This document shows, in pieces, positions 1 to 64,000 of a stretch of DNA of 64,000 bases. A program made the translations under genes and the position numbers. Under the pieces are notes generated by a model, which saw only the letters and a list, made by a program, of their open reading frames with translations, was not told the DNA's origin and did not search any database. Source of the stretch: Gammaproteobacteria bacterium (GTDB lineage Bacteria > Pseudomonadota > Gammaproteobacteria > Eutrophobiales > Eutrophobiaceae). Position 1 is the first letter of the stretch. Each line of letters starts with the position of its first letter. Where the stretch lies: contig OZ241347.1 in the NCBI GenBank assembly GCA_965200295.1, positions 2,615,272-2,679,271 on the forward strand, read 5' to 3'.

Positions 1-39
1 AGAGGTGGCCTTGACTCATAACTTACAACCGGACCTGAC

Positions 40-1161
40 ATGAGTATTGACATAATTAACCTGGCAGCTCCCGGCATCGCCGGCTTGCCTACCTACAAAC
101 CCGGCAAGTCTGCCGAAGAGGTGGGGCGGGAACTCGGCTTGCAGCATGTGATCAAGCTGGCTTCGAATGAAAATTCCTTGGGTCCCAGCGCCAGGGTGCT
201 GACTGCCTTAGCAGACGGCAGCTTCGACCTGTGCCGTTATCCGGACGGTTCCGGTGCGGCGCTGAAGCGGGCGCTGGCGGACTATCACGGCATTACCCCC
301 GCGCAAATCACTCTGGGTAACGGTTCCAACGATGTGCTGGAACTGGCTGCGCGCTGCATCGTGACCAACGCCCATGAGGTAATCTATTCGGAAAACGCCT
401 TCATCGTCTATCACCTGGCAACCCATTCCATCGGCGCCACGCCGGTGGTCATACCCACCCGTGAGCATAAGCACGACCTGACCGCAATGGTGGACGCCGT
501 CACGCCGCGCACCCGTCTGATCTTCCTGGATAACCCGGGCAATCCGACCGGCAGCTGGATCGACCGGGCGCAGTTGCGCGCGTTCCTGGAGGCGGTGCCG
601 GAAAACGTGATCGTGGTTGTTGACGAGGCCTATTACGAGTATGGCGCGTCACTGCGCGCGGACTACCCGAATTCGATTGAATACCTGCCGGACTTCCCCA
701 ACCTGGTCACCACCCGCACCTTTTCCAAAGCCTATGGCCTGGCCGGGCTGCGGGTCGGTTACGCCGTCAGTCACCCCGAGTTGGCGGATTTGATGAACCG
801 GGTGCGGCAACCGTTCAATGTCAACACCCTGGCCTTGCTGGCCGCCGAGGTCGCCTTGCAGGACCAGGAGCACCTGCGCCGTGGCGTAGCCTTGAACGCG
901 CAAGGCATGGCCGACCTCACCGCAGCGTTTGCCCGGTTGGGACTGAACTGGTTTGAATCCATCGCCAACTTCGTCAGCTTCGACCTGGGCCGACCGGCAC
1001 ACGCCGTGTATCAGGCGCTACTGCACGAAGGCGTCGTGGTGCGTCCCATCGTCGAATACGGCCTGCCCGACCACCTGCGCGTCACCATCGGCCAGGAACA
1101 CGAAAACACTATGTTTGTCAAGGCACTGGAGAAGGTTTTAGAGGCTGGAAATGCGGCCTAG
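40..1161 (+). CDS. hisC: histidinol-phosphate aminotransferase (class II PLP aminotransferase)
   Basis: 373 aa; aminotransferase I/II fold motifs (SNENSLGPS, KAYGLAGLRVGY); upstream of tyrA-aroA as in many proteobacteria. Confidence 0.85.
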   Translation: MSIDIINLAAPGIAGLPTYKPGKSAEEVGRELGLQHVIKLASNENSLGPSARVLTALADGSFDLCRYPDGSGAALKRALADYHGITPAQITLGNGSNDVLELAARCIVTNAHEVIYSENAFIVYHLATHSIGATPVVIPTREHKHDLTAMVDAVTPRTRLIFLDNPGNPTGSWIDRAQLRAFLEAVPENVIVVVDEAYYEYGASLRADYPNSIEYLPDFPNLVTTRTFSKAYGLAGLRVGYAVSHPELADLMNRVRQPFNVNTLALLAAEVALQDQEHLRRGVALNAQGMADLTAAFARLGLNWFESIANFVSFDLGRPAHAVYQALLHEGVVVRPIVEYGLPDHLRVTIGQEHENTMFVKALEKVLEAGNAA

Positions 1162-1173
1162 GCGGGGCTTGTA

Positions 1174-2052
1174 GTGGCGCTGTTTGAGAAGGTCGCCATA
1201 GTCGGCCTGGGGCTTATCGGCGGATCGCTGGCACGGGCCTTGCGGCGCGCTGATCAGTGCGCTTCGATAAGCGCTTACGGGCGCCGCGCCGCGGCGTTGC
1301 AGCAGGCCGTGGAGCAGGGCATCATCGACCATTACTGCCTGGATGTGCGAGCAGCAGTGCGCGGCGCCGACCTGGTGGTGCTGGCGACGCCACTGTCCAC
1401 CACTGAACCGCTGTTACGGGCTATGCGCGAGGTCTTGCAGCCAGGCTGCATCATCACCGATGTTGGCAGCGCCAAGGGCGTGGTGGTTGCTGCGGCCAGG
1501 GCCGCGCTCAGCCCTGAGCAACTGGCCCTGTTTGTCCCGGCCCATCCTATCGCGGGCACTGAGCAGAGCGGCGTGGAAGCGTCATTCGCCGAGTTGTTCG
1601 AAGACCATGTCGTCATCACCACGCCATTGGCCGAGACTGACCGCGCGGCCGTGCAGCGTATTACGCAGCTGTGGCAGGGAACCGGCGCGCGCGTGGTTGA
1701 GCTCAGCGTCGAACACCATGACGAAGTGCTGGCCGCAACCAGCCACCTGCCGCATGTGCTGGTTTATACCCTGATAGATTGTCTGGCGCGGCTGCAGGAT
1801 CAGGCCGAAATCTTCGCCTATGCCGCCGGCGGCTTTGCCGATTTCACCCGGGTTGCCTCCAGCAGCCCGGAAATGTGGCGCGATATCTGCCTGGCCAATG
1901 CCGACCCGTTGCTCACAGTTCTGGACCGGTTTGAAGAGCACCTGCAAGACGCCAGACAAGCCATTGCCGCTGCCGACGGCGCGCGCTTGTTGGAGATTTT
2001 CAGTCGCGCCAAGCAATGCCGGGATGACTTTGCGCAAGCCAGGGGGCGGTAG
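1174..2052 (+). CDS. tyrA: prephenate/arogenate dehydrogenase
   Basis: GTG start; N-terminal Rossmann motif VAIVGLGLIGGSLA; placed between hisC and aroA. Confidence 0.85.
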   Translation: MALFEKVAIVGLGLIGGSLARALRRADQCASISAYGRRAAALQQAVEQGIIDHYCLDVRAAVRGADLVVLATPLSTTEPLLRAMREVLQPGCIITDVGSAKGVVVAAARAALSPEQLALFVPAHPIAGTEQSGVEASFAELFEDHVVITTPLAETDRAAVQRITQLWQGTGARVVELSVEHHDEVLAATSHLPHVLVYTLIDCLARLQDQAEIFAYAAGGFADFTRVASSSPEMWRDICLANADPLLTVLDRFEEHLQDARQAIAAADGARLLEIFSRAKQCRDDFAQARGR

Positions 2053-2059
2053 TCTGGTA

Positions 2060-3373
2060 ATGGAACAGCAGCGTCGGCTCGACTACCTCATCCATCCCGC
2101 GACCTCGGCGTTGCAAGGCAGGATACAGGTACCCGGCGATAAATCCATTTCTCACCGGGCCGTGATATTGGGCGCGCTGGCTGCCGGCGCCAGCGAATGC
2201 CGTGGTTTTCTGGACAGCGCCGACACCCGCGCTACCATGGCTGCATTGCGGCAGATGGGGGTACAGATGAGCCTGGAGGGTGAACACCTGTGCGTAAACG
2301 GAGTTGGCTTGCACGGGCTGTCAGCGCCGCCCGCGGCGCTGGATCTGGGCAATTCCGGCACCTCCGCGCGCCTGCTGTTGGGCGTGCTGGCCGGACAGCG
2401 ATTTTCCACCACCTTGTGCGGGGATGAATCATTGCAGCGCCGGCCGATGCGACGCGTGGCCGATCCGCTGAATGCGATGCAGGCCGAGGTGCAAATCACC
2501 CCGGACGGCGCCTTGCCGGCGCGCATTACCGGCAACCGGCGCCTGCGCGCAATCCGCTATGAGTTGCCCGTCGCCAGCGCCCAACTGAAGTCGGCGTTGC
2601 TGTTGGCAGGCCTGTACGCAGAGGGTGAAACCGTTCTCACCGAACCGGCGCCGACCCGCGACCATACGGAACGCATGCTGGCGCATTTTGGTTGCCCGAT
2701 CGCTCGTGCGGGCGTACAGCTCAGGCTCAGCAGCCGCCCGTTACAGGCCAACGCGCTGCAAATCCCCGGCGATATTTCCTCCGCCGCGTTCCTGCTGGTC
2801 GCAGCCAGTATCGTGCCTGGTTCCGATGTGCTGATTGAAGGCGTCGGGCTCAACCCTACGCGTGACGCCGTGCTCGAAATTCTCAGACTGATGGGCGCCG
2901 ACCTCAGCCTTAACAACAGGGTCGAGGGCAACGGCGAACCGCGCGCCGACCTGCGGGTAAAATACCGGCCGTTACAGGGCATCACCATCCCGCCCGCACT
3001 GGTACCTGTCGCCATAGACGAATTCCCGGCCATCATGGCCGCGGCCGCCCATGCCCGTGGCGAGACCGTGTTGCACGGCGCCGCGGAATTACGCGTCAAG
3101 GAAAGCGACCGCATTGCCGCCCTGGCCGCGGGGCTGCAAAACCTGGGCCTGCGCGTGGCAACATCTCCCGACGGGCTGCGCGTCCAAGGTGGGCGCCCCG
3201 ACGCCGGCGTGGTGCACAGCTACGGCGACCACCGCATCGCCATGGCTTTCGCCATAACCGCCCTGGCCGCTACCGGCCCGGTTACCGTGCAAGACTGCAA
3301 AAATATCGACACCTCATTCCCCGGCTTTAGCGCGCGTTGCCGACAACTGGGCTGTGAAATCAGCGCAATATGA
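2060..3373 (+). CDS. aroA: 3-phosphoshikimate 1-carboxyvinyltransferase (EPSP synthase)
   Basis: internal ATG at 2060 (MEQQRRLDY...) follows the tyrA stop; EPSPS motifs GDKSISHR and LGNSGTSARLL. Confidence 0.9.
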   Translation: MEQQRRLDYLIHPATSALQGRIQVPGDKSISHRAVILGALAAGASECRGFLDSADTRATMAALRQMGVQMSLEGEHLCVNGVGLHGLSAPPAALDLGNSGTSARLLLGVLAGQRFSTTLCGDESLQRRPMRRVADPLNAMQAEVQITPDGALPARITGNRRLRAIRYELPVASAQLKSALLLAGLYAEGETVLTEPAPTRDHTERMLAHFGCPIARAGVQLRLSSRPLQANALQIPGDISSAAFLLVAASIVPGSDVLIEGVGLNPTRDAVLEILRLMGADLSLNNRVEGNGEPRADLRVKYRPLQGITIPPALVPVAIDEFPAIMAAAAHARGETVLHGAAELRVKESDRIAALAAGLQNLGLRVATSPDGLRVQGGRPDAGVVHSYGDHRIAMAFAITALAATGPVTVQDCKNIDTSFPGFSARCRQLGCEISAI

Positions 3374-3411
3374 TGTCTGGTATCAGCCCTTAAGGATACG
3401 GAACTCACAAC

Positions 3412-4119
3412 ATGACCATGAACAACGCGCCCGTCATCACCATAGACGGCCCTAGTGGCACCGGGAAGGGCACCTTGTGCAGTCGTCTCAGCCGCTGGCT
3501 GGGCTGGAACCTACTCGATAGCGGCGCCTTGTACCGGATCCTGGCTTTGCTGGGGCAGCGCGCCGGCTTGCCGGTGACGGATGCCGACGGGGTCGCAGCG
3601 CTGGTGTGGGAGCGGTTTCCTGAAGTGCAATTTACCGGCACGGGCGCAGACGATCCGGTGTCGGTGAGCCTTGATGGAGTTGACGTCGGCGCCCGTATCC
3701 GCCTGGAAGACTGTGGCAACGCAGCCTCCGCGCTGGCGGCGCACGGGGTCGTGCGTGCGTCCATACTGGCTTGGCAGCGCAGCTTTCAGCGCCCGCCCGG
3801 ACTGGTGACGGATGGGCGCGATATGGGCACCGTGGTGTTCCCGGATGCCGAATTGAAGATATTTTTGACGGCGAATCCCCGGGAACGTGCAAAAAGAAGA
3901 TATAACCAGTTGAGTGCAAAAGGGATTGATGTTAACCTAGCGGAGCTTGCAGAGGTGATTGCCGAACGGGACAGGCGGGACACCCGCCGGCGCCTGTCTC
4001 CCCTGAAACCGGCAGCCGACGCGGTTATTGTCGATACCTCCGGCAGCGGGAAGGATGAGGTGTTCGCACGGGTGACGCAGATCATCAGTAACCATAGCGA
4101 TTTGGGCCTGAACATTTGA
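3412..4119 (+). CDS. cmk: cytidylate kinase
   Basis: P-loop ITIDGPSGTGKGT; 235 aa; conserved aroA-cmk-rpsA order. Confidence 0.9.
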   Translation: MTMNNAPVITIDGPSGTGKGTLCSRLSRWLGWNLLDSGALYRILALLGQRAGLPVTDADGVAALVWERFPEVQFTGTGADDPVSVSLDGVDVGARIRLEDCGNAASALAAHGVVRASILAWQRSFQRPPGLVTDGRDMGTVVFPDAELKIFLTANPRERAKRRYNQLSAKGIDVNLAELAEVIAERDRRDTRRRLSPLKPAADAVIVDTSGSGKDEVFARVTQIISNHSDLGLNI

Positions 4120-4156
4120 CAACATTAAACATTAACACACTGAGATAACCTACTAA

Positions 4157-5839
4157 ATGACTGAAAGTTTTGCTGAATTATTTGAACAGAGCCAAGTCGA
4201 GACAAAAATGCGGCTTGGCGCTATTCTGAACGGGACCGTCGTTGACGTTTACCAGGATAACGTAATCGTCAGCGCCGGTTTGAAATCGGAGTCCTGGATA
4301 CCCATTGACCAGTTTTATGATGATCAGGGCGAGTTGGAAGTTGCTATCGGTGACGAGGTCGAAGTGGCGCTGGATGCAATAGAAGACGGGCATGGTGAAA
4401 CCCGGTTATCCAGGGAAAAGGCCAAACGGCTGATGGCATGGAACAAGCTGGAGCAGGTCCATGACGAAGATGGGACCGTGTCGGGCATGATCTCCGAGCG
4501 GGTGAAGGGTGGTTTCACCGTTGACGTGGAAGGCATCAGGGCGTTCCTGCCCGGGTCTCTGGTGGATGTGCGTCCGGTCAAGGATACCAGTTACCTGGAG
4601 GGCAAGCCGCTGGAGTTCAAGGTCATCAAGATTGACCGCAAGCGCAGCAACGTAGTGGTGTCGCGCCGGGCCGTGGTGGAAAGCGAAAACATCGCTGAGC
4701 GGCAAAACCTGCTGGACCGTCTGAAAGAAGGAGCCGTCGTCAGGGGCGTGGTCAAGAACCTGACGGATTACGGCGCCTTCCTGGACCTGGGAGGCATCGA
4801 CGGGTTGCTGCATATTACCGACATGGCCTGGAAGCGGGTTAAAGATCCCTCCGAGGTGGTCAGCATCGGCGATGAGATCGACGTCAAGGTGCTGAAGTTC
4901 GACCGTGAACGCAGCCGGGTATCGCTGGGCTTAAAGCAGATGGGTGATGACCCCTGGGGCGATCTGGCCAGACGTTTCTCCGAAGGTTCGCGGTTGCGCG
5001 GCGCGGTCACCAATCTGGCTGACTACGGTTGCTTCGTCGAATTGGAAGAAGGTGTGGAAGGGCTGGTGCATGTATCGGAAATGGACTGGACCAACAAAAA
5101 CATCCATCCCTCGAAACTGGTGCAAACGGGTCAGGAGGTGGATGTTGTGGTGCTGGATATCGACCAGGAACGCCGCCGCATCTCGCTGGGCATGAAACAA
5201 TGCCAACCGAATCCCTGGGAGGAGTTTGCCGCGCTGCATAACAAGGGCGACCGGGTGAGCGGGCAAATCAAGTCCATTACCGACTTCGGCATCTTTATCG
5301 GCCTGCCCGGCGGTATCGACGGTCTGGTGCATTTGTCGGATGTTTCCTGGATGGATGAGGGTGAGCAAGCCCTGAGGAATTACAAGAAAGGCACCCAGAT
5401 GGAAACGGTCGTGCTGGCCGTTGACACCGAGCGGGAACGCATTTCGCTGGGGATAAAGCAACTGGAAAGAGACCCGTTCACGTCTTATGTGGCAGAACAT
5501 CCCAAAGGGACTATCGTTACCGCCAAGGTGATGGCCGTTGAAACCAGATATATCATGGTTGAACTGGCGCAGGGAGTGGATGGGCAGCTGAAGGTATCCG
5601 AGTTGTCGGGAGATCAGAAAACCAGAGACGCAAAAAGCAGCGGCGTGAAAGAAGGGGATGAGCTCGAGGTCAAAATTACTGCCGTGGACAGAAAAAAACG
5701 CACTATTGCCGTCTCCGTAAGGGCGAAAGAATCAGACGAGGAGTCCGCGGCTATCAAGGAGTACACGCCGGATACTTCCTCCGGAGCAAAGCTGGGCGAC
5801 TTGTTGAAAAAGCACCTGGATAACGACGGCGGCAGCTGA
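4157..5839 (+). CDS. rpsA: 30S ribosomal protein S1
   Basis: 560 aa with six S1 repeats; highly conserved N-terminus [10 protein letters not shown]. Confidence 0.95.
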
Positions 5840-5870
5840 CCCGGACGCACAAGAGCGAGGAATAGAATTC

Positions 5871-6152
5871 ATGACCAAATCTGAACTGATCGAAGCGTTG
5901 GCCCGGCAGCAGCCCCAGTTTACCTCCAGGGACATCGAATCGGCGGTGAAAACCATTCTGGAAGCCATGTCCCGGAGTCTGGCCAGTGGGGAGCGCATTG
6001 AGATTCGCGGGTTCGGTAGTTTTTCTCTTCATTACCGGCCGCCCAGAATGGGTCGTAACCCCAAATCCGGTGAGGCGGTGTCGCTACCGCCCAAGCACGT
6101 TCCTTATTTCAAACCGGGGAAGCTGTTGCGGGAACGCGTCGACCGGACCTGA
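5871..6152 (+). CDS. ihfB: integration host factor subunit beta
   Basis: 93 aa; conserved MTKSELIE...GFGSF; directly after rpsA. Confidence 0.9.
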
Positions 6153-6162
6153 GGGCCCGTTG

Positions 6163-6444
6163 ATGTTCTACGTTAAGCTGACGCTGGCCCTGTGCATTGT
6201 CTTGGCCGGGCTGGCGTTTCATGTCCGTAACGCACAGCCGGTGGTTATTGATTTCTATCTGGCCAGCTATGAAATACCCATGTCCCTGCTTGTCGCCGTT
6301 GCTCTGCTTATCGGCGCCCTCCTGGGGGTCTTAGCGAGCCTGCCCGCCCGCTTGAAACTGCAACGCGACAAGGCCAGACTTGGCAGGGAACTCAAAAAGA
6401 TTCAGCCTCAAGGGCAGGATCCATCCGTAGATGATGCAGATTAA
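6163..6444 (+). CDS. lapA: lipopolysaccharide assembly protein LapA-like (DUF1049) small inner-membrane protein
   Basis: internal ATG at 6163 (MFYVKLTLALC...); two TM helices; position after ihfB typical of lapA/yciS. Confidence 0.65.
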   Translation: MFYVKLTLALCIVLAGLAFHVRNAQPVVIDFYLASYEIPMSLLVAVALLIGALLGVLASLPARLKLQRDKARLGRELKKIQPQGQDPSVDDAD

Positions 6445-6478
6445 CGCAGATATTTTTGTAACTACTCGCCCCCTGGTC

Positions 6479-6504
6479 GTCATTCCTGCATTCGCAGGAA
6501 TGAC
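6479..6504. terminator. perfect 11-bp-stem inverted repeat (gtcattcctgc-attc-gcaggaatgac) in the lapA-mfd spacer
   Basis: seen directly; no T-run follows, so it may be a REP-like hairpin rather than an intrinsic terminator. Confidence 0.3.
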
Positions 6505-6575
6505 GGTGAGGAGAGCGGAACAACCTGAAAACTCTTCTTAAAACATCTGCGTTATCTGCGCATAAACTCCATTTC

Positions 6576-9500
6576 ATGTCAGTAAGTCCTCTGCAGCCTG
6601 TGGTGCCGGTGACGGCGCGTGAACGGGTAGTCTGGGAAGGGTTGCCCGGGTGCGGTAAGGCGTTGGCGTTGGCGACAGCAGCCCGGGAACGGGACTCGCT
6701 GTTTGTAGTGATTGCCGCAGACCAGGCCGGCGCGCAGAGGCTCATGGAAGAGTTGGCTTTTTTCAATTCGCCCGGTTCAGGGCTGCCCCTGCGCTCATTC
6801 CCGGACTGGGAGACGCTCCCCTACGATCGCTTTTCCCCCTATCAGGATATCGTTTCCGAACGGCTGGCGACACTGGTGGAACTGCGCGCCATGCGCGCCG
6901 GTATCCTGGTCGTGGCCGTGTCCACCCTGATGCAACGCCTGCCGCCCGCGGCTTACCTGCATGCGCACAGCCTCATGCTGCGCGCCGGGCAGGTCTTAGA
7001 TACAGACAATTTCCGGCAGGAACTGGAGCATAACGGTTATCGGAGTGTGTCCCAGGTCATGGAACATGGCGATGTGGCTGTGCGTGGTTCGATTATCGAT
7101 ATTTACCCCATGGGCGCCGACACGCCGTTCCGGCTTGACCTGTTGGACAATGAGATCGACAGCATTCGTACTTTCGATGCCGAGACGCAACGCTCTCTGC
7201 AGCAAATGCGCGAACTCCGGGTACTGCCGGCTCGGGAAGTACCGTTGACTGCGGCTGCCATTGATCTGTTTCGCAGCAACTGGCGCCAGCGCTTTGCCGG
7301 TAATCCCGGCAACAACCCGGTGTACAACGACGTCAGTAACGGTATTGCCCCGGCCGGCATTGAGTACTACCTGCCCTTGTTCTACGACCATACCAGCGGT
7401 CTTAAGGATTATTTCCCGGCCAACCCCACCATGGTGCCGGATGAGGGCGTTTACGCCGCGGCGCAGGCCTTCCATGAGCTGGCGCAGACCCGTTATGAGC
7501 AGGGGCAACATGACAGTGAGCGCCCGTTGCTGGCGCCGGCGGAGCTGATTTACTCGCCGCTGCAGCTGTTCGAGTTGTTGGCGCCCTATCCGCAAATCCA
7601 CCTCGGCGCTACCGGTCTTGACTCCGGCGCTGTAAAAACTGTGCGCTACCACGCCACCGCGCCGCAGAAATATCCCGTCAATGCGCGCGCGCAGGACCCC
7701 CTGGCTTTGTTGCGCGCGTTCATGCAGGAGTTTGACGGACGTATGCTGCTGGTGGCGGAGTCGCTGGGCCGCCGTGAAACGATCCTGGAATTATTTCAGG
7801 CTGAAAAAACCAGGCCGTCCCCATGCCGGGACTGGGATGAGTTCCGGGCCGGCAACACGCGCTTTGGCCTGACCGTGGCGCCGCTGGAACGAGGGGTGAC
7901 ACTGGCGCGTACGGGTATTGCCATCATCAGCGAGACGCAGTTGTTCGGTGAGCGGGTGCAACAGCGCCGGTTACGAAAAAAAGCCCGACATCTCACTGAC
8001 TCCATTGTCAACAACCTGACCGAGTTATCCATAGGCGCGCCGGTGGTGCATGAGGAACACGGCGTGGGACGTTATCAAGGCCTGGTCACACTCACGGTGA
8101 ACGAGCTGGATACGGAATTCATCTGCCTGGAATACGACCAGGGCGACAAGTTGTATGTGCCGGTGACGGCGCTGGACCGGGTCAGCCGCTTTGTCGGCGC
8201 AGATGCCGAACAGGCGCCCTTGCATCGGCTTGGCAGCGGCCATTGGCTCAAGGCGAAACAAAAAGCCTTGAAACGGGTCTATGACGTGGCTGCGGAATTA
8301 CTGGCATTACATGCCCGCCGCGCCGCGCAGCAGGGGCATGAATTTCGTGTGGATAACAATGCCTATCAGGCATTTGCTCAGGACTTTCCCTTTGAAGAAA
8401 CACCGGGCCAGGCTGAAGCCATCGCCAAGGTGCTGGAGGACATGCGCGCGCAAACCCCTATGGATCGGCTGATCTGTGGCGATTCCGGCTTCGGCAAGAC
8501 CGAAGTGGCCATGCGCGCCGCATTTATCGCGGTGGAAAACCACAAGCAGGTAGCTGTGCTGGCGCCCACCACCTTGCTCGCGCAGCAGCATTACCGTAAT
8601 TTCAGCGACCGCTTCGCAGACTGGCCGGTGCGGCTGGCAGCGCTGTCCCGGTTTGTCTCGCGCAAAGACCAGACTGCGATTTGTGCGGATCTGAACACCG
8701 GCAAAATCGACATCGTCATCGGCACGCATAAATTGCTGCAGGACGGGCTGGCCTTCCACAATCTCGGTCTGATCATCATTGATGAGGAACACCGTTTCGG
8801 GGTGCGGCAAAAGGAAAAACTGAAGTCCTTGCGCGCCCAGGTCGATGTTCTGACGCTGACCGCCACGCCCATCCCGCGCACACTTAACCTGGCCTTGTCT
8901 GACTTGCAGTCCCTGTCCATTATCGCCACGCCGCCGTCGCGACGCCTGCCGATAAAAATTTTTATCAGGGAGTGGGATGAGGTGTGGCTGGCCGAGGCCA
9001 TGTTGCGCGAGCTCAAGCGCGGCGGGCAGGTGTATTTTGTGCATAATGAGATCAGCAGCATAGAAAAAACCGCCAACGAGGTCGCCAGACTGGCGCCGGA
9101 TGCCCGACTGCGCATTGCGCACGGGCAGATGCCGGAGCAACAACTGGAACAGGTAATGCTGGACTTCTACCACCAGCGCTTTAACGTGCTGGTGTGCACC
9201 ACTATTATCGAGACCGGCATCGACGTGCCCAGCGCCAACACCATCATCATCAACCGCGCCGACAAGTTCGGGTTGGCGCAACTGTACCAGTTACGCGGCC
9301 GGGTCGGACGTTCCCACCACCGCGCCTACGCCTACCTGGTGAAACCGGACCGGGGCGCGGTCAGCGACAGCGCGGCGCGGCGTTTCGAGGCCATGGCGGC
9401 GCTGGAGGAGCTGGGTACAGGCTTTACCCTGGCGACGCACGATATGGAAATTCGCGGCGTGGGCGAGATCCTGGGCGATGAGCAGAGCGGCCATGTACAG

Positions 9501-10034
9501 GAAGTAGGGTTTGGCCTGTACATGAACCTGCTGGAACGGGCCGTGGCTTCGCTCAAGGCCGGGCGCCAACCGGAACTGGACCGCCCGCTGGACCACGGCA
9601 CGGAAATAGACCTGCATGTCCCCGCGCTGATACCGGCGGATTACCTGCCCGACGTACACACCCGGCTGGTCATGTACAAGCGCATCGCCGGGGCCGATGC
9701 CGAGCGCGCGCTGTGGGACCTGCAGGAAGAATGTATAGACCGCTTCGGCCTGCTGCCGGAGGCGCTCAGGAATCTGTTCCGCATCGCCCAACTCAAGCAA
9801 GGCGCCCAAGCCCTGGGGATACGCAAGATTGACTTAGCCGCCAAGGGCGGCCGCATACAGTTTGACGAGAACGCAGAGTTCGACCGGGTAAGGCTGATCA
9901 AACTGATCCAGGCTCACCCCGGCCGATACAAATTCGCCCAGGGCGGCAAACTCAGCATCAACCACGAGCTCGCCGACGCCGCCGCGCGCTTCAGTTTTCT
10001 TGAAGGTTTTTTAGGCGAACTAGCCCAACCTTAA
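6576..10034 (+). CDS. mfd: transcription-repair coupling factor
   Basis: 1152 aa; UvrB-homology N-terminus; DEAD/DEAH helicase motifs (GDSGFGKTEVA, DEEHRFG); TRG/TRCF C-terminus. Confidence 0.95.
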   Translation: MSVSPLQPVVPVTARERVVWEGLPGCGKALALATAARERDSLFVVIAADQAGAQRLMEELAFFNSPGSGLPLRSFPDWETLPYDRFSPYQDIVSERLATLVELRAMRAGILVVAVSTLMQRLPPAAYLHAHSLMLRAGQVLDTDNFRQELEHNGYRSVSQVMEHGDVAVRGSIIDIYPMGADTPFRLDLLDNEIDSIRTFDAETQRSLQQMRELRVLPAREVPLTAAAIDLFRSNWRQRFAGNPGNNPVYNDVSNGIAPAGIEYYLPLFYDHTSGLKDYFPANPTMVPDEGVYAAAQAFHELAQTRYEQGQHDSERPLLAPAELIYSPLQLFELLAPYPQIHLGATGLDSGAVKTVRYHATAPQKYPVNARAQDPLALLRAFMQEFDGRMLLVAESLGRRETILELFQAEKTRPSPCRDWDEFRAGNTRFGLTVAPLERGVTLARTGIAIISETQLFGERVQQRRLRKKARHLTDSIVNNLTELSIGAPVVHEEHGVGRYQGLVTLTVNELDTEFICLEYDQGDKLYVPVTALDRVSRFVGADAEQAPLHRLGSGHWLKAKQKALKRVYDVAAELLALHARRAAQQGHEFRVDNNAYQAFAQDFPFEETPGQAEAIAKVLEDMRAQTPMDRLICGDSGFGKTEVAMRAAFIAVENHKQVAVLAPTTLLAQQHYRNFSDRFADWPVRLAALSRFVSRKDQTAICADLNTGKIDIVIGTHKLLQDGLAFHNLGLIIIDEEHRFGVRQKEKLKSLRAQVDVLTLTATPIPRTLNLALSDLQSLSIIATPPSRRLPIKIFIREWDEVWLAEAMLRELKRGGQVYFVHNEISSIEKTANEVARLAPDARLRIAHGQMPEQQLEQVMLDFYHQRFNVLVCTTIIETGIDVPSANTIIINRADKFGLAQLYQLRGRVGRSHHRAYAYLVKPDRGAVSDSAARRFEAMAALEELGTGFTLATHDMEIRGVGEILGDEQSGHVQEVGFGLYMNLLERAVASLKAGRQPELDRPLDHGTEIDLHVPALIPADYLPDVHTRLVMYKRIAGADAERALWDLQEECIDRFGLLPEALRNLFRIAQLKQGAQALGIRKIDLAAKGGRIQFDENAEFDRVRLIKLIQAHPGRYKFAQGGKLSINHELADAAARFSFLEGFLGELAQP

Positions 10035-10042
10035 AGAAAATA

Positions 10043-10123
10043 TCAGTCAATCTTTAATACGCCGTAAAGCAGGACAGCCACATAAAAGGCTACACTTGCC
10101 GTCAGGGCTATAAAGGCAATCAT
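10043..10123 (-). CDS. small hydrophobic peptide (26 aa, MIAFIALTASVAFYVAVLLYGVLKID), copy 1
   Basis: ATG preceded by AGGAAA 5 nt upstream; single predicted TM helix; tandem paralog of the next peptide. Confidence 0.4.
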   Translation of the reverse strand: MIAFIALTASVAFYVAVLLYGVLKID

Positions 10124-10158
10124 ATTTTTCCTGCATGCTTCATATTACAGCGTGTCAA

Positions 10159-10236
10159 TCAAATTGTCAGTGCGCCGTAAAGCAGAACACCAACAAAAAA
10201 GACTGCACATGCTGTCAATGCAATAAATGCCATCAT
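10159..10236 (-). CDS. small hydrophobic peptide (25 aa, MMAFIALTACAVFFVGVLLYGALTI), copy 2
   Basis: ATG preceded by GAGAGGTGG; paralog of copy 1 (about 60% identical) with the conserved core AFIALTA...LLYG. Confidence 0.4.
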   Translation of the reverse strand: MMAFIALTACAVFFVGVLLYGALTI

Positions 10237-10387
10237 GTCTTGCCCACCTCTCTGATATGTTTTTGAATGCGTAGAAAAAGTACTAAATTGGCGCATCCCA
10301 ACATGGAAAGAAGCGCCACACCCGCCCAAAAAACCTCATTGATATTGTCAGACAGGTACAAACTCACCAGCCCGCTTATTATAAGGG

Positions 10388-10417
10388 AACCTCTAAAAAT
10401 GCCCTCCGTGGCATTTT
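10388..10417. repeat. left piece of a palindromic MITE-like element (cctctaaaaatgccctccgtggcatttt) interrupted by the IS110 element
   Basis: the right arm stops after ggcatttt; the missing tagag... resumes at 12204. Confidence 0.7.
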
Positions 10418-12203
10418 GCTATGTAACTTAATTATACCACTCTGTCATTAGGGCGCGCGCGGGTGGGTCTGCACAATGTGAGACCGTGAAGGGCGCCGGC
10501 GTTGCGGCGTGGCTCGCTCTGGCGTATGAGGTGGCCCCGCGTTGGCCTGTGGCCGTGAGGGAGCGTTGCGGCGACGCTGGCAGGTTGACCGGGGGATGTC
10601 AGGCGGCTTCGGGCATGTCAGGGGCTCTGTTGGGGGTGGGGTAGCCATATTTCTGTAGCATTTTGACCCAGCGCGGGGCATTGCGTTTGACCATGAGGGC
10701 CTCGTAGTCGGTGTGCGGGTCCTGGTAGGGCTGGCCGGTAATGAGCATGCGGTAGAGGGTACGCAGCAGTTTGTGTGCGGTGGCGACGGTGGCACGTTTG
10801 TAGCCGCGGCGCACGGTGAGGGCTTTATGGTAGCCTTGGAACTGGCAGTGGTGGGTGCGAGCGGCGCCGTGGGCGCACTCGATGAGCAGGGTGCGCAGGT
10901 GCGGGTTGCCCTGTCGGGTTCGGCCGTGGCGGCGTTTGCCGGCGCTTTCGTTGTTGCCGGGGCACAGGCCGGCCCAGGCGGCGCAGTGGCGGGCGGTGGG
11001 GAAGACCTTCACATCGGGGCCGAGTTCGATGAGCAGCGCGCGTGCGGCGGCGTGGTCGATGCCCGGCAGGGTCATCAGCAGGTCGAGTTGGGCCTGGTAG
11101 GGGGCGAGGTGTTGCCGGATGAAGGCATCGTACTGGGCGATACGGGCGTTGGCGTTGTCGAAGGCGGCGAGTTGGTCTTGGAGGACGAAGCGGGCCTCGG
11201 GGCGCAGGGTGGCGCTGAGTGCGTCGCCCAGGGCTGCCAGTCGGGGACGGACATGGCCGGAGAGGGTGGGCAGGATAGCTGCCGGGGTCAGTCCGGCGAC
11301 CAGGCCGTCGAGGATACGGCGACCGTTGACGCCGAACAGGTCTGAGAGGACTCCGCCGACCCGGAGACCGGCACCGTCGAGGCATTGATGGATGCGGGTC
11401 CGCAGGGTGGCGCGCAGGCGCACCACCTTGTGGCGTTGCCGTGACACCTTGCGCAGGGCGCGAAAGTCGGCGGGCGGCACGAAGCTGGGGCGGCACAGCC
11501 CGAACTGGCAGATACGCGCCAGCCACAGGCTGTCGGCGATGTCGGTCTTACGACCTTTGAGCTGCTTGACGTGCTGGGCATGCACTAAGAGGGGTTCGAT
11601 GCCGGCGCTCTCTAAGGCCTCGAAGACCACCTCCCAATAGATGCCCGTAGCTTCCATCACGGCGGCGCTGACCCGGTGCTCAAGCAGCCAGCCGGTCAGC
11701 TCGCGCAGGCCACTGGGCAGGGCGTTGAAGGTGCGGGTGTGAGTCTCGGCCGCCACGCCGGACTGTGCCAGACGCACGCTGGCAGTGATTTGCATCTTGT
11801 GTACGTCCAGACCCGCCGCGCGGGCGTGGATGACGTGTAAGGTATCAGTGTGTATAGTGTCAGGCATAACGCGTCCTCCGAAGTAAGTGCAAGTGTAGTC
11901 AGGGGCAAGCGCGGGCGGTCAACGGTTAGCAGGCTCGTTTCCGGGTGGGAAACGGCGCATTTTGCTATGCGTCCTCGACGACCTGCGTCGGGTACAAGGC
12001 GGGGCACGATGCCGTTGACCGGGAACAGTTTAGAGACGGGCTTATCAAGCACCGTAAAAAAGAGCGTTCTCGTTTCCCGCGCCTGCCCCGATAGTGTGCA
12101 TCAGGATGAGGCGTTAGCCAACGTCGGGGCTGCGGGGTGCCCGTACCCCCGGCGTTTCTCAGTTACATACCGGCGGGGTGTGCAGCGCTCTGATCATGAA
12201 GGT
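10418..12203 (-). mobile_element. IS110-family insertion sequence (~1.79 kb, no terminal inverted repeats) inserted into a palindromic repeat element
   Basis: boundaries inferred from the split repeat element (10388-10417 and 12204-12322); one internal DEDD-transposase gene. Confidence 0.7.
10599..11867 (-). CDS. IS110-family transposase (DEDD N-terminal domain plus transposase_20 C-terminal domain)
   Basis: 422 aa; GLDVHK motif near the N-terminus; typical IS110/IS1111 architecture. Confidence 0.9.
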   Translation of the reverse strand: MPDTIHTDTLHVIHARAAGLDVHKMQITASVRLAQSGVAAETHTRTFNALPSGLRELTGWLLEHRVSAAVMEATGIYWEVVFEALESAGIEPLLVHAQHVKQLKGRKTDIADSLWLARICQFGLCRPSFVPPADFRALRKVSRQRHKVVRLRATLRTRIHQCLDGAGLRVGGVLSDLFGVNGRRILDGLVAGLTPAAILPTLSGHVRPRLAALGDALSATLRPEARFVLQDQLAAFDNANARIAQYDAFIRQHLAPYQAQLDLLMTLPGIDHAAARALLIELGPDVKVFPTARHCAAWAGLCPGNNESAGKRRHGRTRQGNPHLRTLLIECAHGAARTHHCQFQGYHKALTVRRGYKRATVATAHKLLRTLYRMLITGQPYQDPHTDYEALMVKRNAPRWVKMLQKYGYPTPNRAPDMPEAA

Positions 12204-12322
12204 TTAGAGACGGAAACGAAAAAATGTGATTTTTCGTTTCCTTCATTTTCAAACACTTACGTGCTTAAAAATGGCAGCATGTCCCTATGCTGCACGGCCA
12301 CCTCTAATTTTTAGAGGTGGCC
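12204..12322. repeat. remainder of the long (five-hairpin) composite palindromic element, reverse orientation, ending in the gccacctctaatttttagaggtggc hairpin
   Basis: reverse complement matches the long copies at 38385-38526 and 51573-51720 almost base for base. Confidence 0.75.
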
Positions 12323-12377
12323 TAATGATTAACATCAAGCACACTGTTGCGGCGTTAGGTCATAGGAGTTATCGTTT

Positions 12378-13748
12378 ATGATTGGCATATTGCAAATGCT
12401 GCTGGCGTTCATCGTGGCGCTGGGAGTCCTGATCACGTTCCATGAGTTCGGCCACTTCTGGGTGGCTCGACGTTGTAACGTCAAGGTCCTGCAATTTGCG
12501 GTGGGCTTCGGGCGGCCGTTGTGGCGGCGCAAGTTCGGCGCTGATGACACCGAATTTGTCATTGGCATGGTGCCGTTGGGCGGCTACGTGAGAATGCTGG
12601 ATGAACGCGAGGCGCCGGTGTCGGCAGCCGAGCAGGGCCGGGCCTTTAACAACAAATCGCTGGGGCAACGATTCGCCATTGTTGCCGCCGGCCCCATTTT
12701 CAATTTCATCTTTGCCATCCTGGCGTACTGGCTGGTCTTCATAATTGGCATTACCGGGCTCAAGCCGGTGCTGGGTTCGGTGCAGGACGGCAAGCCGGTG
12801 GCGCAGTCCGGTTTGCAGGCGGGCGATGAGATTATTGCCATCGACGGGCAGGCGACGCCGACCTGGAATACCGCCTTGGAATATCTGGTGGCCGGCGTGG
12901 TCGAAGGCGATACTGCGGCGCTACGGGTACGCGACGGGCGCGGCGCCGAGCGGGCGCTGACGCTGGACCTGGGCGCCATTTCTATCGACGCAATGGCCGC
13001 GGGCAACCTGCTGGACTTGCTGGGTTTCGAGCCGGCGCGCCCGCGCGCGCCGGCGACGCTGGGGCAGGTCAGCTACCAGGGCGCGGCCTGGTGGGGCGGT
13101 CTGCGTGAGGCTGATGAAATCGTGGCCGTTGACGGCGTGCCCGTGCAGGGTTGGCAGCACTGGGTTGAGCTGATCAGGGCGGCGCCTGATACGCCTATGA
13201 CTGTCACCATAGCCAGAGACGGCGCCACCATAGACATGGTAGTCACGCCCGAGGCAAAGACCAGTGAGCAGGGCGAACGCATCGGCTTTATCGGGGTCGG
13301 TCTCGACCCTGCGGCCGGTATGGATGACTCCCTGTTGGCACGCGAAGCCTATCCCTGGCATCAGGCGGCATGGAAAGGAGTAGTTAAAACCATTGATATG
13401 TCTGTTATGACCCTGCAGATATTAGGGCGCATGATTACCGGTCAGGCCTCCCTGAAGAACCTCAGCGGCCCGGTCAGCATTGCCCAGTACGCAGGACAGA
13501 CCGCGCAACTGGGTATAGTTGCATTCCTGGGTTTCCTGGCGCTGGTCAGCATCAGCCTGGGGATTTTGAATCTGCTGCCGATTCCCATGCTCGACGGCGG
13601 TCACCTGTGTTACTATCTGGTAGAGTTTGTCAAAGGCAGCCCGGTGTCGGACGCGGTGCAACTGCTGGCCCAGCGCGTGGGGCTGGTGCTGTTGTTCAGC
13701 CTGATGGCGCTGGCGATTTACAATGACGTCCTGAGACTGGTCGGTTAA
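12378..13748 (+). CDS. rseP: sigma-E regulator site-2 protease RseP (zinc metalloprotease)
   Basis: HEFGH zinc motif at the N-terminus; PDZ domains; C-terminal LDGG motif; AGGAG RBS. Confidence 0.9.
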   Translation: MIGILQMLLAFIVALGVLITFHEFGHFWVARRCNVKVLQFAVGFGRPLWRRKFGADDTEFVIGMVPLGGYVRMLDEREAPVSAAEQGRAFNNKSLGQRFAIVAAGPIFNFIFAILAYWLVFIIGITGLKPVLGSVQDGKPVAQSGLQAGDEIIAIDGQATPTWNTALEYLVAGVVEGDTAALRVRDGRGAERALTLDLGAISIDAMAAGNLLDLLGFEPARPRAPATLGQVSYQGAAWWGGLREADEIVAVDGVPVQGWQHWVELIRAAPDTPMTVTIARDGATIDMVVTPEAKTSEQGERIGFIGVGLDPAAGMDDSLLAREAYPWHQAAWKGVVKTIDMSVMTLQILGRMITGQASLKNLSGPVSIAQYAGQTAQLGIVAFLGFLALVSISLGILNLLPIPMLDGGHLCYYLVEFVKGSPVSDAVQLLAQRVGLVLLFSLMALAIYNDVLRLVG

Positions 13749-13772
13749 AATAGCTCGTAGCTTTGCTTATTT

Positions 13773-16700
13773 ATGGCGAGAGACAGGCAAAATCCTGCGT
13801 GGCTTGCTGCCTTGTTGGCGGCATCGCTGCTCATCCTGACCAGCCTGCCTGCCCAAGTCCTGGCGCAGCAGGTGCTCGTCAGCAACCTCGGCCAAGCCGA
13901 CTTCGCCACCGCCAGCCCCATTGCCAGCTTGCTTGGCGTGTTCGATCACGCCCAGCAATTCACCACTGGCAGCAACAGCGCAGGCTACTGGCTGAGCAGC
14001 GTCGAGATTGAATTCGGCCGACTCGACGCCGGCTTCCCTTTTTCGGTGTCGATTCGCACCAATGCCAGCGGCTCGCCGGGAACAGTGGTGGGTACACTGG
14101 CGAATCCCTCCTACACCGCGTTCACCACCGACACGGTGCTGAAGTTCACGGCGGCGGGCGACGGCATCGCCCTTGCGGCCAGCACGTCGTATTTCCTCGT
14201 CCTCGACGTCACTAGCGACTCCGGCAGCAACTTCGCCACTTGGCGGGTCACCACCTCAATGAGCGAGGACAGCGGCGGCGCCAGCGGCTGGAGCATCGCC
14301 GATCTGCACCGCTTACGGCAGAACGTGGCTGACGCTGCATGGGTCAACAACGTAGTCACCTCCACCCTCAAGATCCGCATCAACGGCTCGGCCGTCACCC
14401 TCCCCACGGTCACCATCGCCCGCGTTGCCACGCCGGTCACCGAAGGCGCGGCTGCCCGCTTCACCGTCAGCCGCACGGGCGCGACCACGGGGGCGTTGGC
14501 GGTGCAAGTGTCGGTGTCCGAGAACAGTGCTGGCGGGCAGAACTTCGTGGCGTCAACCAACGAAGGCGCTAAATCAGTCAGCATTCCTATGGGTTCCGCA
14601 TCGGCGGTCTATTCCGTGGCGACCGTGGGCGATGCCATCGACGAGCCGGACGGCGCGGTGACCGTGACGCTGGCGAGCGGTTCCGGCTATACCGTCGGCA
14701 GCCCGTCAACGGCGAGCGTGATGGTCAACGACGACGACCTGCCGGTTGTCACCATTACCAGCGGTGCATCGTCGGTGACGGAGGGCACGGCGGCAAGCTT
14801 CACGGTGACCCGCGCCGGTCTGACGACGGCGGCGCTGACGGTGAACGTCAATGTCGCGGATGTCGCGGGCAGCGATTTCGTGGCGTCGGACGACGAAGGC
14901 GCGGACACGGTGACGATCCAGGCGGGACAAGCCTCGGCAGCCTACAGCGTCGCCACCGTGGCGGACAGAGTGGTTGAGGCGAGTGGAAATGTGATAGTTA
15001 CCGTATCGACGGGCACGGGCTATACCGTCGGTAGTCCGCCATCCGCGAACGTGATGGTTAACGACGACGATACCGCTGCCGTGCTCATCAACGGCGCGGA
15101 CAGCAACATCACGCTTTCAGTCGGCGAGGACGACGGCACCGCCACCTACACCATCCGGCTCGACAGTCAGCCGAGCCACAATGTCACGGTCACAGTGAGT
15201 TCGGCCAGCGAAAACACAGCCACCGTGAACAAGGCGGGCGGCTCGGCCGGCGAGACGCAGACGCTCACCTTCACGCCGAGCGGCACCGGCGCGTGGAATG
15301 TCGCGCAGACCATCACTATAACCGGTGTCAACAACACTAGCGACGATGCCAACAACCGGCGCACTTCGCTCATCACCCACACGGCGGCTTCGAGCGACGC
15401 CAATTACAGCGGCATCACCCCCATCCCGACCGTCACAGTCACGGTGACCGACGACGACACGCCCGAGTTGACCGTGTCGGCACAGGGCGGCGTCACAACC
15501 GTCAACGAGAACGGCGCCGCCGCGACGATCATCGTCACCTCGAATATTCAAGTCGACGGCTCAATCGACTACGGCCAGCCGAGCGTGTCCACGGGCGGCG
15601 CCGTCAGTGCCGACGGAACGACTATTGCTGGCGGCAACACGAGCAACACCTATACCGTCAGCGCGAGCGACAACAACCGCGACGAGGCCGACTGGTCGAT
15701 CACCACCGGCATTGCCGCCGGCACTGGCTACACACTCGGCTCGCCGAGCGCCGTCATGCTCACTGTTCGCGACGACGACCCGACGGTCGTCTCGCTCGCT
15801 GGCGGTGGCCGCGTGTTCGAAGGCGAGGGGACGACATTCACGGTCACGCTTGGTCGCGACCTCGCCGCCGGCGAGATCATTGACGTGCCGCTGGCCATCA
15901 CCGGTGCTGGCATCACCCCGAGCGACTGGCGTTTGGCGCTTGCGAGCGGCATGGGTCTCAACACAGGCGTGACGCTGAATGGCGCCAACACAGCCACGCC
16001 GCAGCTTCGCTTCGCAGGCGCCGGCGCGCGCACGGCGACGCTGACGCTGACCGCCGAGGCGAGTAGCGGCGGCAAGACAATACGAGTGGAGCTAGGACCG
16101 GATGGCAGCGGCGCCAACGGGTTTGATCGCAGCGGTCTTGGCACCAACGTCGGCGGCGGCGCGGACCCGCACGCCACGGCTCTTCGAATCATGCTGGTGG
16201 TCACTGCCGATACCGTCGTCAACGACCGCGACTTCCTCGCTTTTGTGCGTGCCCCTGGCGAAACATCGGCATCCAGGCGGACTGAAGGCTCGCGTCTGAC
16301 GCTGTCCGTCCACCGTATCGCCTTCACGTCCGACAACAACAACCTGCACACGCCAGACGACTGGGGGTTCCGGCTCTGCTTCACCGGCGCCGCGACGCCC
16401 GGCGCGGACTTTTCGGTCAGCCACGGCGGCGGGCGCACATCGCTCGATCAAGAGGGCTGCACACGGACGAACAGCGCGGAGGACGGCACCGCGTTGCCCG
16501 CGCGACTGAGCGTCGCGCGCTTCTACATCAAGCTCTTGCACGACGATTTGGACGAGAGCGATGAGCGCGTTGTCGCGACCTTGACGCGAACGATTAACAC
16601 CGGGGTTTCCGGGCAAGGATTGAGTGAGTTTCGCTTCACCATCAGCGAGCCGCCCCTGATCGACAAGGTGCGCCACTACACCAGTGAAATTTGGCGCGGC

Positions 16701-19568
16701 TACGATCATGTCCTGCGTTGGCAGCGTGTGCTCTTTGCGCTCAGCGACGGCAGCGAAGGCGAAGGCCCGGCCATGACCGCAACCGAGGCGCAAGACTATG
16801 CGAATCGCGGCATGACCCGCTGGGCGCCAGTGGCGGCGGCGCTCTCACCGCTGCAGACGCAATCGGCAAGCCCACAGGGTGAGGGCAGCGAGGCAAGCTC
16901 ACAGGATGAGGATAGCGAGGCAAGCTCACAGGATGAGGATAGCGAGGCAAGCTCACAGGATGAGGATAGCGAGGCAAGCTCACAGGATGAGGATAGCGAG
17001 GCAAGCTCACAGGATGAGGATAGCGAGGCAAGCCCGCAGAGTGAGGGCAACGAGGTAACCCCGGATAGCGAGACCGAGGGTGAGGCGCCCGCAGACGATG
17101 ATGTGCAGGGTGACGCGCCTTCGGATAGCGAAGCGCCGGTCGAGCCGGTTGCAGCAGAGGACACGTTCGTGCCGGATGCCGCGCTGGTCGCGAACATCCG
17201 TGCCTGGCGCAGCGAGACCCAGCACGGTCAGGCGCATGTGGATCGGTGGACGCGGGTGCTGATCGCGTTCAAAGTAGAAACCGGTAGCCTCGCGCCGATG
17301 AGTGCGGCCGAGGCGCAGACATACCTCGACAAAGGCTGGACGCGCTGGGAACCCGTGGTGACGGCGCTTAAGTCGATGCAAGCTGACACGCAGCAAGCGG
17401 CCGCCTCGGAGCAGAACGACACGCAAGCGACTACCGAGCAAGACGAGGCGCCGCAAGCCACAGACGAGGAGAACGAACCCGCGCCCACAGAGCAGGACGA
17501 AGCGCCAGCGGCCGAGGACGAGCAGGACGAGCCCGTGACCATGGCACAGGGCGATGAACCCGCCCCCACCCCGGCATTGTCGGTCTCGGATGCGAGCGGC
17601 GCAGAAGGTTCGACCATAAAGTTCACCATCACGCTTGCCCCGGCCGCAACAGACACCGTGAGCGTGTGGGTGTCCACCAGAGAGTCGCAGCCGGTGTCCG
17701 CGCATAAGAACAGGGACTACCAGCACAACGGCGAGTGGCTGACGTTCAAGCCCGGCGAGACCCGGCAGCACCACCGGGTTTACACCCTTGACGATGCGCA
17801 CGACGACTCGGGAGAAACTTTCGAGCTGGTACTGTCACAGGCGCGTGGCGCGGTGATCGCCGATGCAGTAGGTGTGGGCACGATCATGAACGACGACCCA
17901 CTGCCGGCGGCCCACCTCGCACGGTTCGGACGCACCGTGGCCGAGCACGCGCTCGGCGGCATCGCCGGGCGCTTGGAGGCACCGCGCGCGCCGGGGCTGC
18001 GCGGTGTGTTTGCCGGCCGGGCATTCAGCGCGGCGCCGGGGAGTAAGACCGGCCACCGGCGGCGTAGCGGGGGGGGTACCGGCGCGCCGAACGGGCTCGA
18101 TGGCTTCCATACCCCCGGCGGGGGCGTCGGCGTGAACCCATCGTCGAGACGATCAGCCTTGGCGGGCGACCTCCATTCAGCCGTTGCTCAGTCACTCGAT
18201 GCCCAATCATTTGATACCCAGTCACCCGACGCTGGCGCCTCCATGACCGCGCGTGCAGTACTGTTAGGGTCGAGCTTCACGCTGACCCGGGCCGCCGACG
18301 GCGCCGGCGGCAGTCTGGCTTTCTGGGGCCGCGCCGCGCAAAGTCACTTTGACGGCGTTGACCGCGGCCACGGTACCGATGTGACTCTCAACGGTAAGGT
18401 CACCACCGCCATGCTGGGCGCCGACTACGCCCGGGGCGACTGGCTCGTCGGCCTGGCGCTGACCGAGACCGCGTCCACAGGCGGCTATAGCGCCGCCGCC
18501 GGTAATCCCTGTATGGGTGAGATCGGAGCCGGGGCTATGGCCGATACTATGGACAGCCCCCCGGAATTGTGCGCTACGGACGGCCCTGGCGCTGCGGCTG
18601 GTCTCGGTGCTACGGCAGGCCTGGGCGCCGGTGAGGTAGAGTCTTCCCTGACGGCCGTCATTCCCTACGCCACGCGCCGGGTCGCCGAGCGGCTGACATT
18701 GTGGGGCGCCACCGGCTATGGCCGAGGCGCAGTGACACTGACGCCGGGCGCCGGTGAAACCCTCACCGGCGACGCCCCCCTCAGTGCTGACACCGACTTT
18801 ACCCTGGCCGCGGTAGGCCTGCGCGGTGACCTGCTCGCTCCCGTCGGATTCGGGCCGGCGCTGGCGCTCACCTCCGATGCCCTGTGGACGCGTACGACCT
18901 CAGCGGGGACGCACGGCCTCCTGGCCTCAGCATCCGCCGTGACCCGGCTGCGGCTGGGTCTGGAGGGCAGCTGGGCGCTGGACTTTGCCGGCGCCCGGCG
19001 TGTTACGCCGACGCTGGCCGTCGGCGCCCGCCACGACGGTGGCGACGCCGAGACCGGCTTTGGTATTGAGCTTGGCGGTGGCGTGCAGTGGATCGAGCCG
19101 CGCCTCGGCCTGACGCTCGACATCTCGGCCCGCACGCTGCTGGCGCATGGAGATGACGACATCAAAGACCGGGGCGTCTCCGCGGCGCTGACCTTCGACC
19201 CGGCGCCGGGGACGCCCTTCGGCCCCCGGCTCAGCCTGCGCCAGGACTTCGGTGGGCCGGCTCAGGGCGGCCTTGATGCACTGTTCCGACCGGAGACGCC
19301 GCAGCCGCGGCACGGCGCTCATGACGCCGCCCGTTGGACGCTGGAGGCGGACTACGGCCTGCCCGCCTTGCAGGGGCGCTTCAGCGCCCGCCCGCTGGCC
19401 GGTATCGGACGCGCCGGCGGGGTGCAGGACTACCACCTCGGCTGGCAGTTGACGCCGGCGGCGGCGCACGCCCCCGACATCTCTTTCAGTGCACGCGCAG
19501 TGCGGCGTGTACCGGCGCGGGCCGCGGCTGAACATGGGATTGAACTCAGGCTCAACTGGCAGTGGTAG
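13773..19568 (+). CDS. giant (1931 aa) surface protein: signal peptide, N-terminal domain, five or more Calx-beta-like ~110-aa repeats, duplicated unknown domain, acidic 9-aa tandem tract, C-terminal autotransporter beta-barrel
   Basis: repeats ending in VNDDD with TEG...F.V.R motifs (Calx-beta-like); C-terminal ~300 aa with alternating beta-strand pattern ending LRLNWQW (type Va translocator signature). Confidence 0.8.
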   Translation: MARDRQNPAWLAALLAASLLILTSLPAQVLAQQVLVSNLGQADFATASPIASLLGVFDHAQQFTTGSNSAGYWLSSVEIEFGRLDAGFPFSVSIRTNASGSPGTVVGTLANPSYTAFTTDTVLKFTAAGDGIALAASTSYFLVLDVTSDSGSNFATWRVTTSMSEDSGGASGWSIADLHRLRQNVADAAWVNNVVTSTLKIRINGSAVTLPTVTIARVATPVTEGAAARFTVSRTGATTGALAVQVSVSENSAGGQNFVASTNEGAKSVSIPMGSASAVYSVATVGDAIDEPDGAVTVTLASGSGYTVGSPSTASVMVNDDDLPVVTITSGASSVTEGTAASFTVTRAGLTTAALTVNVNVADVAGSDFVASDDEGADTVTIQAGQASAAYSVATVADRVVEASGNVIVTVSTGTGYTVGSPPSANVMVNDDDTAAVLINGADSNITLSVGEDDGTATYTIRLDSQPSHNVTVTVSSASENTATVNKAGGSAGETQTLTFTPSGTGAWNVAQTITITGVNNTSDDANNRRTSLITHTAASSDANYSGITPIPTVTVTVTDDDTPELTVSAQGGVTTVNENGAAATIIVTSNIQVDGSIDYGQPSVSTGGAVSADGTTIAGGNTSNTYTVSASDNNRDEADWSITTGIAAGTGYTLGSPSAVMLTVRDDDPTVVSLAGGGRVFEGEGTTFTVTLGRDLAAGEIIDVPLAITGAGITPSDWRLALASGMGLNTGVTLNGANTATPQLRFAGAGARTATLTLTAEASSGGKTIRVELGPDGSGANGFDRSGLGTNVGGGADPHATALRIMLVVTADTVVNDRDFLAFVRAPGETSASRRTEGSRLTLSVHRIAFTSDNNNLHTPDDWGFRLCFTGAATPGADFSVSHGGGRTSLDQEGCTRTNSAEDGTALPARLSVARFYIKLLHDDLDESDERVVATLTRTINTGVSGQGLSEFRFTISEPPLIDKVRHYTSEIWRGYDHVLRWQRVLFALSDGSEGEGPAMTATEAQDYANRGMTRWAPVAAALSPLQTQSASPQGEGSEASSQDEDSEASSQDEDSEASSQDEDSEASSQDEDSEASSQDEDSEASPQSEGNEVTPDSETEGEAPADDDVQGDAPSDSEAPVEPVAAEDTFVPDAALVANIRAWRSETQHGQAHVDRWTRVLIAFKVETGSLAPMSAAEAQTYLDKGWTRWEPVVTALKSMQADTQQAAASEQNDTQATTEQDEAPQATDEENEPAPTEQDEAPAAEDEQDEPVTMAQGDEPAPTPALSVSDASGAEGSTIKFTITLAPAATDTVSVWVSTRESQPVSAHKNRDYQHNGEWLTFKPGETRQHHRVYTLDDAHDDSGETFELVLSQARGAVIADAVGVGTIMNDDPLPAAHLARFGRTVAEHALGGIAGRLEAPRAPGLRGVFAGRAFSAAPGSKTGHRRRSGGGTGAPNGLDGFHTPGGGVGVNPSSRRSALAGDLHSAVAQSLDAQSFDTQSPDAGASMTARAVLLGSSFTLTRAADGAGGSLAFWGRAAQSHFDGVDRGHGTDVTLNGKVTTAMLGADYARGDWLVGLALTETASTGGYSAAAGNPCMGEIGAGAMADTMDSPPELCATDGPGAAAGLGATAGLGAGEVESSLTAVIPYATRRVAERLTLWGATGYGRGAVTLTPGAGETLTGDAPLSADTDFTLAAVGLRGDLLAPVGFGPALALTSDALWTRTTSAGTHGLLASASAVTRLRLGLEGSWALDFAGARRVTPTLAVGARHDGGDAETGFGIELGGGVQWIEPRLGLTLDISARTLLAHGDDDIKDRGVSAALTFDPAPGTPFGPRLSLRQDFGGPAQGGLDALFRPETPQPRHGAHDAARWTLEADYGLPALQGRFSARPLAGIGRAGGVQDYHLGWQLTPAAAHAPDISFSARAVRRVPARAAAEHGIELRLNWQW
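16880..17040. repeat. perfect 27-bp tandem repeat x5 (caggatgaggatagcgaggcaagctca) encoding (SSQDEDSEA)n inside the giant gene
   Basis: seen directly; in-frame acidic low-complexity linker. Confidence 0.9.
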
Positions 19569-19663
19569 GCGCGGCCGGGGGCGGTTCCGGCATTTGGCGG
19601 GAATGGCTGAGTGTGATAAATGAGTGTTGATTTTTTAGTCGTAGTGTTTCAGTATAAGCCGCT

Positions 19664-21982
19664 ATGTTAGTAGAAAGATTGAAAGCCTGCCTGATTTTGG
19701 CGGCGTTGTTTTTGCCTTGCGTGTCTGGCGGGCTTGTGGCGCAGGAATTTGTCATCGAGGATATCCGGGTCGAGGGCTTGCAGCGCCTGACTCCGGGCAC
19801 CGTATTTAACTACCTGCCGCTGGAAGTGGGCGATAAATTTAATCCGGAAGTGTCGTCCGAGGCGGTCAGCGCCTTGTTCAAAACCGGTTTTTTCGATGAC
19901 GTGCAACTGCAACGGGACGGCAATGTGCTGGTGCTGGTGCTCAGGGAGCGGGCGGCCATCGGCAGTATCGAGATCAGCGGCAACAAGGACATCAAGACCG
20001 AAGACCTGCTGGACGGGCTGAACCAGATCGGCTTTGCCGAAGGGCGAGTGTTTGACCAGTCGCAACTCGATGGCCTGGAACGGGAGTTGCGCCGCCAGTA
20101 TTTTTCCGCCGGTAAATACGCGGTAAACATCAATTCTGAGGTAACGCCGCTATCCAATAATCGGGTGGCGGTCGCCATCGACATTTCGGAAGGCAAGGCC
20201 GCGCGTATCAAGCAAATCAATATCGTTGGTAACCAGTCGTTTCGGGAAGGTGATTTGCTGGACCAGTTTGAGTTGTCCAAACCCACCCTGTTTTCGTTTT
20301 TTACCAAGGACGACCAGTATTCACGACAGAAGCTGTCCGGCGACCTGGAAACCCTGCGCTCGTTTTACCTGGACCGGGGTTACGTCAATTTCAGCATCGA
20401 TTCCACCCAGGTATCCATCACCCCCGACAAGAAAGATATTTACATCACCATCAATATCACCGAAGGCGGGCAATATACCATCTCCGGGGTGAAACTGGCG
20501 GGCGAGTTCATCCTGCCGGAAGCAAGCCTGTATAACCTCATCAGCGTCACCCGGGGCAGCCTGTTCTCGCGCAAGCAGGTGACCGATAGCAGCGAGCGTA
20601 TGACCGAGCGCTTAGGCGGTTCCGGTTACGCGTTTGCCAACGTCAATTCCATCCCCGACATCAATGAGGACGACAACACGGTAGAGGTCACGTTTTTTGT
20701 GGACCCGGGCAAGCGGGTGTATGTGAGGCGCATCAATTTTTCCGGCAACACCCGCACCCGGGACGAGGTGCTGCGTCGGGAAATGCGTCAGCATGAGGCC
20801 GGCTGGATTTCCACCCCCAAGGTGGAGCGCGGCAAGATCCGCTTGCAGCGGCTGGGCTTTTTCGAGGAAGTGAACGTGGAAACACCGGCCATCGCCGGTT
20901 CCGCCGACCAGGTTGACGTCGATTATACCGTTACCGAGAAGCCGTTCGGCAACTTTCTGGCGGGCCTGGGGTTTTCCCAGAACCAGGGGTTGATCTTCCA
21001 GACCAGCATCACTCAGGATAATTTTCTGGGTTCCGGCAAGCGCATACAGTTTGCCTTTAACAACAGCGACATCAATCGCCGCTTTGCCTTGGGCTACGTC
21101 AACCCCTACTACACCGTGGACGGGATCAGCCGCGGGTTTAACCTGAATTACCAGGAAACGGAGGCCTATGACGCCAACATCACCGCGTTCGATAGCCGGG
21201 TGATAGGGGCTGGTGTGAGTTTTGGCCTACCGGTGACGGAGTATAATTTCGTCAGCACCGCCTTCGGCTATGAAAATACGCGCCTGTCCGAAGATCGTTT
21301 CTTCGCCCAACAGGTGGTGGATTTTATTGAACGGGAAGGCAGCAAGTTCGATATTCTGCGTCTGTCTGCGGCGTTTTCCTACGACACGCGCAACCGGGCG
21401 ATATTGCCCACCCGCGGCGTGCAGCACCGCTTCAGTTCGGAGATATCCATACCGTCATTCGGTAATTCCCTGGAATTTTTCAAGGTAGGCTACCGCACTC
21501 AGTGGTATTATCCGGTATTGCGTGAATTCATTTTTACCGTAAAGGGAGATTTCGGCTATGGTGACGGTCTGTTCGGCACCGATGAACTGCCGTTCTTTGA
21601 GAACTTCTATGCTGGCGGCCCGCGTTCGGTGCGCGGCTACGAGGAAAATACTTTGGGTCCCAAGGATACGCCGGTGCGGGGCGGCACCCGGCGGCGGCCG
21701 CTGGGCGGCAATATCAAGGTGGTCGGCGGCGCCGAGATGATCTTTCCGCTGCCGTTTCTCAAGGACTTCAAGCAGGTCCGGTTTGCCGCATTTTTTGACG
21801 GCGGCAACGTGTATTCCAGCGATGAGTCGTTTGAATTCAGTGAGCTCAGGTACTCCACCGGCCTGAGCGGCATCTGGATCTCACCTTTTGGCCTGGTAAG
21901 TGTTAGTATAGCCAGACCCATTGGTGACAAGGCAGGTGATGAGACGCAACCGTTCCAGTTTACTTTTGGTTCAACTTTTTAG
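19664..21982 (+). CDS. bamA: outer membrane protein assembly factor BamA
   Basis: 772 aa; five POTRA repeats plus Omp85 barrel; C-terminal ...FQFTFGSTF. Confidence 0.95.
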   Translation: MLVERLKACLILAALFLPCVSGGLVAQEFVIEDIRVEGLQRLTPGTVFNYLPLEVGDKFNPEVSSEAVSALFKTGFFDDVQLQRDGNVLVLVLRERAAIGSIEISGNKDIKTEDLLDGLNQIGFAEGRVFDQSQLDGLERELRRQYFSAGKYAVNINSEVTPLSNNRVAVAIDISEGKAARIKQINIVGNQSFREGDLLDQFELSKPTLFSFFTKDDQYSRQKLSGDLETLRSFYLDRGYVNFSIDSTQVSITPDKKDIYITINITEGGQYTISGVKLAGEFILPEASLYNLISVTRGSLFSRKQVTDSSERMTERLGGSGYAFANVNSIPDINEDDNTVEVTFFVDPGKRVYVRRINFSGNTRTRDEVLRREMRQHEAGWISTPKVERGKIRLQRLGFFEEVNVETPAIAGSADQVDVDYTVTEKPFGNFLAGLGFSQNQGLIFQTSITQDNFLGSGKRIQFAFNNSDINRRFALGYVNPYYTVDGISRGFNLNYQETEAYDANITAFDSRVIGAGVSFGLPVTEYNFVSTAFGYENTRLSEDRFFAQQVVDFIEREGSKFDILRLSAAFSYDTRNRAILPTRGVQHRFSSEISIPSFGNSLEFFKVGYRTQWYYPVLREFIFTVKGDFGYGDGLFGTDELPFFENFYAGGPRSVRGYEENTLGPKDTPVRGGTRRRPLGGNIKVVGGAEMIFPLPFLKDFKQVRFAAFFDGGNVYSSDESFEFSELRYSTGLSGIWISPFGLVSVSIARPIGDKAGDETQPFQFTFGSTF

Positions 21983-22021
21983 ATAATGGTGGTTCTATTT
22001 ATTCCGGGGTTTGTGAGCGCT

Positions 22022-22558
22022 ATGAGGCTGAGCCGTTTTTTAATATGTTTTTGTCTGGCCTGTTTTATCTCCGCGGCGAGTGCGGAGGACTACAAGATAG
22101 GCGCTGTTAACGCGATACGCATCCTGGAGCAGTCGCCCCAGGCCGAGAGAATGCGCAACCTGCTGGAAAAGGAATTTGCCCCGCGCGACCGGGAACTGGT
22201 CGAGGCGCAGAAGTCCTTAAAGGAAATGGAAGACCGGTTGACCAAGGATGCGCCTATTATGAGTGAGGCGGAACGCAGCAAGCTCGAGCGCGATATCGTG
22301 AATGCGCGCCGCGACTTAAAGCGCAACCAGGACGAGTTTCGCGAAGACCTGACCTTTCGTCGGAACGAGGAAATCGCAAAGATTCAAAAAGACATTGTCG
22401 ATGCCATTAACACCGTCGCCCGCACCAACAACTTCGACATGATTTTGAACGAAGGCGTGATTTACGCCAGCCCCAAGGTGGATGTCTCGCAGCTGGTTAT
22501 TGACCAGTTGAAACAGGAAAATGACTCGGGGAAGAATATTGAGGGCGCCCAGGAGTAA
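22022..22558 (+). CDS. skp: periplasmic chaperone Skp (OmpH)
   Basis: signal peptide then Lys/Glu-rich coiled-coil; downstream of bamA. Confidence 0.85.
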   Translation: MRLSRFLICFCLACFISAASAEDYKIGAVNAIRILEQSPQAERMRNLLEKEFAPRDRELVEAQKSLKEMEDRLTKDAPIMSEAERSKLERDIVNARRDLKRNQDEFREDLTFRRNEEIAKIQKDIVDAINTVARTNNFDMILNEGVIYASPKVDVSQLVIDQLKQENDSGKNIEGAQE

Positions 22559-22584
22559 CAGCCCCGGCGGATGACGGCCAGCAG

Positions 22585-23598
22585 ATGACGGCCACCCTGG
22601 GTGATATTGCCGAGCATGTCGATGCGCAACTGCAAGGCGACCCTGCCGTTGAGATAAGCGGTGTTGCCAGCCTGCGCCGGGCGGCGCCGGGCCAACTCAG
22701 CTTCTATACCCACAAACGTTATGCCGCCGATCTGGCTGCGACGCGCGCCGCGGCGGTGGTGCTCAATGCCGCCGCGGCGCCGGCTAGCCCGGTGGCGAGC
22801 TTAATCGTCGCAGACCCTTATCTGGCTTATACCAGGGCGGCCGCGTTGCTGCACCCGCCGCCGCCATTCTCCCCCGGCATTCACCCGAGTGCGGCGCTTG
22901 ACGCCGGTGCGCAGGTCGCCGCCGACTGTTTTGTCGGCGCCAACACTGTCATCGGCAACAATGTCAGCATCGGCGCCGGGACTTATATCGGGCCCGGCTG
23001 TGTGATCGATGCCGACGTGAGTATCGATACGCATTGCCGCCTGCACCCGGGGGTTACCGTAATGGCTGGCGCCAAACTCGGCAAGCGGGTATTGCTGCAC
23101 CCCGGTGTGGTTATCGGGGCGGATGGCTTCGGCCTCGCTAACGATGCCGGACGCTGGCTGAAAATCCCGCAACTCGGCAGCGTTGTCATCGGCGCTGACG
23201 TTGAGATCGGCGCTAATACGACCATCGACCGCGGCGCGCTTGAGGATACTGTGATAGGCGCCGGCGTGAAAATCGATAACCAGGTGCAGATAGGGCATAA
23301 TGTGCGCATTGGCGAGCATACCGCCATCGCCGGCGGCGTCGTGATTGCCGGCAGCGCCAGCCTCGGGCGCAGGTGCATGATCGGCGGCGGCGGCGCCATT
23401 GCCGGTCATATCGATATCGCCGATGACGTGATCATCGCCGGCATGTCGGGCGTGCCCAACAGTATCCGGCAGCCCGGCGCCTATGCCTCCGGCGTGCCGA
23501 TCACAGAGCAGCAGACCTGGCGTAAAAACATGGCGCGATTCAGAAAACTCGATGCGCTGGCAAGGAGAGTTTTTCGGCTGGAAAAGCTGGTAGAATAA
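22585..23598 (+). CDS. lpxD: UDP-3-O-(3-hydroxyacyl)glucosamine N-acyltransferase
   Basis: 337 aa; left-handed beta-helix hexapeptide repeats; bamA-skp-lpxD-fabZ-lpxA-lpxB order. Confidence 0.9.
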   Translation: MTATLGDIAEHVDAQLQGDPAVEISGVASLRRAAPGQLSFYTHKRYAADLAATRAAAVVLNAAAAPASPVASLIVADPYLAYTRAAALLHPPPPFSPGIHPSAALDAGAQVAADCFVGANTVIGNNVSIGAGTYIGPGCVIDADVSIDTHCRLHPGVTVMAGAKLGKRVLLHPGVVIGADGFGLANDAGRWLKIPQLGSVVIGADVEIGANTTIDRGALEDTVIGAGVKIDNQVQIGHNVRIGEHTAIAGGVVIAGSASLGRRCMIGGGGAIAGHIDIADDVIIAGMSGVPNSIRQPGAYASGVPITEQQTWRKNMARFRKLDALARRVFRLEKLVE

Positions 23599-23666
23599 GG
23601 AGAGCCGCTGATTTTCAGGGGCGCCTTAAAAGCAATTTCGAGCCACACAACGAAGGTTACGCTGCT

Positions 23667-24116
23667 ATGCCGGAACTGGATATTGAACAGATAAAACAGG
23701 CATTGCCGCATCGTTATCCGATGCTGCTGCTGGATAAGGTAACGGATTATGAGCCGGGCGTGTCCTTAACTGCGATCAAAAACGTGACTGTAAACGAGCC
23801 TTTCTTCCAGGGACATTTCCCGCAGCAGCCAATCATGCCGGGGGTGTTCGTGGTGGAGGCCATGGCCCAGGCGTCCGCAGTGCTGGGGCTGTTGTCAGCA
23901 CAAGGCGACGAGCACTGGAATAAGCTGTATTACCTGGTGGGTATTGACAAGGCCCGGTTCAGAAAGACCGTGGGGCCTGGCGATCAACTGGTGATTGAGG
24001 CCAGGTTTGTGGCCTTGCGCAGAAATATCTGGCGTTTCTCCTGCGTGGCAAAAGTTGATGATGTTGTCGTCGCCGACACGGAATTGTTGACAACCATAGC
24101 GGATCGGGAGACTTGA
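23667..24116 (+). CDS. fabZ: 3-hydroxyacyl-ACP dehydratase FabZ
   Basis: 149 aa; hot-dog fold motifs [11 protein letters not shown]. Confidence 0.9.
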
Positions 24117-24886
24117 TCGAAGCCACTGCCAAAGTGCACGCCGGCGCCGAGCTTGGAGCCGGGGTCAGCATTGGCGCTTATGCTGTGATTGGCGATCAGG
24201 TTCGCATTGATGATGACTGTGTCATCGGTCCCCATGCAGTAGTCACCGGCCCCACCCGGATTGGCGCTGCCAGCAGCATCTCTCCGTTCTGCTCAATCGG
24301 GTCTAATCCGCAGGACAAGAAATACCGGGGCGAGGCTGAGTCATTTCTGGAGATAGGTTGCAACAACGTTATCCGCGAGTTCTGCAGCATTAACCGCGGC
24401 ACTGTGCAGGGTGGCGGCGTCACGCGCATAGGCAACGACAACTGGATCATGGCTTACGTGCACATCGCCCATGACTGCCGGGTGGGCAACCACACCATCT
24501 TCGCCAACAACGCCACCCTGGCCGGCCATGTGCACATCGACGATTATGCCATCTTAGGGGGGTTTACCGGCGTGCACCAGTTTTGCCGTGTCGGCGCCCA
24601 CAGTATTTCTGCCATTGCTTCTATTATCCTCAAGGATGTGCCACCGTACCTGATGGTGTCCGGCAACAGCGCCAGACCGAATGGCCTGAACCGGGTGGGT
24701 CTCAGGCGCAACGGATTTTCAGAGCAGGCGCTACAAGCGCTCAGGAAAGCTTATCGACTTGTTTATCGTGAAGGGCTGTTACTGAAAGATGCGCTGAGGG
24801 CACTGCGCGCGCTGGCCGCCGAGAGTGAGGAAGTCGCCCGCTTTGCGCGCTTCATAGCAGAGTCCGAGCGCGGGATTGTCAGGTGA
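24113..24886 (+). CDS. lpxA: UDP-N-acetylglucosamine O-acyltransferase
   Basis: TTG start overlapping the fabZ stop (TTGA); hexapeptide repeats. Confidence 0.9.
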   Translation: MIEATAKVHAGAELGAGVSIGAYAVIGDQVRIDDDCVIGPHAVVTGPTRIGAASSISPFCSIGSNPQDKKYRGEAESFLEIGCNNVIREFCSINRGTVQGGGVTRIGNDNWIMAYVHIAHDCRVGNHTIFANNATLAGHVHIDDYAILGGFTGVHQFCRVGAHSISAIASIILKDVPPYLMVSGNSARPNGLNRVGLRRNGFSEQALQALRKAYRLVYREGLLLKDALRALRALAAESEEVARFARFIAESERGIVR

Positions 24887-26013
24887 AAGTCGGCATTGTA
24901 GCAGGGGAGCCGTCGGGGGACTTTCTGGGCGCGCAGCTGATTGCAGACCTCAGGGCACAACGGCCCGGCCTCAAGGTGGCCGGCATAGGCGGCCCGGCGT
25001 TGCGCGCGGCAGGTTGTGAAGTCCTGTACCCGATGGAAAAACTGGCGGTGATGGGCCTGGTGGAAGTGCTGGGGAAGTTATGGGCGCTGAGCCGGTTGCG
25101 CGCGCGTCTGGCAGACTACTTCAGCAATGATCCGCCGGATGTGTTCATCGGCGTGGACGCGCCTGATTTCAACCTTGGTCTGGAACGGAAGCTGCGTGAA
25201 AAAGGCGTTAAGACAGTGCATTACGTCTGTCCCACAGCCTGGGCCTGGCGTCCCTGGCGGACCTATGGCATCAAGCGCGCGGCGCAGCGCTTGCTGTCCT
25301 TGTTTCCCTTCGAGGAAGCATTTTTCCGCAGCCGTGGGGTTAACGTCCATTATGTCGGGCATCCCCTGGCGCGCCAGGTGGCGTTGGCAGCGGACGCGGC
25401 CGGCGCGCGTCAACGTCTGGGGCTGGCGGCTGACGTGCTTACGGTAGCCTTGTTGCCGGGCAGCCGCGCGGCGGAATTAAACAGGCTGGTGCGTCCGTTT
25501 ATCGACGCTGCAGCCTGGCTGGCTGCGCGCCATGAGCAGATCTGTTTCATCAGCAATGCCATCAATGCCGAGGCGGCACAACAGCTGCGCGCGGCGGCCG
25601 CGCGCCGGGGCATACAGTTGCTGGTGGTGCGCGACCGTAGCGCCGATACCCTGGCCGCGGCGGATGTCGCCCTGGTTGCTTCGGGTACGGTCACCTTGGA
25701 GGCCATGCTGCACAAGACGCCGCTGGTCGTGGCTTACCGGATGCACAGCCTGTCTTACTGGCTGCTGCGAGCCATGATCAGGGTAAAATTTGTTGCCCTG
25801 CCCAACCTGCTGGCGCAGACGCGGCTGGCGCCCGAATATTTCCAGTCGGATTGTCGGGCGGAGGTGCTGGGCCCGGCCCTGCAATACTGGCTGGAGCATC
25901 CGCAGCAGACGCAAGCCTTAATGCGCCGTTTCACCGAATTGCACTATGCACTGCGCAATGCCGATGCCAGCGCCGCACAAGTAGTGCTGGATTTGATTGA
26001 TGGGAACCTCTAA
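24883..26013 (+). CDS. lpxB: lipid-A-disaccharide synthase
   Basis: GTG start overlapping the lpxA stop; conserved [13 protein letters not shown]. Confidence 0.9.
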
Positions 26014-26027
26014 TTTTAGAGGTGGCC
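26003..26027. repeat. short palindromic element (gaacctctaattttagaggtggcc) in the lpxB-rnhB junction
   Basis: minimal form of the repeat family; abuts the rnhB start codon. Confidence 0.7.
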
Positions 26028-26029
26028 TG

Positions 26030-26683
26030 ATGATGTTGATAGCCGGCGTTGACGAGGCGGGCAGGGGGCCGCTGGCGGGGCCCGTTATTGCCGCGGCGGT
26101 GATACTCGATGCGCGCCGCAGCATTGCCGGGCTGGCCGATTCCAAGCTGTTGTCGGCCGCGCGCCGGGAGCGGCTGGCCGCGCACATTCAGGCGCAGGCG
26201 CGGGCCTGGTCCATCGGTCGCGCCGACCCGGAGGAGATCGACCGCTTGAATATACTGAATGCCAGCCTGCTGGCCATGCAACGGGCAATCGCCGGCTTGA
26301 CCGTAGCGCCGGCGCAGGTGCTGGTGGACGGCAATCGGTGTCCCGTTACCCGCTATCCGGTGCGCGCCATTGTGCAGGGCGATAAGACCGAACCCTGCAT
26401 CAGCGCGGCGTCAATTCTGGCAAAGGTCTGCCGCGACCGGGAGCTGCTGGCCCTGGAGCAACGCTACCCGGGCTACGGCTTTGCCCGGCACAAGGGCTAT
26501 CCGACCCGGCAACACCTACAGGCCCTGGCCGAACTCGGCCCTTGCCCAAGCCATCGCCGCAGCTTCGCGCCGGTGCGGAAGTTGCTGTCAGTCGCCGCAG
26601 GGGCACAGAGTGAGGGTAATGACGCACAGGTGGCCGTCCACGCGGGGTCTTCTGCGGCTGTTGCTTGCAAGCCATGGACTTGA
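26030..26683 (+). CDS. rnhB: ribonuclease HII
   Basis: internal ATG ([19 protein letters not shown]...); RNase HII catalytic DEAGRG motif. Confidence 0.9.
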
Positions 26684-29600
26684 CAGAAAACGGCTTTGTG
26701 CACCTGCATGTGCACACCGAACATTCTCTGGTGGACGGTTTGTTGCGGGTGGACGATTACGTTGAGGCGCTGGTGGCAGGCGGCATGTGGAGCGGGGCGG
26801 TCACGGAATTGTACAACGTTTTCTCCATGGTCAAGTTTTACCGCAAATGCTTAGCGCGCGGCATCAAACCCGTTATCGGCGCGGAAATCAACCTGACAGA
26901 TGACAACGGCGCCGACCAGGACCAGCGGCTGGTGCTGCTGTGCCAGGATCATACCGGCTTTAACAATCTGTCGCAGTTGCTCACCCTGAGTTTCACCGAG
27001 GGGCAGCAAGGCCGCACGCCTGCCGTGCACAGGGACTGGTTGGCGACGCGTGCGCACGGGTTGATCGCCCTGTCCGCCGGGGTGTACGGCGCCATCGGTC
27101 AGGCGCTGCTGCATAACCAGCTGCAGCAGGCCAGGGCGCAACTGGCGTTCTTCAGGGATTTGTTTCCACAACGTTTTTACCTGGAATTGCAGCGCACCGC
27201 GCGTGCAGAAGAGGAAGTGTACATCCGCTATGCCATCGAACTTGCCGAAGAATTTGACCTGCCGCTGGTGGCGACCAATGATGCAAGATTCCTGACCTCC
27301 GACGATTTCAATGCCCATGAAGCCCGGGTCTGCATTCAGAACGGCTATACCCTCAATGACCCTAAACGCCCGCGCGGCTACAGCAGCGAACAATACCTGA
27401 AGACGCCGGAGCAGATGCGGGAATTGTTCCAGGACCTGCCGGAAGCCGTGGAAAACAGCGTTAATATTGCCATGCGTTGCAACCTGGAGCTGGAGTTTGA
27501 TCAGTATTACCTGCCTGAGTTTCCCGTACCGGAAGGGTTTGACCAGGCGGCCTGGCTGCGCCGGGAGGCACAGGCCGGCTTGGAGCAGCTGCACGCCGGG
27601 CAACAGGCTTCAGGGCGCGCCCCGGATACCGGGCGCTATGCTCAACGCCTGGATGATGAACTTGAGGTGATTACCAGGATGGGGTTTCCGGGCTATTTTC
27701 TCATCGTCGCCGATTTTATCCGCTGGGCCAAACAACAAGGGATACCGGTCGGCCCGGGACGCGGGTCCGGGGGTGGCTCCCTGGTCGCCTACGTGCTGGG
27801 TATCACCGACCTGGACCCCATTTATCATGACCTGTTGTTTGAGCGTTTTCTGAATCCCGAGCGGGTATCTTTGCCTGATTTTGACGTGGATTTTTGCATG
27901 GACCGGCGTGATGAGGTCATCGAATACGTCTCCCAGCGTTATGGCCGTGAACGGGTCTCGCAGATCATCACCTTCGGCAGTATGCAGGCGAAAGCGGTGG
28001 TGCGCGATGTCGGCAGGGTGCTGGGACACCCCTACGGCTTCGTTGACAAGATCGCCAAACTCATCCCGTTCGAGCTGGACATGACGCTGGACAAGGCCCT
28101 GGCGGCGGAGGCAGCGCTGGCGCAACGCTATGCCGAAGAAGAGGAGGTGAAGATACTCATCGATCTGGCCAAAAAGCTGGAAGGGCTGGCGCGCAACGCC
28201 GGCAAACACGCCGGCGGCATCGTCATTGCGCCGCAGCCCTTGACCGAGTTTTTGCCGCTGTACTGTGAGCGCAATACCCGGGTGACGTCAACTCAGTTCG
28301 ATATGGGTGATGTGGAAGCCGTGGGCCTGGTCAAGTTCGACTTCCTGGGTTTACGTACCCTCACTATCATCGACTGGGCGGTGAAGGACGTAAACAGATT
28401 GCTGGCAGACAAGAGTGAGGCCAGTGTGGATATCAGCGCCATTGCGCTGAACGACGCCGACACCTACGCCACCATCCGGCGCACCGACACCATGGCCATA
28501 TTCCAGCTGGAATCGGACGGTATGCGCAAGCTGATCAAACGGCTGGAGCCGGATAAATTCGATGACTTAGTGGCGCTGGTGGCCCTGTTCCGACCCGGCC
28601 CGCTCGATTCGGGCATGGTCGATGATTTCATCGACCGCAAGAAGGGCCGGGCGCAGGTGCGTTATCCGCACCCGGCGCTGGAACCCGTGCTGCAGCCGAC
28701 TTACGGGGTCATCCTGTATCAGGAGCAGGTGATGGAGATAGCGCGTATCCTGGGTGGCTATACCCTGGGGGCTGCAGACCTGCTGCGCCGCGCCATGGGC
28801 AAGAAAAAGCGTGAAGAAATGGCCCAACAACGGGATATATTTGTCAACGGCGCGCTGCAAAATGAAATCAAGGAAAAGGTCGCCACCTCCATCTTCGATT
28901 TGATGGAAAAATTTGCCGGTTACGGATTTAACAAGTCCCACTCGGTCGCCTATGCCCTGCTGGCGTACCAGACGGCCTGGTTGAAGACCCATTATCCGGC
29001 GGCATTCATGGCCGCAGTGCTGTCTTCGGATATGAATAATACGGACAAGATTGTCAGGCTGATCGAGGAGCTGAGAAGGATGCAGCTGGTTATCAAACCA
29101 CCTTCCATCAATCACAGCGACTACAAGTTCAGGGTGTTGGACCACAAGACCATCCTGTTCGGTCTGGGCGCTATCAAGGGTGTCGGTCGCGCCGCGCTGG
29201 TCAACGTGTGCGAGGCGCGGGAGGAACACGGCGCGTTCCCCGACCTGTTTGAGTTCTGCCGGCGCATTGATACGCGCCGCACCAACAAGCGGGTGTTAGA
29301 AGCGCTGCTACGCGCTGGCGCGCTGGATGACTTCAAGCAACCGCGTAGCGTGCTCATGGCCAGCATGGACAAGGCGCTCAGGTTCGCCGAACAATATACC
29401 AGCAATGCCGATACCGGCCAGGATGACCTGTTCGGCGCCGAGCTGTTGACCCTGCCGACCGCGTCCGCCGACGCAGTCGAAACGCCATATATACAAGCGC
29501 CGGACTGGGAAGACCTGGAACGCCTGCAAGGTGAGAAGGAGACCCTGGGGTTTTACCTGGTCGGTCATCCCATCACGCGCCATGAACGCGAACTGTCACC

Positions 29601-30159
29601 TTTTATCACCGCCCGCCTGCACAAGGTGAAGCCGGGCATGGCGCTGACCGTGGCCGGATATATTGAAACCGTGCGCATGCGCAGTAGCGCCAGAGGGCGC
29701 ATGGCAGAGCTCGTGCTGGATGACAAAACAGCCCGCATCCAGGTTACCGTTTACAGTGAAAACTATTCCAAATACAGTGATTTGCTGCAAAAAGATAAAC
29801 TGGTTATCATAAAAGGCGAAGCAGTGGAGGACAGCTACTACGAAACCGGAGTGGCAATTGTTGCCGCCGAGGTTTTCTCACTTGCCCGGTTGCGCCGGCA
29901 ATTTGCGTCCGTGAGCCTGAAAATTCATAAAAACATGTTGAGCAACGGGCTGGCGCCTGAACTGAAAACGGTTTTGTCGCGTTACGGCAGTGGGACAAAC
30001 CCGGTGTCAATGGAATATAATGACGGCAACTTATGCACCGTACTGAAGTTCGGGCGCGACTGGACGGTAGCTGTCAGTGATGAATTGCTGGCCGAACTCG
30101 CCGCGATGCTGGGCGCGGCCAACGTTGACCTGGATTTTCCAGAGCGGGTAAAACTGTGA
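26665..30159 (+). CDS. dnaE: DNA polymerase III subunit alpha
   Basis: 1164 aa; PHP domain HLHVHTEHS; polymerase core; OB fold. Confidence 0.95.
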
Positions 30160-31127
30160 ACGATTCGCAACAAGCAGTCAATTTTCTTGATTTTGAGCAG
30201 CCTATTGCCGAACTGGAGGCCAAGATCGAGGAGTTGCGCCACGTCAGTGAAGACGGCGAGTTGAACATACATGATGAAATTATCCGCCTGCAGAAACGCA
30301 GCACGGAGCTGACCCGCTCGATCTTTTCCAATCTTGACGCCTGGCAGGTTGCCCAGCTGGCGCGTCACCCTCTCAGGCCCTATACCCTGGACTACGTAAA
30401 CCGGATTTTTACTGATTTCATCGAACTGCACGGCGACCGCAACTTTGCCGACGACCCTGCGATACTGGCCGGTATCGCGCGTTTTGCAGGGGAGCCGGTG
30501 GCAGTTATAGGCCACCAGAAAGGACGCGATATCAAGGCGCGCATTCACCGCAATTACGGTATGCCACGTCCGGAAGGGTATCGTAAAGCCCTGCGCATCA
30601 TGCAGCTTGCGGAACGGTTTGCACTGCCGTTGCTGACCTTTATCGACACGCCCGGCGCCTACCCGGGCATCGGCGCCGAAGAACGCGGGCAGAGCGAGGC
30701 CATCGCCAGGAACCTGATGGTGATGTCGGCGTTGCGCACCCCGATCATCGCCGTGGTCATCGGTGAAGGCGGCTCCGGCGGAGCGCTGGCTATCGGCGTG
30801 GGCGACAGGCTGAACATGCTGCAATACAGCACTTACTCGGTCATATCGCCCGAAGGCTGCGCCTCTATCCTGTGGAAGGACGCGGCCCGGGCCAGGGAAG
30901 CAGCCGAGGCCATGGGAGTGACTGCCGCCAGATTGCGGCAACTGGATGTCATCGACAGCATCATCGACGAACCTTTGGGCGGCGCCCACCGGGGGTATGA
31001 CGCCGCCGCCGCCAACATAAGCGCACAGCTCGACCCACAACTGCGCGAGCTCAAGCAGTTGAGTGTTGACGAGCTGCTGGCAAGCCGGCAGCAACGCTTG
31101 CGCGCGTACGGGCATTTTTCCGAGTAA
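30156..31127 (+). CDS. accA: acetyl-CoA carboxylase carboxyltransferase subunit alpha
   Basis: GTG start overlapping the dnaE stop; conserved [17 protein letters not shown]. Confidence 0.9.
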
Positions 31128-31208
31128 CTCCAGCCTGTTTCGTGTTACCTCCACTTTCCCCTGGCCTGCTTGCGCCTGGAGTTGCGTGGGGGATGATAGG
31201 AACGCGGC

Positions 31209-32183
31209 GTGACAAAGCAACCGATACCACTGAGCCAGGCAGGCATTGCCACAGCGCTGGACGCGCGTGCTGACACTCGCCACTATCTGGTCGCGTACAG
31301 TGGCGGCATGGATTCCCACGTGCTGCTGTGGCTGCTGGCCGGTCTGGCCCGGGATGCCGGCTACCGCGTGCGGGCGGTGCATGTGAACCATAATATCCAC
31401 CCGCACAGTCAGGATTGGGCACGGCACTGCCGGGCGACCTGCCAGGCCCTGGAGGTGGAGCTGACAGTGCTTGATGTCGATGCCAGCGCGCCGGGGCGGG
31501 AAAGCCCGGAGAACTGGGCCAGGGAAAAACGTTATGGCGCGCTACGGGAGATTTTGGCTGCGGATGAAGTTTTGCTCACTGCGCATCATCAGGACGACCA
31601 ACTGGAAACCTTGCTGCTGCGCCTGCTGCGCGGGGCCGGGGTGTTGGGGCTGGCGGCCATGCGTCCGCTACGGGAATTCGGGCCGGGGTTTCATGCGCGC
31701 CCGTTACTGCACTATTCCCGCGCGCAGCTGCTGGACTACGCACAGCGTCATAACTTGTGTTGGCTAGAAGACCCCTCCAATGCCGATACACAGCTTGACC
31801 GCAACTATCTGCGCCACGAAGTGCTGCCTGCGCTGAGGCACAGATGGCCGGCGCTGGCGCTGCCGGTCAGCCGCACCGCGCAAGCCTGCGCCGAGGCGCA
31901 GGAACTGCTCGATGAGCTGGCGCGCCGGGATTTGCAGGATTGCGCCACGCAAGACCCGGACGCCTTGCGGGTGGACCGGATACAGGAGTTATCGGCGCCC
32001 AGACAGAAAAACCTGATCCGCCATTGGTGCCGGGTACTCGACCTGCCCACGCCCAACAGCCGCCACCTGGCCCACATCATCAGCGATGTCATTCAGGCAA
32101 GGCCGGACGCCCGCCCCCGGGTAAACTGGAAAGGCGCCGAACTGCGGCGCCAACGGAATTACCTGTATCTCACTGCTTCATAA
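31209..32183 (+). CDS. tilS: tRNA(Ile)-lysidine synthetase
   Basis: PP-loop SGGMDS; downstream of accA as in E. coli. Confidence 0.85.
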   Translation: MTKQPIPLSQAGIATALDARADTRHYLVAYSGGMDSHVLLWLLAGLARDAGYRVRAVHVNHNIHPHSQDWARHCRATCQALEVELTVLDVDASAPGRESPENWAREKRYGALREILAADEVLLTAHHQDDQLETLLLRLLRGAGVLGLAAMRPLREFGPGFHARPLLHYSRAQLLDYAQRHNLCWLEDPSNADTQLDRNYLRHEVLPALRHRWPALALPVSRTAQACAEAQELLDELARRDLQDCATQDPDALRVDRIQELSAPRQKNLIRHWCRVLDLPTPNSRHLAHIISDVIQARPDARPRVNWKGAELRRQRNYLYLTAS

Positions 32184-32193
32184 CCTGACACCC

Positions 32194-33513
32194 TCACACC
32201 CGAGGCGCAGATAACGCTTGCCGGTAAACTCGCAAGGCCCGTTCCCGGGCGGCCTTGTGCTCGACCATGGGCGGCGGATAGTCCGGGGAATCGTATTCGG
32301 GCACCCAGCGGCATATATATTTTCTGTCTCGATCGAACCTGTCGGCCTGGGTGTACGGGTTAAAAATTCTGAAGTAGGGCGCGGCATCCGTGCCGGTGCC
32401 TGCCGCCCACTGCCAGCCACCGATATTGCTTGCCGGTTCGTAGTCCAGCAGTCGCTCTGCAAAATAACGTTCACCCCAGCGCCAATCGATGAGCAGGTGC
32501 TTGCTGAGGAAACTTGCTGTGATCATGCGTAACCGGTTGTGCATGTGCCCACTCTGATTCAACTCGCGCATGCCGGCATCGACCAGTGGGAAGCCGGTCA
32601 TGCCGGCACACCACTTGTCAAATTCCGCGCGATTATTTCTCCATTCAATGGCATCGTATCCGGCATTGAAATTATGGGTTGCCGAGCGCGGGAAATGACG
32701 CAGAATCGCCTGATAGAAATCGCGCCAGATCAGTTCGTTCAGGTAGGTTTCATTGCTTTGCACAGCCAGTGCAGCCAAGGCCCGCGCGCTGATTGTGCCA
32801 AAGCGCAGGTGCACACCCATACGCGTGGTGCCATGCAGAGCGGGAATGTCGCGCATTTTGTGGTAGTTGCGGATGATGTTGCGATCCGGTTGGCGCGGTG
32901 GAAATTCAATGCCAGCCGGCTTGAAGCCCAACTGATGCAGGCTGGGGAGCGGCGCAGCGGCGCGCGGCAGCCAGTTGTGTTGTGCCGCGGATGGAAATGG
33001 CAGCAACTGCCGGTCTGTCAACCTGTCCTTCCAGGCCTTGCTGTAGGGTGTATAAACGAGGTAGGGGGAGCCGTCTTTTTTCAGTATTTCGTTCCATTCG
33101 AATAACGTATGGTCTTTTACGGTGGTGAACGGAATGCCCTTGTCCTGCAACAATGCGCCTATTGCCTGATCCCGGTGCGTGGAGTATGGCGTATAGTCGC
33201 GGTTCGCCCAGACTGACCCAATGACGTAATCGGCACACAATGCCTGCCACACCTCAAGCGGGTTGCCGATTCTGACGTCCAGCGCGGCGCCGCGCACTTG
33301 CAGCTCACCTTGAAGCCGGGACAGTTCCCGCTGAATAAACTCAACGCGGGCATTTGTTTTGTGTTTGATCCCGTTCAGGATATTGCTGTCAAAGATGAAT
33401 ACCGGCTGCACCGGGCCTCGTTCCCGGTGTGCGTGATACAGCCCGCAGTTGTCTTCCAGCCTGAGATCCCGCCTGAACCAGAAAATCGTTACTTTGCTTG
33501 TCTGTGTTTGCAT
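32194..33513 (-). CDS. phrB: deoxyribodipyrimidine photolyase (class I CPD photolyase/cryptochrome family)
   Basis: N-terminal [13 protein letters not shown]; FAD-binding C-terminal domain ([14 protein letters not shown]). Confidence 0.85.
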
Positions 33514-33544
33514 TGCTGAACATCGGTCGGACATTTGAATATAA

Positions 33545-33587
33545 GGCCACCTCTAAAAATGCCACGGAGGGCATTTTTAGAGGTTCC
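33545..33587. repeat. short palindromic element (ggccacctctaaaaatgccacggagggcatttttagaggttcc) between the divergent phrB and argC
   Basis: canonical 14-bp-arm form with a 7-nt loop. Confidence 0.8.
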
Positions 33588-33647
33588 CATAATATGGGGA
33601 TAAGGTTATCATCTCAACTGGCACACAGATTTCAGGCATGTGACAGA

Positions 33648-34679
33648 ATGATCAGGGTTTCCATAGTTGGCGCAACCGGTTATACCGGCGTTGAATTGGT
33701 GCGTCTGCTGGCCACACACCCGGAGGTGGAGTTGGCGGCAGTCACCTCCAGGGGTGAACGAGGCAAACCTGTTGCCGACATATTTCCCTCACTGCGCGGG
33801 GTGATCGACCTGGACTATTCCGATCCGGAAGACGCAGCGCTGGCTGACAGCGATGTGGTATTTTTTGCAACGCCGAACGGCACGGCCATGCACCAGGCCC
33901 CGGCGTTGCTCGAGGCGGGCGCCAAGGTCATTGACCTGTCGGCGGATTATCGACTGCGCGACCCGGCGCAATGGGAGCATTGGTACGGTCAACAGCACGC
34001 CAGCCCCGGTTATTTGGATGAAGCCGTGTACGGGTTGCCGGAAATGAATCGGAAACTGATCGGCCAGACGCGCCTGGTAGCTAACCCTGGTTGCTACCCG
34101 ACCGTGGTGCAACTGGGTTTTATGCCGTTGCTGGAAAACGACCTGGTGGCAACTGATAGCCTCATCGCCGATGTCAAGTCCGGCGTCAGTGGGGCCGGTC
34201 GCAAGCTGACGCCGGCCACTCAGTTCTGCGCCGCCGCCGAGTCATTTTCCGCATACGCTGCCGCCGGCCATCGTCACTTGCCGGAGATTAAGAACGGGTT
34301 GTCTGCGATGACCGGAGATACGGTCGGTCTGGTTTTTGTGCCGCACCTGCTGCCCATTATTCGCGGCATACATGCGACCTTGTATGCCCGGTTGCAAGAC
34401 CCCGGCACGGATCTGTATGAGCTCTATGCCCGACGTTATGCCCGGGAACAGTTTGTTGATGTGCTGCCGCAAGGCGCGCATCCCGACACGGCCTCAGTTA
34501 AGGGTTCCAATTCCTGCAGGATAGCCGTTTTTCAACCCCAGGGAGGCGCCACGGCCGTTGTGCTCGCGGTGGAGGATAACCTGGTAAAGGGCGCTGCGGG
34601 CCAGGCAATCCAGAATATGAATATATTGTTCGGTCTGCCCGAGGCGACTGGCCTGACGCAAATCGCGCTGTGGCCGTGA
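33648..34679 (+). CDS. argC: N-acetyl-gamma-glutamyl-phosphate reductase
   Basis: internal ATG ([14 protein letters not shown]); the upstream in-frame extension only reads through the repeat element. Confidence 0.9.
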
Positions 34680-34710
34680 CCGAATTGAACGCGCGCGAGG
34701 TGATGGGTTT

Positions 34711-35433
34711 TTGCAGAACTTCACCATAAAACCACAGCGCTCCTGGCGTGCTCGGGCGCTGTTACTGCTGGCGCTGATAACGTTGCCGCCCTTGTTGTTA
34801 TTGATTTTCTTAGGGCGAGTGGATGTCGATTGGAAGCTGACCTTGCCGCGGGGTTTGGTCGGGCAGACCTCCCCTGAGGAATTGCTTGCTGAAAACGTCC
34901 GCCTCAAGGAGCAACTGCTGGCGCTGGAGCAGAACAGCCAGGTAGATAAGCAGGCCGCAGCCCTGTTGCAGCAGGAATTGGTCGAGGCCCAGGAGCAGAA
35001 CTTCCGGTTACGCCAGGACCTGGAGTTCTACCAGGGGGTCATGGATGTCAAAAATGATAAGAATTCACCGTTGATACAAGGGGTTAGAATTAAACCGTTG
35101 GCGCAAAACAACGGTTATCGACTGGAATTGATACTGTTGCATATCACCAATAAAGACAAACTGTTTGAAGGGGTGCTGGATATTGTGCTGGCAGGTGTTC
35201 AGGATGGTGAAACGAAGCGACTGCCGTTACGCGGGATCAGCCTTGACCATAACAAGGATTACGCGGTGAGGTTCAGGAATTTCCAGCGCTTCGAGAATAA
35301 TTTTGTTCTGCCAGATGAATTTCAAGCGCAGAGTATTGTGGTAACCGTATCCATCAGTGGACAGGAAGAGGGCAAACTGGAGAAAATGTTTGATTGGCCA
35401 ACAACTAACGGGGAGGCTGAAAATGTTGGGTAG
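34711..35433 (+). CDS. membrane-anchored coiled-coil protein (DUF6776-like) encoded next to bactofilin
   Basis: TTG start; N-terminal TM helix then Q/E-rich coiled coil; overlaps the following bactofilin gene by 11 nt. Confidence 0.5.
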   Translation: MQNFTIKPQRSWRARALLLLALITLPPLLLLIFLGRVDVDWKLTLPRGLVGQTSPEELLAENVRLKEQLLALEQNSQVDKQAAALLQQELVEAQEQNFRLRQDLEFYQGVMDVKNDKNSPLIQGVRIKPLAQNNGYRLELILLHITNKDKLFEGVLDIVLAGVQDGETKRLPLRGISLDHNKDYAVRFRNFQRFENNFVLPDEFQAQSIVVTVSISGQEEGKLEKMFDWPTTNGEAENVG

Positions 35434-35839
35434 TAGCAAAAAGCAAAAAGCTGCAAAAATCGTCTCGTTAATCGGGGACAACACTGAAATTAACGGCGAC
35501 ATAAGGTTTGCCAGCGGCTTGCATGTGGATGGTATCGTCAGGGGGAACATTGTCGCGGAAGACAACGACAAGTCGGTATTGTCCCTCAGTGAGCAGGGGA
35601 TGATAGAGGGAGAGATACATTCTCCTTATAACATTATCGACGGAACGGTGAATGGCAATGTGCACAGCAGCGAACATATTGAGCTCAAACCCGGGGCACG
35701 CATCACCGGCGATGTCTATTACAACATGCTGGAGATGTCCGGCGGCGCCCAGGTGAGTGGCCGGCTGATCCACACCCAGGCCGACGCTGAGACCGCAGCA
35801 CGGACTGTGGAGCCGGATTTGGATAGTGACTCTCTCTGA
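35423..35839 (+). CDS. bactofilin (DUF583/CcmA) cytoskeletal protein
   Basis: internal ATG (MLGSSKKQKAAKIVSLIGDN...); beta-helical bactofilin repeats with IDG/ING spacing. Confidence 0.8.
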   Translation: MLGSSKKQKAAKIVSLIGDNTEINGDIRFASGLHVDGIVRGNIVAEDNDKSVLSLSEQGMIEGEIHSPYNIIDGTVNGNVHSSEHIELKPGARITGDVYYNMLEMSGGAQVSGRLIHTQADAETAARTVEPDLDSDSL

Positions 35840-35908
35840 CGCGTGCGCGTCAAGTAGCGTTTCGCATCATTGATGTTGCGCGGCAACAAAACAGCGTATA
35901 TACTGCAC

Positions 35909-35935
35909 GGGCGCCTCTGATTTTTAGCGGCGCCC
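35909..35935. repeat. diverged short palindrome (gggcgcctctgatttttagcggcgccc) upstream of the TBDR
   Basis: same GC-clamp/AT-core architecture as the repeat family. Confidence 0.5.
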
Positions 35936-36025
35936 TTAGGATAGCAGCTTGCGGGCGATGACCAAGCTGTGAACACCTCAACACAGCCCCCTGGGGCATT
36001 TTGCAACCTACATGGTAATAAAATC

Positions 36026-38317
36026 ATGCACAAATCATATTTCATTTCCACCCTGTTGGGTGCTGCCGCCGTTCTCACAGCCGTTACGGTCACGGCCCAG
36101 GAGCAGGGTTCCTTGTTGGAAGAGGTGATCGTTACCGCCGAGAAACGTTCTGAAAGCCTGCAAGACTTATCCCAGGCTGTCACCGCACTGTCGGGTGAGG
36201 AAATAGATAACCGCAACCTCACTACCTTCGTGGACCTGAGCAGCATTGCCCCCGGCGTGACGGTCGCCAAGAACGAGGGCTTTAAGACCGTCATCGCCAT
36301 CCGCGGTGTGGGCAATGAGGCCAACCAGAATGCAATCGCCAACCCTTCTGTTTCCTACCATCTGGACGGCATCTACGTGGCCTCGCCGTATGCCTTGCAG
36401 ACGGATTTTTTGGATCTGGAACGCATCGAAGTGTTGCGCGGGCCGCAAGGCACTCTGTTCGGTCAGAACTCTACCGGCGGCGCCATCAACGTGATCACGA
36501 AGGCGCCGGATACGGAGGAATTTTCCGGCAAGGCTGACCTCACCGTGGGTAACTACAACCTGATACGGGCGCGTGGTTCGGTCAATATCCCCATCAGTGA
36601 TACCCTGGCTCTGCGCGCTTCGGCTGCGTCTCATAACCATGACGGTTTCAGTAGAAATATTACCCTGGACCAGGGGCTGGACCAGGCCGACAGTTTCTCC
36701 GGGCGGGCGCGCCTGCTGTGGGCGCCTGCGGACAACCTGCGTTTTAATCTCACCGCCCAGTATTACGATGAAAACACCAACGGCGCCGCGCAAAAAGGCC
36801 TCCTTGACACCACCCCCAACCCGCGCCGGCTGCGGCAGGACTGGGATAACAGTTACCAGCTGGAGAGCCAGCTTTACAGTCTGGTCGCGGAATGGGACTT
36901 GCCCGTGTTCACGGTCAAATCATTGACCAGCTATCAGGATGACGATGTAGCCGTAGTGCGCGACAACGATCGCCATGACTTCGGCGACCTGATCAGTCGG
37001 GGCACCTTCCTGCTGCCCTCGATCTTCGACCCGGAGTCCAACCGGCAGAAGACCTTTACCCAGGAACTCAATCTGATTTCCTCCGAGCCCCTGTTCGGCA
37101 AGCTGGACTGGACGGCCGGGGTGTTCTACCTGGATACCGAGGTGGACATCTTCATTCGCGAGTACCTGGACTTCAACACCGACGGCGTTTATGGCCCCGG
37201 TACGGTGACCGTGGAGGAGGTGCTTGCCTTTGGCGGCGAGGTTGGCTTCATCTCCGATTCCAAACCGCAACGGGAATCGATCTCCGTCTATGGTCAGGGC
37301 ACTTATAACCTTACTGACTCCTTACGCTTGATCGCCGGCCTGCGCTATACCGACGACGAAGTCTATTCCGAGGTGACCAACTTCTTCGGCCGCGGCGGCA
37401 CCGCCATACTGGAAACCAGCAGTGACAAGCTCACCGGACGCGGTGTGGTGGAAATGGACCTGAACGACACCACTATGGTTTATGCCTCTTACACGCGCGG
37501 CTTCAAGCCGGGTGGCAGCAACCTGACCTACGGTCGCGAAGACATCATCGCCCCCATAGTCGTGCTGCCCACCTACGCCGATGAAACAGTCGATGCCTGG
37601 GAGCTCGGTATCAAGACCGACTTTGCCGACAACCGGGTGCGTGTGAATGCCGCGGCCTTTTATTACGACTACAAAAATCTGCAATACCAGGCCACTGACC
37701 CGGAGCTGTTTGAAGGTGGAGTCGGTAACCTGCCTGCGTCCGAAATCTATGGCGCCGAACTGGAGCTGCTGGCTTTCATCACTGACAGCCTGACCCTGGA
37801 CGCGCGTCTGGCCTGGTTGGAAACGGAGATTACGGAGTCGCATCTGGCCCTGGACAACGTGCGCTCCGACGACGCCACCAATGCACTGTTGGCGCAAGGC
37901 GCCAATCAATTTTCCGATGAGGTGCAGCGCGCCCGCGCCGCCGCCGTTACCGACGTGAAGGGCAATGAACTGGCCAAAACCCCCAACTTTACCGCCGATG
38001 TGATGCTGCGCTACCGCGGCCGCTTGGGTGATTGGGGCGGTTTCTCTGCCAGCGCGCAATACATCCATCGGGACGGTTTCCAGCACCGCATCTTCAATAA
38101 CCCCAGAACCGATGATGTGCCCAGCTATGACGTTGTTAATCTGATGCTGACCATTACCCCGGACGGGTATCCCTGGTACGTCGAACTGATGGGCATGAAC
38201 CTGACGGACGAGGACGGCATCAACGCCCGCTTTACCGATGTGTTTGGCGTTGGCGCCACCGGCGACGAACTGATCGCACCTCGGCAGTACATGGCGCGCT
38301 TCGGGGTTGAGTTTTAG
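36026..38317 (+). CDS. TonB-dependent outer-membrane receptor
   Basis: signal peptide; TonB box/plug region (EEVIVTAEKRSESLQD); C-terminal ...ARFGVEF. Confidence 0.85.
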   Translation: MHKSYFISTLLGAAAVLTAVTVTAQEQGSLLEEVIVTAEKRSESLQDLSQAVTALSGEEIDNRNLTTFVDLSSIAPGVTVAKNEGFKTVIAIRGVGNEANQNAIANPSVSYHLDGIYVASPYALQTDFLDLERIEVLRGPQGTLFGQNSTGGAINVITKAPDTEEFSGKADLTVGNYNLIRARGSVNIPISDTLALRASAASHNHDGFSRNITLDQGLDQADSFSGRARLLWAPADNLRFNLTAQYYDENTNGAAQKGLLDTTPNPRRLRQDWDNSYQLESQLYSLVAEWDLPVFTVKSLTSYQDDDVAVVRDNDRHDFGDLISRGTFLLPSIFDPESNRQKTFTQELNLISSEPLFGKLDWTAGVFYLDTEVDIFIREYLDFNTDGVYGPGTVTVEEVLAFGGEVGFISDSKPQRESISVYGQGTYNLTDSLRLIAGLRYTDDEVYSEVTNFFGRGGTAILETSSDKLTGRGVVEMDLNDTTMVYASYTRGFKPGGSNLTYGREDIIAPIVVLPTYADETVDAWELGIKTDFADNRVRVNAAAFYYDYKNLQYQATDPELFEGGVGNLPASEIYGAELELLAFITDSLTLDARLAWLETEITESHLALDNVRSDDATNALLAQGANQFSDEVQRARAAAVTDVKGNELAKTPNFTADVMLRYRGRLGDWGGFSASAQYIHRDGFQHRIFNNPRTDDVPSYDVVNLMLTITPDGYPWYVELMGMNLTDEDGINARFTDVFGVGATGDELIAPRQYMARFGVEF

Positions 38318-38332
38318 GGAGTTTTTTTGGCG

Positions 38333-38366
38333 CCCCTGAAAATGCCCGTCCGGGCATTTTCAGGGG
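38333..38366. terminator. diverged palindrome cccctgaaaatgcccgtccgggcattttcagggg directly after the TBDR stop (bidirectional hairpin)
   Basis: 14-bp perfect stem in the repeat-family style; likely acts as a terminator. Confidence 0.45.
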
Positions 38367-38384
38367 ATGCTACAGCAGTTACAG

Positions 38385-38526
38385 GGCGCCTCTAAAAATT
38401 AGAGGCGCCCGTGCAGCATAAGGATATGCTGCCATTTTTAAGCACGTTAGTGCTTGAAAATGAAGGAAACGAAAAATCATACTTTTTCGTTTCCGTCCCT
38501 AAAAATGCCATGAATGGCATTTTTAG
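38385..38526. repeat. long composite palindromic element (five consecutive hairpins, ~142 bp), + orientation
   Basis: near-identical to 51573-51720 and to the reverse complement of 12204-12322. Confidence 0.85.
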
Positions 38527-38531
38527 GTTGC

Positions 38532-39848
38532 CTACAGATCAATAAACAGGAAGCGGGCCAGGAAAATCAGCGCCAACAACCACACCCCCGCGCTGATATC
38601 TGCCCGCTGCCCGCGTGCCAGTTTCATGCTCACGTAGGTGATGAAGCCCACCGCAATGCCGTCCGCGATGGAAAAGGTCAACGGGATTGCCACGATGGTG
38701 AGCAGCGCCGGGAGCAGTTCGGTGGCATCGTCCCAATCCAGCGCTTGCATGCCGCTCAGCATCAGTAACGCGACATAGATCAGGGCGCCAGAGGTGGCAA
38801 ACTCCGGCACCATGCGCGCCAGCGGCGCCAGGAATATGGCCAGCAGGAACAGCAGGCCCACCGTCACCGCGCTCAGTCCGGTGCGGCCGCCGCCGGCAAT
38901 ACCTGCCACGCTTTCCACGTAGCTGGTGACCGGTGTGCAACCCAGGCCGGCGCCGACTACGCTGGCGCAACTGTCGGCCTTCAACGCCCGGCTCAGGTTC
39001 TGTACCCGGCCGTCCTCGTCCACCAGGCCGGCGCGGTGGGCGACGCCCATCAGGGTGCCGGTGGTGTCGAACAGGTTCACGAACAGGAATGCCGCGATGA
39101 TGCTGACCATGGCTACGTCCAAGGCGCCGATAATATCCAGTTGCAACAGGGTTGGCGCCAGGTTCGGTGGCGCCGACACCAGCCCCTGGTAGTTGGTCAG
39201 CCCGGCCAGCAGGCCGACGCCGGTCAGCGCCAGGATGCCGAGCAGGATGGCGCCGGGCACGGCGCGCACGGCCAGGCTGGCGATCAGCAGGAAACCCAGC
39301 GCCGCCAGCATGGGCTCAGGCCGGGTCAGGTCACCCAGGGTCAGGATAGTGGCAGGATTGGCGACCACGATGCCACCGTTCTGCAGGCCGATAAAGCCAA
39401 TGAACAGGCCCACGCCACAGCCCATGGCCAGACGCAGGTTCATGGGGATGCTGTTCAGCATCCAGGCACGCAGGCGGGTGACGCTGATCACCACGAACAA
39501 CACACCGGACAGGAACACCGCACCCAGGCCCACCTGCCAGCTGTAACCCAGACTCCCGACCACCGTGTAGGTGAAGAACGCGTTCATGCCCATGCCCGGT
39601 GCCAGACCCACGGGCCAGTTTGCGTATAACCCCATGATCAGGCAAGCCAGCGCCGAGGCCAGACAGGTTGCGGCAAAACTGGCGCCGTAGTCCATACCCG
39701 CAGCCGCCATCAACTGCGGGTTGACAAAGATAATGTAGGCCATGGTAACAAACGTGGTGCACCCGGCCAGCAGTTCCACGCGCACGCTCGTGCCGTGTGC
39801 GGCAAGCCGGAAACGGCGTTCCATAAAGCCGGAGATTATATTCGTCAT
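38532..39848 (-). CDS. NCS2-family nucleobase permease (AzgA/GhxP-type adenine/guanine/hypoxanthine transporter)
   Basis: 438 aa; ~13 TM segments; N-terminal TTFVTMAYIIFVNP typical of the AzgA clade. Confidence 0.8.
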   Translation of the reverse strand: MTNIISGFMERRFRLAAHGTSVRVELLAGCTTFVTMAYIIFVNPQLMAAAGMDYGASFAATCLASALACLIMGLYANWPVGLAPGMGMNAFFTYTVVGSLGYSWQVGLGAVFLSGVLFVVISVTRLRAWMLNSIPMNLRLAMGCGVGLFIGFIGLQNGGIVVANPATILTLGDLTRPEPMLAALGFLLIASLAVRAVPGAILLGILALTGVGLLAGLTNYQGLVSAPPNLAPTLLQLDIIGALDVAMVSIIAAFLFVNLFDTTGTLMGVAHRAGLVDEDGRVQNLSRALKADSCASVVGAGLGCTPVTSYVESVAGIAGGGRTGLSAVTVGLLFLLAIFLAPLARMVPEFATSGALIYVALLMLSGMQALDWDDATELLPALLTIVAIPLTFSIADGIAVGFITYVSMKLARGQRADISAGVWLLALIFLARFLFIDL

Positions 39849-39904
39849 GACGCCAGCGCTTTTTGCAAGGGCGGCAAACCAGGGTGTTGGCGCTGTTCCG
39901 GTTG

Positions 39905-41265
<1,361 letters not shown>

Positions 41266-41269
<4 letters not shown>

Positions 41270-41556
41270 TGTCCTTCACCCTCTTTCTTCCTGAACATGG
41301 ATAACATGCGGTTGGTCACCATGTAGCCGCCCACCACGTTGATGGTGGCAAAGGTGACGCCCAGAACGCCAAGCACGGTCGCCAGTTCGGCGCTGCCGGC
41401 GCCGGCGGAGCCAAGCGCTCCGACCAGGGTGATGCCGGAGATGGCGTTGGCGCCGGACATCAGTGGCGTATGCAAGGTGGCGGGTACTTTACTGATCAGT
41501 TCAAAGCCCAGGAATATGGCCAGGACCAGGATGAAGGTGAGATAGACGGCTTCCAT
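41266..41556 (-). CDS. pntAB: NAD(P) transhydrogenase alpha subunit, part 2 (membrane segment)
   Basis: 96 aa; three TM helices; split-alpha arrangement. Confidence 0.85.
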
Positions 41557-41566
41557 TGATGGCTCC

Positions 41567-42700
41567 TCAGCGTTGCAGGTTCTTGATGGTGTCGTTGACG
41601 ATGGCGCCGCCGTGGGTGATCAGGCAGCCTTTGATAATGTCGTTGTCCTGGTCCAGCGCCAGCGATTTGTTGTCTTTGTCCCAGTATTCGTTCACCATGT
41701 TGAACAGGTTGGACGAATACATTGCGCTGGCGTCCCGGCACACGAAGTTGGGCCAGTTGCCGTGCCCGATGATGGCGACCCCGTTGACGTTGACTTCCTG
41801 ACCGGCCACCGAGCCTGCCACATTGCCACCGGTTTCCGCGGCCATATCCACGATAACACTGCCCGGCTGCATGGCTTCGACCATGTCCCGGGTGACCAGC
41901 ACCGGCGCCTTGCGCCCGAATACCTGCGCGGTGGTGATGACAATATCGGACTCGGCAATGGCGGCCTTCTGCCCCAGGCGTTGTTGCTCAATTTGTTCCG
42001 GGGTCAGTTCCTGCGCGTAGCCGTCTTGGGTCTGTCCTGTTTCGCCCAGGTCGATCTCCAGGAATTTGGCGCCTACTGAACGCACCTGCTCGGCCACCAC
42101 CGGGCGGGTGTCGAACGCGGTGACCTTGGCGCCCAACCGCTTGGCTGTGGCAATGGCTTGCAGACCGGCGACGCCGGCGCCGATTACGAACACCCTGGCC
42201 GGCTTAATGGTGCCGGCAGGCGTCATCATCATGGGTAGCAGGCGGTCCAGCCGGTTGGCGGCCATCATCACTGCGACATAACCGGCCAGATTAGCCTGGG
42301 AGCTGAGCGCGTCCATCTTCTGCGACAAGGTGGTGCGCGGAATCATTTCCATACTGATGGCGCTGACCCCCTGTTGCGCCAGGGCCGTCACCAGTTCGCC
42401 TTCGTTGAATGGGTCCAGGTAGCTGATATGAATGCAGCCCTGTTTTAGCTGTCCTACCTCGTCGGCATCCGGCTTGCGGATACGCAGGATAATGTCGGAC
42501 TGTCCCAGCAGGGCGCTGCGGTCGGAACTGACCCCGGCGCCAGCGTCGGTATAGTCGGTATCGGTAAAGCCGGCGCCTTGCCCCAGCGCGGCCTCAACGG
42601 CGATATCCGCACCCAGTTTAACCAGTTTTTTTACCGTATCGGGCACCAGCGCAACCCGATTTTCTCCCGGATGTGTTTCCTTCAGTACACCAATTTGCAT
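41567..42700 (-). CDS. pntAA: NAD(P) transhydrogenase alpha subunit, part 1 (dI, alanine-dehydrogenase-like)
   Basis: 377 aa; Rossmann motif VFVIGAGVAGLQA. Confidence 0.9.
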   Translation of the reverse strand: MQIGVLKETHPGENRVALVPDTVKKLVKLGADIAVEAALGQGAGFTDTDYTDAGAGVSSDRSALLGQSDIILRIRKPDADEVGQLKQGCIHISYLDPFNEGELVTALAQQGVSAISMEMIPRTTLSQKMDALSSQANLAGYVAVMMAANRLDRLLPMMMTPAGTIKPARVFVIGAGVAGLQAIATAKRLGAKVTAFDTRPVVAEQVRSVGAKFLEIDLGETGQTQDGYAQELTPEQIEQQRLGQKAAIAESDIVITTAQVFGRKAPVLVTRDMVEAMQPGSVIVDMAAETGGNVAGSVAGQEVNVNGVAIIGHGNWPNFVCRDASAMYSSNLFNMVNEYWDKDNKSLALDQDNDIIKGCLITHGGAIVNDTIKNLQR

Positions 42701-42798
42701 AATAAGCCCCTCTGGCAGGTTTGTTGCTCATGCTATCATAGAGAAGAACGGGAAACTACCCGGATACGGCAGGCGCGGCGCAGTGTGTGACAGGACAA

Positions 42799-42842
42799 GG
42801 GCGCCTCTAAAAATGCCACGGAAGGCATTTTTAGAGGTTGCC
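42799..42842. repeat. short palindromic element (gggcgcctctaaaaatgccacggaaggcatttttagaggttgcc)
   Basis: canonical form; lies between the pnt operon and the ATP-grasp gene. Confidence 0.8.
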
Positions 42843-42964
42843 ACAAGTGACTTGAGCGTGTAGCTGCAGTATAATGGTTCGGCATCGCTACTGCAGCGCC
42901 GTTTTCGATACCCGCTGACGCAAGTAAATTCCCGCACCGGAATAAAACCCGTAACGAGCATGAC

Positions 42965-44020
42965 ATGAACAAAGGTACAGGAACAAGTTCTCTCCACCCG
43001 CGTTGCCTGCAAATTTCCCAGGTCCATAAGGATACCTTGCACTTCCTGTTCCTTGCCAAACACGCGCTCGGCAGCGGCTTGCCCGATGCTGAAGATGGCA
43101 ACCACGCGGTGTACCACTACGACATCCTGCAAAAACTGCGCGGCATCGGTTTGCGGGTCACGCCGGCGAACACGTTTGAGGCGCTGTACGGCAAGCCTGA
43201 TTTTGATTTTTTGATTACGCTGTTCAACCGCGCCGGTTTCAGGAACAGCGAAATGTTTGCGCCGCTGTTTGGTGAGTATCATCGCATCCCCTATCTGGGC
43301 GGCTCGCCCATTGTGCGCGGGGTCTCCGATGATAAACACGTGACCAAGCGCATCGTGCAGGCCTTAGGGATTGCTACGCTGCCGTGGAAGTATTACCCCA
43401 TGGGCGGTCTGGATAATGCCGCGCCTGAGTTCGGCCCCGACTTTCACGACCATGCGTTCATCGTCAAGCCCAACGCCAGTTCCGGTTCCTGGGGCGTGCG
43501 CCAGCTTGCCTGCCGGAATGAAGCGGCGCGGCATATTGCAGAGCTGCACGGGCAGGGCCATGACGTGATCGTGGAGCCCTGCATCGACGGCGCTGATTTT
43601 GCCGTGCCCGTCATTGGCGCGCGCAAGCCCTGGATGCTGCCGATCATCCAATACCAGTACGCTCAGGGCAACATGCGCACTTACGAGCAGAAGCGCGGCC
43701 TGCTCCATGAACATACCCCAACCGAGTGTGTGACGCTGAATGACGCGCGCCTGGAACAGCGGTTCCACCCGCCGTGCCGGCAGATTATCGCCGAGTTCTG
43801 GCCGTTCGACCACGCCCGCATCGAATTTCGGGTGGACAAGCGCACCGGCCAGGCCTATTTCATCGAAATCAACCTGAACTGCAATCTGGCCGCAGACAAG
43901 GCCATTGCCGTCAGCGCCGCCAGCTTGGGCGTCAGCCACGAGCAGCTTATCGAGACGGTTATCTGTAACAGCTTGCTGCGACAGGGCGTCATCAGCGAGG
44001 TTGCAACGATCGCGGCCTGA
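42965..44020 (+). CDS. ATP-grasp domain protein (D-Ala-D-Ala-ligase-like fold), function unknown
   Basis: 351 aa; C-terminal ATP-grasp signatures (IVEPCIDG, FIEINLN); no obvious ligase N-domain. Confidence 0.55.
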   Translation: MNKGTGTSSLHPRCLQISQVHKDTLHFLFLAKHALGSGLPDAEDGNHAVYHYDILQKLRGIGLRVTPANTFEALYGKPDFDFLITLFNRAGFRNSEMFAPLFGEYHRIPYLGGSPIVRGVSDDKHVTKRIVQALGIATLPWKYYPMGGLDNAAPEFGPDFHDHAFIVKPNASSGSWGVRQLACRNEAARHIAELHGQGHDVIVEPCIDGADFAVPVIGARKPWMLPIIQYQYAQGNMRTYEQKRGLLHEHTPTECVTLNDARLEQRFHPPCRQIIAEFWPFDHARIEFRVDKRTGQAYFIEINLNCNLAADKAIAVSAASLGVSHEQLIETVICNSLLRQGVISEVATIAA

Positions 44021-44022
44021 AC

Positions 44023-44856
44023 ATGGCGGAGTTAAAGGAACCTGCAAAAACACCCCCCGCGGCGGCTGCTCCGGCCTATACCGTACTCCTGCTCGCCGCG
44101 CAGCGCCGTGGCGACGACCGGCTGTCAGCCTTGACCGGCGCTCGCCACAAGTGCCTGATCGACCTTCATGGCCGCCCCATGATCGCTTGGGTGCTGGACA
44201 CCTTGCTGGCCGCGCCCATGGTCAGGCAGGTACTTATATCCATCGAGGACGCCTCAGTGCTGGCCGGCGTTTCTGAGGTCGCAGCTGCGCGGGTGCAGGT
44301 CATCACCAGCGCCGACAACCTCTATGCCAGCGTCGAACGCGCGCTGACGGGCGCCCCCGGCAACTGTCCGGCGCTCATCACCACGGCCGACAACCCGTTA
44401 CTCAGTGTGGAAATGTTGACGCATTTCTGCAGTGAACTGGAGCGGCGTCAGGCCGACGCCGCGGCAACAATGACCCGGGCCGAACTGATGCGGGCAAAAT
44501 ACCCAAAAGGTCAGCGCCGCTTCTACGCCTTTCGGGATGACGAGTATTCAAACTGCAACTTGTATGCACTGGCTAATGCCCGCGCCTTGCACGCTGCCAA
44601 AATCTTTCAACACGGCGGGCAGTTCAGGAAAAAAATCATCCGCACCCTGCGCGCCTTCGGCCTGTTTAATGTTATCCTCTACAAACTGCGCGCCCTGACC
44701 CTCAACGACCTCGCCGAACGCCTGTCCCACAGCTTCGGCCTCCGCCTCACCTTCATCACAATGCCCTTCCCGGAAGCCCCCATAGACGTGGACAACGAAC
44801 GCACTCTCAAGATCGCCCGCGCGATCATCGGCCAACGGCTGCAGGAAACATCCTGA
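44023..44856 (+). CDS. MobA-like NTP-transferase domain protein with ~80-aa C-terminal extension
   Basis: 277 aa; N-terminal LLLAAQRRGDDRL...GRPMIAWVLD resembles the nucleotidyltransferase GxGxR P-loop; starts 2 nt after the ATP-grasp gene. Confidence 0.5.
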   Translation: MAELKEPAKTPPAAAAPAYTVLLLAAQRRGDDRLSALTGARHKCLIDLHGRPMIAWVLDTLLAAPMVRQVLISIEDASVLAGVSEVAAARVQVITSADNLYASVERALTGAPGNCPALITTADNPLLSVEMLTHFCSELERRQADAAATMTRAELMRAKYPKGQRRFYAFRDDEYSNCNLYALANARALHAAKIFQHGGQFRKKIIRTLRAFGLFNVILYKLRALTLNDLAERLSHSFGLRLTFITMPFPEAPIDVDNERTLKIARAIIGQRLQETS

Positions 44857-44867
44857 CTCGATCAGCT

Positions 44868-45257
44868 TCATCCCACATTCAGGAATGCGAGCAGTTCCTG
44901 CGGGTCCAGACATTTTACGACTGAGTATTTAAACCCCTTCGTATCCCGGCTGACAATGGCCTGTGCGCCGACAAGGTACGCAGCTTGTTCTATGACAGCA
45001 TCTTCAAAGTCCTGTATCCGGCTTTTGATCGCCTCCTCAATGACAGGTCGATTAACCGGCGCGATTTCAAACAACTCCAGTAATCGCTGCAAAGCAGCGT
45101 GGGCGTCGGATTTTTCCAATACCTTTGATAACAGGTAGTCAATCGTTGTAACAGTGGTGGCACACAGGTAGGATTCAAGCTCTGACCGCTCAGTCAGGGC
45201 AAAGATTGTTGCAGCGGACTGCACAAACAGTTCCCGTGCGAGCAGGAGGTCGAGCAC
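44868..45257 (-). CDS. PIN-domain ribonuclease toxin (VapC-like)
   Basis: acidic PIN residues present (DTN at the N-terminus, internal E, D, SRD); the true N-terminus probably extends to ~45284 (in-frame LKILVDTNVV upstream of the called GTG), overlapping the antitoxin stop. Confidence 0.7.
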   Translation of the reverse strand: MLDLLLARELFVQSAATIFALTERSELESYLCATTVTTIDYLLSKVLEKSDAHAALQRLLELFEIAPVNRPVIEEAIKSRIQDFEDAVIEQAAYLVGAQAIVSRDTKGFKYSVVKCLDPQELLAFLNVG

Positions 45258-45280
45258 GACGTTGGTATCGACCAGTATTT

Positions 45281-45523
45281 TCAGAGATATTTCTCGCTGA
45301 GATGTTTCTTGTGAGCGGATTCGTCAATACTGTGTCCTTCAAGCGTGCCCAGCAGCGAGGCGGTAACGGGAGGCAAGCAATTCACAGCTTCACGATCGGG
45401 CACGCCAAGGGAATTAAAAAACTCTCCCACCATTTGGGAAACGGATTTACCGCGCCGACCCGCTTCGGATTTGGCTTTTTTAATAAGTGTCTCGTCCATT
45501 CGTAATGTAATCTTCGTATTCAT
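45281..45523 (-). CDS. ribbon-helix-helix (CopG/VapB-like) antitoxin
   Basis: 80 aa; N-terminal beta-strand TKITLRMDETLIKKAK typical of RHH; directly upstream of the PIN gene. Confidence 0.65.
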   Translation of the reverse strand: MNTKITLRMDETLIKKAKSEAGRRGKSVSQMVGEFFNSLGVPDREAVNCLPPVTASLLGTLEGHSIDESAHKKHLSEKYL

Positions 45524-45555
45524 GACGTACAAAATAAAAGAGTTTGTACGTCATG
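45521..45555. promoter_or_regulatory. 13-bp perfect inverted repeat (catgacgtacaaa-N9-tttgtacgtcatg) spanning the antitoxin start codon
   Basis: candidate autoregulatory operator of the RHH-PIN operon. Confidence 0.45.
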
Positions 45556-45732
45556 TCAAATATTATTCCGGTATTCGACTCCCGAATCTTGTGTCAGAGA
45601 TTTGAGGGGCAGTGGTGACGCATGCCCCGCCGCAGCCAGTCAATAAACCATTGGTGGTTGCGATGGTACAGGGTAAGACACGCACACCCGGCCGCTGCGT
45701 AACAACACCGCGGCCGGGTGGATGGGGAAGGC

Positions 45733-46404
45733 TTAGCGTTCCTGGCCGGCGAATACCGCCAGCAGGTGCAGCAGGCTGGTGAACAGGTTGAAGATGGCCA
45801 CGTACAAGGTGATCGTTGCCATGATGTAGTTGGTTTCACCGCCGTGGATCATTGCGCTGGTCTGATACAGGATCATGCCGGACATCAGCAGAATAAAGAT
45901 GGCCGATACCGCCAGCGCCATGGCTGGAATGCTGAAAATGGCGGCGCCGATACCGAGCAGGAACGCCACCAGTATCCCCACCATGAGGAACCCGCCCATG
46001 AAGCTGAAGTCCTTGCGGGTGGTCAGGGCATAACCCGACAGGCCAAGAAAGATCATGCCGGTGCCGCCCAGAGCCAGCATCACCAGTTGTCCGCCATTAC
46101 TGAAGAACTGCAAATACGCGTTCAGGAATGGCCCTAAGGTCAGCCCCATGAAACCGGTCAGGGCAAACACTGCGGCCAGCCCCCAGACGCTGTTTCTCAG
46201 TGCGGAGGTCAGGAACAACAGGCCAAAATAACCGCCCAGAGTGATGAGCAAACCCATACTGGGCAGATTCATGGCCATAGCCACAGCCGCCGTCAGCGCG
46301 CTGAACAGCAAGGTCATGGATAGCAGGATATAAGTGTTACGGATCAGCTTGTTGGTAGCCAGCGCCGACGGCGCCGGACTCGCGACTGCATACTGTTGAC
46401 TCAT
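45733..46404 (-). CDS. Bax-inhibitor-1/YccA-family membrane protein
   Basis: 223 aa; seven TM helices; BI-1 family pattern. Confidence 0.8.
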   Translation of the reverse strand: MSQQYAVASPAPSALATNKLIRNTYILLSMTLLFSALTAAVAMAMNLPSMGLLITLGGYFGLLFLTSALRNSVWGLAAVFALTGFMGLTLGPFLNAYLQFFSNGGQLVMLALGGTGMIFLGLSGYALTTRKDFSFMGGFLMVGILVAFLLGIGAAIFSIPAMALAVSAIFILLMSGMILYQTSAMIHGGETNYIMATITLYVAIFNLFTSLLHLLAVFAGQER

Positions 46405-46499
46405 TACAAACCTCCGATGGTTATGGTGACAATATGAATCATAGGGGCAATGGTGTTACTTTTCAAGATATTTCGGATAAAATGAGGTTTGTGCTGAAC

Positions 46500-46964
46500 G
46501 GAGAGGTGGCAGAGCGGTTGACAAATTCGCCGGGAGCGAATTTGGACAGCGTAGCTGGCCCCGCAGGGGTGACCTACATGGAGGTAGGTCACAGTGCACC
46601 GGGAACCGGTGCGTAGGTACTTGATGAGCTGATGAAGGATCGACAACTCCGAACGGAGAGGTGGCAGAGCGGTTGACAAATTCGCCGGGAGCGAATTTGG
46701 ACAGCGTAGCTGGCCCCGCAGGGGTGACCTACATGGAGGTAGGTCACAGTGCACCGGGAACCGGTGCGTAGGTACTTGATGAGCTGATGAAGGATCGACA
46801 ACTCCGAACGGAGAGGTGGCAGAGCGGTTGACAAATTCGCCGGGAGCGAATTTGGACAGCGTAGCTGGCCCCGCAGGGGTGACCTACATGGAGGTAGGTC
46901 ACAGTGCACCGGGAACCGGTGCGTAGGTACTTGATGAGCTGATGAAGGATCGACAACTCCGAAC
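46500..46964 (+). repeat. three perfect tandem copies of a 155-bp unit, each starting with the first 22 nt of tRNA-Ser (GGAGAGGTGGCAGAGCGGTTGA) followed by 133 nt of hairpin-rich sequence
   Basis: period 155 bp; the copies are identical; the fourth (partial) copy is the 5-prime end of the intact tRNA at 46965. Confidence 0.9.
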
Positions 46965-47055
46965 GGAGAGGTGGCAGAGCGGTTGAATGCACCGGTCTTG
47001 AAAACCGGCAAGGGTTGATAGCCCTTCGTGGGTTCGAATCCCACCCTCTCCGCCA
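46965..47055 (+). tRNA. tRNA-Ser (anticodon UGA), class II with long variable arm
   Basis: cloverleaf: acceptor GGAGAGG/CCUCUCC; anticodon loop CUUGAAA; T-loop GGTTCGAATCC; encoded CCA. Confidence 0.9.
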
Positions 47056-47067
47056 ATAACAACCATG

Positions 47068-47100
47068 AACAAGGGCGGTCATTGTGCCGCCCTTGTTTGG
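47068..47100. terminator. GC-rich hairpin (aacaagggcgg-N8-ccgcccttgtt) followed by TTTGGTTGG
   Basis: intrinsic-terminator-like; lies between the tRNA and the convergent Cys-rich gene. Confidence 0.45.
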
Positions 47101-47174
47101 TTGGGGTTGGTTGCGTTCATTGCAATAACGAATCTGTTTTGAGGGACGATCCGAAGACCGCCCCGGTGCGTCCG

Positions 47175-48098
47175 TCAATCACACCCATAGCCATTGTACT
47201 GGACCTCGAAGATCGCGCGTGGGTTGTTCACGACCCGGTAGTGCTGCGTGTTGTCGCGTAAGTTCACGGCGGTTGGCAGAGTCCAACCATATCCATAATT
47301 AGGGGTCGTATCACAGATCGGATCGCTGATTCTGTTCGGCACCGAATTGCACCATGGGCGGCCTGAGTTGACAGGTCCACTTACCGTACAACCATCCTGC
47401 CACGTATACGTCTCCGCGCCCGGCGCCTGGACACGCACCCGGCAATTTACTTCTTTGTTCGTTATAAAAGTGCACCACGCACCAGTGGCGTTACTGGGTG
47501 GGGTGGGGCAGCAATCATGCCCATTGCACTCGGTCTCCACTTTTCTGCCGGCCCCCGTAAACACCCCCCGCTGCGACGAGATCGCCGTCCCGCCCGGAGC
47601 GCCCCGGCAGTCGCTGCAGGAGGTCAGGAGGCTGACCCGGATCACCCGTCGTTCGGATACCGGCATGGGCGCGTAAGAAGATGCCTTCTGCCTGAAACGG
47701 ATGATGTTGTCCCCTTTTCGGAATGTCACTTTTGCCTGCCCATTGGCCAAATTCGCCCCATCAACAAACACGCCGCCGCCGACATTGTACTCTATAACGT
47801 CGTGGGGGCTGAACTGGAGCCGCGCCTGTGCCCAACCGTCCGTGTAGTCCGATCCCGGTTCAAAGAACCCGCCCCACGCCTCGACATTCACCGCCGATTC
47901 CGTGCTGGGCATTCCCGGATCGCAGGCGTCCAGAACCTGCGGCCCCTTGTATTCGAGCCAGATTTTCGCCTGGCCCTGTGTGTTCTGAGAGGTGGCCCAC
48001 ACCGGCGCGGCCATCACCGTCGCCACCAGCGCGGCGGTTACTGCGGCTAATTTAGCAAGGGGGGGGGGGGGGGGGGGGGGGGTAAGTAAGTGTTTCAT
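47175..48098 (-). CDS. secreted cysteine-rich protein of unknown function with a poly-Pro stretch in the signal-peptide region
   Basis: 307 aa; MKHLLT-P7-LAKLAAVTAALVATVMAAPVWA signal; ~20 Cys; no recognisable family. Confidence 0.55.
   Translation of the reverse strand: MKHLLTPPPPPPPLAKLAAVTAALVATVMAAPVWATSQNTQGQAKIWLEYKGPQVLDACDPGMPSTESAVNVEAWGGFFEPGSDYTDGWAQARLQFSPHDVIEYNVGGGVFVDGANLANGQAKVTFRKGDNIIRFRQKASSYAPMPVSERRVIRVSLLTSCSDCRGAPGGTAISSQRGVFTGAGRKVETECNGHDCCPTPPSNATGAWCTFITNKEVNCRVRVQAPGAETYTWQDGCTVSGPVNSGRPWCNSVPNRISDPICDTTPNYGYGWTLPTAVNLRDNTQHYRVVNNPRAIFEVQYNGYGCD
48059..48082. repeat. 24-nt G homopolymer (poly-C on the coding strand) within codons 6-14 of the Cys-rich protein gene
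   Basis: seen directly; encodes T-P7; slipped-strand contingency-locus candidate. Confidence 0.9.
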
Positions 48099-48306
48099 TG
48101 TTTTGCTCCTGTGTCAGGTTGATGCGGCCCGTTTATGCCATTTAAGGGCAGTTTGGGTCGCCGGGTCAGCAAAATAATCTTCGATGGCGCCCTCGGCACA
48201 GCCGTAAACTACCCTGTGCCCACGACAACGCCTTTCATGCTACACCTGACTCATCTTCAAAGCAAGCGTGAAACAAAACCTGATATTGCACATCAAAATT
48301 CTTTGA

Positions 48307-48576
48307 GTGCCGCTGGCGCGGGACGTGGAAGACTGCGCCTTATTGTTGTCGGTACTGGCCGGCCCGGATGCGCGCGACCCATGTTCACTGCCGGAAAGTG
48401 GCGGGCAGTTTAGCGCTGGCTTGCCGGCCGTTTCCGTGCCGGCCGGGTTCACTGCCAGCGGCCTGCCCGTCGATTCGCAGATCGTCGGCCCGCCCCGGGC
48501 CGATGCGGCGGTGCTGGGCGCGGCCCGTGTGTTTGAACAGGCCACCGGGTTCGGCAAATGGCGCCCGCAGTTGTGA
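48307..48576 (+). pseudogene. amidase (amidase-signature family) remnant: a mid-domain piece fused to the C-terminal end
   Basis: DVEDCALLLSVLAGPDARD and LPVDSQIVGPPRADAAVLGAARVFEQ match amidase internal and C-terminal regions; the N-terminal ~350 aa are absent. Confidence 0.5.
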
Positions 48577-48578
48577 AC

Positions 48579-49628
48579 TCAGCACCCGCCCAGGCCGAAC
48601 AACTGCACCAGGTCGCGGCGGTATTGAATGGAAAATTTATCCGCGGGGATGGAGACTTCGGCGGCGGGGTTGAGCGGCACCGGGTAGGGTCGCTGGCTTT
48701 CCACGACCACGATATCCTCGGCGTTGGTCACTAACTGGTATTGGGCGTAATCCTCCGTGGTGGCGCCGGGGATGTTGGTCAGCGAAATCTGGTAGATGGC
48801 GGTCTCGACCGCGCTCACAGGCGCGGCAATGTCATAGAAATGGCTGGTCATTTCCTCTGTGTAGTCAACCTTGAGGTCGGTGGCGAACGGGTAGGTCAGG
48901 TCGTGGCTGTAATAGACCTCGCGCTCACCGATGTTGTCGTCGTTAAACCCCCGTTCCACCTCGATATAGGGCAGTTCCATGTGCAGGCCATAATCGGTGC
49001 GCCGCAGCAGGTAATCGTCCAGTTGCGGGCGCTGCCGGTTGCCGAAGGTTTTCATGTGTACCCAGGACAGGTGCGCGATGTCGTTGAAGTTTTCGCAATG
49101 GCGGCTGGCGGAGGTCTGCCACAAGCCCTTTGGAATCTCAATTCTGAGCCAACTTGCATCGTGGTTTTCCAGCAGCGGCCATTCGGGCAACGGCCGCAGT
49201 GGTTTATCCTTAAGGCAGACCCAGAGCAGGCCGTAGCGTTGCACGGTCTGGTACCGGGTCAGACGCATCTGTGTCGGGATGAGCTGGTTCGGGTTGGTGT
49301 AAGACGGTATTCTGGTGCACGCGCCCAGATGGTCGTAGTGGTGACCATGGAACGGGCAGACCACATTGGCGCGGTCATCATCGAGCCAGCCCAGACTGAG
49401 CTTGGCGCCGCGATGGGGGCACTGGTCTTTGGCAACTGTTATGTCCTGTCGGGTTTTATAGATGACCAGGTCGGTATCCAGCAATCTGGCAGCCAGAGGC
49501 TCAGCGCCAATCTCCGAGACAAAGGCCAACGGATGCCAGAACCCGGCGAGGATGTGCCAATCGTGTTCCGCAATGGCGCTGTCAGCCGGGTAATCGGTGG
49601 TATTGGCTTGAGTTGTCGGCAGGTACAT
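48579..49628 (-). CDS. Rieske [2Fe-2S] non-heme-iron oxygenase, alpha-subunit type (pair A, long form)
   Basis: Rieske CPHRG...CPFHGH; mononuclear Fe motif NFNDIAHLSWVH; 349 aa. Confidence 0.85.
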   Translation of the reverse strand: MYLPTTQANTTDYPADSAIAEHDWHILAGFWHPLAFVSEIGAEPLAARLLDTDLVIYKTRQDITVAKDQCPHRGAKLSLGWLDDDRANVVCPFHGHHYDHLGACTRIPSYTNPNQLIPTQMRLTRYQTVQRYGLLWVCLKDKPLRPLPEWPLLENHDASWLRIEIPKGLWQTSASRHCENFNDIAHLSWVHMKTFGNRQRPQLDDYLLRRTDYGLHMELPYIEVERGFNDDNIGEREVYYSHDLTYPFATDLKVDYTEEMTSHFYDIAAPVSAVETAIYQISLTNIPGATTEDYAQYQLVTNAEDIVVVESQRPYPVPLNPAAEVSIPADKFSIQYRRDLVQLFGLGGC

Positions 49629-49629
49629 G

Positions 49630-50598
49630 TCAATCTACTCCAAAATCCATGCCCAAGGCTTTGAGGTGGCGGCGATATTTTGAGGTGAACAGGTCAGAAC
49701 GCAGGTGTAGTTCCTCGCTTAAGTCCATGGGCAATAATTCCGGTCGCTGGGATTCCAGGATGGGGATGTCCTGACCGATGATCAGGTCGTGAAAGTCTTT
49801 GATGTCCTGCTCAGTCAAATCCGCCGCATAATTGTACGCGGCGATGAAGTGCGCCCAGGATTTAGTTTCACTTTCCGGCCTGACAGCGAACATCAGCACA
49901 AATTTCTCCTTATTGGCGCGCCCGCCGATGTGCTTGACGAAATAGACCGTCAACGGCGCCAGGATACCGAAGTCATACCAGGCATCGCCGCCTTTCCCGG
50001 TGCCGTCCGGATCGGGCTGGAAATAGCGTACATCCTTGACAAAAAAGCCGTCCTCATGTGCTTCCACCTGGTAATCATCAATGACCGCGTGGTCGCGCGC
50101 ACCCAATATGCCGTCGTGCAGAATGGGCGGGTGCGACAGATCCAGGAAGTTCTCCACCACCCGCGGCGCGGCGGCATTGATCTCGTAGGGACCGCAGGGG
50201 ATGACCCGGTAATCCGGGTCGTTGAACTGGGGCAAATCGGGCAATGGCCGGGTTGCATCACCCAGGTTGACCCAGATGAGGCCGGCATGTTCCTGCGCCT
50301 GATAGACTGCGGTCGCCCGGGCCTTGGCCGGTATTCTGAGATCAGGATGGGCGGGGATAAATTCACACTGGCCGTCCCGGTTGTATTCCCAGCCGTGATA
50401 AGCGCAACGCAAGCGGTTGTTGCAGACGCTGCCCAGGCTCAGCCTGACGCCGCGATGCACGCACAGGTCTTTCCAGGCGCAGACCTTGTCTCCCGCCCGC
50501 CACAGCACCAGGTCTTCGCCCAGCACGGTGGCTGGTTTGGGTTTGTCAGCGGCCAGGTCGCGGGCCAGACCTACCGGGTGCCAGTAGTGTTTAATCAT
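49630..50598 (-). CDS. Rieske [2Fe-2S] non-heme-iron oxygenase (pair A, short form)
   Basis: CVHRG...CAYHGW; ENFLDLSHPPILH; 322 aa; stop is 2 nt from the next gene start. Confidence 0.85.
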   Translation of the reverse strand: MIKHYWHPVGLARDLAADKPKPATVLGEDLVLWRAGDKVCAWKDLCVHRGVRLSLGSVCNNRLRCAYHGWEYNRDGQCEFIPAHPDLRIPAKARATAVYQAQEHAGLIWVNLGDATRPLPDLPQFNDPDYRVIPCGPYEINAAAPRVVENFLDLSHPPILHDGILGARDHAVIDDYQVEAHEDGFFVKDVRYFQPDPDGTGKGGDAWYDFGILAPLTVYFVKHIGGRANKEKFVLMFAVRPESETKSWAHFIAAYNYAADLTEQDIKDFHDLIIGQDIPILESQRPELLPMDLSEELHLRSDLFTSKYRRHLKALGMDFGVD

Positions 50599-50656
50599 CT
50601 GAAAAAATCCGAGTATCGCAGTATCGCCGTCCGCGGTGTAAAATGGAATGGTTGCA

Positions 50657-50684
50657 GGTAACGAGCATATACCTGAAATTCACT
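50657..50684. promoter_or_regulatory. conserved 28-bp upstream box, copy C (aggtaacgagcatatacctgaaattcac)
   Basis: shares aggtaac...aaattcac with the boxes at 55471 and 57738; ~70 nt upstream of Rieske pair A and 36 nt upstream of the divergent araC-family gene. Confidence 0.5.
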
Positions 50685-50719
50685 TCTTCAGAGTGTGTAC
50701 TGAAAGAAGCCCTGACTGC

Positions 50720-51550
50720 ATGAACATATTCAACAAAGATCAGCCATTCAAGTTCGGCAAAGCGGTTTTCCCGAACGGCGGTCGTTATGGTCCGGTCACC
50801 CATGAACACCTGGACATTACCGTGATTCTGCAAGGGGAGGCGACGGTAGTTATTGATGAGGCAGAACACCGTTGTGTTGCCGGTTATGCGGTGTTCGCCT
50901 ATTCCGAACAACGCTATGAAATGATTTTCCCCAAGGGCACCGGCCATTATGTCCGTTGGTGCCACACCGGCGAGCTGGTCATGCCGCAACAGTATAAGAC
51001 CTGGCTTAAATCAGTACCGCACTGTATCCCAACGTCAAAATTAGTCTCGTGGCTCATAGACGAGGGCATCGCCTTGGGGCATGGTGAGGGCGTGAGCCTG
51101 GATCGATTACGCAATTCCATGGGCGAGGCTGTTTTTAACGACTATTTCTACCGGGCCAACCTCGAAGAGGAAGACAGCAGGTATCCGCGCGCGGTGGCGC
51201 GGGCCAAACGTTATATTGACAACAATTTCGCCTCCCATTGCGACCTGGACAAAATCGCAGACTTTGCCAACTTGAACCCCCGCTATCTGCTGCGCCTGTT
51301 CAAACAGCACATCGGTATCACCCCCACCCGTTATCTATGGCGTTTGCGGGCCGAAAAAGGGGTTTACCTGCTGCATCAGTCCAAGCTGAGTGTGTACCAG
51401 ATCGCCGAACAATGCGGTTTCCAATCCGCCCATCATTTCTCACGCCATATCAAAGAGCAATACGGTTTGCCCCCGACCAACCTGAGACAGGCAACAAAAA
51501 ACCGTAACCCTTTCGAGTTTAACCGGGACGTACCCGACGTGCGTTACTGA
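50720..51550 (+). CDS. AraC/XylS-family transcriptional regulator
   Basis: C-terminal double HTH (YQIAEQCGFQSAHHFSRHIKEQYGLPP); start trimmed to the ATG at 50720 because the upstream extension covers the conserved box. Confidence 0.8.
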   Translation: MNIFNKDQPFKFGKAVFPNGGRYGPVTHEHLDITVILQGEATVVIDEAEHRCVAGYAVFAYSEQRYEMIFPKGTGHYVRWCHTGELVMPQQYKTWLKSVPHCIPTSKLVSWLIDEGIALGHGEGVSLDRLRNSMGEAVFNDYFYRANLEEEDSRYPRAVARAKRYIDNNFASHCDLDKIADFANLNPRYLLRLFKQHIGITPTRYLWRLRAEKGVYLLHQSKLSVYQIAEQCGFQSAHHFSRHIKEQYGLPPTNLRQATKNRNPFEFNRDVPDVRY

Positions 51551-51572
51551 CGGTGGGTCGCGTCCACTTGTG

Positions 51573-51720
51573 GGCACCTCTAAAAATTAGAGGTGGCCGT
51601 GCAGCATAGGGATATGCTGCCATTTTTAAGCACGTAAGTGATTGAAAATGAAGGAAACGGGAAATCGCACTTTTCCGTTTCCGTTTCTATAAATGCCACG
51701 GAGGGCATTTAAGAGGTTCC
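51573..51720. repeat. long composite palindromic element (five hairpins, 148 bp), + orientation
   Basis: near-identical to 38385-38526; terminal repeats cctctaaaaat / atttaagagg. Confidence 0.85.
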
Positions 51721-51729
51721 CTTGTGTTA

Positions 51730-51942
51730 TCATGCAGCCGCCTTGATAATTTCTATCCCGGAAAATGCTGCCGCAGTTGTCTCATCATCACTATTCAGCA
51801 TATCAACGTGGATTGCTATAGCCTCACTGATAAGTTTTTTTACTTCTTCCTCCGTCGCTCCTACAGCAAAACAACCGGGCAGATCAGGGACATGTGCGCC
51901 AAAACTGTTTTCACCTTGTTCCAGGATCACGGTATATTTCAT
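51730..51942 (-). CDS. HicB-family antitoxin-like protein (no cognate HicA)
   Basis: 70 aa; MKYTVILEQGENSFGAHVPDLPGCFAVGAT matches HicB-like proteins; no room for a hicA neighbour. Confidence 0.6.
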   Translation of the reverse strand: MKYTVILEQGENSFGAHVPDLPGCFAVGATEEEVKKLISEAIAIHVDMLNSDDETTAAAFSGIEIIKAAA

Positions 51943-51974
51943 ATCCGTTCTCTCATCTCTTCAATCCGGTCTGT

Positions 51975-53108
51975 CTAAGGGTGGCATGCAGCGTACCCTA
52001 AATTCCTGACCACCACCAGCAATAACACGCAGGCCAGGGTGGCGGCGATGACGGCGGCTATGCCTAAGCCGAGGTAGTCGTACCATTCGATCATGGCGCC
52101 GGCAAATGCCGGGCCTACGGCAAAACCCAGTAAATAGGCAGAGCCGGCTGCTGCGGCCCAGCGGCCTTGTTGGTCCAGCGCTGCGGCCAGGCCGAACAGG
52201 TAGGGGACGGAGAAATAGAAGAACAATACAGACAGCACCAGCGCCACCACGAACACGACGGGATGGGTATTAGTACATAACACCAGTGCGATGATGGAAA
52301 AGGCCGCCAGGAAGGCCGCTATGGGCAGGGCCCGGCCCTTGCGCACGTTCAGCCAGGTGGCCAGGCCGGCGCCGGTAAAACCGACCACGGCGCCCGCGGT
52401 CAGCGCATAACCGACCTGACTGGTTGACAGCCCGGCGCGTTCGCCCAACGGCGCCGTGAACGTATATACGGCGGCGGACGCGGTCAGGTAGATAAATATC
52501 CCCGCCAGGGTAGCCAGCCCCAGCCATGACGGGGCTGCGGGCTGGTCGGTTTTTATGGTTGCCGCTACTGCGTGACCCGCGCTCGGCAACCAGCGGAAAC
52601 ATAGCATCAGCGCCAGGGTCAAGCCGGCGATCATGCCGTAGATCCCCCGGTGGGCATACAGGTCGGTCAGGTAGCCGCCGAGGCTGAACAGGATGGTACT
52701 CAGGACGGCCCAGGTGACCTGGATATAGCCGTACAGCTTGTCGGGGTTGGTAGAGCGTGACGCCACCGCCGCCAGGGATGCGGCATACACCAGACCGGCG
52801 CCGGCGCCGGCAATACATCGCATTGCCACCAGCAGGGCGAGTTCGTTGGTTGTTATCGAAAGCAGCTGGGCTGACACTGCGGCTGCCGCAGCGACCAGAC
52901 ACAAGCGGCGGCACGACAGCTTTGGCAGGAACGGGGCGATGACGATAGCGGTTATCGCTAACACCATAAACTCCGCAAAGGCGACGAAACCGGCCTGTTG
53001 CTCCGTCAGTTCCAGGCCGATGATGACGCCACCCACCACCAGCGGCGACATTTGCGTAACCAGCCCGCCCGCCAACTGGGCGGCGATAACGGCCAGGACA
53101 AACTTCAT
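51975..53108 (-). CDS. MFS transporter
   Basis: 377 aa; 12 predicted TM segments. Confidence 0.8.
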   Translation of the reverse strand: MKFVLAVIAAQLAGGLVTQMSPLVVGGVIIGLELTEQQAGFVAFAEFMVLAITAIVIAPFLPKLSCRRLCLVAAAAAVSAQLLSITTNELALLVAMRCIAGAGAGLVYAASLAAVASRSTNPDKLYGYIQVTWAVLSTILFSLGGYLTDLYAHRGIYGMIAGLTLALMLCFRWLPSAGHAVAATIKTDQPAAPSWLGLATLAGIFIYLTASAAVYTFTAPLGERAGLSTSQVGYALTAGAVVGFTGAGLATWLNVRKGRALPIAAFLAAFSIIALVLCTNTHPVVFVVALVLSVLFFYFSVPYLFGLAAALDQQGRWAAAAGSAYLLGFAVGPAFAGAMIEWYDYLGLGIAAVIAATLACVLLLVVVRNLGYAACHP

Positions 53109-53111
53109 TGA

Positions 53112-55377
53112 CTACCAACTATATACAATCTCCCCACCCACCATGCGCGGGGTATTGGGCACCAGGGTGTGCCAGCCGGAGTTGCGGAAGTCGAAGGTCT
53201 GTACCCGATAAGCAGTATTGGACAGGTTTTTGCCCCAGAACGCGAGTTCCAGGCTTTCGTCCGCGGAGAACCAGGACACGCGGGCGCCCACCAGCCAGTG
53301 GCTCTTGGCGCGCACATCGCTGCGGTTTTCTATGGTATGGAATACCTCATCGGTCCAGCTCCAGTTGAAGGAGGCGGCGACCTTGCCGCCTATCAAGGCC
53401 GGCGTCGGCCATTCGTAGCGCGCCAGACCGGTAAACTTCCATTCCGGTGAATACACGTTGCTGTTGCCGGTTAAGTCTTCCCCGGTGATGGGGCGTCCGA
53501 AGGCGCCGAACTCGGTATCGAGGTGGCTCAAGCCGAACAGCACTTCCAGCCGTTGTGCCGGATTGACCAGAAATTCCACCTCAGCGCCGTAATAGTCGGC
53601 CTGGGGCGCGTTGCCGATTATCAATATCGCGCCAAACGGCCCCTGGGTCTGGTCGAACACCTGCAAGTCCTCATAGTCGTAGTAAAACGCCGAGACGTTG
53701 AGCCGGGCGCGGCCGTCCCACCAGGTGGACTTGAAGCCGCCTTCCACCGCCAGCAGCGTTTCCTCGTCATAGATGTTGAATTCCTCCGGGCTGGCGAAAC
53801 CGACGTTGATGCCACCACTCTTGTAGCCGGTGCCGACGCTGGCATACACCAACCAGTCGTCATTGGGGGTGTAGTCGATGCCCACCTTCCAGCTCACGTC
53901 TTCATAAGTCCTGGCGCCGCTGGTGCCGGGGTCGAACGGTACCTGGGGGATGGGGGGCACGAAATCATTCGGGTCGGGATGCGTACTGCGATGCCTCAGG
54001 TCAACCTCATCGCGGGTGTAGCGCAACCCGGCGCTGAGTTTCAGCCGGTCATTGAGTTGAAAACCGGCGTTGGCGAACACCGCCAGCGCTTCCTGGTTTT
54101 GATCGAACCACTGGAACGTGGAACCGAAAGTGCGGAATTGATATTCATTGTACGAGTTCAGTTCATCTTCGGCGTAATAAAAACCCAGCAGCCAGTCAAA
54201 CAGGCCGTCCGTCGTGGACGCGGCGCGCAACTCCTGTGACCAACCGTCGGTATCGTGGCGATAAAAGTTGTGCGTGAGCAGGTAGGGGGAGCCATCTTCC
54301 TCGCCGGGCAGGTAGCGTTGGAACTTGTTATAGGCGCTGATCGAGGTGACGGTAAAGTACTGTAAGTCCCACTCCAGGCGCAAGGTCGTGCCGATAGTCT
54401 CGAAATCGACTTCGTCATGCAGGTCGAAATCACCGGCGGTGGGGTCGCCGCGTTCCTCCACGCCGTCCGGGTCCTGGTAGCCGAAGAAATTCACACAGTC
54501 ATCGCGTAAGGTTGCATCACACAACTCGAAGGTTTCGGCAAAGGTCACGGGGTTAAATTCGTAGCTGCCCGGCACTGCCACGCCGGCGTGCTGGTAGCTG
54601 TAGGCGTCGGAGCGATCCTGGGAGCCGTTTACTGACCATAATACCTGTACATTATCCTGCGGCGCCCATTCCAGCGTGCCGCGCCAGGAGTAAAAATCCA
54701 CCTCGTTGAAATCGCCGCCGACCGTGCCGGGCAGGTCGGTTCGACCCTTCATCCAGCCGCCGCCGTTGCTGTAGGTGCCGGCGATGCGCCCGGCCAGGGT
54801 ATCGGTGAGGGGGCCGGATACGGCGCCCTCGAATTTCACCGCGTCATAGCTGCCATAGCCGGCCTGAGCATAGCCGGAAAACTCCTGTGTGGGCTTGGCG
54901 GTGATGTAATTGATGGCGCCGCCGGTGGCGTTGCGGCCGTACAAGGTGCCCTGGGGGCCGCGCAACACCTCGATCCGTTCCAGGTCAAAGGTTTGCATGG
55001 TGTGCATGAACGTGTTGTGCAGATAGACCTCATCGACATAGACGCCCACTGTGGTTTGCGTGTTGGCGGCAAAATCGACTGCGCCCGACCCGCGTATGAA
55101 TGATTTAGCCTGCTGGTTGCCGGACGGCGGTGCGATAACCACGCCGGGTACGTACTGGCCCAGGTCGTTGCTGTTGGTTAACCCGATGTCGCGCAGCACC
55201 TCCCTGGAAAATGCCGTGACTGACACGCTCACGTCCTGCAGGCTTTCTTCCCGTTTTTGCGCGGTAACAATCACTTCTTCGAGAAGATCTGCCGCTACCG
55301 GCGCCGGCGCCAGCAATGCCGCCAGGATCGGTAAAAAAATGGCGCTGGAACGCATATTACAAAATTTGAAGTTGAGC
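53112..55377 (-). CDS. TonB-dependent outer-membrane receptor
   Basis: start trimmed to MLNFKFCNMRSSAIFLPILAALLAPAPVAA (signal peptide); plug motif EEVIVTAQKREESLQD; C-terminal GGEIVYSW. Confidence 0.85.
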
Positions 55378-55470
55378 ATGGGGCATCCTCCACTAATAGT
55401 TGCGCTACCGGAGTAACGGCTGCCGAGCCTCCCCATGATTGACGAAAACGAACAACGGGTAAATCTATCC

Positions 55471-55498
55471 AGGTAACGAACCTGTATCTTAAATTCAC
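55471..55498. promoter_or_regulatory. conserved 28-bp upstream box, copy A (aggtaacgaacctgtatcttaaattcac)
   Basis: ~94 nt upstream of the TBDR start; 26/28 identical to copy B. Confidence 0.5.
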
Positions 55499-55570
55499 CT
55501 TTCTGGTAAGAAACACCTGAAATTGACCTCCCTGACACCTAAGCAGACACGGCACATCCATAATGCTGCG

Positions 55571-55598
55571 CGGGCGCCTCTAATTTTTAGAGGTGGCC
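55571..55598. repeat. short palindromic element (gggcgcctctaatttttagaggtggccc)
   Basis: minimal form; immediately 3-prime of the Rieske B1 gene. Confidence 0.75.
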
Positions 55599-56582
55599 CT
55601 AACACGTCCCATATCTCAAGCCCAGTTCCTTTAACCAGCGCCGGTAGGCGTTGGAGGACTTGTCGGCCGGTTGATGCAGTTCGGCGGTGGGGTTTAAGGG
55701 CAGGCATTGGGGGCGTTGGGATTCCAGCACCGCCTGGTCTTGCAGGAAGATGGTGTCCTGGAAATCCCGGAAATATGCCTCTGGTTCGTCGTGACCGTAG
55801 TTCATGGCCAGCACGAACCAGGCGCGAATGCGGGTTTCTGCCAACGGTTGAATGGACAACAGGATCAGGTCGGACGGCTGCTCGCCGGCGGCGCCGGGTT
55901 CCTTGGTCAGCATTACGGTCAATGGTTGCAGTACCCGGTAGGAGTAAGCCACCTTGACGCCGCCCGCGCTGTTGACGTTGGCGCGAGGTTGCCAGGCGCT
56001 GACATTGGTGACCCGAATCTCGTTGTCCACCACTGCCACTTCATAGTCATCCATCTCCGTGTAGGGTTCTTCACCCAGGTAGCCGCTATGGACAAAGGGA
56101 AAGTGGGACAGGTCCAGAAAGTTTTCCACTGCGCGCGGGCCGCTGGTGGCGACGTCATAAGGGCCGGTGATGACCAGGTGATAATCCTCATCCACGCCGT
56201 GAAACTCAGGCGCCTCGCCGGCTGGGTCGCCAAGACAGACCCAGACCAGACCGTATTTTTCCCGTACCTGCAGGGTTGTAACCCGGGCCCGCCCGGAAAT
56301 GGGTTGCTGCGGGTGGGCCGGCATGAGGGTGCATTGCCCGGCGCTATTGAAATGCCAGCCGTGGTAGGGACAGACCAGGGTGTCACCTCCCCTGATCTCG
56401 CCCAGCGACAGCTTGCTGCCGCGATGGGGGCAACGGTCCAGCCAGGCGTGCAGCTGGCCGTTGCTGCGCCACAGCAGCAGGTCGCGCTCCAGCAGCTGCG
56501 TGGCGATCTTGCCGCCTTCGGGTACATCGTTGACATTGGCCACTACGTGCCAGTCGTTAAGCATGATGGGGTCGTCGGTCAT
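55599..56582 (-). CDS. Rieske non-heme-iron oxygenase (pair B, short form; paralog of 49630-50598)
   Basis: CPHRG...CPYHGW; ENFLDLSHFPFVH; 327 aa. Confidence 0.85.
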   Translation of the reverse strand: MTDDPIMLNDWHVVANVNDVPEGGKIATQLLERDLLLWRSNGQLHAWLDRCPHRGSKLSLGEIRGGDTLVCPYHGWHFNSAGQCTLMPAHPQQPISGRARVTTLQVREKYGLVWVCLGDPAGEAPEFHGVDEDYHLVITGPYDVATSGPRAVENFLDLSHFPFVHSGYLGEEPYTEMDDYEVAVVDNEIRVTNVSAWQPRANVNSAGGVKVAYSYRVLQPLTVMLTKEPGAAGEQPSDLILLSIQPLAETRIRAWFVLAMNYGHDEPEAYFRDFQDTIFLQDQAVLESQRPQCLPLNPTAELHQPADKSSNAYRRWLKELGLRYGTC

Positions 56583-56587
56583 CGTTA

Positions 56588-57652
56588 TTAAGTTCCTGCC
56601 ATGGGCGCGCCCAGGTTGAATTTCTCTGCCAGCGCCTTGCGGTATGCCAGCGACATGCGGTCGGCGGGGATATTGATCTCTTCCCGCAAGTCCAGGGGCA
56701 GTTCCTGCGGGTATTGTGATTCCACCAAGGGTTGGTCTTCGTCGTTAATAGCGACGGTTTCCTGCACCTGCTCTGCGGGGTTGGGGTTGCCGAAGTTATC
56801 GGCGGTAATCTGGAAGATGCCGCTCTGCCGCGCGGAAATCGGACATACCGTGTCCAGGATCACCTGGATATAATCGGATTCCTGCACCGCCACTTCCAGC
56901 AGGGTGGAAAACGGAAACGTCAGTTCGTAGCTGTACACGACTTCCCGTTGCTGCAAGTCGTCCCTGCCGTCGGGAAAGCGATTCAGCAGTTCCAGATAAG
57001 GGATGTGGAAACTCAAGCCGTAATCGGTGTGCTGCACCTGATAGCGCGGATAAGCCGCGTCCGGGCCGCCACCAAACGTGGCGCCGTGCACCCAGGGGAA
57101 ATGCGCTACGTCATTGAAGTTTTCCACGTGGCGTCCGGCGGCGACCTGCCAGGCGCCCGGCGGCACATAGTTGGGTTGATATACAGGGTCTTCCAGGTGG
57201 CGCCAATACGGTAGCGGCCAGATCGGTTCGTCCTTGAGACACACCCAGAGGATGCCGTAACGCACCTCGCTGCGGTAGGTGCGCAAGCGCAACTTGTCCG
57301 GTATGGCGGCCGTGGGGTCGGCGATGGAGGGTATCTTGCGACACACCCCGTTGCCGTCATAATGCAGGCCGTGCATGGGGCAGATGAGCAGGTCATCCTG
57401 CACGCGGCCGAGGCTTATTTTTACCCCCCGGTGCGGGCACTGGTCTTTGGCCACGGTGATGCCGGTGCCGGTGCGGTAGAGCGCCAGGTTCACGTCCAGC
57501 AACTTTGCTGCGAGCGGTCGGTCTGTTATATCATGGACAAAGGCAACCGGATGCCAGAATGCAGCCAGAATGTGCCAGTCACTTTCCCGAAAGCTGCAAC
57601 CAGGAGGCAGGTCGGTAGCTGTGAGCGTCGATTGATTGGTAGTCCGAAACAT
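56588..57652 (-). CDS. Rieske non-heme-iron oxygenase (pair B, long form; paralog of 48579-49628)
   Basis: CPHRG...CPMHGLHY; ENFNDVAHFPWVH; 354 aa. Confidence 0.85.
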   Translation of the reverse strand: MFRTTNQSTLTATDLPPGCSFRESDWHILAAFWHPVAFVHDITDRPLAAKLLDVNLALYRTGTGITVAKDQCPHRGVKISLGRVQDDLLICPMHGLHYDGNGVCRKIPSIADPTAAIPDKLRLRTYRSEVRYGILWVCLKDEPIWPLPYWRHLEDPVYQPNYVPPGAWQVAAGRHVENFNDVAHFPWVHGATFGGGPDAAYPRYQVQHTDYGLSFHIPYLELLNRFPDGRDDLQQREVVYSYELTFPFSTLLEVAVQESDYIQVILDTVCPISARQSGIFQITADNFGNPNPAEQVQETVAINDEDQPLVESQYPQELPLDLREEINIPADRMSLAYRKALAEKFNLGAPMAGT

Positions 57653-57737
57653 CAGTGATCAGGGGTGTCAAAAGGTCGCACTATGCCTTGCATTGTCAGC
57701 GATAACAAGCGCCGGATGAATAGCCCCAGGTAACAAA

Positions 57738-57765
57738 TCTGTATCTTAAATTCACATCAGGGCGC
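57738..57765. promoter_or_regulatory. conserved 28-bp upstream box, copy B (aggtaacaaatctgtatcttaaattcac)
   Basis: ~86 nt upstream of the Rieske B2 start. Confidence 0.5.
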
Positions 57766-57767
57766 CT

Positions 57768-57816
57768 CTAAAAATGCCCTCCATGGCATTTTTAGAGGCG
57801 CCCTGATGTGATATGC
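57768..57816. repeat. short palindromic element (cagggcgcctctaaaaatgccctccatggcatttttagaggcgccctg)
   Basis: canonical form with extended GC clamp; between the divergent Rieske operon and the HDAC-like gene. Confidence 0.8.
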
Positions 57817-57981
57817 TGCAAGGGCGTCTTTGATCATGAGGGTTCAGGTGTTTGTATATCTGATGTATGCGTGAATACCGTGAATCGTGCCCGTCGCACC
57901 CTGATAAAATCCCTGACGGCGACAGCGCTGCTGGCCGTGTGGTCCAGGCGCGCGCCCCCCGAACAGACGAGTGAGAACAAC

Positions 57982-58929
57982 GTGAACCTGTACGCCGACG
58001 ACAATCTGGCCGCCTACGGCTTTCCCGATGGTCATCCCTTCGGCATTGATCGCCAGGGTGAGTTCCTGCGCGAAGTTGCGGCGCGCGGCTTGCTTGATAG
58101 TGTAACCAGACCCGCGTCCCGGGCAGCATCACGCGCGGAAATAACCCGTTTTCACAGCGCCGAGTACGTGGAGCTGGTGGCCACTGCCGCGGCGCGTGGG
58201 CTAAGTACGCTGGACGGCGGCGATACGCCGGTGTTCCCCGGCATGTATGACACCGCCGCGCATGTGGTGGGCGCAGCGCTGGACGGGCTGGCTCAGGTCA
58301 TGGACGGGCGCTGCCGCCACACCATGCAGGCCATCGGCGGCCTGCACCATGCCGCACGCGACCATGCCGCCGGCTTTTGCGTGTTCAACGACCTGGGCGT
58401 GGTCATCGAAACCCTGCGCCAGGTGTATGGCGTGCAACGCGTCGCTTACCTTGACATAGACGTACACCACGGTGATGGGGTGTTCTATGCGTTTGAGGAC
58501 GACCCCGATCTGATCTTCGCCGATATTCACCAGGACAGTAACACACTGTACCCCGGCACCGGCCGGGCAGATGAGACCGGCACGGGTGAGGCGGCGGGCA
58601 CCAAGCTGAACATCGAACTACCGCCGTTTTCCGGCGATGCCGCGTTCCTGCAGGCGTGGGAACGGGTAGAGGCGCATTTCCGGGCGTTTGCGCCGGAGTT
58701 TTTCGTGTTCCAGTGCGGCGCCGACGGTCTTCAGGGCGACCCGCTGGCGCAGCTTGACTACACCCCGGCGGTGCATGCCCACGCGACGCGGCGCCTGATC
58801 GCACTGGCCGATGAGTTTGCCGACGGCCGCCTCATGGCCTTCGGCGGCGGCGGTTACCACCGCGACAATCTGGCACAAGCCTGGACGAATGTGCTTGCAG
58901 AACTTGTCACGGGAAGTGAACCCGCATAA
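57982..58929 (+). CDS. histone-deacetylase-family amidohydrolase (AcuC/acetylpolyamine-amidohydrolase-like)
   Basis: HDAC motifs (FCVFNDLG, DIDVHHGDG); start set to the in-frame GTG at 57982 (MNLYADDNLAAYGFPDGHPF); the ORF stays open upstream to 57808 (alternative GTG at 57871). Confidence 0.7.
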   Translation: MNLYADDNLAAYGFPDGHPFGIDRQGEFLREVAARGLLDSVTRPASRAASRAEITRFHSAEYVELVATAAARGLSTLDGGDTPVFPGMYDTAAHVVGAALDGLAQVMDGRCRHTMQAIGGLHHAARDHAAGFCVFNDLGVVIETLRQVYGVQRVAYLDIDVHHGDGVFYAFEDDPDLIFADIHQDSNTLYPGTGRADETGTGEAAGTKLNIELPPFSGDAAFLQAWERVEAHFRAFAPEFFVFQCGADGLQGDPLAQLDYTPAVHAHATRRLIALADEFADGRLMAFGGGGYHRDNLAQAWTNVLAELVTGSEPA

Positions 58930-58978
58930 CATGTCCGTGCAGTTGAGCCGACGCACACTTTATGATGAGGATAACAAC

Positions 58979-59821
58979 GTGAAAATAACAACATTACTCA
59001 TTGCCCTCCTGCTGTCAACCGCCGTCGGCGCGCAGGAACGGCTCAGACTGGCGACTACCACCAGCACGGAAAATTCCGGACTGCTCAAAGTGCTGCATCC
59101 GCCATTTGCCACGCGCTATAACGTCAGGGTGGACGTTATTGCCGTAGGCACCGGCAAGGCGCTGCGGCTGGGCGAGAACGGCGATGTGGATGTGTTACTG
59201 GTGCATGCGCCGGCCGCAGAGCAGGCGTTTATTGAGCAGGGCTTTGGTCGTGCACGGTTGCCGGTGATGCACAACGATTTCGTGCTGCTGGGGCCGCCCG
59301 CCGACCCCGCCGCCGTCAAATCCGCCGGGACTGTTACCACAGCTATGCAGCGGATCGCCGCCGGGGGTGCCGGTTCTGAATCAGGTTCCAGGGCAGGTTC
59401 CAGGTCAGGTTTCATATCGGGCTTCATATCAAGGGGCGATGATTCTGGTACCCACAAGAAGGAGTTGTCGCTGTGGCAGGCCGCCGGGCTGGCGCCGCGC
59501 GGCGAGTGGTACCTGTCAGTGGGGCAGGGCATGGGCGCAGTGATAAAAATCGCCGATGATAAACAAGCCTACACCCTGTCGGACCGCGGCACCTACCTGG
59601 CCTTTCGCGATAAAATCGGGTTAGAGATCGTGTATGCCGGCGCTGAGGTACTGTTCAATCCGTACCACGTTATCCTGTTGAATGAAGCAAGACACCCACA
59701 CATCAAAGCCGAGCTGGCGCAACGCTACGCCGACTTCATCCGCAGCCCCGAAGGTCAGCAACTCATCGCCGACTTCAAAATAGCCGGCGAGCAGCTATTT
59801 TATCCGGCTGTGGTGCAGTAG
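58979..59821 (+). CDS. TupA/WtpA-like periplasmic tungstate/oxyanion-binding protein (orphan, no permease/ATPase partner)
   Basis: GTG start; signal peptide; TTTSTENSGLL and SRGDDSGTH motifs; Gly/Ser-rich insertion. Confidence 0.65.
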   Translation: MKITTLLIALLLSTAVGAQERLRLATTTSTENSGLLKVLHPPFATRYNVRVDVIAVGTGKALRLGENGDVDVLLVHAPAAEQAFIEQGFGRARLPVMHNDFVLLGPPADPAAVKSAGTVTTAMQRIAAGGAGSESGSRAGSRSGFISGFISRGDDSGTHKKELSLWQAAGLAPRGEWYLSVGQGMGAVIKIADDKQAYTLSDRGTYLAFRDKIGLEIVYAGAEVLFNPYHVILLNEARHPHIKAELAQRYADFIRSPEGQQLIADFKIAGEQLFYPAVVQ

Positions 59822-59834
59822 CCCGTGCGTCGGC

Positions 59835-59847
59835 TTTAGAGGTGGCC
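59835..59847. repeat. solo terminal-repeat half (tttagaggtggcc) of the palindromic element family
   Basis: marks the left edge of the low-GC islet. Confidence 0.4.
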
Positions 59848-60992
59848 TATACTACAAAGCCGAGATAATTTTGCCGGTTAATTACCTCGAAGCTGGCATT
59901 GTCATAACTCTTCAGCCATTGTCCGGGAGCGTTTATTTTCTTGTCCGTATATTTGAACTCATACCCGAACAAACGTCCCTCGCGTTCTTCCACCCAATCG
60001 ATTTCTTTCTGGTCGTAAGTGCGCCAGAAGTAATTATTGGTGCGCCGCCGTGAATAGGCCTGTTTTTTTATCCGTTCCGACACCAGGTAATTTTCCCACA
60101 ACATGCCGGTGTCATTCCTTCGTTTAAGCGGATTGAAATTGTTAATGATTGCGTTGCGAATGCCGTTGTCATAAAAATAATAACGCGACGTTTTGGTCAC
60201 TTCCTTGCGCAAGTTGCGGCTGAACCCGCGGATATTGCGGATCACAAATGCTTTTTCGAGTAAATCCAGGTAGCGGGAAACTGTATTTTTGTGTAATTCG
60301 AGTTGATTGCCCAGTTCCGAGACTGACACTTCATTCCCCACCTGGAAGGCAAGCAGGGTCAGCAGGTCAACCAGTTTCCTGGCGTTGCGTATATTTTCCA
60401 GTTCCAGAATATCCTTGAACAGATATGAATCAACCAGCTCATGCAGGTATGCGTGTCGGTCCGGTTCCGAGTTAATTGAGTACAGTTCCGGGTAACTGCC
60501 CGTGATCAAGCGCTGTTCCAGCAGTGATTGGTGAAACTGCAAATCGAATGTTTCTATTTCCTCCGCGGCCGAGATGGGATAGAGATAAAAGGTTTTCTTT
60601 CTGCCGGTGAGAGGTTCACCCACGCTCCCCGCAAGTTCAAACGAAGCAGACCCGCTGGCAATGATTTTGAGTCCCGGGATATGATCGACGAGTAGCTTCA
60701 AATTAAGCCCGATCATGGGAACCTTTTGCGCCTCATCAATAATCATGAGCGAACAATTTCCCACAAACAACCTTAACTGTTCGATAATACAACTCGACAG
60801 GTTTTGCTGGGTTATCCGGTCTTCCCCGGAGAGCAGTTTGATGGCCTCGCCAGAGCCCAATTCCTGCCTGATTTTATCAAGCAGATAAGTTTTACCCACC
60901 CGGCGCGGGCCGTACAGCAGGCAGACCTTGCCAGCCTGCAACGCACTGAGTATTGCTCTCGATAGCTGTCGCTGTATGTCCAAGTTTTTCAA
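59847..60992 (-). CDS. AAA-family ATPase with C-terminal DUF4143 domain
   Basis: Walker A GPRRVGKT; Walker B MIIDEAQ; lower GC than the surroundings. Confidence 0.8.
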   Translation of the reverse strand: MKNLDIQRQLSRAILSALQAGKVCLLYGPRRVGKTYLLDKIRQELGSGEAIKLLSGEDRITQQNLSSCIIEQLRLFVGNCSLMIIDEAQKVPMIGLNLKLLVDHIPGLKIIASGSASFELAGSVGEPLTGRKKTFYLYPISAAEEIETFDLQFHQSLLEQRLITGSYPELYSINSEPDRHAYLHELVDSYLFKDILELENIRNARKLVDLLTLLAFQVGNEVSVSELGNQLELHKNTVSRYLDLLEKAFVIRNIRGFSRNLRKEVTKTSRYYFYDNGIRNAIINNFNPLKRRNDTGMLWENYLVSERIKKQAYSRRRTNNYFWRTYDQKEIDWVEEREGRLFGYEFKYTDKKINAPGQWLKSYDNASFEVINRQNYLGFVV

Positions 60993-61206
60993 AATTCAGG
61001 CAGTTGACTGCCCGAATTATAACAAATACCAGCATAAAGTAACCGGAAAACCGCAATATCTGATCTCGCTTTGGAAAGTCCGAGAAAAAATCTTGTTTGT
61101 ATCGGCCACCCTTCGCACAAAGAACATTCGCACTAAGAACCACTTTACAAGCGGGCAGGCATAACGTATAACTTGTATAGATGGTATTAACAAAGAGGCA
61201 CACGTA

Positions 61207-61452
61207 ATGGAAACACAGGTTATTGTTCGCATCGACTCGCGACTTAAACAGCAAGCTGTGGGCCTGGCCAAGGCCGAAGGTAAAAATGTAAGTCTGGTAA
61301 TCCGGGAACTACTTGAAAAATATGTAAAAGACCGGGATATATCACTGTATATTGATGATCTGTGGGCACGTATGGGTAACAATTTGAAAAATGCAGGGAA
61401 GACACAAAGTGATGTGGAGCAGGCTATCAGGGATGTGAGGAAGCGCTCTTGA
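61207..61452 (+). CDS. ribbon-helix-helix antitoxin-like protein
   Basis: 81 aa; N-terminal beta-strand VIVRIDSRLKQQA; 4-nt overlap (ATGA) with the downstream PIN gene. Confidence 0.6.
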   Translation: METQVIVRIDSRLKQQAVGLAKAEGKNVSLVIRELLEKYVKDRDISLYIDDLWARMGNNLKNAGKTQSDVEQAIRDVRKRS

Positions 61453-61865
61453 CAAGGGTAGTGGTTGATACAAATATTTTTGTATCTTCATTTTTTGGCG
61501 GGAAGCCGAAAAAGGTCATCGATTTATGGAAGCGGGGTCAAATCACGATTTGTTTATCCCGGCATATTATTGAAGAGTATGTCGAAGTTCTGATGAGGCT
61601 GGGTTTGCAAAATGAGCAGCAGATTGAAGCGCTGCTGGATGTATTTGCAAGGAATTATCATTCTGTTTACACGGCACAAACACCGGAGTTAGGCACAATC
61701 GTCAAGAATGATCCGGATGATGATAAGTTTTTAGAATGTGCGATAGCATTGCAGGCAGAGTATATTGTTTCAGGAGACAAGGCATTGCTGGAAGTTGAGA
61801 AGTACATGAATGTCTCAATCCTGTCACCTGCGGATTTTCTGCAAGAGACATGGCTTAAGGTATGA
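61449..61865 (+). CDS. PIN-domain toxin-like protein (PF13470-type)
   Basis: 138 aa; VVVDTNIFVS at the N-terminus; internal E and D residues at canonical PIN spacing. Confidence 0.75.
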   Translation: MTRVVVDTNIFVSSFFGGKPKKVIDLWKRGQITICLSRHIIEEYVEVLMRLGLQNEQQIEALLDVFARNYHSVYTAQTPELGTIVKNDPDDDKFLECAIALQAEYIVSGDKALLEVEKYMNVSILSPADFLQETWLKV

Positions 61866-61902
61866 AATGAACAGAACCGGCTGCTGTTGTTATTCGATTA
61901 TG

Positions 61903-61935
61903 GCCACCTCTAAATTCTCATGAAGATTTAGATGT
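61903..61935. repeat. diverged palindromic element (ggccacctctaaattctcatgaagatttagatg)
   Basis: right edge of the low-GC islet. Confidence 0.45.
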
Positions 61936-61939
61936 GTCC

Positions 61940-62968
61940 TCAGGAACAATACTGAACATGAAGCCGTATCGCTCCAATTCGATCGATGGATACTTCAAGT
62001 GTGTCCCCATGTTGATATTTCGGATATGCGACCGCGCGCAGCTGTTGAATATCAGTGAAGCCTGGGACTTCCACTATTTCCTCGTCTGCGGCAATTCCGC
62101 CACTTCCCAGCGCACCAACAAGAATGACGTCTCCTGCTTCCAGTTCATAGCTGGAGGTGACCAGACTGAGCGCGTCAGGGATCCCCAGTACATAATCGTC
62201 TGTGTAGCCTTTTTGATGTAGCCCGCCGTTGACTCTGAGGACAACCTCCATCAGTTCGTTATGATTGATGCCGGTTGCGATCCAGGGTCCAAGCGGGCAA
62301 AAGGCAGGGTAATTTTTAGCCTTGTCAAAATCGTCAACTGCGATTTCCGGAGCAAAACCGTCAAATGCGCAAGTGTATCCGAAAATGTAATTGCCGGCCT
62401 CGGTTGCGGATATATTACTGGCCCGGCGACTTATAATCACGGCCAACTCTGCGCTGCCGCTGATACCTGTAGCGCCTTCGGGGATACATACCCTGTCGCC
62501 AGGGCCTGCGACACTTGAGCTTGCTTTCTCAAATACCGCAGGCGGTTTCAGTGGTGACGCCGGCATACTGCCTTTGCCGGTAATATCTGCACCGGTCATC
62601 TTGCGTCGGTGCCAATAACTGTTACTGCCGAGGCCGATTATCCTGTTGGGTGTTACCGGGGCAAGCAGCTGAACATCAGCAAGCGCCAGCGCGCGCTCGG
62701 ACACTGACCAGTCGCCGAACAAGTCACCATCCAGGCCCATGACTGTTGCTCCTCGCACCAAGCCATATTCAACATTATTGCGGTATTCGTAGCGGGCGAT
62801 AAATTGCGGGGATTGGTTCGAAGCAGCTGCTGTATCGTAGGACCAGGAGGACTTGGCGCTACTGTCAGCTTCGACCTGCGCAAATGACAAGACAGGCTGC
62901 AATACCGCGGTTAAACCCGCGGCAGCGCCGGTTTTAAGCAGGCGGCGTCTGGTGTAATGATGAGTCAT
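61940..62968 (-). CDS. fumarylacetoacetate-hydrolase (FAH)-family protein with Tat signal peptide
   Basis: start at MTHHYTRRRLLKTGAAAGLTAVLQPVLSFAQ (twin-arginine motif); C-terminal FAH fold; 4-nt overlap with the upstream sulfatase gene. Confidence 0.7.
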   Translation of the reverse strand: MTHHYTRRRLLKTGAAAGLTAVLQPVLSFAQVEADSSAKSSWSYDTAAASNQSPQFIARYEYRNNVEYGLVRGATVMGLDGDLFGDWSVSERALALADVQLLAPVTPNRIIGLGSNSYWHRRKMTGADITGKGSMPASPLKPPAVFEKASSSVAGPGDRVCIPEGATGISGSAELAVIISRRASNISATEAGNYIFGYTCAFDGFAPEIAVDDFDKAKNYPAFCPLGPWIATGINHNELMEVVLRVNGGLHQKGYTDDYVLGIPDALSLVTSSYELEAGDVILVGALGSGGIAADEEIVEVPGFTDIQQLRAVAYPKYQHGDTLEVSIDRIGAIRLHVQYCS

Positions 62969-64000
62969 CGGTTTGGCGGAGCATTCGTATCGGGCAGATT
63001 GGAAGCGAGTTTCCGTTTGATTCCAGCCATAGCGTTGCTGCCGGCCAGATTCTTCCACTCCTGGGGGTCATTATAGTGGTCATATAATTCTTCTGAACCA
63101 TCTGACCAGCGCGTGTATCGATAACGTTCGTCCCTGACGCTGTGATTGCGAAAACCCGCAGTCGTCAGCGCCAGATGTTCCCAGGGGGCGCGGCTGTCTT
63201 CAAGCAACGGCACCAGGCTGTTGCCTTCAACATGCGGCGGTATATCCAGGCCGGCGAGTTCGGCCAGTGTCGGATAGATGTCCATCAGCGAGACCGGTCG
63301 ATTGCTGTGAGAAGCCGGGCTGGTAACACCCGGGGCGACAATAATAACGGGAACGCGTGTGGCTTCCTCCCATAACGTATCTTTGCGCCAGCGTTCCTTT
63401 TCACCCAGGTGAAATCCATGATCGGATATCAGTACAATGATGGTATTGTGTGCATGTCCGCTGGCATCAAGGGCCGCCATAATTCTGCCCACCTGGGCAT
63501 CGGCAAAACTGATGCTCGCAAGGTAAGCCTGTACTGCGTCCTGCCATTGTCCGGTTGCCACGACCCAACGGTGTTCGGCCATGGGCGGCTTGTCGGTCAA
63601 CTCCAGGAACGGGCGGGTAGCCATTGACGGCACGTCATCGAGATCATCAGCTATGGTTTCAGGTAATTTGATCGAGCCGGCCGGGTACAGGTCAAAGTAT
63701 TGCGCGGGTGTATACCAGGGCAGGTGGGGCCGATAGATGCCTGCGGCGATAAATCCTGGCCCGCCGTCTTTTTCAGTAATCTGCCTGGTAATCCAGGTTG
63801 TTACCCGGCCGTCTCCCAGCGTCTCGTCAGCCGTATCCAGGGCGGCCCAGTCAAAAGTAATTGCTACCGGGTTGCCATTGGCGGGTTGCCGCGGCGGCGT
63901 CATTTCTTCGGGCAGTTGCTGCGCGACCGAGGGATAAAAGCGGTCCCACGCCGTCAGGTCGTTGTATCCCTGCAAACCCTCGGGCGCGAAAGTATGTGCA
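62965..64000 (-). CDS. sulfatase (alkaline-phosphatase superfamily), 5-prime partial; N-terminus lies beyond the window edge
   Basis: C-terminal sulfatase motifs (ISDHG, DIYPTL); the reading frame stays open to position 64000. Confidence 0.8.
   Translation of the reverse strand, partial: AHTFAPEGLQGYNDLTAWDRFYPSVAQQLPEEMTPPRQPANGNPVAITFDWAALDTADETLGDGRVTTWITRQITEKDGGPGFIAAGIYRPHLPWYTPAQYFDLYPAGSIKLPETIADDLDDVPSMATRPFLELTDKPPMAEHRWVVATGQWQDAVQAYLASISFADAQVGRIMAALDASGHAHNTIIVLISDHGFHLGEKERWRKDTLWEEATRVPVIIVAPGVTSPASHSNRPVSLMDIYPTLAELAGLDIPPHVEGNSLVPLLEDSRAPWEHLALTTAGFRNHSVRDERYRYTRWSDGSEELYDHYNDPQEWKNLAGSNAMAGIKRKLASNLPDTNAPPNR

Follow-up and report, generated by a model that had tools for sequence, protein, structure and literature searches.

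In the Hok/Sok system (hok/mok), translation of a small hydrophobic membrane peptide depends on an upstream overlapping frame, mok, which covers most of hok in another frame and does not encode a conserved membrane protein. Type II toxin-antitoxin (TA) operons are compact, self-contained pairs with a stop/start overlap (ATGA), found in variable contexts. CydX, KdpF, AcrZ and MetS are single transmembrane (TM) helices of 25-37 aa, co-transcribed and co-translated with their presumed binding partner. Class II holins and pinholins, T4 Imm and SieB-like proteins have two TM helices, a short loop on the outer side and charges at their cytoplasmic ends.

Here we analysed two mini-ORFs, p25 and p26, located next to mfd in a 64-kb stretch of gammaproteobacterial DNA (the window, meaning the whole stretch). 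Their gene belongs to a conserved, widespread and hitherto unannotated two-gene membrane module, in which a 76-aa two-TM gene (the partner) is directly followed by the mini-protein gene. Overall, we conclude, with a probability of about 0.8, that p25 and p26 are diverged copies of the mini-protein gene of this coupled module, orphaned by mobile DNA.

The module resembles each of the systems above in part. Like hok, it includes a small hydrophobic membrane peptide behind an overlapping frame, but the overlap measures 1-4 nt, the frame upstream encodes a conserved 76-aa protein on which purifying selection acts, and no Sok-like antisense RNA, fold-back mRNA element or HOK_GEF match was found. 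It shares the compact pairing, the ATGA overlap and the variable contexts of type II TA operons, sometimes lies in TA-rich islands and is occasionally multi-copy; by contrast, both of its products are tiny integral membrane proteins, with neither an antitoxin DNA-binding domain nor an enzymatic toxin fold nor a match to a TA or defence model. As in CydX, KdpF, AcrZ and MetS, a single short helix accompanies a presumed binding partner, but this partner is a 76-aa hairpin and not a large complex, and we found neither a sequence relationship to these proteins nor a conserved link to genes for oxidases, Kdp, efflux systems or transporters. The partner itself has a layout like that of class II holins and SieB-like proteins, and two family members bear a faint precomputed SieB (PF14163) label, a signal present in 1-2 among hundreds of members at E around 0.002; unlike holins, the module has no lysis cassette or prophage context and no PHROG, phage-genome or viral-fold match. 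What is new is the combination of a probably leaderless first cistron, a coupled mini-protein and a near-invariant 76-aa partner, which is a variant design and not a new category.

Two paralogous mini-protein genes

The two genes and the motifs around them are as follows.

10043-10123, minus strand: p26, gene for a 26-aa single-pass membrane mini-protein (ATG..TGA, product MIAFIALTASVAFYVAVLLYGVLKID)
10159-10236, minus strand: p25, gene for a 25-aa mini-protein (ATGATG..TGA, product MMAFIALTACAVFFVGVLLYGALTI)
10127-10132, minus strand: AGGAAA, Shine-Dalgarno-like motif of p26, 3 nt (AAT) ahead of its ATG
10243-10252, minus strand: GAGAGGTGGG, Shine-Dalgarno of p25, lying within the ..REVGKT codons that close the partner remnant
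9995-10040, no strand assigned: AT-rich inverted repeat of 14 bp, just past the p26 stop and overlapping the mfd stop

An earlier note on this DNA had described two minus-strand mini-ORFs of 26 and 25 aa with good Shine-Dalgarno spacing, duplicated surrounding DNA and one TM helix each. Both ORFs are present exactly as claimed, a purine-rich Shine-Dalgarno-like motif precedes each of them, and each peptide is one hydrophobic helix made almost wholly of hydrophobic residues; the two products share 68% aa identity. The duplicated DNA was resolved by a repeat finder into one 83-nt direct repeat (10049-10131 versus 10162-10244, 75% identity), close to the units 10062-10130 and 10173-10243 proposed before. 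The remnant of the partner gene, the 32-bp end of a MITE-like repeat and the base composition of the locus had been overlooked: the cluster forms an island of ~41% GC (roughly 10000-10450) between flanks of 60-70%, in a window of 59% GC, and GC3 is 0.31-0.49 in module genes versus 0.72-0.82 in host genes. The 64-kb window holds no further copies of p25/p26, and an exact look-up of the window's Mfd and of a local 44-aa ORF returned no record. A reading of p25 and p26 as leader peptides or attenuators was rejected, as only the convergent mfd lies downstream of p26; the 14-bp inverted repeat may serve as a terminator for the convergent transcripts, with a weak z of -1.8.

Comparison of the paralogues points to coding constraint. 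They differ at 18 positions, distributed 3/6/9 over codon positions 1/2/3, with pS 0.52, pN 0.14 and dN/dS 0.18. All replacements are conservative (M/I, C/S, A/V, F/Y, G/A, T/K); among random mutation sets of equal size that leave the ORF open, only ~0.5% turn out as conservative. The single alternative open frame of the pair gives pS 0.22 and pN 0.27 and carries no conservative signal, and the strand opposite p25/p26 is interrupted by stops. The test was extended to 12 distinct sequences (orthologues and paralogues) from genomes whose Mfd is 78-81% identical to that of the window. In this set, pooled pN/pS is 0.26 in the peptide frame versus 1.11 and 1.60 in the other two, minimal substitutions fall 15/13/40 over the three codon positions, and neither the ATG nor the length of 25-26 codons varies. 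Mean pairwise identity is 78% in the ORF and 71% in the 45 nt upstream, which form the end of the partner gene, and drops to 32% in the 45 nt past the stop, so that conservation breaks off abruptly at the stop codon. Relatives thus clearly do not display the unconserved frame and the random codon-position substitutions that the earlier note had named as counter-evidence, and frame-specific purifying selection together with the fixed start and length bears out its view of the two ORFs as real coding paralogues. Because of this frame-specific constraint across orthologues, we conclude that p25 and p26 are genuine, intact paralogous coding genes.

AT-rich DNA favours hydrophobic codons, and a MITE and an IS flank the region, two features in keeping with chance open frames in spacer or repeat DNA that are no genes at all. 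However, the purifying selection is frame-specific, start and length are kept, similarity stops at the stop codon, the ORFs lie outside the MITE and the IS and have no other copies in the window, and a coupled mini-ORF occurs in 33 of 34 modules versus 4% of controls (see below). We regard chance frames as extremely improbable. Likewise, the notion that p25/p26 are a piece of the MITE or IS was discarded, as the element boundaries leave both ORFs out.

A coupled module with a 76-aa partner

A word-indexed protein search with the three local ORFs returned nothing but a 78-aa 'hypothetical protein', present in three Gammaproteobacteria MAGs. Their loci (L001-L003) come from the same species as the window (Mfd 99.6% identical), lack the IS, and carry a cluster that differs from the window's by one synonymous change in p26. 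A degenerate DNA pattern was built from the physicochemistry conserved between the paralogues (hydrophobic residues as NTN, small ones as KSN, Tyr/Phe as TWY). Scanning of species-representative genomes gave seven hits, of which three are homologues in other Gammaproteobacteria MAGs (L005, L006, L009) and four are chance TM-like sequences. In L005 and L009, an intact 76-aa gene, MTKLDELKERISFLSKLFFVIIGLFVLIISGLVSLYLSDIINELFWSGVALLFMLGCANLIVFLRIQKHLREVGEI, lies upstream; a single 25-aa ORF follows, with its ATG overlapping the TGA of the 76-aa gene. Since these two loci carry the intact gene at this place, the 44-aa ORF of the window, a mechanical GTG ORF at 10233-10367, is part of the 3' remnant of a 76-aa gene:

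10233-10385, minus strand: 3' remnant of the partner gene, codons 27-76 plus stop, whose TGA overlaps the ATG of p25 (ATGA)

A large protein database contains 11 close homologues of the 76-aa protein; contigs were obtained for seven of them, and all seven carry an ATGA-overlapping ORF of 25-26 aa. The pairing is also found at loci away from mfd (L011/L012, L019). The partner is intact in L005, L009, L011 and L013-L020, and within the window's clade an intact 76-aa gene is followed by an ATGA-overlapping mini-ORF in every case. In L022, the mini-ORF persists although a different insertion has broken the 76-aa gene in two.

The family extends well beyond this clade. Run against 1.84 billion cluster representatives, a profile of the 76-aa protein retrieved 85 at E≤1e-3, nearly all of exactly 76 aa; in a collection of 5.8 billion sequences, it retrieved at least 600 proteins, all of them unnamed or bearing inconsistent automatic labels. 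Carriers are MAGs labelled Campylobacterota, Nitratifractor, Methylococcales and Gammaproteobacteria. For an unbiased test of the coupling, metagenome contigs were scanned for the N-terminal signature of the partner alone (M-x-K-[ILV]-D-E-h-K-E). This yielded 36 motif-started ORFs of 70-82 aa, comprising 31 two-TM family members and five soluble chance hits; a hydrophobic ORF of 24-37 aa that begins -4 to +9 nt from the stop, mostly through TAATG or TGATG, follows 31/31 of the former and 0/5 of the latter. With a stricter definition, 33 of 34 modules have the coupled mini-ORF versus 7 of 170 (4%) control ORFs, the controls being the remaining ORFs of ≥70 aa at these loci. In distant subfamilies, pooled pN/pS values of 0.34 (mini-ORF) and 0.24 (partner) were obtained, and in L023-25 and L146-154 a 29-aa gene had already been called by independent public gene callers. 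In the module, a mini-ORF of 24-37 codons begins -4 to +9 nt from where a two-TM gene of 71-79 aa stops, and its Shine-Dalgarno lies within the last codons of that gene. The window's p25 fits this description through its ATGA overlap and the GAGAGGTGGG ahead of it, and p26 is a secondary copy with a duplicated Shine-Dalgarno; of the window's own partner, only codons 27-76 are left, and the intact N-terminus and the abutting promoter are absent.

Mini-proteins consist of one TM helix that ends in an aromatic residue followed by G or S, and then a charged tail (..LLYGALTI and ..LLYGVLKID in the window, ..MFYGVNKLSEA and ..LFYSVSKLSEE elsewhere). The partner begins with a charged helix (M-x-K-[IL]-D-E-x-K-E), followed by two TM helices and a basic tail, and AlphaFold2 models it as two long helices, 3-36 and 39-74, with a pLDDT of 75. 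Pfam, NCBIfam, PHROG and PADLOC contain no curated model for the partner family or the peptides; both gave only sub-threshold and inconsistent matches, among them DUF2721, DUF2663, SieB, SLATT, TsaT, MetS-like and COX14. Fold and sequence searches of the PDB and of viral models with the partner returned generic helical hairpins only, the viral matches being not significant. Three members of the family had no tblastn match in phages or plasmids, and an exact 8-residue-word locus search of viral contigs with the peptides gave nothing confirmed. No natural fusion of the two cistrons was found, longer database entries being mis-called starts or out-of-frame read-through. Searches of the literature by concept and by motif string did not find the module.

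The sequence around the two starts suggests how the module might be expressed. A TATAAT match of at least 5/6 begins 11-13 nt before the partner's ATG in 21 of 39 distinct modules, often as TGTATAAT or TGATATAAT, and such a match at this spacing is lacking in the other 18 of the 39. A Shine-Dalgarno-like motif precedes the partner in 3/39 modules and the mini-ORF in 34/38, where it is written in the partner's last codons (..EIGEL = GAAATAGGAGAATTATAATG, ..EVGKI = GAGGTAGGAAAAATATGA); the conservation of the partner's C-terminus is partly due to this encoded Shine-Dalgarno. Judged from the promoter-to-ATG spacing and the motif statistics, the partner is most likely translated from a leaderless mRNA. 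In the scheme that we propose, the mRNA would start at the ATG of the 76-aa gene, 5-7 nt past an (extended) -10 box. Ribosomes ending the 76-aa protein would then re-initiate on the mini-protein, whose start lies -4 to +9 nt from the partner's stop (ATGA, TAATG or TGATG), by means of the Shine-Dalgarno in the partner's last codons. Both proteins would be made together and might join as a three-helix membrane unit; such complex formation is suggested by the obligate co-occurrence and the coupling. The positive-inside rule suggests an N-in/C-in topology for the hairpin and N-out/C-in for the mini-protein, and these opposite insertion orientations would explain why the two cistrons are never fused.

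Duplication and break-up of the module in the window

The two copies differ in their relation to the single gene of relatives. The positional orthologue is p25, which keeps the ATGA and lies 8-9 nt from L009, L022 and L005. The extra, distal copy is p26, which retains the ancestral 3' junction (..ATTGACTGATAT) and differs by 14-20 nt from every other sequence, the closest in aa being L019 with 3 differences. The duplication unit takes in the last ~20 nt of the partner; p26 thus owns an AGGAAA Shine-Dalgarno because it was copied from the partner's last codons (compare ..GTAGGAAAAATATGA in orthologues). The pS of 0.52 between p25 and p26 (+/- about 0.11) is similar to the interspecies divergence of the adjacent remnant (0.45-0.66), and since it is as deep as the interspecies split, the duplication is old or p26 was imported. 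Both copies are found only in the window species; their presence in one species despite the deep divergence needs either several losses or an import. A peptide-only duplication was seen in no convincing case among 46 other modules. The tandem arrangement, which the earlier note had taken as typical of a peptide family, is therefore confined to this lineage.

Mobile DNA has interrupted the partner gene of the window. The elements on its upstream side are the following.

10386-10417, no strand assigned: 3' end of the MITE, positions 119-150 (32 bp) of a 150-bp MITE-like repeat interrupting the partner
10418-12202, minus strand: IS110-family element inserted within the MITE, with its transposase ORF at 10599-11867
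10431-10439, minus strand: TGgTATAAT, an extended -10-like box lying 13 nt in from the IS end and facing the remnant, p25 and p26
12203-12322, no strand assigned: 5' part of the MITE, positions 1-120, whose outer flank is rseP and not the partner's 5' half

The transposase (DEDD) scores 259.9 bits against NF033542, whose cut-off is 140, and also matches PF01548 and PF02371. In IS-free strains of the same species, the 150-bp element sits in the 76-aa gene after codon 27, with a 5-bp target duplication, CTTAT; its terminal inverted repeats are GGCCACCTCTAAAAA.. and ..TTTTTAGAGGTTCC, and the window has further copies at 51572-51720 and 38389-38526, besides fragments at other places. In the flank where the window has rseP (12378-13748), the IS-free strains have the 5' half of the partner, MTKLDELKERISFLSKLFFGIIGLFVL, adjoining csiV. 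This 5' half and its promoter were not found anywhere in the 64 kb. The locus has thus been rearranged, as the flank of the MITE 5' part is rseP and the partner's 5' half is gone, and recombination between two MITE or IS copies would account for this most simply. The MITE thus cut the partner first, the IS110 element then landed in the MITE, and recombination would have removed the promoter and the 5' half. The break in the partner is recent, since the remnant still shows pN 0.07-0.08 versus pS 0.45-0.49 against L005 and L009.

With the partner truncated and the native promoter gone, expression of p25 and p26 may have ceased. The TGgTATAAT box in the IS end, which has no -35 match, could be a substitute promoter for them; a short hairpin with a T run lies in the retained MITE end, between this box and the genes. 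The two mini-genes are orphaned second cistrons, either silent relics or transcribed from the IS-end box. The selection signal recorded in p25 and p26 is mostly older than the break of the partner.

Genomic context and candidate functions

In the window's clade, the module ends the run aroA-cmk-rpsA-ihfB-lapA-mfd and faces a variable hotspot on the csiV side, whose cargo includes R-M, SNF2 and IS1595 genes; gene order beside mfd is stably kept across a clade. Outside this clade, modules often lie between assorted housekeeping-like genes, some are near Y1 (IS200-like) transposase, PIN, DUF4160, BrnT or HepT-MNT genes, and divergent whole modules stand in tandem at five loci. Neighbour clustering revealed no conserved functional neighbour beyond the module itself. 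From this context, we lean towards an accessory membrane-acting module over a housekeeping subunit, because the module is self-contained, patchy, sometimes multi-copy and AT-rich relative to the host, with some TA or defence neighbours.

The earlier note had assigned the peptides either to type I toxin families (Ibs, Ldr, ShoB-like) or to small accessory subunits of membrane complexes. As type I toxins, p25 and p26 would be tandem genes each repressed by an antisense or overlapping sRNA; they are indeed small, very hydrophobic single-helix peptides in tandem, within the size (<60 aa) and one-TM-helix range of such toxins, and a marginal sigma-70-like site lies in the 3' end of p25, upstream of p26. 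However, no Pfam or NCBIfam toxin model matches either peptide at E up to 10, or ten diverse family members at E up to 1, and Rfam gave no match, to an antitoxin RNA or otherwise, for the window region and three orthologous loci. Antisense promoter and terminator consensus matches do not exceed the shuffled expectation, and the non-coding DNA past the stop is unconserved (32% identity). With the mini-gene coupled as a second cistron behind the 76-aa gene in 33/34 modules, lacking a structured leader of its own, and with peptide-only tandem copies limited to this lineage, the assignment is not supported, and we consider it very improbable. The subunit idea fared better in one respect, in that the mini-protein does have an obligate operon partner, but this is a 76-aa protein and not a large enzyme or transporter complex. 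If the large membrane enzyme or transporter were encoded elsewhere, as a CydX-, KdpF-, AcrZ- or MetS-like role would demand, the size and single-helix architecture would be typical, and weak matches to MetS-like, cytochrome-oxidase small assembly protein and COX14 models (E 0.006-0.08) would agree with it; these matches, though, vary between peptides and fall far under curated cut-offs (best MetS_like, 16.1 bits versus 25), and no oxidase, Kdp, efflux or NSS transporter neighbour recurs, the 76-aa gene alone being constant. Such a role is improbable, if slightly less so than that of type I toxins.

A membrane-acting toxin-antidote or abortive-infection pair, a tentative reading that we hold to be possible while giving it well below even odds, would make the 76-aa protein a holin-like, membrane-damaging effector and the mini-protein its co-translated stoichiometric inhibitor, or the reverse, with p25 and p26 as antidote genes that outlived the inactivated toxin. 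The family is patchy across phyla and of atypical codon composition, divergent whole modules stand in tandem, and an identical module is found in two or more settings where BrnT, PIN and HepT-MNT genes abound; PIN, DUF4160 and Y1 transposase neighbours were confirmed by Pfam, and in the window's clade the module adjoins the variable R-M/defence hotspot. Moreover, the partner was interrupted twice independently (window lineage and L022) with the mini-ORF intact both times, and extra dosage of the mini-protein alone is tolerated. The ATGA/TAATG overlap recalls type II TA operons and the partner has a class II holin-like layout. By contrast, no PADLOC, PHROG, Pfam or NCBIfam model matches, phages and plasmids gave no match and viral fold matches are not significant, housekeeping genes flank many modules, purifying selection acts on both genes to a similar degree, their synteny holds across a clade, and neither protein has a DNA-binding antitoxin domain. 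A more specific version, in which a leaderless two-component module consists of a holin-like effector gated by a co-translated helix of 25-30 residues and acts as a toxin-antidote or anti-phage switch, is a little more doubtful still. Were it true, the window would hold a decayed copy of which only the duplicated antidote genes survive.

Taken together, these results correct the annotation of the window, to which two real genes, a pseudogene remnant, a MITE and an IS are to be added, and where the locus records stepwise decay through nested mobile elements. Proteins so small fall under the length cut-off of most gene callers and are systematically absent from annotation; here, the support spans hundreds of modules in several bacterial lineages. 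The module would be a natural example of leaderless initiation and re-initiation on one transcript, and the family offers small-protein and membrane biologists a defined, testable two-protein membrane system.

The MITE-like repeat and its IS110-family insertion

The 150-bp MITE-like repeat, which interrupts the 76-aa partner gene of the module, consists of several hairpins and is dispersed across the window. Its termini are inverted repeats (GGCCACCTCTAAAAA.. / ..TTTTTAGAGGTTCC), and the target duplication is 5 bp long: CTTAT for the copy at 6403-6552 of L001, an IS-free strain of the window species.

Copies and fragments of the MITE-like repeat in the window
12203-12322 and 10386-10417, split copy
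38389-38526, copy
51572-51720, copy
33551-33587, fragment
42802-42839, fragment
55552-55598, fragment
57765-57800, fragment

The insertion point of the IS110-family element (10418-12202) within the repeat is defined, at about MITE position 118-120. Members of the IS110 family are reported to target repeats in a sequence-specific manner, and the position observed here is in agreement with this behavior. The outer flanks of the two MITE halves derive from different loci, implying that this locus of the window was rearranged. The motif TGgTATAAT lies at the 3' end of the element, facing outward. Elsewhere in the window, the ORF at 13773-19568, immediately after rseP, is 1931 aa long and includes a choice-of-anchor R domain; it is followed by a 772-aa ORF (19664-21982).

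Flanks of the module and adjoining ORFs in relatives

Upstream of the module, the interval between csiV and the 76-aa gene is an integration hotspot in eight related loci (L013-L018, L021, L022). Its cargo varies by strain, even inside one sample, and across this set comprises an Eco57I-like methyltransferase, SNF2 helicases, an IS1595 transposase, PDDEXK_4 and RHH/Phd-type antitoxins. Downstream, REP-like palindromic units (GGGGTCAGAGTAAAAATTCT..ACTCTGACCCC) lie just after the mini-ORF (L005, L009, L013-16, L022) and fill the spacer that separates it from the convergent mfd, at times in two or three copies. In two other module loci, L026 and L122, 80-81-aa ORFs adjoining the modules encode two TM helices (MTLQERKDKADIIAKQSEVVNKKLF...EIEELKK) arranged as in the 76-aa family, of which they may be distant paralogues.

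Lesions of the 76-aa gene and the chimeric ORF

The MITE is not the only lesion of the 76-aa gene. In L022, a second insertion of about 130 bp (~6190-6330), unrelated to the MITE and bounded by inverted ends (CAGCCTGTCGGACTT...AAGTCCGACAGGCTG), splits the gene at another codon, with the mini-ORF intact. The mini-ORF is likewise intact in L006 and L021, where the apparent frameshift or premature stop in the 76-aa gene reflects, in these long-read, low-coverage assemblies, either sequencing error or true pseudogenisation.

P0001, a 78-aa chimeric ORF of the IS-free strains (L001, 6469-6705; also present in L002 and L003), begins within the MITE and runs on, without a change of frame, into what is left of the partner gene. 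Since the start lies inside the repeat and the frame is kept, the MITE insertion may have created a new N-terminus for the partner, instead of a simple null allele.

What the first reader, a model, noticed from the sequence alone, without database searches (positions are those of the whole stretch)
10388..61935. MITE-like palindromic element family (terminal repeat CCTCTAAAAATGCC) in at least 12 copies, short and long forms
At least 12 copies share a GC-clamped hairpin whose arms are cctctaaaaatgcc / ggcatttttagagg. Short forms of ~35-45 bp have a 7-nt loop of acggagg or its complement. Minimal forms read cctctaaaaattagagg. The short or minimal copies are at 10388 (truncated), 12296, 26003, 33545, 35909, 38333, 42799, 55571, 57768, 59835 and 61903. 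Three long forms of 120-148 bp, at 12204-12322 (reverse), 38385-38526 and 51573-51720, are near-identical. Each long form contains five consecutive perfect hairpins bounded by the same terminal repeats. That is the architecture of a non-autonomous MITE with internal structured RNA. Copies sit almost exclusively at gene boundaries, often abutting start codons (rnhB, argC, rseP) or convergent gene ends. That placement suggests roles as bidirectional terminators, mRNA stabilisers or promoter donors. The repeat family is seen directly in the sequence. The MITE, terminator and RNA-element interpretations are inference. The family is also the insertion target of the IS110 element.
Basis: partly seen in the sequence, partly recalled or inferred. 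Interest (0 to 1): 0.75.

Follow-up and report, generated by a model that had tools for sequence, protein, structure and literature searches.

The report
Hairpin-rich MITE family, IS110 landing site
The repeats are a real, previously undescribed family of small non-coding "jumping" DNA elements (MITEs) in an uncultured gammaproteobacterium, and an RNA-guided IS110 insertion sequence lands at one fixed site inside them; this is a clear new example of known kinds of mobile DNA, not a new kind.

Summary
The repeat family is real. The window holds 13 loci, plus a 14th cut by the left edge, and all are intergenic. The full element is about 150 bp. It has imperfect terminal inverted repeats (GGSNNCCTCTAAAAAT…ATTTTTAGAGGNNSCC) and five consecutive hairpins (A-B-C-D-A'). 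The 44-bp "short" and 26-27-bp "minimal" forms have the same ends and read as internal deletions between direct repeats. Eight of 13 complete copies carry a 4-bp (possibly 5-bp) A/T-rich target-site duplication (permutation p about 1e-4 on the first 12). A relative at about 90% nucleotide identity (L007) shows clean filled versus empty sites. These features make it a MITE, not a RAYT-type REP. All five hairpins keep pairing through compensatory changes. Element orientation relative to genes is mixed, and both strands fold equally well, so there is no evidence for an RNA role. The autonomous partner was not found. An IS110-family element (10418-12203) splits one long form. The identical transposase sits at the same site and in the same orientation in six other copies, and its 5' non-coding region carries guide-like matches to both junctions. 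The terminator, stabiliser and promoter roles remain untested. Novelty: new member of a known kind.

The parts
1..10 (.). Right arm (AGAGGTGGCC) of a minimal copy cut off by the window edge. The whole copy lies between pheA and hisC.
   Evidence: The same-species contig L217 9945-9971 reads GGGCACATCTAATTTTTAGAGGTGGCC and is flanked by TTGA on both sides.
10385..10417 (-). A' (right) end of long form 1, separated from the rest of the element by the IS.
   Evidence: nhmmer model positions 119-150.
10418..12203 (-). IS110-family insertion sequence, 1786 bp, inserted at CTCTAA^AAAATGCC in the left arm of hairpin A'.
   Evidence: Boundaries come from comparison with six other insertions (L001-L006) and with uninterrupted long forms. 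They are uncertain by the 1-2 A residues of the core.
10599..11867 (-). IS110-family transposase/recombinase, 422 aa.
   Evidence: Pfam PF01548 DEDD_Tnp_IS110 plus PF02371 Transposase_20.
11914..12084 (-). Candidate bridge/seek RNA region in the 5' non-coding end of the IS. 12030-12039 (rc) is CCGTCTCTAA, which equals the left target plus core. 11962-11969 (rc) is CATAGCAA, which equals the IS right end plus core.
   Evidence: The architecture is compared with PMC11208160. RTG and RDG equivalents were not identified. No Rfam hit.
12204..12322 (-). Remainder of long form 1: hairpins D, C, B and A. It lies 55 nt upstream of rseP.
   Evidence: E = 1e-40.
23599..23625 (.). Degenerate minimal hairpin (GCCGCTGATTTTCAGGGGCGCC) between lpxD and fabZ.
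   Evidence: It is orthologous to an intact minimal copy in L007 at 8719-8744.
26002..26027 (-). Minimal form between lpxB and rnhB, with TSD TGAT at 25998-26001 and 26028-26031. It supplies the lpxB stop codon.
   Evidence: The site is empty in L007 and L008, each of which has a single CGAT or TGAT.
33545..33588 (+). Short form (left TIR, 6-nt loop, right TIR) in the divergent phr/argC gap, with TSD ATAA.
   Evidence: The site is empty in L007, which has a single ATGA.
35892..35935 (-). Truncated and decayed long form (hairpin A plus half of B) between the bactofilin gene and a TonB-dependent receptor gene.
   Evidence: E = 1e-5.
38327..38368 (.). Diverged A'-type hairpin (CCCCTGAAAATGCC-CGTC-GGGCATTTTCAGGGG).
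38384..38532 (+). Long form 2, with five hairpins and TSD TACA. It lies between the convergent TonB-dependent receptor and permease genes. Its last base overlaps the permease stop codon.
42799..42842 (+). Short form in the divergent pntA/ddl-like gap, with TSD ACAA.
51572..51721 (+). Long form 3, with TSD TTGT (CTTGTG if the end bases are counted). It lies between convergent AraC-family and MFS genes.
55550..55598 (-). Truncated long form (hairpin A plus decayed B) between a Rieske oxygenase gene and a TonB-dependent receptor gene.
   Evidence: E = 4e-8.
57752..57811 (-). Short form converted into a perfect palindrome with 27-bp arms. The element proper is 57760-57803. Its flanks are inverted, not direct, repeats.
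59835..59847 (.). Half-site only (TTTAGAGGTGGCC).
   Evidence: Weak.
61903..61937 (.). Diverged hairpin starting GCCACCTCTAAA. Membership in the family is doubtful.

Best explanation

The full-length element is about 150 bp and has no ORF. Its imperfect 16-19-nt terminal inverted repeats read GGSNNCCTCTAAAAAT … ATTTTTAGAGGNNSCC. Between them lie five local hairpins in the order A-B-C-D-A'.

Most likely a transposase encoded elsewhere in the genome recognises the ends and inserts the element by staggered cleavage. Insertion goes into short A/T-rich sites and duplicates 4 (perhaps 5) bp. This step is inferred; the transposase was not found.

The 44-bp short form has exactly the sequence expected from a deletion between the two direct CTCTAAAAAT repeats in the left arms of A and A'. 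The 26-27-bp minimal form is the two ends joined. Both keep the ends, and both occur as independent insertions with their own duplications.

Insertions persist only in intergenic DNA, sometimes exactly at stop codons. The hairpins are kept paired through substitutions. This could reflect selection on ssDNA, cruciform or RNA structure. It could equally reflect template-switch correction of quasi-palindromes, of which 57752-57811 looks like a product.

An IS110-family element uses the left arm of hairpin A' (CCGTCTCTAA^AAAATGCC) as its specific, orientation-dependent insertion site. It probably finds the site through a bridge/seek RNA encoded in its 5' non-coding end.
For: - TIRs and form relationships: alignment of 9 long forms, plus the ends of the short and minimal forms.
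- TSDs: 7 of 12 complete copies have an abutting direct repeat of at least 4 nt (TACA, TTGT, ATAA, TCAA, ATAA, ACAA, ATCA), against about 10% of non-cognate flank pairs. Permutation p is about 1e-4. A 13th copy has TTGA. The left flank ends in A in 11 of 12 copies.
- Filled versus empty sites in L007 (92% LpxB identity, about 90% nucleotide identity) and L008:
  - bamA-skp is filled in L007 only.
  - lpxB-rnhB is filled in the window only.
  - The phr-argC gap carries two independent insertions about 35 bp apart and in opposite orientations.
  - Each empty site holds one copy of the duplicated 4-mer.
- Further copies next to unrelated genes occur in L001-L006, L145 and L217.
- The family is absent from the syntenic 21 kb of genomes at 80% LpxB identity or less.
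- All 13 window loci are intergenic.
- Structure: five hairpins with z = -15 as RNA on the + strand and -14 as DNA on the - strand. 98% of cells are paired and 10 of 57 pairs show double compensatory changes. No shuffle out of 500 reached these values. Slid controls gave 41-48% paired and 0-2 double changes.
- IS110: Pfam domains. Seven insertions at one site and in one orientation. Guide-like 10-nt and 8-nt matches in the left end.
Against: - No autonomous element with the same ends was found. Only about 120 kb from this species and its close relative could be read, and the only transposases seen (IS110, and a DDE_Tnp_1 IS in L002) have unrelated ends.
- Five of 13 complete copies lack a clean duplication.
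- The duplication length (4 or 5 bp) cannot be fixed, because the element starts with G and ends with C.
- The TIRs are short. Because each terminal module is itself a palindrome, part of the inverted-repeat appearance is automatic.
- Copies are fixed among same-species contigs at 99.6% identity, so there is no evidence of ongoing activity.
- Genome-wide copy number is unknown. My one exact-pattern genome scan was mis-specified (N7 instead of N6 in the loop), so its zero result means nothing.
Confidence: 0.8

Rival explanations
1. The elements are REP/BIME-type extragenic palindromes. They would be spread by a RAYT (REP-associated Y1/HUH transposase) acting on single-stranded hairpins, not by a DDE transposase.
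For: The units are short GC-clamped extragenic palindromes arranged in mosaic clusters of several hairpin types. Pairing is maintained by compensatory change. They are the target of an IS110-family element, as REPs are for IS621, ISPpu9 and ISPpu10 (PMC11208160).
Against: Variable 4-5 bp direct duplications flank the copies, and empty sites hold one copy of the duplicated bases. HUH/Y1 transposition does not produce such duplications (established knowledge of IS200/IS605 and RAYTs). There is no conserved 5' GTAG. Long and short forms share defined inverted ends. No Y1_Tnp gene occurs in the window, but the rest of the genome is unseen.
Confidence: 0.08
2. This is a sub-hypothesis of the MITE reading. 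The family would be a Tn3-family derivative, a TIME-like element, mobilised by a Tn3/Tn21-type TnpA.
For: The outer end GGGCACCTC..AAAA matches positions 3-17 of the Tn21 38-bp inverted repeat at 13 of 15 positions. Shuffle p is 2.5e-4, before correcting for my having picked this IR from memory. The IR sequence itself was verified in R100. A 5-bp reading of the duplication is possible in most copies, and targets are A/T-rich. TIMEs and Tn3-family elements make 5-bp, sometimes 6-bp, duplications (PMC13367494). IS1111-family elements are known to target Tn21-family TIRs (title of Partridge & Hall 2003, in the reference lists seen).
Against: The two ends resemble each other over only 16-19 nt, not about 38. 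There is no conserved inner TAAG. The copy at 33545 fits 4 bp and not 5. blastn of the long form against 72,556 plasmids, which are rich in Tn3-family ends, found nothing. No Tn3-family transposase was seen.
Confidence: 0.2
3. The copies are host-functional RNA or DNA signals, such as bidirectional terminators, mRNA-stabilising hairpins or promoter donors. Selection would explain their spread and conservation, and mobility would be incidental.
For: Hairpin B followed by CATTTTT on one strand, and hairpin D followed by TTCATTTT on the other, pass a simple terminator filter. Both intact long forms in the window lie between convergent genes. A weak promoter-like TTGAAA-18-CATACT lies inside the long form. 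Stems are preserved by compensatory change.
Against: Terminator-like sites are not enriched over shuffles (19 vs 16.3, and 21 vs 17.9). Promoter-like sites are only marginally enriched (13 vs 7.4 +/- 2.8, and 12 vs 9.6). The stems lack a strong GC stem plus free U-tract. Copies occur in both orientations and also in divergent and co-directional gaps (L007a is antisense between bamA and skp). Orthologous gaps in the sister genome lack them. G.U versus A.C singleton mismatches are 5 vs 2, which gives no clear strand signal. No Rfam match.
Confidence: 0.07
4. The copies are not independent insertions. The long forms would be flanks of a duplicated segment, or assembly artefacts.
For: Two copies (55550 and 57752) lie next to a shared 56-nt upstream region (D11) beside paralogous Rieske oxygenase genes.
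Against: Flanking genes of the three long forms are unrelated: mfd/rseP, TonB receptor/permease, and AraC/MFS. Similarity stops at the element ends. The same copies appear in ten independent assemblies of the species, and other copies appear in other contigs.
Confidence: 0.01

Closest known systems
Bacterial MITEs with structured or modular bodies, e.g. Neisseria Correia elements, enterobacterial ERIC/IRU, pneumococcal BOX and RUP (comparison from established knowledge, not tested here)
   Same: They are small, non-coding, high-copy and intergenic. They have terminal inverted repeats, short target duplications and internal-deletion size classes. Their strong secondary structure can affect transcripts.
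   Different: There is no sequence similarity to anything in Rfam, plasmids or phages. The body is five separate local hairpins, not one long fold-back. The duplication is 4-5 bp at variable A/T-rich sites, not the TA of Correia elements. The host is an uncultured gammaproteobacterial lineage whose nearest cultured relative has 46% LpxB identity.
[quoted passage not shown]
   Same: Both are non-autonomous. Both have G-rich outer ends, and here the end is 13/15 identical to the outer part of the Tn21 IR. A 5-bp duplication is possible, and targets are A/T-rich.
   Different: The TIRs are only 16-19 nt. There is no inner TAAG. At least one copy fits 4 bp only. No Tn3-family transposase was seen. 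At about 150 bp, the element is smaller than the one TIME whose size I read (MITESen1, 256 bp).
REP/BIME elements and REPINs with RAYT transposases
   Same: Both are extragenic GC-clamped palindromes arranged in mosaics of hairpin types. Both keep pairing through compensatory change, and both are favoured IS110-family targets.
   Different: Target-site duplications and defined inverted ends are present here. There is no GTAG motif, and no RAYT was seen.
IS110-family elements that occupy repeats: IS621 in E. coli REPs, ISPpu9 and ISPpu10 in P. putida REPs, and IS4321/IS5075 in the TIRs of Tn21-family transposons (PMC11208160, PMC12288879, PMC11187229 and their reference lists)
   Same: The recombinase has DEDD plus Transposase_20 domains. 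There are no TIRs. The long non-coding end lies upstream of the gene. Insertion is at a single site and in one orientation inside a repeated palindrome. RNA-guide-like matches to target and donor are present.
   Different: The target here is the terminal repeat of a MITE in a different, uncultured host. Only LTG-like and LDG-like segments could be recognised. RNA expression and guidance were not tested.

Membership tests
MITE (non-autonomous DNA transposon) | Small element (under about 300 bp) with no coding capacity. | tested here: met
   Sizes are 150, 44 and 26-27 bp, with no ORF.
MITE (non-autonomous DNA transposon) | Terminal inverted repeats shared by all size classes. | tested here: met
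   The ends GGSNNCCTCTAAAAAT / ATTTTTAGAGGNNSCC occur in long, short and minimal forms. Caveat: the terminal modules are themselves palindromes.
MITE (non-autonomous DNA transposon) | Target-site duplication flanking the copies. | tested here: met
   Eight of 13 complete copies have a duplication of 4 nt or more. Permutation p is about 1e-4 on the first 12. Three empty sites hold a single copy of the 4-mer.
MITE (non-autonomous DNA transposon) | Many dispersed copies with presence/absence polymorphism between related genomes. | tested here: met
   There are 14 loci in about 74 kb. Sites differ between the window and L007. The family is absent from the syntenic region of L008-L013. The whole-genome count was not obtainable.
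MITE (non-autonomous DNA transposon) | A cognate autonomous element with the same ends that encodes the transposase. | not testable with these tools
   None was found in the window or the fetched loci.
REP / REPIN with RAYT | Conserved GTAG (or similar) tetranucleotide at the 5' end of the palindrome, and insertion without duplication. | tested here: not met
   No GTAG is present. Variable direct duplications are present.
REP / REPIN with RAYT | A RAYT (Y1_Tnp) gene flanked by the repeats in the same genome. | not testable with these tools
   None occurs among the window ORFs scanned. The rest of the genome is not available.
TIME / Tn3-family derivative | About 38-bp ends homologous to Tn3-family inverted repeats (outer GGGG, inner TAAG). 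| tested here: inconclusive
   The outer 13 of 15 positions match the Tn21 IR. However, end-to-end similarity is only 16-19 nt, and TAAG is not conserved.
TIME / Tn3-family derivative | 5-bp (rarely 6-bp) target duplication. | tested here: inconclusive
   Most copies allow 4 or 5 bp, because the ends are G…C. The copy at 33545 fits 4 bp only. The criterion comes from PMC13367494.
IS110 family (the inserted element at 10418-12203) | Recombinase with a DEDD RuvC-like domain plus a Transposase_20 domain. | tested here: met
   PF01548 and PF02371.
IS110 family (the inserted element at 10418-12203) | Sequence-specific, orientation-specific insertion without TIRs or a long TSD. | tested here: met
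   Seven insertions lie at CTCTAA^AAAATGCC, all in one orientation.
IS110 family (the inserted element at 10418-12203) | Bridge/seek RNA in the longer non-coding end, with loops that pair to target and donor. | tested here: inconclusive
   The 336-nt 5' end holds CCGTCTCTAA (LT plus core) and CATAGCAA (LD plus core). The MFE fold puts CUCUAAAC and a U-run on the two sides of an internal loop. RTG and RDG were not identified. There was no Rfam hit at E-value 10 or below other than one chance-level snoRNA match (sR40, E = 9.2). Expression was not tested.
Intrinsic (bidirectional) terminator | GC-rich stem followed by a U-tract on the transcribed strand. | tested here: inconclusive
   Hairpins B and D pass a permissive filter on opposite strands. 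Site counts are not above shuffles, and the stems are AT-rich.

The most novel reading that the evidence does not exclude
The five-hairpin body may not be passive cargo. Its stems would be held by selection because the long form works as a two-way transcription stop or insulator between genes, or as a structured transcript. The resident IS110 element may have co-evolved with it. The IS left end carries a stretch resembling hairpin D plus the left target (12029-12077, nhmmer E about 0.9). That could mean its target-binding loop was copied from the MITE, making the MITE a self-renewing safe harbour for an RNA-guided recombinase.
Probability: 0.1. Interest if true: 0.5.

Novelty: new member of a known kind. 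Interest (0 to 1): 0.3.

Why it matters
The family gives a well-defined MITE for a poorly known, uncultured gammaproteobacterial lineage. Contig and sample names hint at sponge or other host-associated metagenomes, but I did not verify the habitat.

Practical uses:
- It explains why short-read assemblies of this organism break at these sites.
- It marks sites where gene ends have been remodelled, for example the lpxB stop codon.
- It offers a strain- and species-level marker.

It also adds a natural case of an IS110-type, presumably RNA-guided, recombinase whose target is the terminal repeat of another mobile element. That is useful comparative material for studying bridge-RNA target choice. 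None of this changes current understanding of MITEs or IS110 elements.

Tried and rejected
- Exact-pattern scan of the 185,579-species genome collection for the short hairpin. The zero result is therefore meaningless and must not be read as absence.
- Metagenome scan with the 17-mer TGAAAATGAAGGAAAYG. Only L145 holds a real long form.
- Viral-contig scan with the corrected pattern: no matches.
- Rfam at gathering and at permissive thresholds, on the window, the long form and the IS: only tRNA-Ser and chance-level hairpin matches.
- blastn of the long form against plasmids and phages: nothing meaningful.
- The DDE_Tnp_1 IS next to the IS110 gene in L002 as the possible parent: its ends (CGACTTCGACGGTTT…) are unrelated.
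- Using G.U versus A.C mismatches to decide whether one strand is selected as RNA: 5 vs 2 singletons plus one conserved T.G pair, which is too few to decide.
- The idea that the window's short form at phr-argC is a deletion derivative of the long form seen there in L007: rejected. They are separate insertions about 35 bp apart and in opposite orientations.
- Same-species contigs (L207-L216): all carry the same copies, so there is no within-species polymorphism to exploit.
- Attempt to read Partridge & Hall 2003: the paper is not held.

Full report
**Observation**

The repeat family is real.
- The 14-nt arm CCTCTAAAAATGCC occurs 7 times at up to one mismatch, against 0.06 expected from shuffles.
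- The 17-nt minimal core occurs 5 times against 0.00 expected.
- Direct-repeat search, blastn and an nhmmer profile of the long form recover nearly all listed loci and add others.
- Twelve of the 19 strongest hairpins in the window (arm of at least 10, at most 1 mismatch) belong to the family.

Several details needed correcting.
- The loop of the short form is 6 nt, not 7 (coordinates).
- The "truncated" copy at 10388, the "minimal" copy at 12296 and the "long form" at 12204-12322 are one element. It is split by a 1786-bp IS110-family element at 10418-12203.
- The long forms are 88-92% identical.
- 35909 and 55571 are truncated long forms (hairpin A plus half of B).
- 59835 and 61903 are weak.
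- Two copies were missed: one at 23599-25, and one cut by the window's left edge.

**Anatomy**

Nine long forms were aligned, from the window, L002, L004, L005, L007 (two copies) and L145. The unit is about 150 bp and consists of five consecutive hairpins:
- A: GGSNNCCTCTAA-loop-TTAGAGGNNSCC
- B: GCAGCATA-loop-TATGCTGC
- C: CATTTTTAAGCAC-loop-GTGCTTGAAAATG
- D: GGAAACGAAAAAT-loop-TTTTTCGTTTCC
- A': CTCTAAAAATGCC-ACGGAG-GGCATTTTTAGAGG

The outer ends form an imperfect inverted repeat (GGSNNCCTCTAAAAAT … ATTTTTAGAGGTTNCC).

The 44-bp short form has exactly the sequence produced by deleting between the direct repeats CTCTAAAAAT in the left arms of A and A'. It keeps an A-type left end and an A'-type right end. 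The minimal form is the two ends joined.

The long form folds into the five hairpins with z = -15 as RNA on the + strand, and equally well as DNA on the opposite strand (z = -14).

**Host and distribution**

The window carries housekeeping genes: hisC, tyrA, aroA, cmk, rpsA, mfd, rseP, bamA-skp-lpxD-fabZ-lpxA-lpxB-rnhB-dnaE-accA-tilS, argC and pntAB.

An LpxB-based scan of one genome per species gave the following:
- The nearest genomes are uncultured Gammaproteobacteria MAGs, at 92%, 80% and 66% identity.
- The nearest cultured genus is Salinisphaera, at 46%.

The family is present in the 92% relative, with three copies in 21 kb. It is absent from the syntenic region of the 80% and 66% relatives. 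Ten independent assemblies of the same species (99.6% identity) carry the same copies. A further long form sits beside nrdAB/lpd genes in a metagenome contig, L145.

I could not measure the genome-wide copy number. My exact-pattern genome scan used the wrong loop length, so its zero result is void. Local density is 14 loci in about 74 kb.

**Evidence for transposition**

*Target-site duplications.* I defined the ends symmetrically as 5 nt beyond CCTCT and AGAGG.
- Seven of 12 complete copies have an abutting direct repeat of at least 4 nt: TACA, TTGT, ATAA, TCAA, ATAA, ACAA and ATCA.
- Only about 10% of non-cognate flank pairs do. Permutation p is about 1e-4.
- A 13th copy has TTGA.
- The left flank ends in A in 11 of 12 copies. 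In a genome of about 59% GC, this points to an A/T-rich target preference.

*Filled versus empty sites.*
- The bamA-skp gap holds a long form in L007 and is empty in the window and L008.
- The lpxB-rnhB junction holds a minimal form in the window only. It is flanked by TGAT on both sides, and the empty sites hold one CGAT or TGAT.
- The phr-argC gap holds a short form in the window (ATAA on both sides, a single ATGA in L007). L007 has a separate long form about 35 bp away in the opposite orientation.

The duplication length cannot be fixed at 4 or 5 bp, because the element begins with G and ends with C. The copy at 33545 fits 4 bp only.

*Genomic position.* All 13 loci are intergenic, although only about 10.5% of the window is non-coding under my approximate gene model. 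Two insertions sit exactly on stop codons, those of lpxB and the permease.

**Hairpin conservation**

On the nine-sequence alignment:
- 98% of pair cells are standard pairs.
- 10 of 57 pairs show changes on both sides that keep pairing.
- No shuffle out of 500 reaches these values.
- Sliding the partners drops pairing to 41-48%, with 0-2 double changes.

This shows the palindromes are maintained, but not why. Both strands fold alike. G.U versus A.C singleton mismatches (5 vs 2) do not pick a strand. Copies lie in both orientations relative to neighbouring genes and in convergent, divergent and co-directional gaps.

The copy at 57752-57811 is a perfect palindrome with 27-bp arms. Its two arms and 8 nt of flank are mirror images. 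That is what intrastrand template switching would produce. The same process could generate "compensatory" changes without selection. This is an inference, not a demonstrated mechanism.

**Functional claims**

- A permissive terminator filter flags hairpin B on the canonical strand and hairpin D on the other strand.
- A weak promoter-like site lies inside the long form.
- Neither class is clearly enriched over shuffles.
- No Rfam family matches.

The terminator, stabiliser and promoter roles are therefore untested possibilities.

**The IS110 element**

The 422-aa ORF at 10599-11867 (minus strand) has DEDD_Tnp_IS110 and Transposase_20 domains. The identical protein occurs on 22 contigs. In all six contigs shown, as in the window, the element sits at CTCTAA^AAAATGCC in the left arm of hairpin A'. 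It is always in the same orientation relative to the MITE. At least five insertions are in long forms and one (L003) is in a short form. In L001 the left part of the host copy is off the contig, so its form is not known.

The 336-nt 5' non-coding end contains two guide-like segments:
- CCGTCTCTAA, which equals the left target plus an AA core.
- CATAGCAA, which equals the IS right end plus the core.

In the IS621 scheme, the left target guide and left donor guide pair with the bottom strands and so read like the top strands (PMC11208160). These two segments fit that pattern.

An MFE fold places CUCUAAAC and a U-run on opposite sides of an internal loop. Right-hand guides could not be identified, and nothing was tested experimentally.

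IS110-family elements are known to target REPs and transposon TIRs.

**Which transposase moves the MITE?**

This is unknown. No transposase other than IS110 occurs in the window. The DDE IS in L002 has unrelated ends.

One lead exists. The outer end GGGCACCTC..AAAA matches the outer part of the Tn21 38-bp inverted repeat at 13 of 15 positions. Tn3-family elements and their miniature derivatives make 5-bp duplications (PMC13367494).

Several points count against it.
- The two ends resemble each other over only 16-19 nt.
- There is no conserved inner TAAG.
- One copy fits a 4-bp duplication only.
- blastn against plasmids finds nothing.

I rate this sub-hypothesis at about 0.2.

**Verdict**

The MITE interpretation is well supported, at about 0.8 confidence. 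The IS110-target claim is confirmed. The RNA and terminator interpretations are unsupported but not excluded.

The family itself appears undescribed, but both phenomena are known kinds: a MITE with deletion derivatives, and an IS110 element occupying a repeat. I therefore file it as a new member of a known kind, with modest interest.

Noticed in passing
window 46496-46986 (tRNA-Ser at 46965-47055): A 155-nt unit is repeated 3.2 times at 100% identity. Each unit begins with the first ~22 nt of tRNA-Ser(TGA), and the complete gene starts in the last unit. This could be a real tandem duplication, attachment-site scars, or an assembly artefact.
   Followed up: partly
window 16838-17080: 27-nt in-frame tandem repeats (7 or more copies) lie inside the 1931-aa Calx-beta-like ORF at 13773-19568. 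Same-species contigs differ in this region (91-98% identity there, against 99.6% elsewhere).
   Followed up: no
window 57752-57811: A short-form copy has been converted into a perfect palindrome with 27-bp arms. Both arms are the A type, and 8 nt of flank are mirrored (CACATCAG / CTGATGTG) instead of directly duplicated. This looks like a template-switch product.
   Followed up: partly
window 26011-26013 and 38532-38534: The lpxB stop codon lies inside the inserted minimal element. In L007 and L008, lpxB instead runs on and overlaps rnhB. The permease stop codon overlaps the last base of long form 2 plus its duplicated TA. MITE insertion has therefore remodelled gene ends.
   Followed up: partly
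window 12029-12077 (minus strand), inside the IS: The IS left end has a stretch (GGGAAACGAGAACGC…CCCGTCTCTAAA) that resembles MITE hairpin D plus the left target. The match goes beyond the 10-nt guide, but nhmmer E is only about 0.9. It recurs in all IS copies.
   Followed up: no
window 55443-55498 and 57700-57755; genes 48579-50598 and 55599-57652: A 56-nt upstream region is shared at 77% identity. It lies next to two MITE copies and beside two pairs of paralogous Rieske/VanA_C oxygenase genes. It may be a common operator or promoter.
   Followed up: no
window 10049-10131 and 10162-10244: Two 83-nt stretches are 75% identical and lie just downstream of mfd. They look like paralogous small ORFs on the minus strand, between mfd and the IS-split MITE.
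   Followed up: no
L002 1695-3630: A second IS (DDE_Tnp_1 transposase, 551 aa; ends CGACTTCGACGGTTT…) is inserted immediately after the IS110 transposase stop codon in one metagenome contig.
   Followed up: partly
L004 about 60-75: The left end of a long form abuts a truncated GGTAACCTCTAAA, which is an A'-type end of another copy. This suggests a MITE inserted into a MITE.
   Followed up: no
window 6478-6505, 45521-45555, 47068-47097: Three strong hairpins are unrelated to the family. The one at 47068-47097 lies just after tRNA-Ser and scores as terminator-like on the minus strand.
   Followed up: no

What the first reader, a model, noticed from the sequence alone, without database searches (positions are those of the whole stretch)
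10418..12203. IS110-family element inserted precisely inside a hairpin of the palindromic repeat, upstream of rseP
The short repeat at 10388-10417 stops after ggcatttt. Its continuation tagagacggaaacg... resumes at 12204 and runs into a complete reverse-orientation long element. The intervening ~1.79 kb carries one DEDD (IS110-type) transposase and no terminal inverted repeats. IS110/IS1111 members are known to target REP-type palindromes or attC sites, and this copy fits that behaviour. The insertion is 5-prime of rseP. In many gammaproteobacteria rseP sits in a fixed frr-uppS-cdsA-dxr-rseP-bamA array, whereas here mfd and two small-peptide genes lie upstream. So rseP expression may now depend on IS-borne or repeat-borne signals.
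Basis: partly seen in the sequence, partly recalled or inferred. Interest (0 to 1): 0.6.

Follow-up and report, generated by a model that had tools for sequence, protein, structure and literature searches.

The report
Bridge-RNA IS110 element inside a repeat hairpin
A 1.79-kb IS110-family mobile element, guided by its own bridge RNA, has inserted into one arm of a repeated palindrome upstream of rseP; this is ordinary behaviour for the family, and the odd neighbourhood of rseP comes from a separate recombination between two copies of the repeat.

Summary
The IS body is 10418-12202 (1785 bp, transposase on the minus strand). It is flanked by a duplicated TT (10416-17 and 12203-04). Removing the IS and one TT restores a complete ~150-nt repeat element. 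Near-identical strains carry exactly this empty site (L088, L089, L090).

The transposase is a DEDD/IS110 "RNA-guided transposase". The 335-nt upstream end encodes a structured RNA with strong covariation support. One of its loops carries the target's left half plus core (ccgucucuaAA) and a U-rich complement of the right half. A second loop carries the IS right end plus core. Other copies of this IS sit at the same position in other hairpins. In relatives the guide bases change together with the flanks.

The guide order is the reverse of IS621 and ISEc21. It matches the order reported for IS1111-type RNAs, although the RNA lies upstream of the transposase gene.

rseP lost its usual upstream neighbour dxr through recombination between two repeat copies. 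The crossover lies at 12237-12252, 33-49 nt outside the IS, so the IS did not cause it. No IS-borne promoter for rseP was found.

Verdict: a new member of a known kind, of moderate to low interest.

The parts
10390..10417 (+). Left part of the target hairpin: outer arm cctctaaaaatgcc (10390-10403), loop ctccgt (10404-10409) and the first 8 nt of the inner arm, ggcatttt. The last two T (10416-10417) are the left copy of the duplicated core.
   Evidence: Identical to the empty sites in L088 and L090.
10418..12202 (-). IS110-family insertion sequence body, 1785 bp (1787 bp with one core copy), 65% G+C against 59% for the window. It is the only copy in the window.
   Evidence: Absent from the empty sites. 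Copies 99% identical occur elsewhere.
10418..10598 (-). Right end (RE, 181 nt), ending ...aagttacatagc at 10418. It contains an outward-facing extended -10-like motif, TGgTATAAT (10439-10431 on the minus strand), about 13 nt from the end.
   Evidence: Sequence. Promoter function is inferred only; junction promoters are known for this family (PMC11187229).
10599..11867 (-). Transposase/recombinase, 422 aa. It has a DEDD RuvC-like domain and a Transposase_20 domain. Predicted catalytic residues are D21, E72, D109, D112 and S308.
   Evidence: Pfam. NCBIfam NF033542 'IS110 family RNA-guided transposase', 259.9 bits against a cut-off of 140. Alignment to IS621 (8wt6) covers the EATG, KTDxxD and ES motifs.
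11868..12202 (-). Left end (LE, 335 nt), starting ccttcatgatcag at 12202. This is the non-coding region upstream of the transposase gene.
11907..12084 (-). Core of the predicted bridge RNA, about 178 nt, with helices P1 to P6.
   Evidence: RNAalifold on 18 relatives. 95.5% of cells are paired, 22 of 45 pairs show compensatory changes, 0 of 500 shuffles reach this, and slid controls give 34-44% paired. Conserved G-U pairs fix the strand. Coordinates.
12055..12064 (-). 5' side of the target-binding loop, CUCUUUUUUA. It is the U-rich guide complementary to the top strand of core plus right target (AA+aa..).
   Evidence: In relatives: CGUG-UU with AAcacg, CGCU-UU with AAagcg, CGUU-UU with AAaacg, GUUUA-UU with AAtaaac.
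12028..12039 (-). 3' side of the target-binding loop, (CCG)UCUCUA-AA-C. It is identical to left target plus core plus the first base of the IS, and forms a 12-nt exact repeat with the junction at 12202-12213.
   Evidence: (D15).
11957..11969 (-). 3' side of the donor-binding (multi-branch) loop, CAUAGC-AA-AAUGC. It equals the IS right end plus core plus 5 nt of the right target, and forms a 13-nt exact repeat with the junction at 10411-10423.
   Evidence: (D9).
12161..12169 (.). LE copy of a 9-bp inverted repeat (agttacata / tatgtaact). The partner is at 10420-10428, 2 nt from the RE tip. A 7-bp core, ATGTAAC/GTTACAT, is conserved in relatives.
   Evidence: Its role is unknown.
12203..12204 (+). 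Right copy of the duplicated TT core (AA on the IS strand).
12205..12325 (+). Rest of the ~150-nt repeat element: the remaining inner arm, then three more hairpins. 12203-12236 is of the mfd-side (E_A) type and everything from 12253 is of the rseP-side (E_B) type. The crossover interval is therefore 12237-12252.
   Evidence: Three-way alignment with L088/L090 and L086. Terminator-like hairpin at 12212-12241.
12378..13748 (+). rseP (M50 protease with PDZ domains), 174 nt downstream of the IS.
   Evidence: 99% identical to P0001 and 89% to P0002.
10043..10236 (-). Two paralogous small hydrophobic peptide ORFs: 10236-10159 (25 aa) and 10123-10043 (26 aa). They lie downstream of the outward-facing RE motif, on the same strand.
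   Evidence: The genes are also present in the empty-site strains.

Best explanation
This is an active-looking IS110-family insertion sequence that chooses its target with its own bridge RNA.

Mechanism. The 335-nt non-coding end upstream of the transposase gene encodes a structured RNA of about 178 nt. Its first internal loop holds two guides. The 3' strand, (CCG)UCUCUA-AA, has the same sequence as the target's left half plus a 2-nt AA core, so it would pair with the bottom strand. [quoted passage not shown] A second, multi-branch loop holds CAUAGC-AA. This is the IS right end plus core, followed here by 5 nt that match the right target and resemble a handshake guide. A DEDD/serine recombinase would exchange strands at the AA/TT core between the circular IS and the hairpin arm. 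The result is the duplicated TT with no other change.

Why this arm. The inner arm of the terminal hairpin of a ~150-nt repeat element matches the long guide best, at 9 nt plus core. That is why this arm is used here and at other copies.

Population and context. The insertion is polymorphic, with both empty and occupied alleles. Separately, two copies of the repeat element recombined 33-49 nt to the right of the IS. One copy lay downstream of mfd and the small-peptide genes, the other between dxr and rseP. That event placed rseP next to mfd.

Shown: the boundaries, the empty sites, the protein family, the RNA structure covariation, the guide-flank matches and their covariation, and the SNP switch.

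Inferred: that the RNA is made and bound, the strand-exchange chemistry, and the order of events.
For: Boundaries and empty sites:
-.
- Natural empty sites L088, L089 and L090, 99.4-99.6% identical.
- The same site is occupied, with csiV still downstream, in L097.

Protein:
- Pfam DEDD_Tnp_IS110 and Transposase_20.
- NF033542 'IS110 family RNA-guided transposase', 259.9 bits.
- Catalytic motifs align to IS621.

RNA:
- Conserved structure in 18 relatives, 22 of 45 pairs compensatory, 0 of 500 shuffles reach this.

Guides:
- Exact 12-nt and 13-nt repeats between the LE and the two junctions (D15 and D9).
- In 11 related IS lineages the 5 variable guide bases match their own left flanks at 3.38 of 5, against 1.40 of 5 for other lineages' flanks (p = 9e-13).
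- The 5' guide matches its own right flanks at 2.37 nt against 1.32 nt (p = 2.5e-5).

Same target at other copies:
- L080-L085 carry a 99% identical IS. It sits at ...ccgtctcta|AA|IS|AA|a(a)atgccacgg..., in at least 4 further distinct repeat copies.

Rearrangement:
- L086 has dxr-repeat-rseP.
- L087 has tsf-pyrH-frr-uppS-cdsA-dxr-rseP.
- L088 and others have mfd-peptides-repeat-csiV.

Mechanistic framework: PMC11208160, PMC11208158, PMC11187229.
Against: - No RNA data: transcription, the RNA ends and binding to the protein are all untested.
- No guide for the IS left end (the right donor) could be found in the second loop.
- The right-target guide in this copy gives only 4-5 A-U pairs.
- The order of the two target guides is the reverse of the experimentally studied IS621 and ISEc21, so the details of the synapse cannot simply be copied from those systems.
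- The guide-flank statistics treat sites within one lineage as independent, which they are not.
- No Rfam family matched.
- The recombinant junction is seen only in this window. All public contigs of close strains show the parental arrangements.
Confidence: 0.82

Rival explanations
1. The IS itself created the mfd-rseP junction. This could be homologous recombination between two IS copies sitting in the two repeat copies, or recombinase-mediated recombination at the core.
For: The IS lies within 50 nt of the synteny break. Bridge recombinases can invert and excise DNA (PMC11208160). IS110 elements have been linked to large rearrangements (bioRxiv 10.64898/2026.03.19.712850).
Against: The 34 nt immediately right of the IS (12203-12236) carry the three SNPs of the mfd-side repeat copy. 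The switch to the rseP-side type occurs only at 12237-12252. An exchange inside the IS or at the core would make the right flank rseP-type from 12205 on. L097 shows the IS at this site with the parental csiV side intact.
Confidence: 0.06
2. The mfd-IS-rseP join is an assembly chimera made through the repeated element or the IS. The IS insertion would still be real, but rseP would not truly lie next to it.
For: Only the window shows the recombinant. Every public contig from close strains shows dxr-repeat-rseP or mfd-repeat-csiV. A path switch inside a 150-nt repeat would look exactly like the clean SNP switch.
Against: The window carries a multi-copy 1.8-kb IS inside a contig of at least 64 kb. 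Short-read assemblies break there: L080-L085 and L097 all end at or in the IS. This suggests long reads, which would span a 150-nt repeat. I could not examine reads.
Confidence: 0.12
3. The upstream non-coding region is only a leader or regulatory region of the transposase mRNA. Target choice would then come from protein recognition of the hairpin structure.
For: The target is a palindrome. For ISPpu10 a target stem-loop contributes to recognition (bioRxiv 10.64898/2026.03.19.712850). There are no RNA data here.
Against: The variable loop bases change together with the flanks across lineages whose targets are not this hairpin. Helices are maintained by compensatory changes. RNA guidance has been shown experimentally for several members of the family (PMC11208160, PMC11187229).
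Confidence: 0.04

Closest known systems
IS621 (IS110 group) and its bridge RNA (Durrant et al. 2024, PMC11208160; Hiraizumi et al. 2024, PMC11208158)
   Same: - DEDD plus serine recombinase.
- RNA of about 180 nt encoded in the left end, upstream of the gene.
[quoted passage not shown]
- A second loop holds the donor (IS end) sequence.
- 2-nt core duplication and no terminal inverted repeats.
- Bases just 3' of a guide match the non-cognate partner, like handshake guides.
   Different: - The protein is only distantly related (E = 1e-9; 422 aa against 326-328 aa).
- The core is AA, not CT.
- The guide order is reversed: the top-strand-pairing short guide is 5' and the bottom-strand-pairing long guide is 3'.
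- The donor guide sits in a multi-branch loop.
- No right-donor guide was found.
- No Rfam or covariance-model hit.
ISPpu9 and ISPpu10 of Pseudomonas putida, and other IS110 members that target REP sequences (PMC12288879; bioRxiv 10.64898/2026.03.19.712850)
   Same: IS110-family elements that insert at one fixed position and orientation in a repeated extragenic palindrome. Many unoccupied targets remain in the genome.
   Different: A different host lineage (uncultured, sponge-associated Gammaproteobacteria), a different repeat family, an AA core instead of CT, and less than 45% protein identity to any plasmid-borne IS110.
IS1111-type seekRNAs, e.g. ISEc11 (Siddiquee et al. 2024, PMC11187229)
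   Same: - The order of the target-matching segments: the segment complementary to the top strand is 5' of the one complementary to the bottom strand.
- Donor-binding bases lie in a multi-branch loop, as Durrant et al. report for many IS1111 members.
- A subterminal inverted repeat is present.
   Different: - The non-coding region is upstream, not downstream, of the transposase gene.
- The transposase is 422 aa, against about 330-350 aa.
- The left copy of the inverted repeat lies 33 nt inside the end.
The long-transposase subgroup around IS110 itself (395-455 aa; PMC11187229)
   Same: Size, upstream non-coding region and absence of terminal inverted repeats. The best annotated relatives are Streptomyces, Rhodococcus and Burkholderia 'IS110 family transposase' genes at 37-45% identity.
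   Different: I found no description of the RNA guides of this subgroup in the papers I read. I did not test membership by phylogeny.

Membership tests
IS110 family (ISfinder sense) | N-terminal DEDD (RuvC-like) catalytic domain | tested here: met
   PF01548, 4.2e-23. E72 and D109/D112 align with E60 and D102/D105 of IS621. D21 lies in GLDVHK.
IS110 family (ISfinder sense) | C-terminal Transposase_20 domain with the catalytic serine | tested here: met
   PF02371, 7.5e-22. NES(308)AG aligns with YESGS of IS621.
IS110 family (ISfinder sense) | Curated family model above its cut-off | tested here: met
   NCBIfam NF033542, 259.9 bits against a cut-off of 140.
IS110 family (ISfinder sense) | No terminal inverted repeats and no long target duplication (2-nt core only) | tested here: met
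   The ends ccttcatg... and ...acatagc are not complementary. TT is duplicated relative to the empty sites.
IS110 family (ISfinder sense) | Site- and orientation-specific insertion | tested here: met
   Six further contigs carry the 99% identical IS at the same position in the hairpin.
IS110 family (ISfinder sense) | Circular intermediate with abutted ends and a junction promoter | not testable with these tools
   Only an outward-facing TGgTATAAT motif near the RE tip is seen.
Bridge RNA of the IS110 group (IS621 type) | Structured non-coding RNA in the left end, upstream of the recombinase gene | tested here: met
   LE is 335 nt, longer than the 181-nt RE.
Bridge RNA of the IS110 group (IS621 type) | Target loop with one guide for the bottom strand of left target plus core and one for the top strand of core plus right target | tested here: met
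Bridge RNA of the IS110 group (IS621 type) | Order: bottom-strand guide on the 5' side of the loop, top-strand guide on the 3' side | tested here: not met
   The order is reversed in this IS and in all relatives examined. The reference order comes from PMC11208160 and PMC11187229.
Bridge RNA of the IS110 group (IS621 type) | Donor loop with guides for both IS ends | tested here: inconclusive
   The left-donor guide CAUAGC-AA is present and covaries, with column 169 matching in 13 of 13 sequences. No right-donor guide was found.
Bridge RNA of the IS110 group (IS621 type) | Match to a curated RNA family model | tested here: not met
   No Rfam 15 hit at E <= 1.
IS1111 group | Long non-coding region downstream of the transposase gene | tested here: not met
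   The structured RNA lies in the upstream end.
IS1111 group | Subterminal inverted repeats of 7-17 bp close to both ends | tested here: inconclusive
   A 9-bp inverted repeat exists, but its LE copy is 33 nt from the end.
IS1111 group | Top-strand match 5' of bottom-strand match in the RNA | tested here: met
   compared with PMC11187229.
IS1111 group | Transposase of about 330-350 aa related over its full length to that of IS1111 | not tested
   The length of 422 aa argues against this. Klebsiella plasmid IS110-family hits are about 27% identical, but I did not establish which group they belong to.
REP/BIME-like repeated extragenic palindromes (the target) | Short imperfect palindrome, many intergenic copies, alone or within composite elements | tested here: met
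   Ten arm matches against 0.4 expected. Three composite ~150-nt copies occur in the window, and further copies in other contigs.

The most novel reading that the evidence does not exclude
This element and its relatives (85% to about 53% protein identity, all with an AA core, mostly in sponge-associated metagenome-assembled genomes) may represent a bridge-RNA architecture that has not been described. It would combine the upstream location and long recombinase of the IS110 type with features reported for IS1111-type RNAs. These features are the reversed guide order and donor guides in a multi-branch loop. A handshake-like extension of up to 5 nt would be a further feature. If so, the recombination site has the opposite polarity relative to the cargo compared with IS621. 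Donor recognition may then rely on one RNA guide plus a subterminal repeat.
Probability: 0.3. Interest if true: 0.55.

Novelty: new member of a known kind. Interest (0 to 1): 0.35.

Why it matters
For the genome, it documents a recent, still polymorphic insertion. It also shows that the repeat elements, not the IS, broke the widely conserved dxr-rseP linkage in this strain. That serves as a caution against reading IS proximity as causation.

For the bridge-recombinase field, it adds a natural element whose target and donor guides can be read directly from the sequence and checked against real empty sites. It also points to a clade whose guide order differs from the two experimentally studied IS110-type systems. 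That clade may be useful when mining for new programmable recombinases.

It does not open a new biological question.

Tried and rejected
1. Rfam search of 9800-12800 at E <= 1 gave no hit.
2. My first hypothesis, after L086 showed dxr upstream of rseP, was that the IS marks the rearrangement breakpoint through IS-IS recombination. The three-way SNP alignment and L097 rejected it.
3. I searched for a right-donor guide as the complement of AA+cctt.. in the LE and RE, and by a column-by-column covariation scan. Nothing convincing emerged. The only perfect column (174 against RD+4) rests on two lineages.
4. Exact-protein look-ups of the window's RseP and Mfd found nothing on record. Near-identical homologues had to be used instead.
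5. I looked for the reciprocal dxr-repeat-csiV junction through CsiV contigs. Only parental arrangements or contig ends were found.
6. The promoter scan for rseP found no sigma-70-like site between the IS and rseP. The one + strand match inside the IS (11830-11858) is at chance level.
7. More distant relatives (37-40% identity; L065/L066 and L073-L076) seem to use an AG core and show junction-like repeats in the LE. I could not place these in the same structure, so they are not used as evidence.
Full report
**1. The observation**

The sequence is as described. The left flank ends with cctctaaaaatgcc-ctccgt-ggcatttt at 10417. Unrelated sequence of 65% G+C follows, and at 12203 the text continues tttagagacggaaacg.

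Intact copies of the hairpin in the window read CCTCTAAAAATGCC-N6-GGCATTTTTAGAGG. They lie at 33550, 42804 and 57765. The arm pattern occurs 10 times against 0.4 expected by chance.

An intact hairpin has five T, and the occupied site has four on the left and three on the right. TT is therefore duplicated. The IS body is 10418-12202 (1785 bp), and the insertion adds 1787 bp.

Joining 10415 to 12203 gives a sequence that aligns across the junction without a break to the two other long copies of the repeat. It matches 51723-51572 at 92% over 153 nt and 38526-38383 at 90% over 144 nt.

**2. Real empty sites**

Contigs from closely related strains settle the point.

- L088, L089 and L090 are 99.4-99.6% identical to window 3422-10417. 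They run straight from ...ggcattttt into agagacggaaacg..., with no IS.
- Five more contigs show the same empty site (L093-L096 and L099).
- L097, from a JGI metagenome, ends 60 nt inside the same IS at the same position, with the parental downstream gene csiV.

The insertion is therefore precise and polymorphic in the population.

**3. The element**

- The 422-aa ORF on the minus strand (11867-10599) has DEDD_Tnp_IS110 and Transposase_20 domains.
- It scores 259.9 bits on NCBIfam NF033542, 'IS110 family RNA-guided transposase', against a cut-off of 140.
- It is only distantly related to IS621 (E = 1e-9). The EATG, KTDxxD and ES motifs nevertheless align, giving D21, E72, D109, D112 and S308 as predicted catalytic residues.
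- The best annotated relatives in plasmids are 37-45% identical, from Comamonas, Streptomyces, Rhodococcus and Burkholderia.
- The closest genomic relatives (up to 85%) are in uncultured Gammaproteobacteria and other metagenome-assembled genomes, many with sponge-associated family names.
- The ends are not inverted repeats of each other.
- A 9-bp inverted repeat links LE positions 34-42 with RE positions -11 to -3. Its 7-bp core is conserved in relatives.

**4. Why it lands here: a bridge RNA**

Two exact repeats link the upstream non-coding end to the two junctions.

- 12028-12039 equals 12202-12213 (GTTTAGAGACGG).
- 11957-11969 equals 10411-10423 (GCATTTTGCTATG).

Read on the IS strand, these are ccgucucua-AA-c (left target, core, first IS base) and cauagc-AA-aaugc (IS right end, core, right target).

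An alignment of this region from 18 relatives folds into a conserved structure of six helices. Of 45 pairs, 22 show compensatory changes and 95.5% of cells are paired. No shuffle out of 500 reaches this, and slid controls give 34-44% paired. Conserved G-U pairs show that the RNA is on the transposase strand.

The first repeat forms the 3' strand of an internal loop between helices P2 and P3. The 5' strand of the same loop is CUCUUUUUUA, which is complementary to the top strand of AA plus the A-run of the right target. The second repeat forms the 3' side of a multi-branch loop.

**5. Comparative test of the guides**

Multi-copy relatives allowed the ends and flanks of 11 lineages to be defined.

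- The five variable bases before the invariant AAAC match the lineage's own left flanks at 3.38 of 5. They match other lineages' flanks at 1.40 of 5 (p = 9e-13).
- The 5' strand matches its own right flanks over 2.37 nt beyond the core, against 1.32 nt (p = 2.5e-5).
- Clear individual cases are UUGUG-AAA with ..tgtgaAA, CUGCAG-AAA with ..gcagaAA, AUCAA-AAA with ..atcaaAA, CGUG-UU with AAcacg, CGCU-UU with AAagcg and GUUUA-UU with AAtaaac.
- The donor guide follows the right end: U in this IS where the end has t, and A in the Longimicrobiales lineage where the end has a.

These statistics overstate independence, because sites within a lineage share one guide. The pattern is nevertheless consistent across lineages.

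**6. Other copies of this IS**

The identical protein is encoded on 22 public contigs. In the six that could be read, the 99% identical IS sits at ...ccgtctcta|AA|IS|AA|a(a)atgccacgg... These are repeat copies with different outer flanks.

Including the window, four distinct sites are in the inner arm of the terminal hairpin of a long element, and one is in a stand-alone hairpin. The inner arm gives the longest match to the guide, which fits RNA-guided choice.

**7. Comparison with known systems**

The logic is that of IS621 bridge RNAs and of seekRNAs (PMC11208160, PMC11208158, PMC11187229). Insertion into REP-type palindromes is long known for IS110 members (PMC12288879; bioRxiv 10.64898/2026.03.19.712850).

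There are differences.

- The core is AA.
- In IS621 and ISEc21 the guide that pairs with the bottom strand is on the 5' side and the one that pairs with the top strand is on the 3' side. Here, and in all relatives examined, the order is reversed. That is the order reported for IS1111-type seekRNAs.
- The placement of the donor guide in a multi-branch loop is also reported for many IS1111 members.
- Yet the RNA is upstream of the gene and the protein is of the long IS110 type.
- The 5 nt after the donor guide match the right target of this site. This fits the handshake idea if the geometry is mirrored. In close relatives those bases are constant while the right targets vary, so only the first one or two are likely to matter.
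- I could not find a guide for the IS left end.

**8. The rseP context**

Downstream, the usual order is kept: rseP, a 1931-aa gene, bamA, lpxD, lpxA, lpxB. Upstream, the usual genes are missing.

- A species-level relative has tsf-pyrH-frr-uppS-cdsA-dxr-rseP (L087).
- A strain 98.4% identical over 12203-13916 has dxr, an intact repeat element, then rseP (L086).
- Strains 99.5% identical on the other side have mfd, the two small-peptide genes, an intact repeat element, then csiV.

The window is therefore a recombinant of two loci that each carry a copy of the ~150-nt repeat.

The three-way alignment locates the exchange. From the IS to 12236 the window has the three bases of the mfd-side copy (12211, 12217, 12236). 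From 12253 on it has the three bases of the rseP-side copy. The crossover lies in 12237-12252, 33-49 nt outside the IS.

The IS did not mediate the exchange. L097 shows the IS at this site before, or without, the exchange. The recombinant is seen only in this window, so an assembly chimera through the repeat cannot be excluded. I rate it at about 0.12.

**9. Expression of rseP**

The transposase and the RNA are transcribed away from rseP. The outward-facing TGgTATAAT motif at the RE tip points towards the small-peptide genes, not towards rseP. Between the IS and rseP lies a terminator-like hairpin (12212-12241). The scan found no promoter-like site in 12205-12377.

In L086 the same repeat already separates dxr from rseP. 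Any dependence on repeat-borne signals would therefore predate the rearrangement. This remains untested.

**10. Verdict**

The mechanism of target choice can be read from the element itself and is of a known kind. The unusual neighbourhood of rseP has a separate cause.

I file this as a new member of a known kind. It has one feature, the reversed guide order with an upstream RNA, that deserves a check against the wider IS110 phylogeny.

Noticed in passing
window 12237-12252, with L086 and L088-L090: The ~150-nt repeat elements act as recombination substrates. The window joins the mfd-side copy to the rseP-side copy, which breaks the conserved dxr-rseP linkage.
   Followed up: yes
window 11933-11956 (minus strand) and 12212-12241: Helix P6 of the predicted RNA (CCGUUUCC...GGAAACGA) shares 7-nt and 9-nt matches with the stem of the repeat hairpin next to the insertion site (ggaaacgaaaaa...tttttcgtttcc). 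About 0.09 such 9-mers are expected by chance. In relatives the P6 sequence differs.
   Followed up: partly
window 10431-10439 (minus strand): An extended -10-like motif, TGgTATAAT, lies 13 nt from the RE tip and faces outward. It would read into the LE in a circular form. In the integrated form it would read towards the two small-peptide genes on the same strand.
   Followed up: no
window 10043-10236 (minus strand): Two tandem paralogous ORFs encode 25-aa and 26-aa hydrophobic peptides (MMAFIALTACAVFFVGVLLYGALTI and MIAFIALTASVAFYVAVLLYGVLKID), convergent with mfd. They are conserved in the close strains.
   Followed up: partly
L004 2176-6265; L050 2165-5684: Head-to-tail tandem copies of related IS110 elements. 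In L004 they are separated only by AAA (catagc-AAA-ctctcatg), one A more than a simple circle junction would give.
   Followed up: partly
window 13773-19568: A 1931-aa ORF sits between rseP and bamA. It has no Pfam hit in its first 576 aa, contains acidic DEDSEASSQ repeats and has an autotransporter-like C-terminal part. It is also present after rseP in L087.
   Followed up: no
L088 681-2846 versus window 3366-3421: The close strains carry a ~2.1-kb insert between aroA and cmk that includes an N6/N4 DNA methyltransferase gene. The window lacks it.
   Followed up: no
L081 1694 onward; L083 1976 onward; L084: Some copies of this IS are damaged or unusual. L081 is interrupted at IS position 1607 by a DDE_Tnp_1 element and L083 is truncated 5 nt before the RE tip. 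L084 has 'ac' instead of the AA core on the left and a different hairpin type (aattagagg) on the right.
   Followed up: no
L065/L066 and L073-L076: More distant relatives (37-40% identity) appear to use an AG core. Their LE carries 8-10-nt copies of both junctions, but the arrangement did not fit the structure found for the AA-core clade.
   Followed up: partly

Follow-up and report, generated by a model that had tools for sequence, protein, structure and literature searches.

The gene described here, which lies in a 64,000-nt stretch of DNA (the window), encodes a protein that is best explained as a self-anchored, probably self-translocating giant surface adhesin carried by a type V-like variant. 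Taken jointly with two further elements, namely that the gene was acquired recently as a mosaic and that its position is meaningless, this account is one that we regard as fairly probable. The product is a probable calcium-dependent surface adhesin, and we infer its surface exposure, its Ca2+ binding and its adhesive function alike. The gene is a single uninterrupted reading frame of 1931 aa with no internal stop, as the first-pass annotation had it, and it is collinear from end to end with the full-length homologues P0004 and P0006, so the possibility of a frameshifted assembly is rejected. An exact-sequence look-up found no record of the window protein itself. Its features and those of its surroundings are as follows.

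10599..11867, minus strand: IS110-family transposase (DEDD_Tnp_IS110 and Transposase_20), where synteny breaks off ahead of rseP
12378..13748, plus strand: rseP (site-2 protease), bordering the insertion on the left; Peptidase_M50 (E 5.7e-72) and PDZ domains
13749..19663, plus strand: 5.9-kb segment that replaces an rseP-bamA spacer of 76-351 bp in related genomes, by comparison with these relatives
13773..19568, plus strand: whole gene, 1931 aa and stop
13773..13865, plus strand: signal peptide of the Sec type, aa 1-31, with cleavage predicted behind VLA, by sequence inspection
13863..16873, plus strand: shared passenger cassette, with 97.6% DNA identity to L002 (MAG OZ241339.1) and 95.2% to L087
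13881..14387, plus strand: choice-of-anchor R domain, aa 37-205 (NCBIfam NF041539, 96.5 bits, E 1.5e-27)
14400..16208, plus strand: five divergent Calx-beta-like repeats, by hhalign against a bona fide Calx-beta profile; R1 aa 210-322, R2 aa 323-433, R3 aa 434-562, R4 aa 563-669, R5 aa 670-812
16209..16643, plus strand: R6, a module rich in beta structure and uncertain in its affinity, aa 813-957 (hhalign Calx-beta 43%)
16644..16868, plus strand: first RW domain, aa 958-1032, with 41% identity to the second; family profile E 5.6e-28
16869..17156, plus strand: acidic linker 1 with the 27-bp tandem array, aa 1033-1128; missing from allele P0001
16890..17024, plus strand: the 27-bp unit in five perfect tandem copies, each encoding EASSQDEDS
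17157..17387, plus strand: second RW domain, aa 1129-1205, a small bundle of four helices
17388..17564, plus strand: acidic linker 2 (Q/E/D/P), aa 1206-1264, from the sequence; shorter in P0001
17565..17897, plus strand: Calx-beta domain (bona fide), aa 1265-1375, with which the conserved C-terminal module opens
17898..17978, plus strand: conserved 27-residue helix PLPAAHLARFGRTVAEHALGGIAGRLE, aa 1376-1402 (AlphaFold2 helix, fragment residues 122-148)
17979..18257, plus strand: Gly/Pro/Ala-rich disordered linker, aa 1403-1495 (pLDDT 21-41)
18258..19565, plus strand: C-terminal outer-membrane beta-barrel, aa 1496-1931, ~18 modelled strands, ending ...LRLNWQW
19664..21982, plus strand: bamA, right flank; five POTRA domains and Omp85

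The protein begins with a signal-peptide-like N-terminus, MARDRQNPAWLAALLAASLLILTSLPAQVLA/QQ, which on inspection fits a signal peptide of the Sec type, with two Arg in the n-region, a hydrophobic core and the junction VLA-QQ. The following ~170 aa, previously described as a domain of unknown fold, are a choice-of-anchor R domain, as the NF041539 match far exceeds its cut-off of 30 bits and covers profile positions 1-154 of 155. From the NCBIfam naming, we take this class to be defined by its occurrence on surface proteins with differing anchoring signals. Downstream of it, Pfam matches the repeats only below threshold (Calx-beta at 17.3 bits on R1, LapA-domain on R2 and R3), and hhalign aligns R1 to R5 to the true Calx-beta profile with probabilities of 98.0, 97.8, 94.9, 97.1 and 89.1%, compared with 0.1% for a negative control. 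By profile-profile comparison only, R1-R5 are therefore classed as Calx-beta homologues. The five Calx-beta-like repeats of the first-pass annotation thus stand at this level (89-98%), but the statement that each ends in VNDDD does not, since four repeats end in ..DDD and VNDDD itself occurs only twice, beside VTDDD and VRDDD. R6 has no Pfam match, and its Calx-beta probability is low. The C-terminal Calx-beta domain is the only one to pass Pfam (PF03160, aa 1280-1358; 43.2 bits where the threshold is 27), and in a PDB-chain profile search its profile matches NCX1 CBD1 (E 6e-14).

Two RW domains and two acidic linkers separate R6 from this last Calx-beta domain. The RW segments, each of ~75 aa, are indeed internal duplicates, aligning over 79 aa with 41% identity (E 1e-16 for the pair). 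When the 77-aa RW profile was used in a word-indexed search for homologues, six short proteins were all that it found, and the distribution of the domain was measured locally on 120 homologues and 82 loci. In linker 1, the perfect period-27 run, which encodes (EASSQDEDS)5, extends over 16887-17033 with degenerate copies on either side, and TRF reports 6.3 copies at 97%; the five perfect copies recognised from the start are all present, as is the second acidic Q/E/D/P linker. The length polymorphism predicted from this array is seen in the closest allele, P0001, from which the SSQDEDSEA array is missing altogether and in which linker 2 is shorter.

The conserved C-terminal module continues with the helix PLPAAHLARFGRTVAEHALGGIAGRLE, in which L, R, F, G and R are invariant across 21 sequences. 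The Gly/Pro/Ala linker behind it varies in length among homologues, and its alignment columns are gap-rich and non-conserved. The first-pass annotation had expected a barrel of ~300 aa; the AlphaFold2 model instead gives a beta region of ~430 aa with ~18 strands, preceded by the helix and ~90 disordered residues, where an autotransporter barrel has 12 strands over ~280 aa. This model, built on a 21-sequence alignment, is of moderate confidence (mean pLDDT 69, pTM 0.58), with pLDDT 50-78 in the last six strands. The C-terminal strands of the model alternate strongly in hydrophobicity, and the last one reads EHGIELRLNWQW. The protein ends in ...IELRLNWQW, with the terminal aromatic W invariant in the 21 sequences. 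PDB chains, searched both by sequence and by profile, matched only the Calx-beta part and nothing in the barrel. A mean-field coevolution analysis of helix and barrel (229 family sequences, Neff 118) recovered the adjacent-strand control only partly and was underpowered.

These elements suggest how the protein could reach and hold the cell surface. The Sec-type signal peptide would take it to the periplasm, where its C-terminal ~430 residues are predicted, at fold level, to form an outer-membrane beta-barrel of the BAM-inserted type with a terminal aromatic. The N-terminal ~1370 residues would then be threaded outwards, through this barrel or beside it, to the cell surface. The threaded passenger would comprise the choice-of-anchor R head, 5-6 Calx-beta-type sandwiches, the two RW bundles and the two acidic spacers, and on the surface it may form a Ca2+-stiffened, ligand-binding stalk. 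The conserved helix after the last Calx-beta domain may play the part that a pore-plugging linker helix plays in autotransporters.

Whether the translocator is simply a divergent member of the classical type Va group, with 12 strands and a helix in the pore, is one question to weigh. The overall order of signal peptide, passenger, helix and C-terminal barrel with a terminal aromatic is that of NalP, AIDA-I, EspP, Hbp and BrkA, and one barrel-only fragment carries the NCBI name autotransporter barrel. Similarity to TIGR01414 is marginal and covers the first strands: taken by itself, the barrel of the window protein reaches 15.4 bits (E 0.0074), where the cut-off is 16, over its first ~60 residues only, and the match is lost once the low-complexity linker is included in the query. 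Among 11 other members, the scores are 28.8, 27.5, 18.2, 17.4, 15.9 and 11.1 bits, with five lacking a match; several members thus lie above the cut-off, yet the matches span only model positions ~156-226, or ~60-70 of 277. PF03797, in turn, matches neither the whole protein, nor its C-terminal 557 aa, nor the barrel alone, even at E <= 1-10, and it matches 0 of 21 family members even at E <= 1. The type Va reading would have to treat the extra strands as an artefact or a decorated extension, but strands 13-18 show the strongest transmembrane-type alternation and the terminal aromatic follows them. The beta region is also far longer than ~280 aa, and the helix lies ~90 residues from strand 1, on the far side of a disordered linker. 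Unlike the beta-helix of type Va proteins, the passenger consists of Calx-beta sandwiches and four-helix bundles, and the family module always has a Calx-beta domain directly before the helix. An ordinary type Va autotransporter is therefore unlikely, and the strict autotransporter label given at first is not supported. In sequence, the likeness of the barrel to those of autotransporters is marginal, and its predicted size is greater, so that the translocator is best described, at the level of the model, as a type V-like variant.

A different reading makes the barrel a mere membrane anchor or a porin-like channel and leaves the N-terminal region in the periplasm. LptD, BamA, PgaA, BcsC and PelB all place periplasmic N-terminal domains ahead of a C-terminal barrel, and passenger translocation in the present protein is deduced rather than directly demonstrated. 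However, domain scans find no TPR, POTRA or LptD-type domain in it, and Calx-beta/Ig-like arrays, acidic spacers and a choice-of-anchor head are the architecture of an extracellular adhesin. Family passengers of up to 7,300 aa would also seem too long for the periplasm, which makes this reading quite improbable. The 18-strand channels OprD/Occ, MOMP, maltoporin and AlgE differ in standing alone with no passenger, and a profile comparison with PDB sequences finds no similarity between them and the window barrel. Type Vb and Vd translocators of the Omp85 type have POTRA domains before a 16-strand Omp85 barrel, an arrangement that the window protein does not share. A type I or RTX adhesin is rejected, because the protein ends in a barrel and domain scans of it give no RTX/HemolysinCabind match.

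The favoured type V-like adhesin nevertheless shares its stalk design with the type I proteins LapA, SiiE and MpIBP and with BapP, a Calx-beta adhesin of Pseudoalteromonas tunicata (PMC12153261). All combine a distinct N-terminal head with a Calx-beta/Ig-like stalk, in which D-rich ..NDDD motifs suggest rigidification by Ca2+, and the sub-threshold LapA-domain matches on R2 and R3 point the same way for LapA. Unlike type I adhesins, the window gene has no RTX repeats, type I secretion signal or adjacent ABC/MFP/TolC genes, and its anchor is a fused C-terminal barrel instead of retention in a TolC-like channel.

The gene is most likely a recent mosaic acquisition in this genome, because two other loci hold copies of its passenger cassette that are near-identical in DNA. 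This ~3-kb cassette runs from just after the signal peptide to the start of the 27-bp array, and sequence comparison marks the array as the putative recombination boundary. P0007 carries a copy of the same passenger without a barrel, so the passenger may not depend strictly on this translocator, or P0007 may be a pseudogene. The insertion between rseP and bamA recognised in the first-pass annotation is confirmed by three related genomes, in which the two genes lie 76-351 bp apart around an empty spacer. A search for a target-site duplication or terminal inverted repeat flanking the insertion found none. The window rseP is collinear with that of the relatives L083-L086, and downstream of bamA the order skp-lpxD-fabZ-lpxA-lpxB-rnhB-dnaE is likewise conserved. 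Upstream, the relatives carry uppS-cdsA-dxr where the window has the IS110 transposase and the synteny break, and these three genes are missing from the entire window.

The position next to bamA had suggested coupling to BamA-dependent assembly, and a functional tie, with expression or assembly coupled to the sigma-E/BAM envelope operon, has some points in its favour. The gene is tightly embedded on the same strand, with gaps of 24 bp to rseP upstream and 95 bp to bamA downstream, and any outer-membrane barrel requires BAM. A promoter and terminator scan around the gene gives nothing above chance, which makes co-transcription with rseP and bamA plausible. Against this, bamA, rseP, skp or lpxD lie within 10 kb of none of the 82 family-member loci, and the closest homologues, P0001, P0004 and P0007, sit in three unrelated genomic contexts. 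The spacer has no such gene in the three closest empty-site genomes, an unrelated OEP-MFP-ABC efflux cassette occupies the same interval in a sister genome, and the IS110 element and synteny break lie next door. BamA coupling is rejected on the distribution of the family loci and on the empty or differently filled spacer of relatives, and the broader tie to the envelope operon is very unlikely. The spacer behaves as an insertion hot spot rather than a functional neighbourhood; since it takes other cargo in the sister genome, the place of the gene beside bamA looks accidental and devoid of functional meaning. At the level of the local genome, the finding is thus ordinary: an acquired gene in an insertion-tolerant spacer.

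The helix and barrel module defines a family that is very large and has no name. Clustered at 50% identity, it comprises 9,531, 7,567 and 4,560 clusters at E <= 1e-3, 1e-10 and 1e-30, respectively, and so at least 4,560. Calx-beta passengers on such a translocator had been considered uncommon, but this metagenomic family has thousands of members. The module stands at the extreme C-terminus in every case, and the family occurs in MAGs of many phyla, as several paralogues per genome. Judging from isolate and taxon names and from the literature, sponge-associated bacteria seem to be its main carriers and many carriers appear to be sponge symbionts, a group in which Calx-beta domains are described as enriched and attachment genes as laterally transferred (PMC9531527, PMC11706023, PMC8163846). 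The Sponge Aggregation Factor offers a parallel in its extracellular Calx-beta arrays, Ca2+-dependent adhesion and presumed host environment (PMC5400394, PMC11670116), whereas it consists of eukaryotic secreted proteoglycan components with Wreath domains. The likeness known between it and the window protein is the Calx-beta fold only, and mimicry is speculation. A more far-reaching proposal is that the helix and barrel form an unrecognised type V-like subclass, an ~18-strand self-translocator always accompanied by a Calx-beta domain and plug helix, by which sponge bacteria of multiple phyla display exchangeable cassettes, bind or mimic the host Aggregation Factor, and swap cassettes at acidic-linker repeats. 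We hold this proposal only tentatively and consider it rather doubtful as a whole.

Pfam and NCBIfam have no models for the helix and barrel module, the RW four-helix domain or the divergent Calx-beta repeats, and all three could be built from the alignments of this analysis. The thousands of family proteins, which can be as long as 7,300 aa, are now annotated as hypothetical. The DNA identity of 95-98% across loci is direct evidence of recent cassette exchange. Should the barrel indeed consist of ~18 strands and export the passenger fused to it, type V-like secretion would be structurally broader than the 5-6 accepted subclasses. The unrecognised-subclass proposal, if true, would help explain how sponge symbionts without classical secretion systems display host-interaction proteins. 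If the sponge association holds, the family would be a concrete candidate for attachment and host recognition common to very different symbiont phyla.

Positions 13773-19568 on the forward strand hold a single open reading frame of 1931 codons. Its product is collinear end to end with two independent full-length homologues, P0004 over residues 17-1931 and P0006 over residues 15-1931 (window protein numbering), so this is one intact gene and the alternative of a frameshifted assembly is ruled out. Because only four in-frame sense codons lie upstream, the start at ATG 13773 is unambiguous; no recognisable Shine-Dalgarno sequence precedes it in the 24-bp gap after rseP (13749-13772). The N-terminus is Sec-like by inspection, in agreement with the signal peptide read earlier. 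GC content (0.668) and GC3 (0.787) are somewhat higher than the window's GC of 0.591 and the GC3 of 0.65-0.75 in its other genes. The features at this locus are as follows.

10599-11867, minus strand: IS110-family transposase, coinciding exactly with a synteny break; inverted repeats of 23 nt lie at 10378-10400 and 12307-12329
Ending 24 bp upstream of the gene: rseP, with Peptidase_M50 and PDZ domains
Residues 37-205 of the gene product: choice-of-anchor R domain (NCBIfam NF041539, 96.5 bits, cut-off 30)
Starting 95 bp downstream of the gene: bamA, with five POTRA domains and Omp85

The choice-of-anchor match replaces what had been described as an N-terminal domain of unknown fold. The upstream repeats (R1-R6) gave only sub-threshold Pfam matches. 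Compared by hhalign with the true Calx-beta profile, family-built profiles gave probabilities of 98% for R1, 97.8% for R2, 94.9% for R3, 97.1% for R4 and 89.1% for R5, only 43% for R6, and 0.1% for a negative control. With R1-R5 at 89.1-98%, the earlier count of five Calx-beta repeats plus one more is essentially right, although just four repeats, not all five, end in ..DDD. The five-copy perfect 27-bp tandem agrees at base level: it lies at 16890-17024 and encodes (EASSQDEDS)5, within a perfect period-27 run (16887-17033) that has degenerate copies on either side. The two RW segments flanking this array are internal duplicates, as first noticed, with 41% identity across 79 residues. Structure prediction gives the RW domain as a small four-helix bundle with confidence (pLDDT 89). 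Among the 120 best homologues, 80 contain it, with 141 occurrences in all and mostly two per protein; it is also present in 34 of 82 fetched loci. In several RW copies from these loci (L003-L082) both ends have a conserved Cys, suggestive of a disulfide.

The corresponding region was fetched from related genomes through their closest BamA homologues. Three relatives (BamA 93, 86 and 82% identical) are collinear with the window through rseP and then from bamA past dnaE, and their rseP-bamA gaps of 351, 201 and 76 bp are gene-free. The interval 13749-19663 is therefore an insertion, and the gene is indeed wedged between rseP and bamA. A fourth relative (BamA 92%) carries a different 5.5-kb cassette there, and insertions seem to recur in this spacer within the lineage. 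That cassette (L084 3372-10000; GCA_028819495.1, JAPPLI010000203.1) encodes a TolC-like OEP, a PAS-MFP, an ABC ATPase, a MacB/FtsX-type permease and two small ORFs. On its upstream side, rseP directly adjoins rpsB-tsf-pyrH-frr-uppS-cdsA-dxr in the relatives, where the window has mfd and the IS110 transposase; the displaced genes are absent from the entire 64-kb window. Just after mfd, 10000-10500 is AT-rich (GC 0.446 versus 0.59 for the window), with a pair of 83-nt direct repeats (10049-10131 and 10162-10244; 75% identical). A promoter and terminator scan around the gene found nothing convincing, so co-transcription with the rseP-bamA operon is plausible.

The first-pass annotation took this location to indicate coupling to BamA-dependent assembly. 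The relatives' site is empty or holds other cargo, no rseP, bamA, skp or lpxD gene lies within 10 kb of any of the 82 family loci, and the nearest homologues (P0001, P0004 and the barrel-less P0007) sit in three unrelated neighbourhoods. The adjacency is therefore incidental, and functional coupling to BamA is very improbable.

The gene is mosaic. Its passenger block from the mature N-terminus through RW1 (13863-16873) shares 97.6% DNA identity with the P0001 locus in MAG OZ241339.1 and 95.2% with a third locus, L087, where a different RW domain comes after the cassette and no barrel is present. The start of the 27-bp array is exactly the end of the shared block. Beyond it, similarity to P0001 falls to 82% at the nucleotide level (RW2, Calx-beta, helix) and about 50% at the amino acid level (barrel). 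The closest translocator belongs to P0002 (helix 96%, barrel 81-83% amino acid identity), with a more distant passenger (56-74%). The BamA of P0001's genome is missing from the 120 best BamA matches, all at least 62% identical; since the passenger is far more similar than this housekeeping gene, the comparison implies a recent exchange. In P0001 the SSQDEDSEA array is missing altogether and the second acidic linker is shorter, so the predicted length polymorphism is seen directly. The L087 protein (6001-9420 of ERZ25067984 ctg15202_11x_l; also P0008) has 1139 residues, a passenger cassette 95% identical in nucleotides, and ends after its second RW, without the Calx-beta/helix/barrel module and with no translocator gene after it; possible explanations are a pseudogene, a secreted version, or a partner in cassette exchange, as either donor or recipient. 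Elsewhere in the window, 47051-48037 is 84% identical in DNA to OZ241339.1 (L080 12952-13924), the MAG that also shares the passenger cassette. The ORF there (47175-48098, minus strand) encodes a secreted-looking, Cys-rich hypothetical protein of 307 residues, which may be another exchanged gene.

Conservation across the family covers residues 1255-1931, at roughly 50% identity and without exception at the far C-terminal end. AlphaFold2 on a 21-sequence alignment (mean pLDDT 69, pTM 0.58) orders it as a Calx-beta sandwich, a 27-residue helix, about 90 disordered Gly/Pro-rich residues and about 18 long beta-strands ending in ...IELRLNWQW. The helix (residues 1376-1402, PLPAAHLARFGRTVAEHALGGIAGRLE) is the family's most conserved stretch. 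Strands 8-18, the least confident ones included, show strong hydrophobic/polar face alternation across the family. An invariant RHDGGDAETG motif (19029-19058, residues 1753-1762), at the turn between strands 9 and 10, is similar to an acidic Ca2+-binding loop. Strands 3 and 4 are joined by a long disordered loop that has a conserved Cys pair (within residues 1580-1600) and the strongest signals in an underpowered coevolution test.

The annotation had read a ~300-residue autotransporter-type barrel. A marginal likeness stands: the window barrel by itself scores 15.4 bits with NCBIfam TIGR01414 (cut-off 16), and 4 of 11 other members score 17-29 bits, mostly within the barrel's first ~70 residues. 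This explains why NCBI names full-length members "hypothetical protein", whereas a single fragment with only the barrel is an [quoted passage not shown]. The classical assignment is not supported, as Pfam Autotransporter PF03797 matched in no scan of the window protein or family members and the model has about 18 strands. The generic OMP_b-brl model matched 4 of 21 members weakly, and a profile search of PDB sequences matched no barrel. More than 12 strands are favoured by alignments to 22-strand barrels that span 330-350 residues; Foldseek gave the same picture, which does not discriminate. A merely divergent 12-strand autotransporter is unlikely. Our reading, with strand count and helix location taken at model level, is that the barrel would be a distant, enlarged relative of autotransporter barrels, type V-like and outside classical type Va.

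The gene product is probably a giant adhesin that would be exported by Sec, inserted by BAM and anchored through its own C-terminal barrel. This type V-like barrel, larger than the classical one and with the conserved helix as candidate plug, would present the Calx-beta stalk and the choice-of-anchor head at the cell surface; adhesion may depend on Ca2+ and may be directed at a sponge ligand. That the N-terminal region instead stays periplasmic, with the barrel as a porin-like anchor, is quite improbable.

An exhaustive profile search with helix, linker and barrel only, against 1.84 billion cluster representatives, matched 9,531 proteins with an E-value cut-off of 1e-3, 7,567 with 1e-10 and 4,560 with 1e-30. 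The module is C-terminal in all of the best 150 matches, whose lengths range from 515 to 7,300 residues. A one-genome-per-species scan found at least 299 family loci, in MAGs of Alpha- and Gammaproteobacteria, Binatia, Acidobacteria, Spirochaetia, Nitrospirales, Gemmatimonadota, Thermodesulfobacteriota and others (37-58% identity). Copies per genome reach four or more; there are four loci in each of OZ243917.1 and CAXXPN01, and three in each of OZ244909.1 and OZ243916.1. Names, those of many isolates (RHO, CAR, COS and SB bins), of the taxon Candidatus Poriferihabitaceae and of metaMDBG-style contigs, point to sponge metagenomes as a probable origin (PMC12859430, PMC8163846). Calx-beta is reportedly enriched across phyla of sponge symbionts (PMC9531527, PMC11706023), in which attachment genes are reported to be laterally transferred and classical secretion systems to occur in few lineages (PMC8163846). 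A literature search found no paper on a Calx-beta autotransporter.

The local insertion itself is ordinary. The window gene belongs, as a mosaic member, to a large, so far undescribed family, and what is worth pursuing is this unannotated translocator family, its cross-phylum spread and its cassette exchange.
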